This document shows positions 1-64,000 of a DNA stretch of 64,000 nt, piece by piece; position 1 is the first letter of the stretch, and each line of letters opens with the position of its first letter. A model generated the notes under the pieces. That model was not told the DNA's origin, ran no database searches, and saw nothing but the letters and a program-made list of their open reading frames with translations. Source of the DNA: Octopus sinensis. Taxonomy: Eukaryota. Both the position numbers and the translations under genes were made by a program. Location of the stretch: assembly GCF_006345805.1 (NCBI RefSeq), contig NC_043000.1, positions 81,654,001 through 81,718,000 of the forward strand, given 5' to 3'.

Positions 1-590
<590 letters not shown>

Positions 591-1969
591 TCAGTGTGGA
601 GTGAAAATCAATACAATTCAAACAAAAATACCCTGCAGTATTTATATCCAACCGAGTGATATCTCCGCTTACGCAAATGTTGACTTCACATTTTGTATCA
701 TATAAGAAAGATGAAATTTGTACCAGATAAAGTACTGAGGTCGATATATTTGACTAAAACACATGAAGGCAGTGCCCAGCATGGCTGCAGTCCAATGACT
801 GAAATCAGTGAAAGAAGAATAAAAAAGAAAAGAAAAGAGAAAAAAGCCTTTTTAATTACAGTAAAAATTTTTTTCACAAATTACTTATTTTCTCAGTGAC
901 AATGTCGGTCATTATGCTGTAAATTGGGGATTTCATTAGAGAAAGAGACATTCTCAATAATTAGACACTAATTAATGAATGGCGTAAGTAATGTGAAGGT
1001 TGGAATTCAAAGAGGATGAATGTTCTTTAAGACAATTTACAGGTATCATGAGAAGGAATGGAAAAATTTTCCATTTCAAAATGCAAAACTGAATTTTCAT
1101 CACATTTCATCTTATGGAAGGAGAGAATAAAGAAAAAAAAAAAGGAAAAGAAAAAAGCTGGTACATTTTTTTTTGTTTTTTTTTTGTTTTGTTTTGAAAG
1201 CAGCATAAGAAATTTAAGAACAATAGTGATGTGGTTGTTGATGATAAATAATTTATGAGAAGATAGAAATCGTTTGCAAATTGTGACATAACAAACAGGA
1301 AAGAAGGAATCAAATGCTTGTTAAATTTCTAGAAACAAATCAATGAAGTTGACAGAATCTGCTACTACCCCTGACTTAATAAAGCAGTACACCCACTTGA
1401 AGCATTTAAAAAAAAAATATGATGAAATTATAGTTTCATTTATTTAACAATTATGGCGCCGCCTTCTTTTACTCAAGTTCATGTAACAACAACTCTTTTA
1501 AACTTCAACTAGTTGGAAGACTTGATTCCAAACTTTGAAACTAACATAAGTTCTTTTTGGAGGAGGAAGTATTATTTTTTAGTAATCTTATTACACACTC
1601 AACTTAGTGAAATTTTCAAGAGTTGTCTTGTTAACAATGTATTAAAATCAATAATAAAAAAAAGACAATGGTTTAGGTATTTGCCAACACTTTACAAACC
1701 CCAAAAGTGAGAATTTAGGGAGTAATAATGATGATGACAATGATGATGATGGTGATGTTTTCTGAGTTACAAAGCCATTTTTTGTTTTTGTGGAGTGTGA
1801 AGTATTGTCAATTAAAATAGGCTCCAGTAATTGACTGGTAATTATTTTATGGACTTTGATAACATTAAAAATTGAAATTAATCCACATAAGAACTGAACT
1901 CAGAACATAGAGCAATGAAGAATGGATTTTATCTGCTGTTTTACTGTTTCTGCAATCCACCCACTAATT

Positions 1970-3295
1970 TAGGTACAAGGCCAACAATTTTAAAGGGAAG
2001 GGAAGGGGGAGCCTAGCAGATACCCCTGACCCCAGAACTAAATTGGTATTTTATTTGATTAATCCTGGAGGGATGAAAAGCAAAGGAGACCTTGGTGGGA
2101 TTAGAACCCAGAATATAAAGAACCAGAACAAAATCTGCAGAGCATTCTGTTTGATGCTCTAACAATTCCACCATCTAGCTATAATAATAATATTAATAAT
2201 AAACCTTTCTACTTTAGGCACAAGGCCTAAATCTTTTTGTGGGGATAGATTAGTTGATTACATCAGCCCCAGTACTTGTCTGGTACTTATTTCATTGACC
2301 CTGAAAGGAGGAAAGGCAAAGTCAACCTCAGCAATATTTGAACACAGGAAGGTGGCGAGCTGGCAGAATCGTTAGCACACCAGGCAAAACACTCAGCAGC
2401 ATTTTGACCATCTTTGTTCTGAGTTCAAATTCCACCAAGGTCGACTTAGCCTTTCATCCCCTTCTGGGTTGATAAAATAAGTACCAGTTGAGCACTGGGG
2501 TCGATGTAAATAATTTACCCTCATTCCGAAATTGCTGGCCATGTGCCAAAATATGAAACCAATATTTGAACTCAGAACATTAAAGATAGATGAAATGCTG
2601 CTAAGCATTTTGTCTAGTAGGTTAACAATTCTGCCAGCTTGCCACCTTAAAAATAATAATAATAATAAGGGATTCAAATTTTGGCACAAAGCCAGCAGGC
2701 TTGGGGGAGGAGCTAAGTTGATTACATCAACTTCAGTGTTCAACTGATACTTATTTTATCAACCCTGAAAGGATGAATGCTAAAGTTGACTTAGGTAAAA
2801 TCTGAATTCCGAACAAAGATGGATGAAATACTTCTAAGCATTTTGTTTGGTGTACTAACAATTTTACCAGCTCACCACAATAATACTAATAAGGAAAATT
2901 GTTACAAATTATTGCACAAGACCAGTAATTTAATAGGTGGGTGAGTGTTAGTCCATTACCATTGACCTCAATATTTGGCTAGTACTTTATCATATTGCCC
3001 CCAACAGGATGAAAGGCAAAACTGACCTTGATACAATTAATCTCAGAATGTACACAACAAAATATAAGCAAGGCATTATGTCCAACACCAACGATTCTGC
3101 CAATTCACCACCCTAATAATAATCCTTTCTATTAAAGGCTAAAGGCCTGAAATTTTGGGGGCTGGGAGTTGTCGATTACATTGGTCCCGGTGCTTGACTG
3201 CTATTTTTATCAACCCTGAAAGTTAAAGTCACTCTTAGCAGAATTTTTGAACTCAGAAAGTAAAAATGGACAAAATGCTGCTAAGCACAACACCT
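1970..3295. mobile_element. Cluster of ~6 copies of a ~210-bp tRNA-derived SINE (family C), mostly minus strand, one nested plus copy
   Basis: Repeated module GGCGAGCTGGCAGAATCGTTAG...GAGTTCAAATTCC (A/B boxes)...GCCTTTCATCC...GATAAAATAAGTACCAG...GGCC(T/A)TGTGCC, copies separated by (AAT)n; clearest copy 2351-2564 (+). Confidence 0.85.
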
Positions 3296-3311
3296 TAGTA
3301 ATAATGATTAA

Positions 3312-3533
3312 CCCTTTCGCATTCAGATTATTGTATCAAGTGCAATATTTATTCATTCACCTATTTTAATTAATCCTGCATTACCTCATTGCTCTGAGAT
3401 TTCAAGGATGTGACTGTTTTTATCTTTTTTTAGAATCACATTGTAGGGTAGATGTGAGAGACCAGATATGGCCTATTTGAACACAAAACAAGCAGTATAT
3501 TTGGGCTGAATATGGTTGGTGTAAATGCTAGAG
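3312..3533. mobile_element. piggyBac-type MITE (~220 bp), copy 1
   Basis: TTAA at 3308-3311, left end CCCTTTCGCATTC, degenerate right end AATGCTAGAG then TTAA at 3534-3537; internally similar to 24679-24904 and 41261-41461 (opposite orientation). Confidence 0.75.
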
Positions 3534-3609
3534 TTAAGGAGTAATGGTAATATTCCTAAAAGAACTCCAATGGTATTTTAGTGTTATTGAAATAAACATT
3601 GTAATTGTT

Positions 3610-3975
3610 TCATATCAAAGCCTTGTAGTTTTGCATTAAAGCCATAATTTTATGTCAAAGCCCTATTAACAAATGAAGGTTTATGTTAAAGCCCTATCAT
3701 TTAACACAATCAGGTCAAAGCTCTGTTATTTAAAACATTTTAAAATTCAAGCCCTATAATTTTACTCATCTGTAGTTTCAGGACAATGCCCTATTTTTCA
3801 ACACATCAGTTAGTCAATAATTTAACATAATTGTTAGTTTAAGTTAAAACCTTGAAATTTAACACATCTGGGGGTTTAGACCAAAGCTCCACTGTTTAAC
3901 ATATCTTTAAGTTTAGATCACAGCACTATTAACACATCTGTAGTTTCATGGTAAAGATCTGTTGTCATTTTAACA
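3610..3975. repeat. Degenerate minisatellite, ~35-bp unit
   Basis: Recurrent AAAGCCCT(A/G)...TTAACACATCTGTAGTTT motifs at roughly regular spacing. Confidence 0.6.
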
Positions 3976-4159
3976 GTTTTAACAAAAGGAAAGTGATAGG
4001 TTTGTCATAACTGAATTCCATGGAATGAATAACAATGTTCAGTTGAGGTCTTGCTCATAACTTAATAATCAACAGTAACATGGTAACAATTAATAACTTC
4101 AAGTTAGTGTCATCAACACTAACAAACAGTTATTTATAAAGCAATTTATTATTAATAAT

Positions 4160-4700
4160 AATTGTTTCAAATTTTGCCACAAGGCCAACAATTTCAAGGA
4201 GAGCATACATAAATTACATAAACCCTAATGCTCAACTTGTACTTATTTTATCAACCCCAAAAGGATGAAAGGTAAAGTTGACCTTGACAGAATTTGAACT
4301 CAGAATGTGAAGATGAACAAAATGCCAGTAAGCATTTTTGACTGTCATGCTAACGACTCTGCCAGTTCAATAATGATAATAATAATAATTTCTAACAGAG
4401 ACACAAGGAAGAAACAACTCACTAATAGTAATAATAATAATAATAATAATCTTCTGAAATGTGAATGGAGGGGATTAGTTATTTAAAGTGCTTGACTGGT
4501 ACTATAATGAACTCTGGAAGAATGAAAGTTAGACAACAACCAGATTTAAACTCAGAATGGGAAGAACCAGAACTATACTGCATTTTTTTATTCTATTATA
4601 CCTTTTGGTAATTATCTCATAAAGGATGAAAAATAACATTGGTGTTGGTGAGATTTGAACTCAGAACATGACAGGTCAGAACTAAATATTACAAAGCATT
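4160..4700 (-). mobile_element. Further family-C SINE copies and fragments
   Basis: GGATGAAAGGTAAAGTTGACCTTG...GAATTTGAACTCAGAATG motif repeated at ~4260-4310, 4510-4560 and 4620-4670. Confidence 0.75.
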
Positions 4701-5374
4701 TCATCCAATTGTTATCAAAAGTAATCTTGTGTCTTGGTCAGAAATCCATATAACTAATTCTTCAATAGAAGGTTGTAACAGAAATATTTCTTAAACAAGA
4801 GTGTCTACAAATATAGACTCATTAACAAACATTAAGTGGGCAGGGGACAGTAACAGATTTACATGCAAGTTGATTTTAGGTGTTAAGAGTCAAGGACAAA
4901 ATGCCATGCAGTATTAAGTTCTGGCTTTCACAGTTCAAATCCCACTCAGGTTAACTTTGTCTCAGATAATTTAGGAGTCAATAAAATAAAGTCCCAGTTC
5001 AGAGCAGTGGACTGGGAAAACAGTCAGAACATATGATGAAATGCTTGTCCCAGGATTTTATCAATATAAATACTTAAGAGGGAAATCATATCCCTTCATC
5101 CAGTTTAACACCAGCACCTGATCTTTTAGTAAAGTTCACTGTTGTAAGTATTGAGATCAGATCTCTGGCTTCACTAAATTTTTCTCTCTAAAACACATCA
5201 ATGTCAGAGGCATAGAAAAATAAAGGGCCATGCCCTTTATTCTGTGACTAAATGGTAAAAAAATAAATCTGGTCAGAATATGTTTAATAATTTACCCATA
5301 ACAGAATAAGAACAATCATGTGCAGAATAAGGTATGTAAGTCATGTTTGGAAGGGTTGATCAATATAAGTTAAT

Positions 5375-5705
5375 ATCTAGGACCTCCTTTGGTCAAGAAT
5401 GACTATGGGATTGCACCTACAAAGTTTCCCTCTGAGGAACAAGTCTGGGCAAGGTTGTTTTGTGAAAGACCAGCAGTCACCCATGCATACAAGTCTTCCC
5501 TCTCCACACCACCAATGTTGTCCAAGGGAAAGGCCAATACATCTTAACAGCAGTGATGCTATAACTCATATCTACAGCCAAGAGAACTGGAGCATCATGA
5601 AATAAAGTGTCTTGCTCAAGAACACAACACAGCCTGGTTCAGAATTCAAACTTCCAACCACACACTTGTAAATCACAAACTCTAACCACTAAACTATGCA
5701 ACTTC
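5375..5705 (-). mobile_element. tRNA-derived SINE (family D)
   Basis: Minus strand reads GCATAGTTTAGTGGTTAGAG (A box)...GTTTGAATTC (B-box-like)...TTGAGCAAGACACTTTATTTCA; related copies at ~21170-21370 and ~57640-57800. Confidence 0.7.
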
Positions 5706-5745
5706 ACAATAAGTTAATATATAACAAGTTCCCAGGATCCCTGGT

Positions 5746-6063
5746 CTGGTGGTACGTAAAAAGCACTATCCGACTCGTGGCCGATGCCAGCACCGCCTCG
5801 ACTGGCTTCCGTGCCGGTGGCACATTAAATACACCAATCTGACCGTGGCCGTTGCCAGCCTCGCCTGGCACCTGTGCAGGTGGCACGTAAAAAGCACCCA
5901 CTATACTCACGGAGTGGTTGGCGTTAGGAAGGGCATCCAGCTGTAGAAACATTGCCAGATTAGACTGGAGCCTGGTGCAGCCTTCTGGCTCCCCAGAACC
6001 CCGGTCGAACCGTCCAACCCATGCTAGCATGGAGAACGGACGTTAAACGATGATGATGATGAT
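5746..6063 (+). mobile_element. SINE-like retroposon (family B) with internal ~60-bp tandem units and (GAT)n tail
   Basis: GGCACGTAAAAAGCACC units, then GGAGTGGTTGGCGTTAGGAAGGGCATCCAGCTGTAGAAAC...CCAACCCATGCTAGCATGGA...AAACGATGATGATG; related copies at 9756-10070, ~17440-17580, 39945-40205 and ~43905-44020 (-). Confidence 0.85.
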
Positions 6064-8607
6064 TAAGAATAAATTTCATACCTGATCTTAAATGGGATTT
6101 CTCTTTTTCTTATCTTTGAAATGTAGCACTTATTTTCTCAGTCTACATGTTAAATGCTGAGTTGAAATGACTACAGTAATAGGGAAAATTAGGTCCTAAT
6201 TTAAATTTGTAACAGGTAGAAAGAAGACTGGATATTCAATTCTGCAAGATCAATGCCTTATTCCTAGACATACTAAGTGTACATTCTACCCAATGAAAGA
6301 CTTCTCTTTTTAAGTTACTTTTTATGAGCATAATTCTAATTAAATACACTGCTTATGTGGAGGGGTTTAATATAATTTTGTCATTATTAAACATGCCCTA
6401 AAATTATAACATACAAAGTTGATTTAAACATATACACTTGAAAATGGATAGTTTTGCATTCTAAAATAGGGACAGTCTTGGGTGGGCTGCTATAAAAAAA
6501 TTTAACTATAAAAGTCAGTTCCAAGCACGAGTTTTCATGACCATTTTGTGTGCCATATAGCTAAGACATTATTTGGTAGCAAATAACCTGGTCCCAGGTT
6601 ATGTCAAACCTTATTGCTACATCTGCAGTTTGCAATGTAGGAGATAAAATATTCATTCGCTAAGCATTTTTTAAACAGACAGTAGTAATGAAATCAAATA
6701 TTAATTGAGATTTCTGTAAAGACAACTGTCAAAAGAAGGGGAAGTTACTCTGCACTGAGTAATATGGTGTATAACCAACATTACAGTACAATTTAAAGTT
6801 TGGGCTTTATACAAGAAATACTGATGGTAACGTGGACTTTGTAGGAGGCTTCAGAAAACACAAACAGTTCTGGCAGTGAAATACTAATTTTTTTTTTTTT
6901 TTTTTTTTACAATATTCAAATTCAAATGTTAATTCTTTAAATATTTTAAGAAATATATTTAAGACATGGTAGGAACCAAGTGAACACTGTGTATGAAACC
7001 TTTGATTGAATTGCTTTAGAGTAGAATGGTAACTAGTTGAGATTATAGCCCTTATTTCCCACAGAAATAACTTCAACCAGCCCTCTAAGAAGTCACCCCC
7101 ACCTTTGGAATACATTTCCTGCCCAGATTTTTCCTAGTCATCAACTCAAAGTTTCTTTAACAAGGATGTTAACAAATATCACCAGTCTTAGTGAGCTGGT
7201 GAAGGCCATATCATAGCCCTTACACAAGACTGAATCACCATACTCAACTATCAGTCTTAAAACAGTGTGACTATCACTATAGTGTCAGAAGTGTTAGGCT
7301 TTCAACAGCTGAGAGATATGTGGATTAAAACTATAAACTATGAATGATCCTTAAACAACTGCTTCCTTCAGACAAACTGGAAACTTACTTCATAATGGTA
7401 TTTTCCAACCTAATTATAAATTATTAAACACATCCATATATGAATTTATATAACACCTAGTTCTTTGGGGCCTCCATGTGGTTGTTTGAGCCACTAGAAA
7501 TAGCTAGCAAATTTTGCACAAATCACAACCACTGTCTTTAAAAAATAGCATTGATACATAAGACAATGTAGTCCAAAATGAACAGTGAATTGGTAGATAT
7601 TGGAGCAATGAAGAAAATGTTGGTCCTGTTGTGTTTGAGTTCAAATCTCAAGGTCAACTTTGCTTTTCATTCTTTGGGGTTGATAAAAGTATCAGTCCAG
7701 GGCAGTAGATAAGTGGAATAATTAGAGCTTGGAATGCTCTGTCGTATCTCCCTTTTCTATTCTGATGGCAATGCTTTCAATAACACTGGTACAAAGCAGA
7801 CTTGGTCCTTACTTTTCCTTCCAACAACATTTGTGATATGGAAAGGAAAGGCAGATGTTAATTTCCTATAAATATAATCTTACACAAGCCTTCATTTTGG
7901 AGAGGAACTCACTAGGTGAAGATCCAGTCTCAGGAGACAGAGACCCTAGAGACACAAAAAAAAAAAAAAATGTGGGAATGTTATGGCTAGAATACCCTTC
8001 ATAACTTTGCTTGATCAAGACTGACCAGGAGCTAAAGATGATAAAAGACAGAGTACAAATTTTGCTACACATATAATATCCCTTAACAAGTTATTTGTTG
8101 ATACAAATGTGTTTACATTTTTATGAAAGTCAAATGAACTGGTCAAATGCCTAACTCTGTTAATTATGAGGAGAAATCAGATCTTGAGTAAGATTCCACT
8201 CTATCATGTGAGATTTTCCCTACATAAAAAAAAGAAAGAAAGAAAGAAAGAAAAAAAACTATTGCTTATCTTCCCACCATAACAGCAAAGGGGAATTTGA
8301 AGAGTCCCATCAGAAAAGTGAATTGAAGCCCACAAAATTCCAGAATATCTAAAAAGCTTTTTTTTTTCTTAAAAAAAAAATGAATGAAAATACAACTGTG
8401 CTTCACATTTTAATTCAAATTGGCACATTAATAAACACTGAGCAATTTGCCTCTAGAAATAATATATGCATATGAACATACACAATAAAACATAACATAT
8501 ACAATACATGGTGCAGGGTGTGTTTTTGAACATTAGCAGGCATTGGCATGCTCCAAATTTTAACTCTCATTTTTCTCTCAAACAGAGCAACATGGTAGAC
8601 CTAAGAA

Positions 8608-9110
8608 ATGAAAAAGCAAGCTGTACTCGTAGCTGTAGCAGTCAATTAGTGACTCAGAAATTGTCAACTTCTTGAACATAACTTGGTCCTTTGTGTTTAA
8701 GGTCGTGTAAGAGCTGGAGGCTTCTATCAGAGAAATGTTATACGTGGCTAAAAGAAAAAATAAATTCTTAGCAGTCAGATAATATCAGGTCAGCCGAGGT
8801 TGTCCAGGAAATCCAGGACAACAACAGCTCCAGGAGGTTGAAAAGAGACATCAACCAAACAGCTCAAGGTAGCTTAGTCCACTGCCTATGTGCAGGACAC
8901 AGGGACATCAAGTACGACTCCTATACAATGGGGAATGATGCTTAATGACTGGCAAGCACCTGTGTGAACATGTGATCACAGTACATGACTTCCTAGTACT
9001 CTTGACTTGAATCACCTGTACTTCTTTCTGCATCTAGAATGTTGGAAAAATGCAACCACTGAATGGCAACCCAACAGTGCTAAGGAATTGTTAGAGACAG
9101 GTGGAATCTG
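8608..9110 (+). mobile_element. Decayed Tc1/mariner-superfamily (maT-like) transposase remnant
   Basis: Frameshifted translation MKKQAVLVAVA...EIVNFLNITWSFVFKVV*ELEAS...VAKRK...SDNIRSAEVVQEIQD...KYDSYTM resembles the N-terminal HTH region of maT-type transposases (from memory); has stops and frameshifts, no TIRs found. Confidence 0.5.
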
Positions 9111-9384
9111 ACAGCATGGTTAGTGCTGCAAGATCCTGGCATGTAGATGTTACCATAGATCTACTGGGACTAAGGGAAGTTTTGTTTGGTAGTTTGTTTC
9201 TAGTTGAATGTGTGTGACCTTTTTTTTTAAGAGTGCTGTTTTTTTGTTTGCTTAGTATCTTTGATTTCCTTGTGTATTGTGTTCTCAGATTCATAATGCA
9301 CACACACTTATACAGAATATAAAAAAATATGTAATATTATAAAAGTATCTCTTAATACAGAAACACACAGTATACATAATTACA

Positions 9385-9425
<41 letters not shown>

Positions 9426-9427
<2 letters not shown>

Positions 9428-9740
9428 AGAGTAAGTACATAAATACAAAACAAGGTGGAAAAAATAGTACTTGAATACCAGAGGTAGAGTAATATGCTTT
9501 ATTAAAAAGCAGCAAAAATATCACAAAAACTGTTACTCAGTTTCACATTCCTGTTCGTCAGACAGTTTTGTTTAGAGTGGAACAAAAATACGGTTATAAG
9601 CAAAGATATACAATTAGTTTAATAGATACACATTTCAAAATGGTTTTGTTTCATTGGTCCTTTCAACTAACGGTCTTTACAATGAACAAACTTTGGTATA
9701 AAATCATCTTATTATAAAATCAAAGAAAACCTTAAATCAT
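9426..9740 (-). mobile_element. Penelope-like terminal-repeat fragment, left arm of an inverted pair
   Basis: Reverse complement of 10081-10330 over ~245 bp; contains a hammerhead motif; outer end abuts (TA)n at 9389-9425. PLE assignment is inferred from the hammerhead and the inverted arrangement. Confidence 0.65.
9524..9570 (-). ncRNA. Minimal type I hammerhead ribozyme motif with intact core
   Basis: Minus strand: CAAAACUGU CUGACGA ACA-GGAA-UGU GAAA C-UGA-G UA / ACAGUUUUUG. 8-bp helix I (AAAACUGU/ACAGUUUU), canonical CUGANGA and GAAA, helix II closed by a GNRA loop, tiny helix III, GUA cleavage triplet (cut between 9534 and 9533). Confidence 0.8.
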
Positions 9741-9755
9741 TTGATTTTGATTTAA

Positions 9756-10070
9756 TGGCACGTAAAAGCACCATCCGTTCGTGTCCGTTGCCAGCATCGC
9801 CTGGCCCCGTGCCGGTGACACGTAAAAGCACCATCCGTTCGTGGCCGTTCGCCAGCTCTGTCTGGCACCTGTGCAGGTGGCACGTAAAAAACACCCACTA
9901 CACTCGCGGAGTGGTTGGCGTTAGAAAGGGCATCCAGCCGTAGAAACACTGCCAGATCTGACTGGGTCTGACGAAGCCTTCCAGCTTCACAGACCCCAGT
10001 TGACCCGTCCAACCCATGCTAGCATGGAAAGCGGACGCTAAACGATGATGATGATGATGATGATGATGAT
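9756..10070 (+). mobile_element. Family-B SINE between the two inverted arms
   Basis: Three ~62-bp GGCACGTAAAAGCACC units, conserved 3' body and (GAT)n tail at ~10044-10070. Confidence 0.85.
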
Positions 10071-10080
10071 AAGCTATTTT

Positions 10081-10330
10081 TGACTTAAGGTATTCTTCGA
10101 TTTTATACTGAAATTTGTTCATTGCATGCAACCAGTCATTGTAAAGATCGTTAGTTGAAAGGACCAATGAAACAAAACCATTTTCAAATGTGTATCTATT
10201 AAACTAACTGTATATGTTTGCTTATAACCTTATTTTTGTTTCATTCTAAACAAAACTGTCCAACGAACAGGAAAGTGAAGCAGCTCTGAGTAACAGTTTT
10301 TGTGATATTTTTTGCTGCTTTTTAATAAAG
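10081..10330 (+). mobile_element. Penelope-like terminal-repeat fragment, right arm; degenerate hammerhead at 10251-10302
   Basis: CAAAACTGT CCAACGA ACAGGAAAGT GAAG CAGCTCTGAGTA ACAGTTTTTG: helix I intact, core mutated; ends in (TA)n from 10331. Confidence 0.65.
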
Positions 10331-13300
10331 TATATATATATGTATGTATATATATATATCTATATATATATAATAACAAAATAATAAATAAAACATATGC
10401 ATTGTTATTATATGATCGAACGCCACACATCCACTTCCAAGTAAGTTTTATTTATATATATATATATATATAATATATATATATATATACATACATGCAA
10501 TATACATATGGTATATAAATTATGTAACTTCCAGTAGATGAAGTGTAAACTATTAATGGAAATAGTGTAGTGTAGTATGTATGAGTGTGTTCATAAGATA
10601 CAATATGGCAAAACAAAAATGGCATGATAAAACTGTACACAGTAGGATGGTAATAAGACAGACCTGACAGATATACAATCCAAACAAGCAGACAGACATA
10701 CACACAAGATGGATAGACAAACCAGACTTAGATTGCATAGACAAACTGACACAAATAGACAGATAGACCAAACATAAAGCAGTTAGACAGGTACACATAG
10801 ACCAGACAGACCAACACAAATAAAGCGGATAGACCATCAGGCAAAACACAAAGACCTGGAGGTGGCAGCAGCAGTAAATCTACACAAACTCAATATATTT
10901 GCAATAATGTACAACTTTATTTCGAGGCCTTAAAAACCTGCCAACAGATTTTTTTTGTTTTTGCTTATATTTTTTATATATTTTTTGGTTGGTTTTGTTG
11001 TTTATTTTTTTCTTTCTTTTTTCATGTTGTTCTGAAGTAAATAAATAAGGGAGTGAGGGAAAAGGATGTGAGGGAGACATATATATATATATATATATAT
11101 ATAATAATTAATAAAATGAAGAATGGGAAAACAATTAAGAGATGATCGGCTGGTGAAGAGAGAGAAAGAGAGAGAGAGATGGAGTGAGGAGTCTGTGAGA
11201 GAGAGAGAGAGAGAGAAAATAAGTGTAATGGTGGACTTTGCTGGAAAAGAGGTCCAGACACAAGGAATGTGTTTTTAATTTTTTTAATCATTATCATCAT
11301 TATTATTATTGTCTTTTATATATATCTTAATATTTTTTCACTTGTTTTCAATTCCAAAGAAGTTAAGACTTATTGGAAAAAAATAATGGTTTTGGTCAAT
11401 GATTTTTTTAAAGGGGTAGTCAGAGGAAGTGGGTGGGGACTTGCTTATGTTTTCTTGATTCAGAATTTGACAGTAAAATGTGTTCTTTTAATAGATAAAT
11501 TGAATCTTTGCTGAGAAAGGGAGCCGTCTAGTTGGAGATGATAATATGGATGCATGTGTATGGGTATTTCACTTCTTCAATTTTATTTAATTTATTTTTC
11601 AAACCGCACCTCTTCCACACACAGATGCAAACAAATAAAAAAAAAGTCCCTAGAATATAATTAAATGTTGAGTTTACGAAGAACCATGCCCTACTGAGTT
11701 TAGTGAGCAGGTGTGGCCCTCACCCATCTATGAGCAGAAAGGAGAGTGTGTTGGAAACATTTAGTGAGAAGGGGGAGATCAAGAGATTCACAGGGAGGAA
11801 CATTGGTGATAATGATGGTGGTGTTTAAAGTATGTTATTTAGAGCAAGAGAGAGAGTAAGAGGGAAGAGTGAAAAAGTATTTATGTGAAAAAGAACGAGT
11901 ACAGAAAGTAAGGTGAAGAAGAACAAAATGAGAGGAAGGAGTTTAAGCAGATGAGACATGTAGAAATTTCTTTAAAATGTTTTTTGCATCCCAAGATCAT
12001 CCCCCAAGAACTTATTATGACGAGTTGGAAAATAAGAAATGTTGATCCCAGATGCAATAAGAAGGACAAGTCTGCAAGGCATGTATTTATCACACACACA
12101 TAAATATATATGTAAAACAATTTCTAGAGAAATGATGCACCTGGAGAAGAGATTGGGATGAAACAACAGGCAAGCAAGCAGAACAAGAGAATTTCATCCA
12201 AAATACTAAGGAAAAAATGGGGGAGAGAGGAGAGAGGGACAAAGAATAGACAAGAGGGTGATCAGAGAAATGCTAGCACAATTATGTCGTTAGTAGAAAT
12301 AAAGATCTGGTTGTTTTTTTCTTCATAAAATGAAATTTCAGTCAATTCAAAATTTACTTTCCAGATCCGAGCTTATAAAAATATTTTTTTTGGTATATCA
12401 ATTTATTTTATATCACAATTGTCATTGGTCACAAGTTTCCAATGGGCAATTACTGGCTCACTGCATTGCTAACGAGAATAACAAGGGTGTGTCTGTAACT
12501 TAGGGCAGAATATATATCACAAAGGACTTCATTTGAAGAGTATCAACTTTATTTCTTTCCCAAGACTACATACTTGCTGACAAATAATCAGTATATACAC
12601 ACACACAAGGATTCTGCACAGTTTCCATTTGCAAAATTCCACTCACAAGAGATTGAGCACAAGGCAGAAGACACTCAAACTGTTATCCAGTGAGATCGAA
12701 CAAAGAACCACATGGCAGTAAAATGGACTTCTTAACTATACAGCCATACCTGCACCCATTTGAAATTTCAAATTTCTTGACAATCCCAAGGAAAAGACAA
12801 AACCCAGAAAATGTCCAGTATTGTACTTTAATTGATATGACAGCAAAGCTATCACGTATCCATTGAAGCTTCATTGAAAGATACTATCGTTCATGGAATG
12901 GGTTCCCCACAACGTTTTTAATCTCTAAGTAAATTCTACTCTATGAGGACCAGCTATCAGAGATATTTAGTAACCCACTTACTCAAGAACAACAGCAGGC
13001 CAGATAAATATTGGGTATGTCCCACATCTACATGAATCCACATTTGCTCTACATCAACCACCAAAGTGTCCCACTTCTACCTAGCCATTGTTTAGCTACA
13101 TTCATCATGCACAATATCTACTCCACACCAGTGTTTTAATGTTTTCAAGTTTCGGTTCTTTATTTTTGCTTTCCTTTCAAAGATGTAAAGTAATTTATGG
13201 AAGATTTTGCTGCTATTTCCATTTTCCATTTTGCTGCTATTTCTAACACGGCATGTTAGAGTATACAGAGAGAAGGATGTTGTAATTAAAGAACTTGATC

Positions 13301-13384
13301 TGTTAATCTCCAATTGTTGGTCAACTTGATGCTGAAGGTCAGTGTGATGAAAACTGACTAAGACTACATGAATGACCAAACCCC

Positions 13385-13665
13385 ACCCATATACCCCTGC
13401 CCTACATAAACCAATATGTTTTCCCCACCCATCTCAGCCCAACACAAACCTGTGTTATCCCTACCTGCTTCTGCCCTACACACACACATACACAAGTGTT
13501 TTCTCCACCCGCTCCTGCCCTACATTAACCAGTGTTATCCTCACCCACTTCTGCCCTCACAATCCAGTACATTATCATACACGCTTCTGCCCTACACAAT
13601 AAGTATGACACAATCCAGTACATTATCATACACACTTCTGCCCTACACAATAAGTATGACACAAC
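13385..13665. repeat. Minisatellite with a recent 51-bp tandem duplication
   Basis: The 51-mer CACAATCCAGTACATTATCATACAC(G/A)CTTCTGCCCTACACAATAAGTATGA starts at 13558 and 13609; older CTGCCCTAC-anchored units lie upstream. Confidence 0.85.
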
Positions 13666-15454
13666 CAACTACTTTTTCTCAAAATTATTTTACCTTACTT
13701 CCACTAAACCAATACCCTACCTTACATAACCTCAGTCACATCCCATTCACATCAGTCACACCCTGGTACATTAGTGATGTTGAGGAGTATCAAAACCACA
13801 CTCCCAGATAAGTGAAGCTAGTGTATCTGAGTTCCAACCTAAATGGAGGGAACTAGAGTTCTGGGATGTATACAACACCACAAAAATTACCTAAAAGTCA
13901 AATAATGGTGTTAGACGTACCACAGCCTCCTATATACAGCGGAACAACTGTTACATCTACATCCCATCCATAGGGTAGATTAAAATGACAAAAGAGAAAC
14001 AGCAGTAGAAGGAAGCACCAAAGAGGATGTTAACCAAAACGATGCACTAATTACAGTATGTAATTAAAATAATTGCCAGTAATAATTTGTTAAATTTCTC
14101 TACATTAAAACTAAATAGAAAATAGAGAGAAAAATTATAAAAGGGAAAGAGATAAATGTGAGAAACATAAGGAAGGAGTTCTAGGGGAAAAAAAGAATGT
14201 ATGGATGGACTAGATAGAGGGAGGAAAGAAAAGTACACACACAAACTCTTCTTTTGCATTCACTATATATATCGAGAGAGAGAGAGAGATTCAATATAGG
14301 GGAAGAGGGTAGCACGGTGCCTTGCCTACCTGATATAATCAATATAAAGAAGTACGTTGATGAACCAATGATATGTATTGAAATGATTAATTACTTAGGG
14401 GCTGGCCCGGCAGTTAAGGGTTTTTTAAGACTTTCGAAATGATGAGAGACTTTAATTTCAGAGTGGAGAAGGCCAGTGGCAAAACACTGATAGCTAAAAT
14501 ATAGAGATGATGCTCTTACACTTCTGCAAGTCAGACATCCTCATAATAATAACAGTATTTATTTTTATTTCCATCATCTCACATTGGCAAAGGACAAATT
14601 TGTGTAGTGAATTGAATCATCCCAATAGTATCACTGGTACTTATACTACAAATGCATCCACTCAGATGAAAGGAGTTAAAAGCCAACACTAGTATGATAT
14701 TTGACTGGCTTCTTTCCCAAACATATAACAACAACAATTACCAATCTAAATGCTGTGAGGCATTTCACTATTTAACTTGATGCTCTGACATTTAACATTT
14801 TTCTGTCAGCTGAGGAAAGAAGTGGAGGGAAAAGAGGAAGGATCACCTGAAACTATTATTCAAAGACCAACTGGAATGGTCAAGACTTTTGTACTGCTTA
14901 TTATTTGTTGATTTTAAGTCATTCTGAATTTAACTCGATTGAGGAAAGAAAGTAAATGTGCCATAATATGAAAAGAGAAAGAGAAGAGAAAGTAACTGTG
15001 TGTGTGTATGTGAGTGTATATATAAAGCAAGAAATTCCTGCTGAGAGTTCTATGAATGTGGTGGTTGTGGTGATGATGTTACAATGTACACTAGAACTTT
15101 CAGAAACAAAAGGGACGAAAAGATGAACAGACTTTCTCAATCTCATTTCCCCTACTTAAAAAAAAAAAACAACTTTTCTGCCTGTTTTGAAAGATTAATT
15201 TGTAAAGGAATTGTTTTTATAAAGTCATGAGAGTGATGAGGAAGATGATAGCAGTAATGGAAGTGAAGATGACACGGCAGAAAGCAGCAGCAGCAGAATC
15301 AAAAACTGTACAGTCAAGAAAAGGGAGAGAACGGGAGGTTTGGGTGGACAAAAACAAAGTCAGAGGAGAGGGGTGTAGATGTTGGGAGTGGGAGTGTGTA
15401 AGTGTGTATAGTGGAGAGTAGAGAATGAGAAAAGGGCCAGGCCTGTTATACTAA

Positions 15455-16085
15455 TAGTAGCAATAATTTCTCAAGGCCAGAAATCTAGGTGTGTGTATGG
15501 AGTGGGGGAGGGTCAGAAACAGTAATTTATGTTAACCCCAGCACATTAGTGGTATTTAAAAAATAATAATAATGATGATGATTTCTTACTTTAGCCCCGT
15601 GGCCACAAATTCACAAGTGATAGGAGGAAGGCTGCAGAGATGACTAAATCTGAATCCTTCCTCAATTCATGACTGGTACTTTAATTTTATTAGTCCCTAC
15701 CAGAGGGATAAAAGGCAAAGTCAACCCCAGCAAAATTTCAGAACTCGGAAAGTACAGGGCATGCAACCAAATACTGCAAAGCATTTTGTCCAGTGCTCTA
15801 CCGATTCTGCCATCAGCTGCTCCTAAAATAATAATAATAATGATAATGATGATTTCTAAGTTAGGCACAAAGCCTCACATTTTGAGTGTGGGGGGAAAGG
15901 AACAATCGATTAAATCGACCCCAGTATTTGGCTGGTACTTTATTTTATCAACCTCAACTCTGGGAGGATGAAAGGCAAAGTTGGCCCAAGTGGTATTTTG
16001 AACTCAGTGTGTACAGGGTCGCGACCAAATACCGCAAAGCATTTTGTCCGGCACTCTACTGATTCTGCCATCCACTGCCATTAAA
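15455..16085 (-). mobile_element. Head-to-tail array of ~3 family-C SINEs
   Basis: Repeated AAAGGCAAAGT(C/T)...GAACTC...AAGCATTTTGTCC...GATTCTGCCATC, separated by (AAT)n/(GAT)n. Confidence 0.8.
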
Positions 16086-17288
16086 ATAATACAGAATAAT
16101 TAATAATTAAAGTAGCAATTAGCTACAAATAAACAAATTCTGTAAGTGAGAAGGTTTAAAAAAAAAAAACAACAAAAAAAAAACAATCCTTCCCAAAATG
16201 ATGACACGCCAGGCATCAGCATATAACATCAATCTCTGCTGAGAAGATGTATAATGTCTCTTTTCCTTTGTTAGCTTGGTAATGCTCTCAGCAGTGAGCA
16301 GGGTTTCACGAAGCAACCCAGTTTATATCAAGTCCTGATGAATCAGCTTTAAGGTAGATATTGGTTGAGTCAGTCGGTATGGCAACACACCAACACAGTG
16401 CTTAGCTTACATTCCGATTTGGAGGTTTCAAACTGGGGTGTCAGCTGGAACCATATGAAAAGTCAGTCAGGTAGGACATTTCGTAGGAAAAAGTGAGAGG
16501 TGTATCCCAAAAAAGAAAAAAAAAAATTGAAGTGTTAGCCTGTGTGTTTTATTTTGTTTTTTTTTCTTTTTGTGGCTGGAACATGTGGGAGGGGGTGGGT
16601 AGTTCCAGCAATCCAAATGAATTGTCTCTGTGTCCAGGTGCAAAAAAAAGAGGGCATTGCAGAGTTGGTCATAATGACAATGACAGCGGCAGCAACAGCA
16701 TCAACGACGACAACAGCGCCCACCAGGTGTGAACAGAACCTCTTTTCCTTTTATTTTGTTTTTCATTTTTTTAAAAATTCTGATTATCAGGAAACAACTC
16801 CATGGTGAAATGATACTGTCCATGTAATAATCATAACAATAATAATAATAATAGTAGTAGTAATAATATTAATAATAATAATAATTCAGCTAAATCTGTG
16901 TGGAAATGAACTCTTCATTTGCTGATCTGTTCGCAATGAACACTGGTGGGTGCTTGTTGTGGAGGAGTGAAGTTCACTAACTCACTATACAATGAACGGA
17001 TGTTCACAAACCTGCTTGAATTCATTAGACACCAGTCTATTCTTATTGCTTTCCATGTCTCTTAGTCAATATAAATTAGGGGGCTAATAATAATGATAAT
17101 AATAATAATCATAATAATGTTTCCTCCTTTATAAAGATATATGAAAGACAAAGGGTCGAAGGTTACTTTATGTTTCCACATCTCACTTTTCTGATAACTG
17201 TCCTCCTCTTTGTAGCTTTACTTCTTTACATTTCACCTGGTTTTTTTCCTACATTTTGAACATTTTCTTACTGACACCACAACCATTT

Positions 17289-17336
17289 TCATCCAGTATT
17301 CATTCTAATTTTATATGCACATATTAATAATGTTAT
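17289..17336 (-). CDS. MPHOSPH8: MPP8-like gene, last coding exon: ITLLICAYKIRMNTG*
   Basis: Long polypyrimidine acceptor (tttttcttttcAG), phase 0, TGA at 17291-17289; resembles the vertebrate MPP8 C-terminus (recalled as KLLIGAYRVQLQ). Confidence 0.85.
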   Translation of the reverse strand: MTLLICAYKIRMNTG

Positions 17337-19140
17337 CTGAAAAGAAAAAGAAAAAAAGAGAATAGTTATGATACAGATATACTATACATATATGCATTTA
17401 ATTCATAATGCATAATGTAAAAAAGTCTGTGAAACTATGTAAAAGCACCCAGCACTCTGTAAAGTGGTTGGCATTAAGAAGGGCACCAGGCCATAGAAAC
17501 AATGCCAAATTAGACTGGAGTTTGGTGCAGCCCTCCAATCCATGCCAGCATGGACAATGGACCTTAAATGATGATGATGATTTATTCATTATTCAAGAAT
17601 GTACCAGTTTTGAATAATGACAGTAAGACTCAGAGTAGAGACAGAGTGAAGCCTCAGCTTCAAATAAATGAATCAATTCAAACTCTCTCTCACACACACA
17701 CACACACATACACGAGCAAGAGATAAAGACATATTTGATGTTAAATTATATCTAATACATGGAATACAGAAGATGATGTGATGATGATAAACTGAACTAA
17801 AACAACAATCTGCAAAACAATATCAAGACACACATATGTAGAATTGTAAATCTCTGATTTTGATGATTAGGATTTAGTTGATCGATCATCTGAATTAACC
17901 ACTCCTGAATTAATGGTTTCAAAATTTTGGTACAAAAGCATTCAATTCAGAGGAGAAGGTTAAGTCAATTACATCAACCTCAAGGCTCAACTGGTACTTA
18001 TTTTATCAACCTCCAAAAAGATGAAAGGCAAAGTTGACCTTGGTGGAATTTGAACTTGGAACATAAGGACGGTTAAGCATTTTGCTCAGCATGCTAATGA
18101 TTCTGCCAGCTTGCTGCCTTATTAACGATAACAGAGTATTCCATAGACAGCGAGTACACTTAACATAATTTTCAAGCAGAATAGGCATTATACAAGTGTA
18201 ATTCACCAGACAGACATCTATAGTTTCTATTTACCAAGTTTCATACAAAAAAGAAGTCAACCTGGGACTATAGAAAGTGGAATTTACCCAAGATGCCACA
18301 CAGTAGGACTGAACTCAGGACCCTCTGATTGGAAAGCAAACTTCTTAACCAATCAACCAAGCTACACCTATGCAGATGCACACACATACATCAGGTACTG
18401 GTGGATCTCTGTTGCTAGACAATAAGGATAAGTTTTGTGATCAAGTGACTGAGTATTCCATAAACATGTGTAACTTTAACATAATTCTGAAGAAAGATTG
18501 TGATACAGTATATGATAGTACAGTATTTTTAAAATTACAGAAATAATTAAAACAGGCTTCTGTAAGGCTATGCAAAGGGATTGAAACTAAGATCTCGGGG
18601 TTGCAAAGCCTACTTCATAATCATTAAACCACACTCTGCATCCACACACATACATAATGGGTTTCAGTAAAGTGTCTACTAATTTCACCCACAAGGTATT
18701 GGTCAGCTTGAGACTAGAGAAGATAATTCATTTTGGCTTTAGCTCACGATACTAACGAAAGAACATTCCATTTTACATTTCTCAGTTGGTATAGCTGTTG
18801 TTTGGCCCTAGCCTATCTCTGAGTAGACCTATGATAAAAATCATTCAATCTAATAATCATTTTATCCTTTTGTTCAAACATCACATATCTAATACCACAA
18901 AATCGAATATAGTTTTAAATATCTTCCTTTTGAAGACACTAGGGTGTAATTTCAGAAATATTTGGCAACTATTTCTTGCGAATAGAGCAGCCAAGCAGAG
19001 ACTGCTTTGTTGACTCAAATTCAATAGCAATTGCCATCAAGTTTGGTGAGATTAAGCTCAAGCAAACTAATATGTTCTATGTCATCTGTATGTTGGTGAT
19101 GGGGGAATGGGGTAGGAAGTGAGAATAAAAAGTAACTTAC

Positions 19141-19221
19141 TCTGACATCAGGGTATGTTTCAATAAGCAATGTGTTGTCTCCATGCCTGAGATTCCTGAA
19201 TGACATCACAAACTTTGATGG
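19141..19221 (-). CDS. MPHOSPH8: MPP8-like exon: PSKFVMSFRNLRHGDNTLLIETYPDVR
   Basis: ttttttttcttAG acceptor, GTAAGT donor, 81 nt, phase 0-0; resembles the MPP8 segment recalled as FVYSFSPVAGPNKLFI. Confidence 0.85.
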
Positions 19222-19369
19222 CTAAGAAAAAAAAGAACACAACCAACATTAAACATTAGGCAGACAAAAGATCAAAACAGATTGAACACTTACACACACA
19301 TTATGAACGTGTGTGTATTTATGTATAAATATTCTTTTTACATGTTTGTTTCCTTGTACACAATATTAA

Positions 19370-20447
19370 CCCTTTCGTTACCAAACCGCCCGAAAAAAAT
19401 TTTGGTTAATGTGACCAAGCCGCCCAAAACCGCCCGAATTTGCCTATTCATATTTAAATGAGAATATTAGAGCAAATCTCTTTAGAACATTCGTGAAAAT
19501 ACGTATTATACTTCATAAAGAGTTCAACTACAGTTCTGTACAAAAATCGAAGTGTAATTTTAATTCCGTGAATTTTGGGAGATTTTTTTCCGAAATTTGT
19601 TCCTATTGTGTTTTCAAAATTTGTAATTCTGACAAAAAATGGATACAAATTTCATTATATCAAGCAGCGAGTCAGAATTCGAAGGATTTTCTACTGAAGA
19701 CCTTCATAAATCTAACTCTATGACTGAAAAAAAAAAAAGCATGTGGTATTTGATAATGAATCTGATGTTTCATTTTCCGAAAGTGAAAACAGTGAATCCG
19801 AGAGCTCTGACAGCGATAAAGAAAATGAATTGGCACCTGAATGGAGTGAAAATTTAAAAACTGTTTCTTTCTGTGATTTTTCTGAAGAAACTGGACCAAG
19901 CCACAGACTTTCCCAGAAGAGTAAAGCCTTAGACTATTTCTTTTTACTTTTTCTGATGAGTCTATTTGAACTCATTACGGCGGAAACGAACCATTACGCT
20001 AAACATAAACAAAGCGAAAGAAAGGATACTTTGTGGTTTCCCACAACCTTAAATAAAATTAAGACTATTTTGCCATAAATATTATTATAGGTATCAGAAA
20101 GTTACCCAGAATAACAAATTCTATCGTAAAATTTTCTTGTATACCCAATTGAATATTAGCTAATAACCTATTTTCTATAGCGATGTTTGAACAAAATTTT
20201 AATAATTTTATATTTTGTTGAATTTACCTGCATCTACCTGCAATTAGAGCCACTTTGTGACAAAAATTATAGTATAGAATTGGTTGAGAAAATTTCATTA
20301 AATTATCTTCCAAAATTCCCGTTAATATATTGATAAATAAAAAAGTTATAGTTGTTTAATGAAACCAGACTAAATTTATGATTACGTTAGAAATTAATTG
20401 AAACACATAAGGGGTGTATTTTGGTCAGAAATATAGTAACAAAAGGG
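19370..20447 (+). mobile_element. Internally deleted piggyBac transposon (1078 bp) in an intron of the MPP8-like gene
   Basis: TTAA at 19366-19369 and 20448-20451; TIRs CCCTTTCGTTAC / GTAACAAAAGGG (1 mismatch); frameshifted transposase N-terminus at 19639-~20120 (acidic stretch, W..F.EETGP, LDYFFLLF, ETNHYA, WFPTT, GIRKLPRI); DDD core absent. Confidence 0.92.
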
Positions 20448-20740
20448 TTAAAACAGCTAAAAGTCTTCTGAAGCAGCACCCCAACTGATTTTATTTATGA
20501 GCCATCACTGATTCCAGTAATTAACATTCAGTCTTATATTCAGAGAGTGTACCTAGGATCTTATCCAATGTGTCCTTCCTTTTATAAACAGGCATGGTGT
20601 AATTTAAAGCTGATATTATTACTCTTTCTGAGGGGATTAACCAACACATAGGAGCTCCCTCACTGTGTTGGTAATTAAGTTTTAGTGGAAGAAAACAGAA
20701 CACCCCCACCCACTTCAAAAACAAGCTAAATGTTACTTAC

Positions 20741-20871
20741 CAAGGATACTTGTTTCTCTAAAATACCATTCAACCACACCTGAGATACCACAGATTCTCC
20801 TTTTAGCCTGCAACCAATTTGCAGTGCTGCTATATCGTTGACGTGGACCAGAAACAGAAGGTAACCTTCAT
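20741..20871 (-). CDS. MPHOSPH8: MPP8-like exon: (Y)EGYLLFLVHVNDIAALQIGCRLKGESVVSQVWLNGILEKQVSL
   Basis: ttttactttgtAG acceptor, GTAAGT donor, 131 nt, phase 1-0; resembles the MPP8 C-terminal domain (recalled as GILLFIFHAN...ARLCGPCSVQAVVLN). Confidence 0.9.
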
Positions 20872-21724
20872 CTACAAAGTAAAATAGAGAAAATCCGAAA
20901 TGTAAACAATATTAATAAACACATTTCCAAAACAGTGAGCTAAATCGATAAGACATTATTTTATTTTCAAAATTAAACATTTTGTTTTTTAATACCTTTT
21001 TCTTTGGCATCCCTATGTCTGGTGAGACCATGAACTGACATTAATCAGTGACAGTTAAAGTGCAGTGCGGTAACATTAGAGTGTTGTATCCAAAAAGCAG
21101 TCATCAATACAAATCTCCTAGTACAGCTTGGCACCTGTTTATCACAAAACTAGCTCCTTCCTAAGCCATTTAGACCAATAGGGCTAGATTGTTGATTTCT
21201 GTGGCATATGTATTCCCCACTGGATGGGACACCAGTCTGTCACAGGAATACTTGTTTTTGCCAGTTGAGTGGACTGGAGAAACATGAAATGAAGTGATTT
21301 GCTGAAGAACACAACACATAGCTTGGTCCAGGAATTGAAACCACATTCCAAACCCTAACCACTAAGCCACAAGACTTACCAGACGAAATTTGTATCAATT
21401 CTGAAGGACTGATGAAAACAATGACCTTGATGGGATTTTAATCTAAAATGTACAAAGCAGAAACAAATACTTCAAGGTATTTTTTGTCCAATGGTCTAAA
21501 GCTACTGCTATTAACCACCCCTTTACTTAATATTAACACCTACACTAACAATGAAGTAAATAAATAACTCTATGTAGTTACCTCAGATATTTAATGAATA
21601 GATCTGAACTATACCTACTTGATTGATTGTCTACTGACATTTCATAAATGTTTATGACACTCAATCAGAGCTGACCTCAAACTATACAACAAACAACAAA
21701 TATACAAACAGTTGAACAACTTAC

Positions 21725-21876
21725 AGTAAGTACATTCCTTTACAATGTGACGAAAGGAAATTTGGATTTTTCGGCTTTTAGCAAGAGACATACACTGTAG
21801 AGGAAAAACCTCTTCCAATAGTGTGTTCTGTTCACCAAGCCAGTTCTTAATGCACTGATTCATTTGGCTAGAAATC
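21725..21876 (-). CDS. MPHOSPH8: MPP8-like exon: (K)ISSQMNQCIKNWLGEQNTLLEEVFPLQCMSLAKSRKIQISFRHIVKECTY
   Basis: T-rich ccAG acceptor, GTAAGT donor, 152 nt, phase 2-1; LLEEVFPLQC resembles the MPP8 motif recalled as LLEPVFPIAC. Confidence 0.9.
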
Positions 21877-22598
21877 CTGGAAAAAAAAAAATAAAATAAC
21901 ATAATTATATCATATCAAGAGGGTGCTGGACTTAAATGTGTTAAATTTTGTTGGCTTAAAAGTGAAGTTAATAAAGAGGTAGGAGTACTGCTAAAGACTT
22001 AAAATAACATTGCTTGATATCTATGTAGCTAGAAAAGTTCTTTCTCACTATTTAATCTGCAGTTTGGTACTGGTGCTCCAGCACGGGCTGCGTCTCGATA
22101 GTTCACAGCAATTAAATAGAAAAGATAAGTAACAAGTTGGAGGAGTTATCAAATCTCTTGTAAAATAAACAAATAAACTAAAAAAAAAACTGCTGTAAGA
22201 ATTACCTCCCTTGAGCAATTACTAGGTTACGAAGCTTAGAACATTATGAACAAGGCAAGTTCTATCTGGGGCTGGATCGTCTGCACAAGATCAGTTTAAA
22301 GTAAACTGACAACCTGTAGTATGCAGAATACTACATGCTAGCTACAGTTAGAACCAGTGTTAGGATACAATGGAACTAACACACAGCTTGGTTTAACACC
22401 ACCATCTGATACTTAGTAAATTTCACACTTGCAAACATAGACTAGTTAAAGTCTCTGCTAACATTTTGGACAAAATAGATTGGTATCAAAAGAACTAATA
22501 AAAAGGAATTCCAAACTGATAGAGAAAAATATATAAATCTTGGCTTGGGAAATAAGTGTTGAGGATATATAAATTTAAAGTATCAAAAGACAACTTAC

Positions 22599-22843
22599 TT
22601 GTCACTGTAGCTGGAAAGAAGGCTCTCTATATCACTGAGGTTTGGATTTTTACTGGCTAAATCCAACGAATTCAAGTTGTCCTTGTTTTGAAAACCAATA
22701 TTAGCACCATGGTCCAGTAGTAATTTCACTATGTGAATATTGCCACTCAAGACAGACTTTATTAACGCCGTTTCTTTGTTTGTCGTATATTTTTCTAGGT
22801 TAGCGCCCAACTTTACGAGGACTTCTACAGCTTCTACTTCACC
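22599..22843 (-). CDS. MPHOSPH8: MPP8-like exon with ankyrin repeats: GEVEAVEVLVKLGANLEKYTTNKETALIKSVLSGNIHIVKLLLDHGANIGFQNKDNLNSLDLASKNPNLSDIESLLSSYSD
   Basis: ttgattacAG acceptor, GTAAGT donor, 245 nt, phase 0-2; clear ankyrin consensus (TAL..., LLL..GA). Confidence 0.95.
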
Positions 22844-22984
22844 CTGTAATCAAGACAAAGTAAGAATAATTATTTTAAAACAATACAGTTTTAAACACAG
22901 TTAAATAATACTATATTTTATTGGCTACAAGGGCCCATCAGTACAAAAAGAGTAAAAAAACATCAGACACGTTAATCAGTATAT

Positions 22985-23385
22985 TACTCTTTACTCTTTT
23001 ACTTGTTTCAGTCATGTGACTGTGGCCATGCTGGAGCACCGCCTTTAGTCAATCAAATCGACCCCAGGACTTATTCTTTGTAAGCCTAGTACTTATTTTA
23101 TCGGTCTCTTTTTTGCCGAACCGCTAAGTTACGGGGACGTAAACACACCACCATCAGTTGTCAAGCGATGTTGGGGGGACAAACACAGACACGCACATAC
23201 ATATACATACACACATATATACGATGGGCTTCTTTCAGTTTCCGTCTACCAAATCCACTCACAAGGCTTTGGTCGGCCCGAGGCTATAGTAGAAGACACT
23301 TACCCAAGGTGCCACGCAGTGGGACTGAACCCAGAACCATATGGTTCGTAAGCAAACTACTTACCACACAGACACTCCTACGCCT
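22985..23385 (-). mobile_element. Full-length young tRNA-derived SINE (family A)
   Basis: Minus strand has A box (GTGTGGTAAG), B box (GGTTCAGTCCC), central (TG/TA)n and a 3' end GCTCCAGCATGGCCACAGTCACATGACTGAAACAAGTAAAAGAGTA; CpGs retained. Confidence 0.9.
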
Positions 23386-24678
23386 GTATTTCATTTACTT
23401 TTATATCAAGTAGGCTACAATTTAAATTCCTGTTCAGGTTGTCAGATTGATAAAATAAATAGCTGTTGATTACTGTGACAATATTACTGACACCTTGAAG
23501 ATGGTGCCCCAGAATGGCTACAACCCATTGACTAGAATCAATAAAAATAGTTAAAAAGAAGGAAAAAAAAAACTGTAACAACAACCGAACAATATTGCAA
23601 GATGTTGAATGCAGCAATCACTAAGTATTTTTGCACATGCTTTCTCACTTCCGCAGTGTCCTATCTATATTTAGTCAGATAAAGTGTACCTCCACATGAA
23701 AACTGAACTAGTAAGAGCTACACTGTCTTTGTCCTGTGTACAGTGCAGAATAAATAGTGAAATTCACATCAACAAGCAAACTACAAATACTCATTTAAAA
23801 AATATATTTTAAACTATTTTTATTAGTTCTAATAAACTTCATAGTGTCAATAATATTTACCAAGTAATTAACAGCTATTTATTTTATTAATCTGTTGACC
23901 TGGACAGGAATTTAAACTCAGGGCATAAAGTGATAGAAACATTGCAAGACATCTGATGTTATATTTTATCAATTTTGCTATTGCCCACCTATTAAAATAA
24001 TATTAAAACTTTGTCTGTCCGTCCGTCTGGGGCCCCTGTATCTCAGTCTACATTTGCTCTACATAGACATATTATACCTTTTTGGAATTGGGATGATCCC
24101 AGGATTGAAAATCTGCCCTTCATTTGGTTCTCAAACATCCAGCATTGGGATCAGGTCTGGATAAGGATTTGTTATATACTAACAGTTGAAAGTTCAAATT
24201 TTAAAAGAACTCCAAAAATTTGTGAACTTACAAGTTTTTTTATTAAAACTGAATGTAATACCATAACTTTGCGAATTCAAAGTGACAGTGATTGCAGACC
24301 ATCTCAGACTGACTGATAAAGACAGTTCAGAGAGAAGAAAATAAATGATGGCTTGCGTTTATTTGAACTGGACCTTACAGCATATTGGCTAAATCATTGC
24401 AAACAAGCTGAACCAAAAATGTCACCAGGTTCTTGAGAATCTTTACCAAAGTTCACTCTGTTGAAAACATTTGGTCCAGGTATTCTGGCCCATGTCTGTC
24501 TTGCAGACACTCAAACTGGACAGAACCAAATTGATTTGATTAATCTCAAATGTGATAGGTTCCAGACTTCTTTATATGACTTATTTAATAAAAGAGAAAA
24601 AACTTGAGAAGGCTAACATTCAGTTATTTCTTTATTGAAGTTGCCCACCATGTTTTCCCTCCAGGCATTCAGACTTAA

Positions 24679-24904
24679 CCCCTAAAGCATTTTAAACTAG
24701 TTCTACCTGGCCCAAATAGTCTCACTGTTTTATGCTCAAACTGGCTAGATTCAGTTCTTCACACCTATCTTATGGTGTCATTCCAAAAATAAACAAATAC
24801 ATCTTCAAAATCTTTATGCTACAAGTTAATGCATGGTTAATTCAAAACAATGTGAATAAAAAAAAAAGCATTATATTTAACAAAATAATCTGAATGCTGA
24901 AGAG
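24679..24904. mobile_element. piggyBac-type MITE, copy 2
   Basis: TTAA at 24675-24678, CCCCTAAAGCATT...CTGAATGCTGAAGAG, TTAA at 24905-24908; internally homologous to 41261-41461. Confidence 0.75.
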
Positions 24905-25052
24905 TTAATAACCACATTAATCTCAGCAGTCTAGGTAGCCTGTAAACATCACAGGCAGTGCCCCACTTCCTCCTACTCCTTATGAAAGGGATTTTAAGGC
25001 ATACAACACAGAAACAAAGAGAGTTATAATATATTTGGAAATGAAATCTTAC

Positions 25053-25150
25053 TCTGGTACAAGCTAAGGTCAATGCAGTTTCACCAGTACTGAGTTCTTT
25101 GTCCAACTGAGCTCCAGCAAGTGCCAACAGTAGTGTAATATCACTGAAAC
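25053..25150 (-). CDS. MPHOSPH8: MPP8-like ankyrin exon: (G)FSDITLLLALAGAQLDKELSTGETALTLACTR
   Basis: tttatcattgacAG acceptor, GTAAGA donor, 98 nt, phase 1-0; GETAL ankyrin motif. Confidence 0.93.
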
Positions 25151-25963
25151 CTGTCAATGATAAAAAAAAACATAAAATGTAGAAGATTATACAATCTTAA
25201 CCATGGGCAATAGACACAAATGAAGTCTTCAATGGTTTGGCCACACCACACAAAAGTTAACTGTAGCAAGAGCTTTAATCACTCAAACTACCAAACACTT
25301 CAAATTATATCTTCAGTTACAACATCAAACCCTCTATCACATGTCATCAGTTATGCACAAATTAAGGGTAGCAACATTTTTAGCCTTCTTAAATGATCAT
25401 TTCTGTTTGTTAGGAAAAATCTTCAAATTACATAAACAGAGCTCCATAATAAACTACATAGGAATTTTTAATTTGCTGCCAATTGTTCTCAGCCTTTCAA
25501 AAAGCCGTTTGCAGTCATATGGACTGAGCCATTGGAGAGTTTCATGTTTCATGGCCATTGGATGCATCACAGTGGTGGATGCAATATATGAACTGACAAC
25601 TATTCTGTTACTCTATTCACTCAACTACCTAAAATATCAAAGTTTAAATATCCATCTGCACAACAACATACTGATGCGACACAGGTAGAGCAGTACAGTA
25701 TTTCTTTCCAGAGAAATACCAAATTCATTACGACTACTACTAATAAAGTCACAGATTTGCAATGGAGGTGGGTAAGAGCCAATGGGATCTTAAAAGAAAA
25801 AAGTTAACCTTTAATCCAATAGAACATTAAACTTTTAAATACTAATGATACTGCTATGGTTTAAAGCAATCAACTATTGTCCTGTCTCCCATATAGCACA
25901 AATTTATATCTCATGCTATGACAGAAAACCTCTACCTAGATGTAAGGTCTCAAAACAACTTAC

Positions 25964-26098
25964 CTCTCAAGATGGACTGCATTATTAATGTGTAGCCACC
26001 ACTGTTTGGAGATTCTAGATCATATCTCCAACGGTCTCCTCTCAAAGCAGATTTTAATTTACCATAATCACCTGCTAGTACAGCTTGAGTAAATTCAT
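25964..26098 (-). CDS. MPHOSPH8: MPP8-like exon: (D)EFTQAVLAGDYGKLKSALRGDRWRYDLESPNSGGYTLIMQSILR
   Basis: caatttcAG acceptor, GTAAGT donor, 135 nt, phase 1-1; resembles the first MPP8 ankyrin region (recalled as AVKNGDY...YNLDQEDSSGMTLVM). Confidence 0.92.
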
Positions 26099-26874
26099 CT
26101 GAAATTGAAAAATATGAAGTGAATAAATTTTTTTAGACAAAATGAAATAAATCTTAAAAGAAGCCGTACCTTAATTTACATTTTTTTGTTTTGGCTTTTC
26201 ACCTGAAGTGATACATTAAGTTACTGAGAAAATTCACTTGGTAGATACCTCAATACTTTCTCTGTGAAAATCTCCAATGAAATGTTGATCTAAATGAAAA
26301 CCTGTTTAACACGGGCCAGGGACAATTCTAGCTCTAAAATGTGAGACCACCAAACCAAACACTCAAATACTTAACCCATAACTGAAGCCTAAAGCTATCC
26401 ACCCCATAAGAATGCCAAACTATAGGAAAACTATAAGGTTAGGTATCAAATTAATATGTGACCATCATATACTCAAAGACTGAAATACCTTTGGTTATAG
26501 GTCAGTTTGACCAGGACATAACCACTATATATTGCTGAGATCTTTATTAACTGAGATAATATAGAAATATTTGTACATTAAGAATAACCTATGATCAAAG
26601 ACATTAGTTACAACCATCTCATCTCTTAACCAAACAGTGTATCTTAGGTTACATTAACCAATGTGTATTTCTGTGAACCTATTCAGGAATTTGTCAAACC
26701 AATATTATTTGTGAAATGAGAATTTCTGTTCCACAAGAATTGCTATAAGAGATCAGTAGGCCCGAAGCTCAATATTTGTGAAAAACTCCCAACACAGCTA
26801 TAATGGCATTTAACTGAAGATTGTTCAAAAGTATTTACTTTAGTCACAAAAGTTGGTAGAAATCATCAACTTAC

Positions 26875-26941
26875 CATTGGATAAGTGAAGAACGGTACCA
26901 TTGGATAACCTTGGTTTTTTGGTTGATGTGGAAGCTGCACT
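26875..26941 (-). CDS. MPHOSPH8: MPP8-like exon: SAASTSTKKPRLSNGTVLHLSN
   Basis: tttttcatccttgcAG acceptor, GTAAGT donor, 67 nt, phase 0-1; links the flanking exons in frame. Confidence 0.85.
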
Positions 26942-27695
26942 CTGCAAGGATGAAAAAAATTGATTGTGAGTTTTAATTTAGTCAACATACCAACAATGTA
27001 CATACACATATGCACTAATACTTACATAAGAATAAAACATATCTGGAAATTATATACAATATATTAATGTCACAGTGAAAATATAAATCAATAAACCAAA
27101 TGAGCCTTGGGAGCTAAGAGAGAAAAGTAGCTGTATCCAACTAGCTTTGTAATTCTTAAGAGAATCATCAGGAATCACTTAACTCCCCTTTCAATCAATA
27201 AAGTTAAGAACTACATATAGTCTAATAAATACTGAAAACAAACTATTTACTGCAGTAAATATGCGTGTGGTTGATGGCTGAGATTTAGTAACAAGTGTAC
27301 CAACACCTAACACAATGTAGTTATCAAATGAGCATGATAGTCATTGTTTATGTAAGGCATGATCTGAGGGAAATTTAGCTATCATGCTGACAACAACAGC
27401 TAAAGGGTTGTGGAGGAATTTAATAAAATAACTAAATACCACTATAATACTGGCATTTCATAAGTAACAACAGATTCTGATCACACAGAATCTGCTGTAA
27501 ATAGATTATGTAAATTATTTTTTAGTCATGATATATTCCCCATTTTGAATGTTGAGAGGGGATTAAAATTATTTCTGATGAGTTTCAATAAAAACAAAGC
27601 TAGTTGAATGAGCCTTAATCTCAGCTATTGAGGAGCCTGTCATTAATCTACAAGTTTGTTTTCAAGGCAAAACTAAATACATTGCTGGTTTTATA

Positions 27696-27751
<56 letters not shown>

Positions 27752-27758
27752 AAAATTT

Positions 27759-27945
27759 GCCATGATAGATCGCTAGCCACTAAACCTATTTCATTTTCTC
27801 TCCCTGTGAATTTCTGTGTTCTTTTCTGTCGAAGAGCGTAGGCTCGAAACATAAAACACTTTCTCACTTCCCAAGTGTTAAACTAATACATCTGTTTGTT
27901 GTTTACATACCCATATTCGTCTTTTGGTTTTTGTAAATTCTCACT
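27759..27945 (+). mobile_element. Penelope-like terminal-repeat fragment with hammerhead-like motif (27826-27854), between microsatellites
   Basis: CTGTCGA A GAGC-GTAG-GCTC GAAAC ATA; homologous to 59023-59155 (-). Confidence 0.6.
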
Positions 27946-29432
27946 ATATATATATATATATACACATACACACACAAATACGTGACTGTGCACAAACACT
28001 CAAATCTATTAGGATGTACAATCAACAGAAAATACACCTTAACATTACACTTTATTTATTAGTTTGAAGCTGATGTTTTACTATTCATTAGCCTGAGTAT
28101 CACAATTAGGTGCATTCAGGCAAAAGGTTATGAATAATCCTTCATTTGCTCAAACACAGACATAATTCATTTGGAATAGCAATGAAATGAATCCTCAGAT
28201 TTGAATACATATTACATACGTTTATACATTTATTTCTCTACATAGCACACACTTATGTGTGTGTGTGTGTGTACACGCATGCATGTATGTATATATATGT
28301 CTATTTGTATGTGAGTGTGAACACACATACCCGTTCTCATAACATCTACTTTTCGGTTCTAGCATACACTGCATGAAGATTGTTTAAGTTGATACCTCTA
28401 CAAACTGGACACTCTTCCTATCACCAACTCTTCACCTGTTTCCACATAAGGTAACTTTACCCTCCTTTGTCCCGTAAACAGCTCAATGGTTAAGCATGCT
28501 CTTGCAGATCGATAATAAAGAAACACCATTTATGTATTACAATAACTTTTTCCTTCAATCAGTAAGCACATGTCACAACAAAGAAATGCACACACACACA
28601 CATACATAAGTAAATACAAGATTATATATATCTTTTATCTCTTGTTTCAGTCATTAGACAGTAGTCATACTGGGGTGCAGCCTTCAAGAATTTTTAGTCA
28701 GATATATCGATCCCAGTACTTTCTTCTTTTTTTTAAAGCCTGGTATTTACTCTCAGTCTCTTCTGCTGAACCACTAAGTTATGGTAAACACACACAAAAG
28801 ATTCTTCCAGTTTCCATTTTCTAAATCTCACAATGCCTAACTTGCAAGCTATAGTAGAAAACACCAGCTGACAGTGTCCTTGTAGTAGGAACAAATCCCA
28901 AACCATGTCCTTTTAAAGTGAACTTCTTAACCATAGAGTTATATCTGCACTTACATACATTACCCTTGCTTGTTTGAGAAGTGACAAATGTAAGGAAGTG
29001 ACCAGCCTGTAATAATTCAGATATGCAATACATTTTTAGTTTACTATAGAGTTTAGTGAGCCACTACATTAACAGTACCCTGAGAAGTGTACCATACTAA
29101 CCAGACAATGTACCCACACAATGCAAGTAAAACTATCACTCTCAAATAAAAAAAAAAAAAGGAAAAGTGCAACAATAGGAGGAGGAGGAGGAAGAGTTGG
29201 AATAGACTTAACCTATTTACAAGAGAGGGAAGGAGGGAAAAAGAGTATAAATGAATAGATTTGAACTACAATATAGTTAAAGGAGGTAAGGCCTGTGAGG
29301 TAGAAATAGGAGAATGAAGATAAAACTATCTGTATGCATGTAAACACACACAAATATGTAACATACATATTCAAATACACACATTGGGTATGTGTGTGTG
29401 TATTTAAATACATGCATATTATCATCTTGTTC

Positions 29433-29465
<33 letters not shown>

Positions 29466-30264
29466 ATATTTATTTATTTATAATCACATACAGCATATAT
29501 GTTGATGGAACTTCAGCTGGTTTCCATAATAAGTACATTATTCAATCACTTGTACAACACTTGTGTAAGTGGTAGGGTATTCCACACATATGTATTAACA
29601 AATTATCCAGATAAAATCAGCACAAAACTGCATGACAAGTCTGGCTTTTTGAATAACTGGCACAGTGATTGTGAATAAACTTCTTAACCACAGAGCCATG
29701 CTTGCAACATGCATGCACATACACACATACAATGTTACAAAAGGTTTGCCATCCATTCATAAATGACAACCTGGATCCTAAATGTTTTTTTGAAAAACTC
29801 AAACCAAAATGTAATTGAGTACACTATGGGGCAAGAGGTTGACAGTATAGAAACTACTGAACTGAACTGAGATCCTTCAGATGTGGCCTGAAATGCCTCA
29901 CTCCACCTATTTGAAAAGAAGCATAATACAGCAGGTAAGAGTTGGCAACACAAAAAAGAAAAAAATACATCTGACCAACGAAAGTCTGCATCAGTAAGTT
30001 TCAGTCAATCCATGCCAGCATGGAAAAGTGGATGTTAAAATGGCAATGATACACACACATGCTGATATTATCAAAATATAAATTAAAACATTGTTACTAT
30101 TAGTTTTATGGCTGAGTTTAACTCAGGCAATATAAAATAAACAGCTTCTACAAAGAGAAATCTGGAGGTTTATGAAATTATGAAAATTTTGAAAGCAATT
30201 TTTACTCTTATACCACCTCAGACAAACTAAATAGTAATAACAATGTTTAAATCAATACAGTGAT

Positions 30265-30480
30265 TTCATATTTTGGCACAAGGCCAGCAATTTTTTTGGG
30301 GGGAGGGTAAGTAAACTGCATTGTCCCCAGTGCTTAACTGGTACTCATTTTATCAAACTTGAAAGGATGAAAGACAAAGTCAACCTTGGCAGAATTTGAA
30401 CTCAGAACATAAGGATGGACAAAACGCTGCTAAGCATTTTGCCTGGCATGCTAATGATTCTGCCAGCTCATTGCCTCTCA
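30265..30480 (-). mobile_element. Family-C SINE, intronic
   Basis: Full module GGCACAAGGCCAGC...GGATGAAAGACAAAGTCAACCTTGGCAGAATTTGAACTCAG...GATTCTGCCAGCTCATTGCC. Confidence 0.85.
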
Positions 30481-31892
30481 ATGTGGTTGCTCAACACGCT
30501 AGATACAGCAACCTGATCTTTAATATTTAAAAAAAACAAACAAGAAACAACCATATTAGACAATATATAATCCCAAGACATACTAAATAAATAGGATGGT
30601 CATAGTCAGAATACCTTTGACCATATGCATCCTTGATTAGGGCTGAATTTAAGGCTACAGAACAACAAGAACTCTTAGAAATAATGTCAGTTATCAACAA
30701 AGGAAAGAGCTGTCCCCATTCCCTCCTGCCTTATCAACTGATATCTCTAAACTGTCATCTTTGGCTTCCTCTCAACAATTCTGCCTTATCAGTTAGTAAA
30801 AAACAGATAAGGATATGAAAGTGGCAGGAAGGTGGGGACAAAGATACACAGAAACAGAACAACCAGGTGGGCAATATCAAATGCAAGGAAATGGACAGAA
30901 CAGAGATAGGTCAATAAGGCTTGAAGGACAAAGAATATTCTATAAATTAAAATACACACACCCACACACCATGAGGGTAGGGGGATAGCAATATCCCATT
31001 TCACTTGACCAATAGTCTTCCTACAACTTTTTTTAATATTTTTTCACACAAACTCATTGCAAATTCACAAGTCTCCACTAAGCTTCCTATTTGTCTCTGT
31101 GTCAGACAAACTTATGCACTGTAATTCAGGATGAGATGAGATAGGCCAGCCACAAGTCAACTAATGCTTTGCTAGTGAAACTTAATAAACAAACTCTGCT
31201 GAAAACCATCATGTGTACGCTTGCATGTACATGTGTACGGTTGTGTCAATGTTTAACAGTGAAAGCTGGTGTGCTTAATTGCATCACTTTCATCCCCACT
31301 GCTTACTCAAAAACATTTTTAAGATGATGAATGTAAGAAGAAATGAATTTAAGAGAAAATAAACACCCAATTGAAATTGTAAACTGAGGTCAATATGATT
31401 CACTAAAAACCTTTGAAGACTGCAGCCAATTGACTGGAACCAGCTAAAGGATATAACACCAGTTTTATATGAAGTAACATTAACAAAGAGATCTTGTGTT
31501 ACATAGTTCTCTTCAGATAATATTCTTCAAATATTTTGGTGCCATGAAGTAATGTAGAATAAAATGCTCTAGTCAGAAACAATAAACATCTAAAGGAGAA
31601 TTGAACTTCAGGTCTTTAAGCTGGTGGCTCAATTCCTTAGACAATTGGTCTCCTTAACTTTACACATGAGTGGCAACAGAGAAAGTGAGAGAGACTAACA
31701 AAGACAGATCAAATTGTAAACAATGGCTTAGCCATGTACACAAATTCAAATTAGCTAATTAGAAAATAAAATACATAAATCAATCATTCTATGGAAAGAG
31801 AGAAAGGGTATCTGTATACAGAAAGAGAGAGGGGGAGGAATGAGAGAACGAGAGAAAGTGTGTGTAAGAGAGAGAGAAGAATGGGACACTAC

Positions 31893-31975
31893 CTCATAGT
31901 CTCGTGACCTTTCCGACCTTCGATAACAGCAACAAAAATTTGTTAATTCTTCTGTTGTACAAGCATCAAAGAAAT
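31893..31975 (-). CDS. MPHOSPH8: MPP8-like exon: (N)FFDACTTEELTNFCCCYRRSERSRDYE
   Basis: ttcattatttttccAG acceptor, GTAGTG donor, 83 nt, phase 1-0; open and phase-compatible with both neighbours. Confidence 0.75.
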
Positions 31976-34289
31976 CTGGAAAAATAATGAAAAAACAGGT
32001 TCAAAATTAAGAAAAAAAACACACTAAAATTGACTCCAAGTGACATGCTATTAGCATCAATTTACTTCCATTACACCCACATCTCCTCCAATAAAAAAAA
32101 AAAAATAAATGCCTTGGCTTATCTCATCACAAAGAATGAATTGCACTTTTGTATCTCAAGTCAGCCAAGTCTAAATGTTTATTAGCAAGACTGATACATC
32201 AAAAAATTTAATATTTTAAAAATTGGTTTAATTATTTGTTATTAGAAATGTTTCATTATTTATTTTTTTCAGTTAGAAATTTGGATATCAAAAGACAATT
32301 GTACTTAATATATCGTACATATATTGGATGATGCAAAAAAAAAATTTAATGTTTAATCAAAAATTACACCTGTGAAGAAGAGATTAAAAAAAAAAATTGG
32401 CTCCAATTATAGTCTCCTCATTAGCAGTTAGTATTGATGGATGTAGTTGTTATAAGTAAACCTTCTTTGATCCAGCAGTGATTATGATGAAAGATCTTCC
32501 AGTCATGCCCATATCTTTTATTCAGCCACAGTGTAACTAGAACTACATTATTCAGAGAGTCTTTCTTTTATGTAAGATAACAGGATGTGATTTCAGAGAT
32601 ATTTTCTTGCTACTGCACATGTCTACCAGCACTGGGGTGAACTAGGCCTGATGCAACATTAACAACAGTACATTCAATAAAGGCTGGTGTTTGGAAGTAT
32701 CTTTACATTAAGCTGATAAGAGATTAACATAGTCCTATAGACAAAATGCTAATAAGGAACCTCAGTTAATTATTCCAGACCTGGAGCCAATTCCAAGCAA
32801 CTGAATGTAATGAGATCAAATACAGAATCAAGTGGAAGTGAATCTAAGACAAAAGTTCAATGCATGAAATACATGAAGACTATTGCAGAAGACAAAGGAC
32901 TCACTTAAACCCTACTTATTCCTTAAATCAACAAAACTAAAAGATCCCTTCCTGCCTCTGTATTATCTGTAGCACTTTTAATCAGCTCCTTGCAACTGTG
33001 TGTGAGTGTATTTGTGTGTATGAAAGAGAGAAAAAATAAATTGTCAGACAATTTTTGTTGATTTATTAATTACTTATTTTGACACTTTTACTGTTACATA
33101 TGTAACCGTCTGATATATGTTCTGGTCTCAATTTCAGTGAAACAAAAGTGTCGCCATCCTTAAACAGTTGTAACAATACACTGGTTTGTACAGTTGCTCA
33201 ATCTACTACAAATAGCAACCAAATCTCTCCACTACAAAACACCATACCATCTTGGAGAAGGACACATTGAAGGTAGTCAAGGTTCACTGTACTGAAGAAA
33301 AAGAAGGGTTGTTCATGGGTGGAGTGCCTTGGCTCACAATTCAACTAAATCAAGCATATGCTGGAGTTAAACAACAGGCTTAAAGTATTAATGGCTGCAC
33401 ATTCTCAAATTGATAAACTAACCAACCAGTTGTGTAGTTTACCAAACGTTCACACTGTATGTATTCAAAATCAGTGGGGTGGAATGCTTGGTCAATCCAG
33501 TAAATAACCATGACTTCAATATTCACTGGCTCTCAATTTCCATTGTGTTTCATATATCCTGTATACACCCTTTCCTTCAACCCAGTATCTATGCCTATTA
33601 TATACACACACACAAACACACATTAGGCCAGTTAAAGCAATGATTCCAGTTCATTTGTCAAGGCTGTAGATATTTTGACCAGTTACCAGTTACAGTCAGC
33701 TTTCATGGTCTGCCTACTCACTTACCCTCTGGTCTTTCAACTGTCCACAAGGTCATGACATTTGAATGACAGACAGCATGGGTACAGTTTCTGGAAGGCA
33801 CCAGCTTATAGTGGTCATATCAATTAACTAGCATTTCAGATCATCCTTCTCTTTTCAAGACCACCATATTTTCTGAAAGATATTGCTGCTATCTTTAGCT
33901 GGTAAAGTGACCCTGTAAAAACTATACAAAACCACGTCTTCTCAGTGACCACAAGAAATAATTGTGGTGGTTGGCAAAAGGTTTAACTTTACATTATTTT
34001 CTCAAGATTTTTATTTAAAACACACTTGCCTTTGTTTAAATCAATACTAATTTATAAACAACAATCTGCAATGGTTTACTAAAAGAAAATGCCTTTTGTC
34101 AATGGTCATTAATTTGGTTCAGTCATTAGACTGTGGCCCTGTCGGGGTACTGTCTAGAAGTATTTCAGTCGAAAAAAAAAAAGGTAGTCTCAGATGACTT
34201 TGTAAGAAAAGTATTAAAACATGGGATTAGTTTGAATGTCTAACAATCACTTTATTAAGGATTGTAAATTAAATATTTAATCTATTAAT

Positions 34290-34930
34290 CATAAAGCCTG
34301 CATTTTGTGAGAGAAATAATATATTATATAGACTTCAATCAATACTTGACTGATTCTTTATTTTACTGACCTAGGAGGGATGAAAGGCAAAGTGACCTTG
34401 GCAGGATTTGACCTCAGGAGCAGTAAACAAATACTGCATGACATTTTGTCTGATGTGCTAGCAATTCTGCCATTTCATCACCCTTCCTACCAATAATAAC
34501 TGTTTCTGATTTATGCCCAAAGACTGCAATTCTGAAGGGAGAGATTAGTTGATACCATTGACCTTAAAACTACCTGGTACTTTATTTCACTGAACCCAGG
34601 GGGATAAACATGAAAAATGGGTCTCAGCTTGATTTAAACTCTGAATATAAATGGCCATAACTGAAGATGGCAAATAATTTTGTCCTATGCTTCAATGATT
34701 CTACAAATCCATATAATAGTAATGATAGCAAATTTGACACAAGGCTAGCTGTTTTAGCAGGAGAGGGTTAGTCAATTACATTGATCCCCTGGTACTTATT
34801 TTATCAACTGATACTTATTTTATCAACCAGGAAAGGATGTAAAGCCAAGCTGACTTTGGTAGAATTTGAACTCAGAATGTAAAAAACCAGAAGAAATGTC
34901 ACTAAGCATTTTGTCTGACACAATGACAAT
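34290..34930 (-). mobile_element. Tandem array of ~3 family-C SINEs, intronic
   Basis: The same module is repeated three times in the same orientation. Confidence 0.75.
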
Positions 34931-36602
34931 TCAGCAATTCAACAAAATGAGATGCCTGGAACTGATTTTATACACCTACAGCTGAGGGATATATAAGAAA
35001 GACAAAGTTATCCTAAATGGTTTGGAACTGAATGTAAGCAGACAAAACTAATCACCACAAGGTAGTTAATCATGGACTCTCTATTTTTAATCATGACTGA
35101 CTGACCTAGGGCTAAACAACACTAATTTCTGTAAGTATTAGTCAGAGGAAACTATGATGTCACGTGTATGAGAGAGTGATTAGTGGAAAGATTCTTTGTT
35201 TTAATCATTCTGTCACTTTACAGACTATCAAATAGCTATACTAAATTCTTACATGTGCGGATATATGTAATAAGAATATGTAGAACATTGTATGTTTAGA
35301 ACAAACACTGACTCGTTCTTTCTCTGTCCCTTTCTGTTTATATTTTGTTATGTTGTGCATGTACGCACGCGCAGACACACCCACCCACGTATAGCAATGT
35401 ATTTCATCATCTTAATGATGCAGAAGTCAGGGTGGCAGCAGAGCTAGAGAAAGGGGTGTAAGGAGGCAGGGCTTGGGTGGAAAGTTGGGTAAGTTAAGTA
35501 GTTAGGGAGTGGCTGGAGAAGAATCAGGGGAGGGTGTTGGAGGGAGGAGGAGAAAGGAGAGTGTAAGGAGCTTACCAATAGTAGTGGTGGAAGAGGCAGA
35601 ATAGGGAGTATGGTTTGCAGAAGTAAATTGTTTTTGAAGCATTGACACAAACATTGAATTACCATCCACCACACACCCCCAACATCCACCTTCACCATCA
35701 TCACCACAAGGTCAACTTATGTAAGTAATTATTTAACCCTGGGTCAGCCCTGATCCAGTAGTCATGATCAAAGGCATTCTAGGTGAGACAATTTTGTCTT
35801 TGTATATCTAAGGATTACATTATCCACAGCATCTGTCTATTTGGAAGACGGCTGCTATTTCTACCAGGTCAAATTGGAAAGCATAAAAGTTCGTGAGAGG
35901 GGGTGGTGGAAAGGCAAGGGGTACATACCAATGGTAATAATTTCAGATCTGTTTGGCGATAAGACACAAGATTCCAGCTCCAAACTTCTCTCAGGATCAT
36001 CAACCAACTCCCCCACCACCATCACACACCCATACTCAAACAAAATATTTCCCCAACCCCATCCCGCACACCATCAAAAATACGTAAGCATTCCTCCACT
36101 AGAAAAAATTCATAGTCCAATAAAATAACATAGACATATACTGACAGCTGTTCATACATTCATACATATGCTTAAACACATACATGCAGTCTTTGAGAAA
36201 AAAGACGAAAAAATAGCCAGATTGCTTTCCCTCTGTGTGTGTGTGTTATATAGTAACATAATACTGTGTGACACCATCTGATTATGGGTGTGAAGGTAGT
36301 GATGGTGGGTGGTAAGAAATGGTTCTAGAACTACCAGGGAAGAATGAGAAAGAAAATTTTAGTAATACAAGTCTCTATATGTATACACTCAAGGATATAT
36401 ATATAATGTTTGTGCATTAGGAATAAACAAAAATTGTGTCTCCATTTTCTTTATTCTTCTCAACAAGCTGAGTCTTCAAACATTAGTGATTTACATTGAC
36501 AACAGCAACAGAGAAAGCAGAAGGGAGTAGCCTTCTTTGCTTCAAATATTCTATAACTTAAGAATGGTTGTAGTGGTGCTGGTATTAGACCAGTTTGGGA
36601 GA

Positions 36603-36633
<31 letters not shown>

Positions 36634-37670
36634 CAGTGGGAGTAGAGGGTTTACAGATAAGTTAGAGAGAAAGGGCAGGAGGGAGCTGAAACTATGAAAA
36701 CAAACAAAAAACAAAATAATAATAAAAAATAACTAGTGGTGCCAGAGAATCTAAGCTAAGAAAGAGGGTAGTGTTGGGAAGAGAGGTATGGTGAAGGGGT
36801 AAGGTGGGGTGGGGGACACAGTGTAGGGTGTATATCAGGAAGTCCTGTGGAATGTAACAGTGGCCTAATTAATAGTCATGCTTTGAAAACAAAATTAGAT
36901 TCTTCCACATCAACGTTTTACAATTTATATATATAAAAAAAAGACACTGCACCATACTAAATTGTACTGCAAGTTGTTATTGTTTAACACCAGGTCAATC
37001 TTGATCAAGAGCACCATATGCAAATGTACCCAGAACTACATTGTCAAGGAAATTTGGCTGTTATTTCTACTATATTGAGTAAGAAACATGGAACTATCTA
37101 ATTTTTTCATTTTTTTTCACCTCAACAATTATTTCTAGCTAACATATTTAATGGTACCTACATTAAATATGTTACTTATTTAACTCTGGCTTTTTTTCGT
37201 CAGATGTCAACCCTGAGTAATTTGTACTATAATTACAGTAGGATACCATGGAAGTTTTAGTTGTTTCAGGTCAGTTCTAATTGAGGCACACCTATGACCA
37301 TCCCATATTTTTCCTAGAGTGAACCCAATGTGCCACCCCACCCCCAGTGTTTTCTTTGAATGAAGGTTAAGTGCAATTTGAGAGATCTGTCTGTCTATTT
37401 CCAGCAGGCTGAGAACAAGTTGCTTAGTTTGACAACATCACTGCTGATGTCATCAGTTATCAGAAGGATGGAGTGAGTACAAGGATGGGTTGGTGAGACA
37501 ATATTACTTACTAATATTCTGTCACACAGCTAACAGCAGATAAGGATTTCAAGGGCATTTTCAATGCACAGTACCTCAGGCTGTCTTCTGCTACAGCCCC
37601 GGGCCAATCAAAGACTTATGAATGGATTTGGCAGATGGAAACTGAAAGAAGTCCATTGTATGTGTATAGA

Positions 37671-37755
37671 CGAGGGGGTGTTGAAAAGTTCCTGGCTTTG
37701 GGTAAAAGAAAAAACAGGAGGATCTGTTAATTTTATTCAACATATTCTCCTCCCA
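37671..37755 (+). mobile_element. Mariner-like terminal fragment interrupting a family-A SINE
   Basis: CGAGGGGGTGTTGAAAAGTTCCTGGCTTT resembles mariner TIRs (from memory); SINE-A halves lie at ~37560-37660 and ~37800-37965; no partner TIR found. Confidence 0.5.
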
Positions 37756-39944
37756 GATTCACATACATTTGTGTTTGTGATTCCTCACCACTACCACCAT
37801 GATAATTGGTGTTGGTTTGTTTACATCCCCATAACTTGGTGGTTCAGCAAAATAGAGACTAATAGAATAAGTACCAGGCTTTACAAAATTAATACAGGAG
37901 CCAAATCATTTGACTAAAATCTTTCAAGGTGGTGTCCCAGCATGGCCACAGTTCAATGACTGAAAGATATATATCTGTGTATCTATGTATGTGCACTCAT
38001 ACATTTTCATCACTGTTCTAACATGCATTTAACCACGCCTGCATGAGTCAGAAAATTTACTGAGGCACATTTTCCTAAGATTTGATGCTTTTGTTGTCAC
38101 CAACTCCCACCTGTTTCAAAGTAAGCCAACATTTACTCTGGTCTTTTAAACCCAAACAGCATAATGGCCGGACATATTTTCAGAGAAGAATGAAAACAAA
38201 ATGACATTGCTGATATGATGATGTCTGTTTATAATTAGCATGGGGCGTCAAGACAAAGAGATCCAAATGCACAATAGGTTTCTTTTAGTTCCTATCTACC
38301 AAATCCATAAACAAAACTCAGGTTGGTCTATGGCTCTAGATTATAGCAGTGAAATTGAACCCAAAACAATGTAGGTGTAAAACGAACTTCTTAACTACAT
38401 AGGCATGTGTGCACCTATATACTCTTTCTCACATATATATATATACACATGCATATGCACACACATATACATATGAATATGCACACATATACATATCTAT
38501 AAACAGATACACATAACAGACTTCCACATAGTTTGTGTCAACCAAATTCCACTCACACTCTCCAATATTTCGCTGTTCTGTTACTACTTCTGCTATTGCC
38601 CAAACCTTCACCACTAAAGTATACAACTCTTGCAATGTAAGCATAAAAAGTAAAATTTTAATTCTACCACTTATATACTATACATATGTATGTTCAAAAA
38701 TGATGATGTTTGTGCATACATATTGTAAAACAATGTTGAATAATAAGCAATCACCTAACCCATACTGGCATGGAAAAATGGTTGTAAAATAAACAAAGAA
38801 GCAAGTATGGCAAGCCAGAGTGAGAACAATTATATTCAAACATACACACACACACAGACATATATATTTTTATATATTTACATACATACACACATGCTGC
38901 ATCATTTATGTCAGACTGCATTATCTCTCCTTACAACACCCACATTGTATTTTCATATCTTGTAAGATCAATAAAATAAGCAACAAAGTCAACATAATCA
39001 ATTAAAATGTTTGAAGGTGCCGCCCCAGCACTGTCACAGTCCAATGAATGAAACTAATAAAAACAAATTAAGAAAAGAAGAATAGGATACATGCACTGAA
39101 TGTATTGCAGAATTGAACTAAGGACATTTCTGTTTTAAACCAAGTGTGGCTGTTGAGAAAAATTATGCCAATAGCCTTGTATGTTTTATATAGTAGCTCA
39201 AGATAAGGCGAGATTAATAAAACACAGGAGGTCAGTGTTTTGAAATTGTAGATTGTGGGTAGGGCTAAAGAGCACTGGAGGATGTGATAGACATGTTCAG
39301 AGAAGCAACCATACACACAACACTCAGTTTCACTGATGAAACAAGTACCGCAATGTCTGCATATGATGCAGTGTAGGACAAATTGATGTTTTGGGTGATT
39401 TATTACTGGAATTTGGGATCAGTGATTGCTGTAGCATATGTGGCAAGCAGAAGTGAAAATACTGCTTTGTTGAATGTGCTGTAGAAGATGAAAAACTTTC
39501 CTTCTCTTTTGAAGGGCATGTGGTGCAGGCAAGTTTAGAGCTACTAAGGGCTCAGAGAAAAGAAACTGGAAATTGCAGAGAAGAGTGTTTCAATGGGAAG
39601 GTGGCCAAAGAAAGAGTGAAGAGGTGCAGGAAAGATAAGAATGGTTATGGGGTATCACATATATGCAACGATTAAGTCCCTGACTTTTCCTGTCATTCTC
39701 CACCGTGTGCATAGGCTCATGGATTAATGATAAGCAAACATTATTCTCACTCACTCAAAGATTTTTGCTAAAAACATTACAAGCACCACTTTCACTGACA
39801 TACAACAAACTTAAGAAACCAACAGAAAGTTTCGCAATAAATATCTTTGTTAATATAGACTATCACTACTATGCTGAATGCTTGGATTCAGTTTTACTTT
39901 TAAAAATACACACAAACACACGTATATTATATATATATATATGA

Positions 39945-40205
39945 GCCAGTGCCACCTCACTGGCTCCCATGCCGGTGACATGTAAAAAGCACCATCCGAG
40001 CATGGTTGATGCCAGTGCCACCTCACTGTTCCCCGTGCCAGTGGCATGTAAAAAGCACCCACTATGCTTCAGAGTGGTTGGCATTAGGAAGAGCATCCAG
40101 CTGTAAAAACCTTGCCAGATCAGATTGGAGCCTGGTGCAGCCACAGTCAAATCATTCAACCCATGTCAGCATGGTAACTGGTTGTTAAACGATGGTGATG
40201 ATGAT
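39945..40205 (+). mobile_element. Family-B SINE, older copy
   Basis: Same body as 5746-6063 with CpG-to-TpG/CpA decay and a (GAT)n tail. Confidence 0.8.
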
Positions 40206-40353
40206 AATAATATACACACATATCAGTTACCCTTTATCTATACATAAGTAGTCAAGTCCTTATCTTCAAATCTAATATCAGTAAATATATATATATATAT
40301 ATATATACATACACCTATATGCACCATACACTCCTATTCCCATGCTATCTAGC

Positions 40354-40392
<39 letters not shown>

Positions 40393-41260
40393 GTAAAATA
40401 ACAAAATTCAATTTATTCAGGATGACTAGCAAATTCTCAGAAAACAATAAACCCTGTCCAGCAAGATAGAGTGGCTTTAGATAAAATAAAAAAGTTGATT
40501 TATTATACATCCATTGAAAAGGATATTTCATCATGAAAAAAATAAAAATATAAAAAAAAAACATTGCTTTTCTAAGAATACTGAACTTCCTGGTTTACTT
40601 ATATTCATGGTGAGAGTGTATGTGATGTTACATTATCTAGGTATAGTAGTACATACAAATACAAATATGTTTCAATGATAAATAGAATGTACTTATATTT
40701 TCAGGAAGTAGAAAACAATTTTGAACATTAGAACTTGAATAAAATGTATGTAAGGTTTCAAATTTGTTTCAAAGTCAGTTGCTGGAATAATTGTTCCATT
40801 GATAATGGTTTTTGACTACAACAATTTTTACTGTCTCCCTCTCTTCTCAACCAGAGACATTAAACTAAATCCTGTCCTACAGATCACAGCTTGGTCTTGT
40901 GACTGTTAACAAATATTTATCATCTGTTGTACAATCAGGCGAAATGGACAAAATACACTGTTTATTTGGCCTTCTTAATATTCTGGGTATGAATCCAGCC
41001 AGGATCATTTTTGCCTTTCATCCTCATAGGGCCAATAAAATAAAGCATTATTGAAGTACTAGGGTCAACTGAATCTACTATACCCCTCTCCAAATTTTAT
41101 GTTTAGTGTCTATGTTAGAAACTGTGGTAAGTGGCAGTAGCTGGGAGAATTGATAGAAGAGCAAACAAAAGGTCTTTCAATGTTGAAGTTCCTCTAAGTT
41201 GACATAGGTCGATAAAGTATCAACTAATTACTGGAGTAGATTCAATCATGCTAATATCAA

Positions 41261-41461
41261 CCTTTTAGTATTTATAATCTGACCATATCAAGCCCAAATA
41301 TTCTATCTATTGTATGTTCAAACCAACCAGATCCAACCTCTCACACCTAACCTACAATGTCTTTGTATAAATAAACAATCACATCATTGAAATCTTAAAG
41401 CTATGAGATAATGCAAATAAATTAGCATCACATTTGACAGAGTGATTTGAATGCTAAAGGG
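41261..41461. mobile_element. piggyBac-type MITE, copy 3
   Basis: Left TCAA|CCTTTTAGTATTT, right GAATGCTAAAGGG|TTAA (41462-41465). Confidence 0.8.
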
Positions 41462-42660
41462 TTAAGTAGAAAGCAGAGGTGATGTAGTGTTGATCAATAT
41501 CTTATAGTATTTATCATCATCATCATTAATATTCAGGTAAATGTGATACACTGTTAGAAACATTTGGTGATTTTCCTCAGTAGATTTTATCTTACACTGT
41601 TGCAAGGTACTAGTAATATACCGAGGTCAAATTAATCAGCTCCACATCTCTCCATGAAACCAATGACACCGTGCCAATATTTTCAAGACAGCAGCATTGC
41701 ATTGGCAGGATATGTGTTTTATAATCTTTAGTTATCTGATTGGGAGTCAACTTTTCTTTCAATTCTTCTGAGGTTGGTTATGTCCCAGTAATAAACTGGA
41801 CATTGTTTCAACTCCACATACAATTTTCGAACATTTTACTGATGTAAAGCACCATTAGTGACACCATTTGTAGAAAAATGGTAGACGAAGTTAGGTGTCT
41901 CACTTTTGGTTTAAATTCAAACAAGATAAGGCACTGCATTTATGCCCTCCGACTACCAGTATTAACATCACCATGATGTGAATGACATTAAGTTATCAGT
42001 CGCCATAATGCCATAACAACACCAATTATCATTATTATATTTGCAATTTGCATTTGATGCAAGTTCCTTTCATACATATGACACTAATACTCTTGCAAAA
42101 ACAAAACAAAAAAAAAAGTGAATATCATACTTAGCCCCCACCCTCATCACCACCCTTTCATGACTTTACACCTAAAGAAATATAGCTCTAAGTTTTATCT
42201 TGAAATAATCAAGAATTTGTATAGGATAAGTAAAATACCTAACTTTTTCATTATTTTGTATATTAAGCCAGTATTTGAACTACAAATTAAAAAACTCATA
42301 TACTAAATAATGACTGAAGGTTTTAATTTAAGTATCAATAATTTTTGTAACATCAAGTTGAGGGTAGACTTAGGCAGGTTTAGTATAAAAAAAGAGTTAA
42401 TTAGTGGCATTGCTGCATTGACAGAAATAGTTCTTTGTGAAATAGGTGAGGGTGTTTTTCTCTTCCTTATTCAGTTGTTCGAGGAAAGCCCACATCATAG
42501 CTTTTATGTGTTCCAAAATACTGTGATATACTTAAGACAACAAAATTAACTAGCATAGCACAAGAGCAGAAATTTCATGAGATGGCCAGATTTATTTGTT
42601 TTAAATATATCTTAGTGATTAATAGTGTTGTTGGTTATAGGTTTCAAATCTGAAAGCCAA

Positions 42661-42860
42661 ACTAGAATAACTACAACAGCTAGTTTATTTTACTGATCCC
42701 AGAAGGATGACAGATGAACTGGAATAACTACAACTGCTAGTTTAATGATCCTGGAAGAACAATAGATAAACTAGAATGATGACTGTTTGCTTATTTTATT
42801 GATTCTAGAAGGATGACAGTTAAACTGAAATAACTACAACTGCTAGTTTATAGATCTGGG
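42661..42860. repeat. ~55-bp tandem repeat (4 units) containing a SINE-C-like segment
   Basis: ACT(A/G)GAATAACTACAAC(A/T)GCTAGTTTA...GATC...GAAGGATGACAG units start at ~42661, 42718, 42770 and 42824. Confidence 0.7.
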
Positions 42861-44023
42861 TAAGATGGCAGGTCAAGTTAACCATGGTGTGATTTGAACA
42901 GAGAATATAAAGAGACTTTAAAGTAAATAATGATTTCTAACAAAGGTAGAAATAGTGGTGAAGATGTATGAACACTGGTTTATTAGTGGTACCTTATCAA
43001 CCCCACAGAGAATGAGAGGCAAAGTTACTACAAAGGGGTTTAAACTTAGAGAACTAACAGTTATGACTAAGTAAGATGTGCAGTCCCCTTCCCCTATCAT
43101 ACTTAGTAATTAGAGTAATCCTTTCTACTAGAGGCACAAGGTCTGAAATTTGGCGGGACTCAAGTGCTCGACTGGTAGTACTTTATTTTATTGACCCTGA
43201 AAGAATGAAAGGCAAATTGACCCCATGGAATTTGAACACAACATAAAGCTAGAAGAAAAACCACTAAGCATTTTGTCTGGTATATTAATAATTCTGTCAG
43301 CCTGCCACAAAACAAAACAAAAAACTATACATTAATTAATATTTGCTTCATTTAAAACAGCTAAAATAGAATTGCCACAACCTTGTAGGTTATTCACAAA
43401 AAAAAAAAGGACAATTGACAGAATTGATGCTATTAAATTATTGCTACTCATTTTACTGATGTCCAGAAGAATGAAAGGTAAAGTTCATGCTAACAAGATT
43501 TAAACTTGGAACAGAAAAAACTTATTATTATGGTTTATTATCATCATCATCATTATAATTATTAGAATTATTATTACTGAAGTGGATTAGCAGAATCATT
43601 AGAGCATTAGAAAATCCTACTTAAGTCAAGTTTGCCTTTTGTCCCTAACCCTAGACTTTAAAATTGTTGGTATTGTGCCTAAATTAGAAATTTTTATAAG
43701 TACCACTGACACTATTACTAAGATGGTGGAGAATTTGCAGAATCAGAAAAGTTATTAGATAAATTATTAGGCCGTATTATGTCCCTCTGCATTAGAATTC
43801 AAATCTTGTTGAAGACTAGAATTTACAGCTTTTTGTCTACATTATCAATGAATTCTTATTAGAAACAAGAGCACATTATATTATATATATATATATATAT
43901 ATATATCATCATCGTCTAACGTCCGCTTTCTATGCTGGCATGGGTTGGACAGTTTGACTGGGGACTGGTGAGCCAGATGGCTGCACCAGGCTCCAATCTG
44001 ATCTGGCAGTTTCTACCTTCCTA

Positions 44024-44078
<55 letters not shown>

Positions 44079-45780
44079 GTGTGTGTGTGTGTGTGTGTGT
44101 GAAAGAGAGAGGGAGGGAGGAAGAACAAAAAGTACACTAATAGAAATTGAAGTTTTAGATCTTGCTCTCTTCAACATTTGAGCCCAAAAGAGGTTTGTCG
44201 ACATACTAAATGTACATGTGTGTGGCAGTACAAGATAATCTAATGATTCAAACCACAAAAGAGTTGCCATAACTTTGATCAAAGCTAACAAAACAGGCTG
44301 ATACAGTTAAAATTTACATTAAGCAGTGATGTGCACACAAAGAACTTAAGATTCTTTACAAATCTTGAAGAATTTAAGAGCATCTATGTGGTTGCTCGAG
44401 CTGCATGAAATAGCAGTTAAATTTCCTTCATGCCAGACCATACTGCCATAAGAGTAAAAAGTTGGATAATTATGGCTGGAATGCCTTTGACCATTTATCT
44501 CAGGGACTAAACAATAAACCAATGCAAGCAGATAAGGTAAAGAGTACCAACACAGCTAAGAGAAATACCATTTAATACAGTTTATTGAGAAACATTGACA
44601 TAGCTTACATTCACATGAAGTACAGGTATATGAACAAGAATATTAACAAATCTCTCTTACACACAGACAATTAAACAAAAGTGCTAAGAGATAACCATAA
44701 TTAACATCATAAACTGATATACAGAATTAAAAATGTCAACAGCATTTCAACAGAATAAACTCAGAATATGCTTTTGTTTATAATGATTTCGTCAGCGAAA
44801 CATGGACTTCCCTGTGCTTATTGGTGTAGTGACAATAGAGTCACTAAGTTAAAGCACATGATTAGTACAGGATTTAATGTTTTTAATTCTGATGGTAATT
44901 CTTGAATAACTTACAGACTACAAACAGGGTACAGAGTTGAAATGCACAAGCTTGTCGGGTAGATTAGTCTAGCATTTTAGTGTCACAACCAGTGTGTCCT
45001 ATTAGCTTTCTTACTTCAATCAGGGCCAAAAGGAGAAAATAAGGAAATGTTAAGTAAATTCTAATTCAACAGGAACTGTCTAATTATCTAATTAAGTGTT
45101 GTTAGAAGCATAACAATTGCCAGAGTGAAAGTGACTATCATGATCAGAAGTTCAACCTCACTACTACCAAACAACAATACTAAAGGTAAAGTATTGTGTG
45201 GTCCGAAGCAAAGAGACATCAGAACTCTTAACAAGAACACTGGGTAAGCAGCCAGATGGAAGAACCGATTCAATAAAAACTAAGGAAGGGAACTTCTGAA
45301 GTTGGTAGTTTTAATCCCCTTCGGTGGCTAAAGTCAAGGGAGCACTAGATGTTTGACAGGGTCATGATTTTTGTTTTGAAATATATTTAAACCAGGCACA
45401 CCACTTAAATTTTAAACAGATTTTCAAAAACGATTTTGTTAGGATTAGAATAATGAGTAAGACAGTTATTGGAGAACAGAAAACATAATTGACGATGTAC
45501 TAAGATTTAATATAACTTGATTTGGTAAGTCCTCACCACCTTTTATATCAATTATATATGTGTGTGTGTGTACGTTTGTCTAGACATTACACAATGTCTG
45601 CAAATGAGCATAAATTGGAATACGAATGAGGTTGTTCATTTCCAGTCTTCCATGAAAAACTGTTTGGATCTGAGAAAAAGTTACTTTACTTGGAAACAAG
45701 CGATGGTTGGCTACATAAAGGGCATCTGGTCACAGAAAAGTCTACTTCAAGAAACTCCATATGACCCATGCAAACATGTA

Positions 45781-45840
<60 letters not shown>

Positions 45841-46499
45841 TATATATACACACAAAGCATATATATACATACATATGTACACATACATACATATACATAA
45901 CATATGTACACATACATACATATACATGTATATATTCACATACAAATGCACAAATATGTACATATATATACATGCACACATAAATATATACACATGTGTA
46001 CATACATATACACATACGCTTCATTTTTACATACAATTTTTTTCATGGAAGGATGTTAAGACAAATTAATTACTGAGGCACTGTTTGACAGCTGGATACC
46101 CCACCTGTTGCTAACCCTTACCCGTTTCTCAAGTAAGGGATGTCATTTCACGTTTTCAAATATAGGAAGCAAGCAGACAATTTGTTGATAAAAACGACAA
46201 GAACATCACCCACAGAAAAGTGTAAACAAACATACAGGCACATAAATATATCAATACATACACACACACACACATATATACATATACATGATGAACTGCC
46301 TTCAGTATCCATCTACGAAGTTCAATTATAAGGGGTTAGTCAACCTAGAACTGTACTTGAACACACCTCCCCAATGTGCTGTGCAGTGGAACTGAAGAGA
46401 CCAAGTGGTTAGGAAACATCTCTTTACAGAGCTATGCCTACACCAATTGCATATAAATATTAATACACACACACATACTACGTATAAATGCATATCTAC

Positions 46500-46540
<41 letters not shown>

Positions 46541-47416
46541 ATGTGCATGAGTGTGTGTGAGAGAGAAAGAGTATATTTTTATCTCCTTGTTTTGACTTTG
46601 TATGAAAGTTACAAATGAATGTCAGTGTCATCCAAGCAGTGCCATTCATTTACAATATTGTGCAAATACATGCTTGTGTCCAAGGAAATGTAACTGTGTT
46701 TGGAAACAGGTGAGGTTAGCAACTGAAGGGTGTCAACCTATAATAAATCTGCCTCACTCCATGCAAGCATACAAAAGACAATGTTAAAAGAATGAGATAT
46801 ATACATACATATATATATATATGCATACACACATTGTTCATATGATCTATAAGAGACAGCTACAACATCAGTGCAAGGCTGAGAGAGCCAAAGAGGTGTC
46901 CTGTAAATATCTGATACCAACTCCACCCTACTGTTAAAAACAAAAAAAGACTTACAGCCTGTTAAAATTTAAAGCCAAAACTCCACCAACAGGTCTCAAA
47001 ATCAGTTTTGACCCTCCTTGCAGAGTTTCACTTGGAAGCCTTAGATACACATATGTAAGAACACATTCTCATATTTCACCCACAATGCATCAGCCAGTCC
47101 AAGGCCAGATAAGACACGTGCCTAATGTACTACCCTTTGGTATGGAATTGAAAACTATTTGGTTATAAAGCAATCTTCATTATAACCTACAGGCTGGTTA
47201 TTATTAGGAATGTGCATATATTTTGCATTTGTGAAGACGCCCTCTCTTAAATTTAACATATATGTATATGTATACATACACAAACACATGTATATCCTCT
47301 TTTTAACTCTGTATGATTTCTAAACACCACTGGCTGTGAAAAGTAATGGTGGATCACAGCAAAATTATTTCATCTCAAAGTACAAAATGCTACAAACTTC
47401 AACAATGTATACTTAC

Positions 47417-48259
47417 TTCGGACAATTTTGTTCCTTATGGATATTAAAGGGTTCTGAAGCTTTAAAAGAGCACTCATTTCCCATCGGTTAGAAGTTCCGA
47501 GAGAGCTTTTAGAATTATTATACATTCCATAAGTCTGGTCAGTCAAAGAATATCCACTTGCATTTGAAGACGCAAGTGACTGTTTTGATACAGAATTTCC
47601 TTCAGGACACACGTCCGTCGTTGATCGGCATGCTTTGATCTTAGAAGAGTAACGGTTGTTAATGCTTCCATATTTGTCTTCTGTTGATGACAGTTTGGAA
47701 TCTGTGTTGAGCTCATCACATGGCAATAATAACTGACTATTACTATTACTGTTATTGCTACTACTACACATAGGAGTGAGCAAATCAGAAACAAACAAAC
47801 AGGGTTCTGATATAACATTATCCTCTTCTAGTAAACTCACACTTCCAGTGTCTTGTGGGGTCATTGATCGTGATATTGACACTGTCGATGCCACGGACTC
47901 CAGCCCTGGAGAATTACTGTCCATTTCAGTTTCGGTTTCGTTTCTTAAGCTAGACACTCCACTATCAACACTGCTTTCTCCCACTGCAAATATATTGCAA
48001 CTAGTCTTTTCAGGAGGCAACGAATTCATCGTAGTCCTCATCGTCCTTTTCGGAGGTGTCCGTAGGTTTTGAAATTTAGTTTTTTTCCGTTTCGAAGAAT
48101 AACTTATTACTATGTTTCTATTTGGCTTTAGGCGAGTTCTTCGTTTTTTGGCAAGACAATGTGTAGGGTCTTTTGAGTTCTGATGATGCACTGCCGAGGA
48201 TGGCGATGAAGATGGTGTCGAGAGGTTATCACAGTCACAATGCTGACTTGACGCATCAC
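47417..48259 (-). CDS. MPHOSPH8: MPP8-like large exon (843 nt): Ser/Thr-rich, likely disordered region with basic patches (AKKRRTRLKP, SKRKKTKF)
   Basis: tttctttatttctAG acceptor, GTAAGT donor, phase 1-1, fully open (matches ORF 47370-48191). Confidence 0.88.
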
Positions 48260-49570
48260 CTAGAAATAAAGAAAAAATTACTGTAATTCAAGCAACAACA
48301 ATAGATGTCACAGAAGATGGTGAATACAACAGCCACTGCAAGATTAGAATTATGCCGGAGAGAATACATAGTTTATAAACAGGATAAATTAAACGAATGG
48401 ATTAAAGTGCTTTATTTGTTTGGCAATCCTTCGGTAGAAGACGACGACGTCATTCACCCTTTTCTCAGCCTAGCCTTTTTATCTATATACCATGAGGAAC
48501 CCTGTGTGGGTGAATAAAGTTGTTTACTAGTACAGAAGGATTACCATTTTCTTTTTATTTACAGTGAATTATTTTAACCAGCTCATAATGGGTTAGAACA
48601 CTTAAACCGTAATAATTCTTTAAAACGACCGCGAACACCAAGAGTCCAACATCCTTCCCCCACATCTTCAGTTAATCATACCAAAACATAGCGCTGCCAA
48701 CATGGCTATGAATTTTGAGGGAAGGGTTGGTTAACTGATTAAATTGATTCCGGAAGACTGAAACTCAAAGTTGACCTTGGAGGGATTTGAACTCAAAACA
48801 ACCGGAAAAACATCGCAAAGCATTTTGTGCGACAATTTAAGATCCTGCTGTAGTATGTGTGTGTATGTGGGGGGTGTACATACACAGACGACAGGCAGAA
48901 AAGAATAAATTAAAATAAACTTAGTCTTTGAAATAAACCCTTTCCTCAGTGAAAAAAAAACACCTAAAAACATGAGTTTGGGCTGACATGAAATTCCTTG
49001 AATACGGGAGGAATTTCTAGAATGTTCACTAATTCCTTTCAATAAAAGTGAAAGAGAGCAAAAAAACGAAATAACCGTTGCCTGAGCAGCTGACCAACTT
49101 GAGATTCGAACTTTTGATCTACATGATAGCAGACGTACAATGTTTTTTTAAAAATCCTATACCAAAATATGGGGAAGAGGGAGAACAAGAACACGTGTCT
49201 AAGAGTAATAAAGCTGATTTTACAACAAAGGATCTCACAAAATTCGCAGAACTATAATATATATACATATATATGTGTGTATGCGTGTGTGTGCTCTTCT
49301 GTAATAGTGAAAGAGAGGGAAGAAAGTTTGAGAAAAGTTTCCCACTAAAACTTACAATAAAAACAAGAAATATAGGGAAGAAGTGGAGAAGGTAGAAGGG
49401 TGGTGAGTAAAGTGACATAAGACAATAAGACCGAGTAGGAAGGAAAATGGTAAGAGTAATAAGATAGTCCAGAGGAAGGAGGGGAGTAAAGAAGACTAAT
49501 AAAAATCATAACAGACGACCTGTCGCAAAAACAAATGACAAAACGAAGTAGTGACGAACAATTAAAGACG

Positions 49571-49578
49571 TGACGTCA
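49571..49578. promoter_or_regulatory. Perfect CRE palindrome TGACGTCA, intronic
   Basis: GACG TGACGTCA in a CpG-rich context; function inferred. Confidence 0.4.
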
Positions 49579-52500
49579 ATTAATCGACCGTAGCAACACA
49601 CACACACACACACAAGGATAAATAAGGTATTAAGAGAGGGTGGTGAAGGTGGTGGTTGATAAAGACTAAGCTACGTCAAACTAAGATAAATCACATCATC
49701 ATCATCAATAGGTAGACAAACTGACACTTACAATAAGACAGTGAGCTCGGAATACGTGGAGACATCAAAATTGTCGACCAGACAACATCAGATTAGTTCT
49801 TTAAAATACTGCTATCACGCACTTGCTCTTTCTCTCACCCTGCCTGCCTCTCTCTCTCTTTCCTCCTCGGCCCCATACCCACGCAGAAACACACTGATCG
49901 TGTGAGAGAGTGGGTTGGAGTTTGTAGTCCACCTCCTCTCACTGTATGTACGCAGTCGTCACCACTCACCTCTAACACTGCCCTACCATTTACTATCTAT
50001 ACCACCACTACCGCCATATACTATCTAAACCATTCCAAACCACCACCGCCACCACTAAAGAAGCCATCAGTCACTGGGTAGAGCTGGAAGTAAGAGTCAT
50101 GTTGATCCAAAACTGATGACGACAGTTGACGGGAAGACATACAAAGCTGTATGTATGTGTAGCTAGATAGATACTCACACACACATAGGAAGGTTTGGAT
50201 AGAAAGGGTTTGAGTAAATATATACACTTAAGAGGGGAAAAAAGAGGAGTAACAAATTTACAGATAGGCGAGAGAAAACAAACCGAAGTAGGAGGAAGAG
50301 CAAGAGAAGGCGAAGGAGGTAAAGATGAGAGGCGGTAGAAATATATTAGTGCCAAATTTAGACACTTCTTAAAAGTCAGATTGACTATCGGACATTGTTC
50401 CCACTCATACACACAACACATTTTCTGTTGTTTTTTTTTTTTTTATTACTGCTTCACATGAAGAAAAGATGTACTCGACACATTGCAAGATAGAATTATT
50501 GCACACAGCTGGTACTTTCTTCTGCCGCTGCTCAGAGTTTATTAGTTTCCTATTTTATAAATAGACAGGAGTACCTGAGGGAGTGTACAAGGAGAAAGAA
50601 GACACAGGGAGAGATGTAAAAGGAAGCGAGAGCACTTGTTAACGGAGAATATCCTAAGTCGTCATAGAAACCACTGTACTCCCTCTCTCACTATAACAGA
50701 AAGAAATGACAAGATACAATGAGAATAATAAAACACACACACACAAGCCAACAAAGGCCACAATAACTATACTATTAGTGATAGCAACAGTACTAATAGT
50801 AGTACTACTATACTATTACTACTACTGTTGCTACAACCGTCGTAATAATGGCGAATATGTGATGACTTCAACAGCGGAAGGTAACTGTATGACACCACTA
50901 AACAGCGTACTATCACAAATAACAGTAATATATTGAGTATGGTTCGATTTGTTATACAGGCATCTCCCTTCCTCCACCAAAATTGGTCATGTGCGCAGAA
51001 TTTTTTTTTTCTTTTTACTACAGTTAGACTGATACCAGATACCGTTAAAACAATTACTACTACGACGTCGACGGATACACTACAGACTTATATACTATCA
51101 CCACAGCAGAACGAAGCCCTACTACTACCACTACTATCACTATTGATAACACTACCACTACTACGAACATAACCACATCATAGCCAACTGCTGCTACTGC
51201 CAGTGATAGCACCGCTACCATCACCACCACCTGCTAAATTATTACTACTAGTACCACCACCACCATAACTTGCTAGTAATACTACTAAAACCTGCTGCTG
51301 CTACTACTACTACAACTACTACTGGCAGCAACAACTGCTGGCGCCACGTGAGGAAGTCTGCAGAGGTAGAAAATAAAGCACAAGACCCACTGCTCGATTT
51401 ATTGCGTGTATATGTGTGTATGTATACATGAATGTATGTATGTACATGTCCGCTTATGTGAGCTTATATACACACATGCTGAATAGAGAGTGACAGCTGA
51501 ATGATATGAGGATTTTTAATGTGCCAGTGTTCCAGGGTAGCAAGATAGTCTTTTGTGTTGGTATACTGAGGTAAAGACAAGAAAACAGCCACACAAAACA
51601 ACCACCACTACCGCCACCATAAAGATAACAACAGGAACGACGATGAGAGGTGGCCACACAGGAATGGAAAGTTGACATGCATCTTCTCACCTCAGACATG
51701 ATGTAAAGCATTGCTGCCAACGCCTACTGCACTAAAAGCTGCAATGACTGCAGATAATATATCCATAAAGCCCAGCTTGATGGAGTAGTAGTCAATGGCT
51801 GCCTTGCATTGCTACTAAACCAACATCCATATATTCTCCATCTTCATCATCCCGTATACACATGCACACACGTGCAAGTGTGTGTAATGTATATGGATAT
51901 TAGTAATGTGTAAGTAGCGAGTATGTATATATGAGTAATGTGTTTGTATATGTTAATATATATATATATATATATATACAAGTATGTGAGAGTAATCTAT
52001 GTATGTAGCCAGTGAGTCAAGAAGATGGCGATCCCACATTTGTCATTGCAGCAAGAAAATATTTTACAGTAGTGGTGTTGATTGTGTACAGATAGGGAGA
52101 GGGGGGAACAGGAAGGAATACCAATGAAGATGGTAACAGAAGACAATCAAATCACACAAGTGTTTGAATATACACGGTCGCTGTTATCTCGTGTGACCTA
52201 CGTTGAATGTCGACCTAATAAACTACACTTAAACAGGTGGATTGGTACTCATTAGGATTACATACAAACACACACGTGTTAGTATACCCTCACACACTTA
52301 TAAAAAGAAAGCCGACGGATTGCAATTATATACAGTTCATTCAACAGAGTAAACATTCTACCGAAAATAGGGGCTAAATCTTGCCGAGCTTAATTCTGCC
52401 TTTCATCCTTCTGGGGTTGATAAAATAGAATACCAGTCGATGGCATCGACTAACCACTTCCTTCAAAAATTGCTGGCCTTGAGGAGTGAGCATGGGTCTT

Positions 52501-52880
52501 GTGAAAACATTCCCTTTAATGCAAAATGATTTTCCCCTTTAAATTACATAGACCGATGGTTACATAAATAATAGAGCACAGATATGACATTCGTGACTAA
52601 TTTAGAGCAAACATGTGCCAAACAATTATTAACCGCAGAGCAACATGTGATGAGAACACGGAAAACACGATAGTCAAGTTTGTTTTTGTGTCGAGCGTGA
52701 AAAAGTTCGTGAGAACTTTCTCTTCGCTACCAGTTTATTACATACCCACACACACATATATATACATCTATTTATACAAACATACACATTAATATATACA
52801 TACAAAAATATACATAGAATCGTATATACACAAACTACATATCTATTTATTTGTATATATTGTATTTGTACTTCACTTAC

Positions 52881-53061
52881 CCGGGTGGCCGCGGTGGAGG
52901 CTATGACAGTGTAAGAGTCTACAGCTAATGGAGAGTGCCTCTTGCAAGGAATAAAACAACAGTGCAGTCCTGCCAATATGGTGCAGTAGCAGCACCTTTA
53001 AGGTGTTCTGATCACAGTAAAGGTCCGTCTCACTTTGGTGAGATCTTAAACATTTCATTTC
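52881..53061 (-). CDS. Probable first coding exon, ATG at 53058: MKCLRSHQSETDLYCDQNTLKVLLLHHIGRTALLFYSLQEALSISCRLLHCHSLHRGHP(G)
   Basis: Strong donor CGG|GTAAGT, weak catAG acceptor; open frame ending in phase 1, compatible with the 48259 acceptor; no recognised homology. Confidence 0.6.
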
Positions 53062-53852
53062 CTATGTCCGTTGATACAAAGAATTACGAGCATCTTTTAC
53101 GACCAAAAACCAAAGAATAACAATAACCCAAAGAATTAAAACAAACACATTCACAAATAAATAAATCAAAGCAGTCAACAAGTCCCACAGCAAATTTGTG
53201 TGTAATCCTGTCTACAAACAAATTTCGATCTAATGACCTATTAGTTCAGTCAAATAATCATCATCAATGGTAGTAATAAAACCATAAACAAACTACTTAT
53301 TTTTAGAGTGTACTCCTGGTTCCTACTCTTTTAGTTGTTATATTGGTGTTGATTTTTTAAATCTCCATCGGGTGGGCGGATGGAATCTTGCCAAAGTTGC
53401 CGTCCTTTTTATTTGTTTCTTTTTTTTATTTTTTTAAATATCAGGGCTTTTTTTTTTCGCTTTCAATCCTTATTTCACCTCCTTCACATTTATGTACTCG
53501 CCAACTGTAGCGAAATCGGGAAGATTAACTTGGTTAACAGTATTTCAACATCGTATATAGCTTTACTCCACAGATGTGTGTATAACTGTATGTACATGTA
53601 TCTGTAGAATGTAAATAGTGAGTGTGCGTATAGACAAACACTAATGTAAAAAGGAGAAAGAGTAGCAAGTGCGCGCCAAGTATTGTTTATCACTGATGTA
53701 TTAGTCAACATTACCAACAGGAACTCGAGCAACAATAGAGAAAAGGCGTAGAATGAATAAACTACACTAACTGATTACAATATATTACGTATACATGTAA
53801 GCATATAGGTTGAAGAATAAATTACAGTAGATTAGCTGATAGTATTTCTTAC

Positions 53853-54063
53853 GTAGGAGGAATCAAAAGACTTCGGTTCCGGATTCCTCCGCACCCTACG
53901 TCTAAACAGAACAACTGCACGAACCGGTGACTGACCACACAGTGAACCAATCAGATAATTGTCCGACACACACACATATACATACATACATACATATATA
54001 TAAACACACACACACACATACATACACATGCGCATTACACGGTGTTGCTTCCCCCTGACGTCA
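53853..54063 (-). promoter_or_regulatory. Candidate promoter and non-coding first exon
   Basis: CpG-rich segment ending in donor TAC|GTAAGA at 53853/53852; CCAAT box at 53947-53951; TGACGTCA at 54056-54063. Confidence 0.5.
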
Positions 54064-54849
54064 ACATGAGACACCAAGATTTCTGTCCCTCTATCTTCCA
54101 TGATTGTTATATAAGAAGGCTAATCTGGTATCAATTTTAGAGAATGCTATAATATATATATGTAAAGATGTGTGTGAGACAAAATTTATAATAAGTCTGT
54201 GAAAGGGTGTATAACAAAATTTATAACAAGTGTGTGTGTGTGTTCGCGCACGAGAATGTTATGGCAAGATCTGAAAATAGCTCAATGCTTACTCAATATA
54301 TCGATTTTTCTGACTGAACCCCAAGCCACAAATTTATAGGGAGACAAGCATAGTTGATGGAATAAACACCAAGCACATGACTTTTTTTTGTTATTTTTTT
54401 TTTTACTTCACATGAGGAAAAAATACCACAAAGCATTTTATTTGGCACTGTTGTTGTTTAGTTTGTCATCCTTAAGGAATTGAGAATAATTATTTTTTAT
54501 AGGATTGACATGGCGGAGGTCGTGAGTGGTGGTGGTGTATGCATATCACTCACCTATACATTCACTGCCTCCAATCAATCTTAACCTTTCCCCACTTCCT
54601 CTTGAATTACAGGTAATTGTCATCAGCTTTATCAAGGTACGTAATTAGGGCAGGTTCACTACCACCACCACCACCGCTATCCTTACTTCCTACGCACTCT
54701 GCATAACCGAAGATCCTTATCACAGAAAGACAAGGACTATTAAATTCCAGCTGTAAACTGGATATCTTAATGCTAATTAATTAAAGACATTAAAATTATT
54801 AATATTGTCGTTGCCCTTCTTTTTAAAGGTAATGAATGATATACGGTAT

Positions 54850-55900
54850 TTAGTTACATTACTATGTTTCAAATTCAAATCCTGCAAGGTCGAACTTGCA
54901 TTTTCTTCACGGGGTAGATAAAATTTACCAAAATAAGTACTAGTTATCATTACATCATCAATTGCCACCTTCCCTCAAAATGACTAGCCTTGTCCTTGTT
55001 ACAAACTATAATTAGTTACAATCTATTTTATTTTACACTCTATTGTTGTTATATCATTGCAGCAAGTTGGCAGGATCTTTAACTATAAGACATTTCTTCT
55101 AGTTTTACATTCTGAGTTCGAATTTCACTGAGGTGGATTTTGCCTGTCATCCTTCCAGAATTGATAAAATAACTGTTTAGTACTGGGGCCGAGGTAGTCA
55201 ACTATGCCCCTCTCCACAAATTTCAGGACTTGCACCAATAGTAGAAAAGATTATTATTATTATAAAGGTAGGAAGATGGCAGAATTTTTAACAGGCTGGA
55301 CAAAATGCTAAGCCTAATTTCTTCCAGCTTTATGTTCTGAGTTCGAGGTTAATAAGATAAATACCAGTCAATCACTGAAGTCAATGTGACCAATAAGCCC
55401 TAGTACCCATAATTTCAGGCCTTCCACCTATGGTAGAAAGAATTATTATCATTTCTTTTTTAAGGCATTGAGCTGGCAGAATCGTTAGCACACTGGGCAA
55501 AATGCTTAGCAGCATTTCATCCATCTTTATAGTCTGGGTTCAAGTTCTGCTGAGGTTGACTTTCCCTTTCACCCTTCGGGGAGAATAAATTAAGTACCAG
55601 TGAAACTCTGGGGTCAATGTAATTGACTAGTCCCCTCCCTCGAAATTTCAGACCTTGTGCCTTTAGTAGAAAGGATTATTATTTAGGCAGCGAACTGGCA
55701 GAATCGTTAGCCCGCTGGGCAAAATGCTTAACAGCATTTCATCCATCTTTACATTCTTAGCTCAAATTCCGTAGCGGATGACTTTGCCTTTCATCCTTTC
55801 AGGGTCGATGAAATAAGTGCCAGCTACAAACTGAGGTTAATGTGATTGACTTCCCCCACCCACCAAAACAATTTCAGGCCTCGTGCTTATAGCAAAAAGG
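54850..55900 (+). mobile_element. Head-to-tail array of ~5 family-C SINEs
   Basis: Best copies 55465-55680 and 55685-55895; most end in AGAAAGGATTATTATT, immediately followed by the next head. Confidence 0.88.
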
Positions 55901-58608
55901 GTTATTATTATAATGTGGCAAATAAAAGAAATTATGAAGCAAGCAGACACAATCAGTAACACATTGAACAAAATGGTGAACAACATTCTTCTGGCTCTTT
56001 ATATCCACCAAGTTCAATTTTGCTTTTCATCTTTCTTAGGTACTACTTCTTTTAAAAACTATTACAATAAAGACAGAACTGGAATCTGAGTTCAAATCTC
56101 TGTGGAGCTTCACATGGCCTTTTTTTCTTTCAACTGCAGGTTGTTCTAATCACTATTCATTAGCCCCAACTTATCAAACCTATGATCAAAGATGTTCCAA
56201 TTGTGACCATCTCCAAACATTAACATCACTGTCTGAGCCCAGAAATATTTTGTTACATGAACAACTGATGATAATTTTGTGCATAGACACAAGGCCAAAC
56301 ATTTAGAGAAGAATCAAATATACAGACTCGTGATTTCTTTGGTATTTTATCATATTGATTACAGAAGTCAATACAAAAAATTAATCCTGGAAAGATTTGG
56401 ACTCAGAATGTCATACAGCAATTTTGAAGGAAGGGTGTCAGTCAATATCATTGATCCTAACATTTAACTGGTTCAGCAACCCAAAAAAGATGAAAAGCAA
56501 AGTTGACGTTGGTAGGAGTTGAACTCAGAATGTAAAGAGACATTACTACTAAATACCACTTGGCATTTTGTCCAATGCTTTAAAATTTTTGCCAATCCCC
56601 TAACATGTATACAAATGAATAATATAGGCATAGGTTTGATATTTTGGAGAAGGAATAGTCAATTAGTAGGATCCTAGTAGTTGATTGGTACAATTTTAAT
56701 AAATTCAGGAAAAAATAATAAAAACAAAGTCCACTTTGATGGAAATAAAGCTCTCAAAATAAAGGGAGATACACAAACCTTTCTGCCACACACCAAATCC
56801 TAAGCTAAAACATATCTTGTTTGGATCTAATAAAAATCCATGAAAATAATACAGCATACAAAACACACATTTTTATTGTTTGCCGAAAGTTGGAAAAGAT
56901 CAAATAAAATCTGTGACAAAAGTTATGTTGAAGCCTGCTTCACTGGCTCACATGTACACTTGCATAAAACAGAGCATAATCTAAGTGAGATTTGGTTGCT
57001 ATTTCTAATAATCTACTATTAAGTCAAACTTTAAAAAAAAAAACCTATTTAAGAAAAGTGTTCCATCTGTGACCGTTCAAGCATTTATTCAAAGATAAGT
57101 GTTCTAGAATTAGGATTACATTATCTGTTTCCTAATGTTTTTAAGACAGTAAAGTGAGATTTTAAGGAAGATTTGGTTGCTATTTTTAGTAAATCAAATA
57201 AATCAAATCCTGAACATTATGGTGTGTGGAAAATAAGGTGAAACATTGAGGGAGAAATTTATAGCTACAATTAAATACAGACTGTTGTTACAGTTAGGTA
57301 AAAACTGTAAAAAGATAACCACATTATATAATGTTTAATATTTGACTTTCGAGTTCACTTCTTGTTTTTGACCTTCATTTGAAGGTTAATTAAATCACTG
57401 CTAAGTTTCAGAATATACTGAGAGCATATGTTCTATTAATCACATCAACTTGCCTGACAAATAAACCCTGGTCCCAATGATAACATAGTATAGCTATCAC
57501 TCACAACTGAGTATGACTTGATATTATGTTCCATATATTTTCACTGACTGTTTTAGGTGTCCATGTAGTCATGAGAAGACATAGACATCCTGTTGGCTTT
57601 CCCACTTCTTTGCCAACAGAACATCCAGGATATAATAGTTAAAAGGAGACAGAACTGCACCAAAACTGCTACTTATTTTTAGCTAAGCAAACTGGAGCAA
57701 TATGAAATCAAGTGACTTGCTCAACGAAGCAATACATTATCTAGTCCAGGAATTGAGCCCACTGCTTTCAGATCATGAGCTAATCACCCTAACTGCTCAG
57801 CCCAATGTCATATACATATATAATGTTGTTGTTGTCAGGGAGCTACTTATATCAGTGCAATCTTCATTGTCTTACAGTTGCTGTGTGTGTGTGTGTGTGT
57901 GCATATGTACACAGATGCAGCATCAGACACACATACCTGCATCCCTATACACAACTGTAAAGACAACTGTATACTAATTAGCTAATTTCTCGGAGCATTC
58001 ATTAACTCAGTATAATTAAAGAGTTACAAAGGAAAGGGGCCACGCGTATGTGGAGTGATGTTGAGAAGGGAGAAGAAAAGGGGCTGTGTGTGCAGGTGGT
58101 GACTGTATTGAAATAATAACTAGGTCAATCACCTGGTAGGTAGACCTAGATTTAGTATAGATGTTTGTGTGGAGGGAATGGGGAAAACAAGATGTCCAAA
58201 ACAGAGGCAGAAGTGGAGGCAGGTGACAGAGAGAAGGAGAAAGGGAGGATGAAACAATGGGTGTTTGTGTGGAGGAGAGAGATAGAGGGAAGAAAAGGCA
58301 GAAAAAGAGAAGAGGAGAGAATGAAGGGATAATAGGGAAGAGGGAGACAAAGGAGGGGCAAAAGAAGGAGTGACAAGAGGGAAGAATCACTACAAAAAGA
58401 AGAGAGGATGTCAGTGTTGAGAAACTTGTATAAGGGAAAGGGAACTAAACTGACATTCTTTTCTCCAAAAATCTCCCCAATAAAATATTGATCCACCACC
58501 CATTCTAGCCCAGTCAGAGGTTCTATACTCTGTTGTGAGAACGCATTCCAAAACACAACAGGCATTTTGTATATACACATGCATATGTATACATACATAT
58601 GTGTATAT

Positions 58609-58792
58609 TCTTTTACTTTTATTTGTTTCAGTTGTTTGAGTGATCATGCTGGAACACCACCTTTAGTTGAATAAATTTTGTAAGCCCAGGACTTATTCTG
58701 TCATTCTCTTTTGCAGAACTGCTAAGTTATGGGGACGAAAACACACCAACATTGGTTGCCAAGTGATGGTGAGGGAACAAACACAAAGACAC

Positions 58793-58854
<62 letters not shown>

Positions 58855-59015
58855 TATGGTCTTCTTTTAGTTCCCATCTACCAAATCCACTCACAAGGCT
58901 TCGGCCAGCCTGAGGTTATAGAAGACACTTGGCCAAGGTGCTACACAGTGGGATTGAACCTAGAACCTTGTGGTTGGTAAGCAAACTACTTACCACACAG
59001 CCATCCCTGTGCCTA
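58609..59015 (-). mobile_element. Family-A SINE
   Basis: Colinear with 22985-23385; expanded central (TA)n. Confidence 0.85.
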
Positions 59016-59022
59016 TATATAT

Positions 59023-59155
59023 ATGTATTAGTATACCGCTGGGGAAGTGAAAAGTCTGTAACGTTTCGAGCCTACACTCTTCCACAGAAAGGAACACAGA
59101 AAGAAACAAGGAGAGAAAATAAAGAATGTGTAGTGGTTAGCGATTTATCATGGCG
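59023..59155 (-). mobile_element. Penelope-like terminal-repeat fragment with hammerhead-like motif (59059-59087)
   Basis: Minus strand CTGTGGA A GAGT-GTAG-GCTC GAAACGTTA; homologous to 27759-27945. Confidence 0.6.
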
Positions 59156-59227
59156 AAATCAAATGACAGGAATATATAAAAAAGATATATGTGTGTGTGT
59201 ATATATATATATGTATATCTTTTTTAT

Positions 59228-59603
59228 ATATTCCAGTCATTTGACTGCAACCATTCTAGATCCCCACCTCAGTCGAACAAATCAACCCTAGCACTTATTC
59301 TTTATAAGCCTTGTCCTTATTCTATCGGTCTCTTTTGCTAAACTGCTAAGTTATGAGGAAGTGAACACACCAACATCGGTTGTCAAGCGATGATCGGGGG
59401 ACAAACAGAGACACACAAGCATATACATATACACATATATATATGCAACAGGCTTCTTTCAGTTTCCATCAACCAAATCCACTCACATGGCTTTGGTTGG
59501 CCTGAGGCTATAGTAGAAGACACTTGCCCAAGGTGCCATGCAGTGGGACTGAATCTGGAACCATGTGGTTGGTAAGCAAGTTACTTACCATACAGTCACT
59601 CCT
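59228..59603 (-). mobile_element. Family-A SINE
   Basis: Colinear with 22985-23385. Confidence 0.85.
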
Positions 59604-60276
59604 TATTATATATATATGCATATGTGTGTGTACACACACGTCCACGCACACACAAACGTTTTAATTATACATTACACTCACAGATATCAACACATCACCA
59701 AACAAATAAAGTGAGATTGATAAAGCCAAGAAAATGAATCTTTTAGATATGAATTGGTAATCACAATGACTAGGACACAAATCAGAACAACCACACGCAC
59801 AACATGTAGACATAATACAATAAGAATATTAATGCAAACATGAAAAGGCAAACCATGAAAAATTGCAAAGAGACTTCAGATAATTCAATTCATGTACCTT
59901 TTTTCTTACAGATAGATACCAGTTAAAATAAAAATACAACGTAGTGGAACATACTTGTAAGCTAATTATGTTGTGAAGGAGCAATGCTAAAATCATGACA
60001 ATTGTTGTTATACTTATATAAGAAAGTGAAACATGTAGTGCTAGTGGTGTTTTATATATAATCTAAATCTCTCTCTCTCTTTCTCTAGATATGTGTGTGT
60101 GTGTGTGTGTATATATATATGTATGCTAGCAGAGATACCTGGCCTTGCTCGGGATTAAAATGGCATAGTTTTTCTTTTTTGCTTTGTTTCAGTCATGTAA
60201 TTGTGGCCATGCTGGAGCACCACCATTGGTCGAACAAATCGACCACAGGATACACACGCGGTCACATACTGAATCC

Positions 60277-60309
<33 letters not shown>

Positions 60310-60825
60310 TATGTATATACATATATATGTACATACATATATATGTACATACATATATATATATACATACATATATATATGTACATACATATATATATAC
60401 ATACATATATATATATATATACATACAGATATACATACACACACACATATATATATACATACAGATATACATACACACACACACATATATATATATACAG
60501 ATATACATACACACATATACTCTTTTACTTGTTTCAGTCATTTGACTGCGGCCATGCTAGAGCACCGCCTTTGTGTATGTATATATGTATGTATATATAT
60601 ATATACACACAGATATACATACACACACATATATATATATATACACACACACATATATATACATACAGATATACACACACACACATATATATATACATAC
60701 AGATACACACACACACATACATACAGATATACACACACACACACACATATACAGATATACACACACACATATATACAGATATACACACACACACACATAT
60801 ACAGATATACACACCACACACACAC

Positions 60826-60873
<48 letters not shown>

Positions 60874-60892
60874 TATATATATATATCTCTAT

Positions 60893-61093
60893 CCGGTCTT
60901 TCAAAATGTGACCTCGTGTGTACCGTTGGCGATTTTTTTTTCCCTCTGTCTTCCCTTCTGTTTCCGACGAAGAGCTCCGCTCGAAACGTTATACCCTCCT
61001 TCTTCCCTTCTTTCCTGAGCGTCCAATAATACTATATTTGTTCCATGTCCTCGTGTTGTTTTTTTGTGTTTTCTTGTTTGGATTAACTTTAAC
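60893..61093 (+). mobile_element. Penelope-like terminal-repeat fragment (different subfamily) with hammerhead-like motif at 60964-60991
   Basis: CCGACGA A GAGC-TCC-GCTC GAAACGTTA; (TA)n on both sides. Confidence 0.55.
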
Positions 61094-61152
61094 TATATAT
61101 ATATATATATAGATATACATACACACACACACACATATATATATACAGATAT

Positions 61153-61187
<35 letters not shown>

Positions 61188-61200
61188 CAGATATACATAC

Positions 61201-61231
<31 letters not shown>

Positions 61232-61348
61232 CAGATATACATACACACACACATATATATATATATACATACACATATACATATACACACACACATATAT
61301 ATATATATATACATACACATATATATATAGAGAGATATACATACACAC

Positions 61349-61402
<54 letters not shown>

Positions 61403-61582
61403 TAAGTAATACTAAGTAATTAAGGGTTTAGCAACGATTTGCCTCACCACACACCGAATTTAGAAATAGCAGTCAAAGAGTTATAGCTATTATAGCTATA
61501 TATATATATGGACAGATATACATACACACATATATATATGTATGTACAGATATACATACACATATACATACATATATATATA

Positions 61583-61824
61583 TCACCTTGACCGACCAGT
61601 CCGTCAGGCGTCCATTTGACACCGCTGGTCACAGCACGCTGTCCACTCCTCCCTGGATCGCGCCTTTCTCATCCACGTGATCCCAATCGTCCTCCTGAAA
61701 TCGTAACTCCACCGTCGTGGAGGCCTTCCGGGTGGTCTTTTCCGCTCGCGCAGGTACCACTCGACAACTGCATGCGTCCACCGATTATCGGTGAGCCGGG
61801 CGACGTGTCCAGCCCATCTATACT

Positions 61825-61825
<1 letters not shown>
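61583..61825 (-). mobile_element. 5'-truncated RTE-clade LINE 3' end
   Basis: [43 protein letters not shown]...[11 protein letters not shown] is the typical RTE ORF C-terminus; open frame, CpG-rich, flanked by (TA)n. Confidence 0.9.
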
Positions 61826-61856
<31 letters not shown>

Positions 61857-61960
61857 TATACATACACATATACATAGATATATACATACACATATACACA
61901 GATATACATACACACACACACACATATATATATATATACAGATATTCATACACACACATA

Positions 61961-62001
<41 letters not shown>

Positions 62002-62537
62002 TTAGTAGATAGTGAAAGTATTAATAATGAAACTATTAAAACTGGAAGTATTATCTCACATTACGATAGAGATGTTATTGTTTCACTTTTGACGCATAAT
62101 ACTGAAATAATGTAAGCGATAAGAGATTGCTCTGGGCTTGTATTTGGCAAGAAGTTGAATACTTTTTTTGGCCCATGACACTGCAAGGACCTCCTAAGTA
62201 AAGTATGTGTAAAATTTGAATGAAACTTGTTGGGCAGTTCTCGAGTCTTAGTGATGCACAGAGTTTTATATATATATAGAAAGAAAAAAAGAGTTTATGT
62301 TTGTTTTTTATGTTATAATAAATACAATCTTACATTAATCCAACTGGTTACTTTATATGTTTGTTTAGTACAAATTTATCAAGCTTAATCAAGAATATTA
62401 CTGATAGTGACTTCAAAGTTTTAGCCAGTTAATCCCTTATTGGACAGGCAGTCTGACAATGGCTTAACTGGCTGAAACTTTGAAGTCACTGTCAATAATA
62501 TTTTAAAGAAAATAAATAAATAAATATACATACACAT

Positions 62538-62572
<35 letters not shown>

Positions 62573-63135
62573 CAGACACACATATGCATGCACCCAAGTA
62601 AAAATACATACATATATATATATATATGGTGCCCCAACATTGCTATAGTCTAATGACTGAAACAAGTACAAGATAAAAAAATAAAAAGATACACACACAC
62701 AATTATGTTACATCTCTCTCTGACAGCTGTATCATCTTTGAAGCTCCTGCTGCTTGCCTCCACCCACTTTTCTCCTGCATCCTTCTATTTATCTCAACTC
62801 ATAGTTCCTTGTTCATTCACCCTACATACTTTGGCAGTCTGACTCTCCATCCCCTTATTTTGCTTCCCATACAATCTTACAGTCAACCCACCCATCTCTC
62901 CTCATCTTGTACATTGTGGTATCACCTGGGCAACTTATCACTATTGTCTATCTCTTGCAGCTCCTACTGTTCATTTTGTCTTTCTCTCCCCCTAATAAAT
63001 GTGGGTACTCATGCAGATCCTTCTACTAGAACCTGCTCACCCCTTCTTATACTAATCTGCTTGTCTCATGGCCTCCCCTGAGCTTTTAGTTCTTCAAGCT
63101 GCATAGTGACCTCAATAGAGCAAGTAGAATGCAAA

Positions 63136-63630
63136 GAAGCCCCTAATGGATGCATCCTGCCATTTCCAATGAAGGGAGATCTCAGGGTCACTAAGAACTA
63201 CAGAGGAATTACTCTCACTGCCATATCAGTCAAAGTTTACAATGCCATGCTACTCATTTGTATTTGACTAAAGATTGGAATGGCCTTAAGGAAAAACCAG
63301 AATTGCCTTTGAAGAAACATAACTTTCTACCAGATTCTGTCATTCCCAAGAGTTATTGAAGGAATTTAGGCAAAGAATCCAAAAGCAATCTTCCCTATTT
63401 AACTTTTCTATGGCCTTTGACTTGATACATAAAAAGAAAATAGGAAAACTACTTCTTGCATATGGTATCCCAAAGGAAACTGTCGATGCCATCATAATGT
63501 TGTATAAAAATACTCCATCTATAGTATGTTCTTCAGATGGCAACAACTGGCATCCTCCAAGGTGACACTTTGGCACTCTACATGTTCATTATATGTCTAG
63601 ATTATGTTCTACATACCTCTGTAGATGAGA
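63136..63630 (+). mobile_element. Decayed RTE-like reverse transcriptase fragment
   Basis: Frameshifted GDLRVTKNYRGITLTAISVKVYN...FSMAFDLIH...LLAYGIPKETVDAIIMLYKNT...TGILQGDTLALYMFIICLDYVL. Confidence 0.88.
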
Positions 63631-64000
63631 TATAATAATAATAATAATAATAATTGTGTACAGTGCTCAGGTGCACTACAACTCATCTAAAGTGTATATA
63701 TAATCAGGTGAAGTTTCGGCGGATTTCGGAAAGCATGAGGGCCTTAAAAGATGCAGTGTCATGGCAAAGGATTCTTTCTTCAACCAGCCAAAAGCATACA
63801 TCATATGCACTCCAATTCCTTGTCACCAACAGTCTCCAAAAGTACGAGCTAAAGGTTTCAGGCATTTGTTTGCCTTTTTTTTATCTTTTATTTATTTGCG
63901 GATCATCATGAAGCATGTTCTGAATTTATGACAAACCTTTATAATCCTTTATAAATTTCTTGTTTCAGCAGTTGCAGATAATCCACACAAGGAGGACCAA

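Follow-up and report, generated by a model that had tools for sequence, protein, structure and literature searches.

The 64,000-nt stretch of Octopus sinensis DNA analysed here (the window; NC_043000.1, positions 81,654,001 to 81,718,000) contains ten minus-strand coding exons between positions 48259 and 17289, each with AG/GT boundaries, which on splicing gave a single open frame of 626 aa followed by a stop codon (Table 1). When the RefSeq protein XP_036358095.1 (LOC115210952, Octopus sinensis; 1023 aa) was aligned to the window with tblastn and the exons were translated exactly, the ten-exon product was found to be 100% identical to residues 398-1023 of that protein. A first-pass annotation had assembled 11 exons into a protein of ~686 aa; ten of those exons were confirmed by this analysis, while the remaining one, which starts at 53058, is present only in an obsolete model. 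The exon containing the first PINIT-like strands (exon D) ended 9 nt further downstream than in its simplest reading (…KECTYY). All six motifs quoted in the first-pass annotation (AVLAGDY, LLEEVFPLQC, GYLLFLVH, CRLKG, FVMSF, and LLICAY) were recovered on the minus strand where it had placed them, and its description of the protein end, ankyrin repeats plus a beta-rich domain, agreed with the Pfam assignment of the repeats and with the AlphaFold2 model and structural match of the domain that follows them. A tRNA scan of the window found none.

Table 1. Features of the window; all positions are numbered from its first nucleotide.
Feature	Position	Strand	Evidence or remark
Final coding exon (ITLLICAYKIRMNTG + stop codon 17289-17291)	17289..17336	-	tblastn, exact translation
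PINIT-like domain exon (PSKFVMSF…)	19141..19221	-	tblastn, exact translation
PINIT-like domain exon (EGYLLFLVH…CRLKG…QVSL)	20741..20871	-	tblastn, exact translation
Connecting helix and first PINIT-like beta-sandwich strands (LLEEVFPLQC…KECTYY)	21725..21876	-	tblastn, translation, AlphaFold2 model
Ankyrin-repeat exon: last repeats and start of long connecting helix	22599..22843	-	tblastn, Pfam, AlphaFold2 model
Ankyrin-repeat exon	25053..25150	-	tblastn, translation, Pfam Ank
Exon opening the ankyrin domain (DEFTQAVLAGDY…)	25964..26098	-	tblastn, exact translation
Small linker exon encoding SAASTSTKKPRLSNGTVLHLSN	26875..26941	-	tblastn, exact translation
Small exon encoding NFFDACTTEELTNFCCCYRRSERSRDYE	31893..31975	-	Conserved in cDNA of a relative (L001); boundaries and translation match
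Large coding exon, 843 nt, entry phase 1; disordered Ser-rich middle region, residues ~398-678 of XP_036358095.1	47417..48259	-	100% tblastn identity
Long intron, partial; no exons for residues 1-397	48260..64000	-	Word search, tblastn, chromodomain HMM, gene range
Patch of ~2.2 kb, CpG not depleted (o/e 0.6-1.0 vs window median 0.21); candidate internal regulatory region or promoter	52000..54250	.	
60-codon ORF, ATG at 53058, GTAAGT donor in phase 1	52878..53058	-	First exon of obsolete XP_014767654.1 only

The protein had been named MPP8-like from its motifs, and both fold and sequence upheld that identification. Modelled on its own with AlphaFold2 (pLDDT 89.6, pTM 0.84), the ankyrin plus C-terminal region folded like the human MPP8 CTD: the top four Foldseek matches were chains of the crystal structure of the latter (8QFB, E=2e-26), on which the octopus model superposed with a TM of 0.87-0.90 and an rmsd of 2.4-2.6 Å over ~300 aligned residues at 30-31% identity. 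The next matches were ankyrin-only proteins with a TM of 0.46. Ankyrin repeats alone draw hundreds of unrelated matches, as would be expected if this were an unrelated ankyrin-repeat protein that resembles MPP8 in its motifs by chance; however, the non-ankyrin C-terminal 123 aa, used as a single sequence against the PDB, matched human MPP8 only (8qfb_B, E=0.0012), and a family profile of 16 relatives matched human MPP8 at 3.8e-49 and nothing else in the PDB. The colinearity of the motifs with vertebrate MPP8 was likewise seen in the PDB alignment to the human protein. On the CTD match, the profile match, and the 8QFB superposition we rejected a chance resemblance, to which we give practically no weight, and concluded that the gene is an invertebrate MPP8 orthologue with an ankyrin and PINIT-like C-terminal region, the part of the protein by which human MPP8 binds TASOR.

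The search for relatives pointed the same way. An exhaustive HMMER search over 1.84 billion representatives, with the CTD of a cDNA-derived ORF (P0001) as query, returned 18 proteins, only MPP8-type proteins among them; six of the ten clusters looked up were named MPP8 or MPP8-like, and these were from Octopus (O. vulgaris), Elysia, Gigantopelta, Mercenaria, Lineus, and Acipenser. An N-terminal chromodomain was present in at least 12 of 14 distant full-length CTD relatives from other animals, and the order chromodomain, disordered region, ankyrin repeats, PINIT-like domain recurred in gastropods, a bivalve, a nemertean, a sturgeon, and human MPP8. A word-indexed search with the ankyrin plus CTD draft gave one orthologue, the 320-aa P0001 itself, together with ~100 unrelated ankyrin proteins, but not the RefSeq protein of the same species; taken alone, this search would seem to favour a short protein. 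A profile search of the word-indexed database gave two fragments only. It is only a 1-nt frame shift in the Logan contig that makes the P0001 ORF begin at an internal Met.

The gene to which the ten exons belong is already annotated. Three models of LOC115210952 (XP_029635608.1, XP_036358095.1, and XP_029635609.1), the O. vulgaris protein CAI9721350.1, named 'M-phase phosphoprotein 8-like', and O. bimaculoides LOC106867328 (XP_052823274.1) all represent it; the RefSeq models are predictions. These five current models from three Octopus species range from 1017 to 1025 aa, and a chromodomain is present in all five. The gene covers 150,517 bp of GCA_006345805.1, with Chromo and Ank recorded on its product, and the part of this ~150.5-kb gene that lies between the stop codon and the window's end, ~47 kb, falls within the window. 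We concluded that the window holds the 3′ two-thirds of an annotated octopus MPP8 gene, an ordinary one, and that nothing in it differs from LOC115210952 except for the 5′ part, which is outside.

The first-pass annotation had reported no chromodomain-like exon between 48260 and the window's end, and this observation was borne out by three approaches. An HMM of 11 MPP8 chromodomains, run over the 3417 open segments of the whole window's six frames, found no chromodomain-like coding segment, its best score being 7 bits (E=0.86), whereas half-domains used as positive controls scored 40-50 bits. Residues 1-397 gave no tblastn match to the window, and none of 392 N-terminal six-residue words occurred there in any frame, as opposed to 575 of 621 for the C-terminus. 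The claim drawn from this observation, that the gene is an MPP8 without a chromodomain and hence a chromodomain-less HUSH-type module, did not survive. The annotated 1023-aa product has a canonical chromodomain (Pfam Chromo, residues 43-92 of XP_036358095.1, E=8e-13), and the complete product contains one in every current octopus model listed, its lack being confined to obsolete split models. The closest solved relatives of the octopus chromodomain in a PDB search were the H3K9me readers Rhino, CDYL, and MPP8 (E ~1e-13), and the spacing of its aromatic cage, F43/W64/Y67, equals that of F59/W80/Y83, which we take to be the cage positions of human MPP8. Because the gene spans ~150.5 kb, the annotation places the chromodomain exons upstream of where the window stops on the right; all exons for residues 1-397, those of the chromodomain among them, must lie beyond coordinate 64000.

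An error of the same kind had been made before. In the 2015 O. bimaculoides annotation the gene was split in two, a chromodomain part of 398-424 aa (obsolete XP_014778773-6, named 'chromo domain-containing protein cec-3-like' or 'MPP8-like') and a part of 638 or 686 aa, the latter (obsolete XP_014767654.1, first exon MKCLRSHQ…) having the exon structure and length of the first-pass model; the two genes were merged by the later chromosome-level annotation. Those two listed genes could be read in the opposite sense, the 1023-aa model being a false fusion of a chromodomain gene with a neighbouring, chromodomain-less ANK-CTD gene, and a search for transcripts that span …SKSQIT|C|DASSQ… recovered none, giving genomic ORF fragments only. 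Against a fusion, however, the same layout is found in independently annotated gastropod, bivalve, nemertean, and sturgeon proteins and in human MPP8, and the models from three Octopus species agree with one another. Moreover, the large exon at 47417..48259 is entered in phase 1 and lacks an in-frame ATG close to its 5′ end, so that an upstream coding exon is needed; this exon is not the second of the gene, and the coding exons that precede it fall outside the window. The old N-terminal models, for their part, run past the …SKSQIT exon into non-homologous sequence, as is typical of a truncated model. We consider a false fusion very improbable, and concluded that the missing chromodomain is a truncation artefact of the window edge which repeats the split-gene error of 2015.

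A narrower proposal is that, beside the full-length form, an internal promoter at ~52-54 kb and/or ~49.8 kb drives a minor chromodomain-less isoform of 686 or 638 aa. The ORF running from 53058 to 52878 has a consensus GTAAGT donor whose phase fits the next exon, its 60-aa peptide in O. sinensis matches that of the 2015 O. bimaculoides model at 60 of 60 positions, and it sits within the CpG-undepleted patch, which is unique within the window, microsatellites aside, and is not a dispersed repeat there. The output of the 2015 pipeline also included two versions of the 5′ exon, X1 and X2. A passage in PMC7618375 (citing Douse et al. 2020) describes the chromodomain as dispensable for reporter repression in human cells, and on that account a short octopus form could function; a 686-aa isoform made up of the disordered, ankyrin-repeat, and PINIT-like parts could, if it existed, join a TASOR-like scaffold without H3K9me3 reading. 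On the other hand, all five current octopus models listed omit both alternative 5′ exons, for which reason the 686-aa protein was also rejected as the complete product, and nothing recognisable stands out in the 60-aa peptide. Its identity between species is weakly informative because the species are so close (~1-3% aa divergence in the MPP8 protein); the old models come from the split annotation, in which a likely cause of such an exon is ab initio completion as far as the nearest ATG, and the transcript search across the exon junction gave genomic ORF fragments only. The 52878..53058 segment is unproven as a genuine alternative first exon, and we regard a minor short isoform as unlikely.

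The window very probably contains, then, the last ten coding exons of a single-copy octopus MPHOSPH8/MPP8 orthologue, a gene of ~150 kb and standard layout with its chromodomain exons outside the window. We propose that the right edge of the window falls inside a long intron, with the exons for residues 1-397 past the edge, and that the full gene would encode a protein of ~1020 aa in which an N-terminal H3K9me-type chromodomain is followed by a long disordered middle, ankyrin repeats, and a PINIT-like beta-sandwich. By homology, the chromodomain would read H3K9 methylation, and the ankyrin/PINIT-like region would, as happens in vertebrate HUSH, dock on a TASOR-like scaffold. We know of no functional data for any invertebrate MPP8, nor of any invertebrate HUSH that has been functionally tested. 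A HUSH reader without a chromodomain would have been new for the targeting of retroelement silencing outside vertebrates, and that claim fails; the locus instead illustrates cleanly the artefact that a window edge or a split gene model can produce. In some of the HUSH literature the complex is called vertebrate-specific, or the only remark is that Drosophila and C. elegans lack it (PMC9635835, PMC7532188); the locus recalls that genuine MPP8 orthologues with Chromo, ANK, and PINIT-like domains occur in molluscs, nemerteans, and probably myriapods.

Comparison with the human system shows both likeness and divergence. In humans TASOR's SPOC and DomI domains form the platform that binds MPP8, and MPP8 residues R741 and F813 are needed for binding to TASOR DomI (PMC7618375); invertebrates have TASOR-like proteins that combine DUF3715, SPOC, and DomI (PMC10578480). 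The exon encoding NFFDACTTEELTNFCCCYRRSERSRDYE may be the counterpart of the human peptide, N-terminal to the ankyrin repeats, that contacts the SPOC domain. R741 and F813 are replaced by Q and L in the octopus alignment and vary in other invertebrate MPP8-like proteins, and because these residues are conserved neither in octopus nor in other invertebrates, HUSH-like assembly by octopus MPP8 is plausible but unproven. The octopus protein is also longer than human MPP8 (1023 vs 860 aa), its middle region is unrelated in sequence to that of the human protein, and its chromodomain is followed by an invertebrate-type motif, LKDTFWKDLEEGKVDLFETDMYSKVK, whereas none was seen in sturgeon MPP8. Despite these differences, the two proteins are alike in the order of their parts, which runs from the chromodomain through a long disordered region and the ankyrin repeats to the PINIT-like beta-sandwich.

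Stop-to-stop translation and splice-site inspection of the window revealed ten minus-strand exons, all with AG/GT boundaries, which join in one frame of 626 codons plus a stop; in the C-terminal 270 aa, ankyrin families were the only ones matched by Pfam. The first-pass annotation had proposed a 686-aa MPP8-like gene without a chromodomain, and its six quoted motifs were all located on the minus strand in the expected places. An exhaustive HMMER search with the CTD (C-terminal domain) of P0001, a cDNA-derived ORF, recovered P0108 (XP_036358095.1, 1023 aa), which is LOC115210952 isoform X2 of Octopus sinensis and whose 90% cluster includes O. vulgaris CAI9721350.1 'M-phase phosphoprotein 8-like' (1017 aa) and O. 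bimaculoides XP_052823274.1 (1025 aa). Residues 398-1023 of P0108 correspond to the ten exons with 100% identity, the spliced window translation being equal to that segment exactly.

Within residues 1-397 of P0108, Pfam identifies a Chromo domain at 43-92 (E=8e-13; FEVDKIVGMTKINGKERYKVRWVGYPSSNDTWEP), with the W-x-G-Y and TWEP motifs sought earlier; among PDB entries, it is closest to Rhino, CDYL, and MPP8, all of them H3K9me readers. The aromatic-cage residues F43/W64/Y67 have the same spacing as F59/W80/Y83 of human MPP8. As P0108 is identical over the window exons and carries an N-terminal chromodomain, the proposal of a chromodomain-less gene is refuted. Within the window, the earlier failure to find a chromodomain exon was correct: tblastn with residues 1-397 gave no match at E<1; none of 392 six-residue words from the N-terminus occurred in the six frames, compared with 575 of 621 from the C-terminal part; and an HMM of the chromodomains of 11 MPP8-like proteins scored nothing above 7 bits against 3417 open window segments, half-domain controls giving 40-50 bits. 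The domain is not in the window because the gene, recorded with Chromo + Ank in its product, spans 150,517 bp in GCA_006345805.1, and only ~47 kb of it, between the stop codon and coordinate 64000, lies inside. We concluded that the window's right edge cuts off the 5' exons, which are located within or past an intron of >15.7 kb, and that the apparent lack of a chromodomain is an artefact of truncation by the window, one that mirrors an old split-gene annotation.

That 2015 O. bimaculoides annotation divided the gene into two. One half, XP_014767654.1/55.1 (686 and 638 aa), starts with MKCLRSHQSETDLY… and MSPRIPSSLSYC…, respectively, followed by DASSQHCD…; the other, XP_014778773-6 (398-424 aa; 'chromo domain-containing protein cec-3-like' or 'M-phase phosphoprotein 8-like'), stops shortly past …SKSQIT, having run into sequence without homology. 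The two halves were joined in the later chromosome-level annotation. The first-pass model is the 686-aa half; its arithmetic (60 + 626 = 686) was exact, but it described only half of the gene. The five current octopus models that were listed use neither of the obsolete first exons. The window as a whole shows strong CpG depletion (median o/e 0.21). An exception is a patch in the long MPP8 intron that, microsatellites aside, occurs once in the window, contains the first of these exons, and overlaps the previously suggested promoter; it is a candidate for an unmethylated regulatory element or an internal promoter. Such a promoter could yield a short chromodomain-less isoform, but we consider this improbable: a transcript search across the exon junction retrieved none, and the 60/60 aa identity with the O. 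bimaculoides first exon is weak evidence, since the species differ by only ~1-3% in MPP8 protein.

Features of the locus (window coordinates unless stated)
Feature	Position	Strand	Details
MPP8 coding exons	48259 to 17289	-	ten exons
Small conserved exon	31893-31975	-	encodes NFFDACTTEELTNFC…
Obsolete first exon (first-pass exon 1)	53058-52878	-	ATG 53058; 60 codons; GTAAGT donor; phase 1, phase-compatible with big exon (48259-47417)
Second obsolete first exon (XP_014767655.1)	~49765-49732	-	MSPRIPSSLSYC; GTAAGT donor; phase 1
Intronic CpG patch	52.0-54.25 kb		2.2 kb; CpG o/e 0.6-1.0
Further CpG patches	9500-10500; 19250-20000		CpG o/e ~0.9-1.2
ORF in intronic patch	19.3-20.0 kb	+	acidic serine-rich stretch, then …HYAKHKQSERKD…
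Reverse-transcriptase (LINE-like) fragments	61600-63600	both	e.g. 61607-61945 (-), 63082-63562 (+); CpG o/e >1
Long (TA/CA)n microsatellites	60.1-62.0 kb		flank the LINE-like fragments
Post-chromodomain motif	P0108 residues 181-205		outside window; also in relatives P0111-P0118, P0120-P0124
Acidic/aromatic peptide upstream of ankyrin repeats	sturgeon MPP8		…LDWMTLEDFQKHL…

The high CpG ratio of the reverse-transcriptase fragments suggests a young retroelement insertion in an MPP8 intron, and the plus-strand ORF may be a transposon-derived fragment.

The assignment to MPP8 was borne out by sequence and fold. The draft ankyrin-plus-CTD protein matched the human MPP8 C-terminal crystal structure, 8qfb_B (E=3e-24), which was also the sole match in the whole PDB for the 123 aa C-terminal to the ankyrin repeats (E=0.0012), the two being colinear (octopus~human: LLEEVFPLQ~LLEPVFPIA, GYLLFLVH~GILLFIFH, FVMSF~FVYSF, LLICAYKIRM~LLIGAYRVQL). 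A profile from 16 relatives gave 8qfb_B at 3.8e-49 and no other match. AlphaFold2, supplied with a 16-sequence alignment, modelled residues 716-1023 (mean pLDDT 89.6, pTM 0.84) as ten short helices, then a long one, and finally a beta-sandwich. The top four Foldseek hits were 8QFB chains (E=2e-26, TM 0.87/0.90, rmsd 2.4-2.6 Å, ~300 columns, 30-31% identity), and lower ranks were ankyrin-only (TM ~0.46). As the model superposes on 8QFB, a CTD folding unlike that of MPP8, named beforehand as grounds for rejection, was not found. The layout agrees with the published MPP8 CTD, in which five ankyrin repeats are accompanied by a PINIT-like, TASOR SPOC-DomI-binding domain (PMC7618375). The gene structure, domain content, and fold established here identify the locus as a canonical MPP8 orthologue, already annotated.

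A word-indexed protein search returned P0001 as the single orthologue and missed the Octopus sinensis RefSeq protein despite its 100% identity to the query; exhaustive HMMER alone found it. The source of P0001, a relative's cDNA contig, L001 (Logan SRR27666074, 1586 nt), has a 1-nt frame change at ~150-240, between …SRPERSRNAE and PKPKKARLSN at a CCCCTCCCC run, probably an assembly error, because of which P0001 starts at an internal Met (320 aa) and the orthologue looks like a short protein of ankyrin repeats and CTD only.

Searching by the CTD yielded 14 distant relatives (Elysia, Gigantopelta, Mercenaria, Nucella, Lineus, Strigamia, Acipenser, and several transcripts), in 11 of which Pfam or motif matching clearly shows a chromodomain at the N-terminus. 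P0124 starts within a chromodomain, that of Strigamia is broken, and in P0121, which may be a partial model, none was found by Pfam or motif. From this spread we conclude that Chromo + ANK + PINIT-like is the ancestral bilaterian layout, to which octopus conforms. Just C-terminal to the chromodomain, invertebrate MPP8-like proteins share the motif LKD(T/P)FWKDLE-G-x-(V/I)D-x-F-x-x-DMYSKVK; none was seen in sturgeon MPP8.

Invertebrates reportedly have TASOR-like proteins of the DUF3715-SPOC-DomI type (PMC10578480). By homology and cage spacing, the octopus chromodomain would read H3K9 methylation and, by homology, the CTD would dock onto a TASOR-like scaffold, making a HUSH-like assembly (MPP8-TASOR-Periphilin) a candidate in octopus. 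Octopus has Q and L at the positions aligned with the human DomI-contact residues R741 and F813, and other invertebrates do not conserve these residues either; the MPP8-TASOR interface may have co-evolved. The small conserved exon occupies the place of the acidic/aromatic peptide N-terminal to the ankyrin repeats in vertebrate and other invertebrate MPP8, and we infer that it may be the counterpart of human residues 540-554 (F548), which are reported to contact the TASOR SPOC domain.
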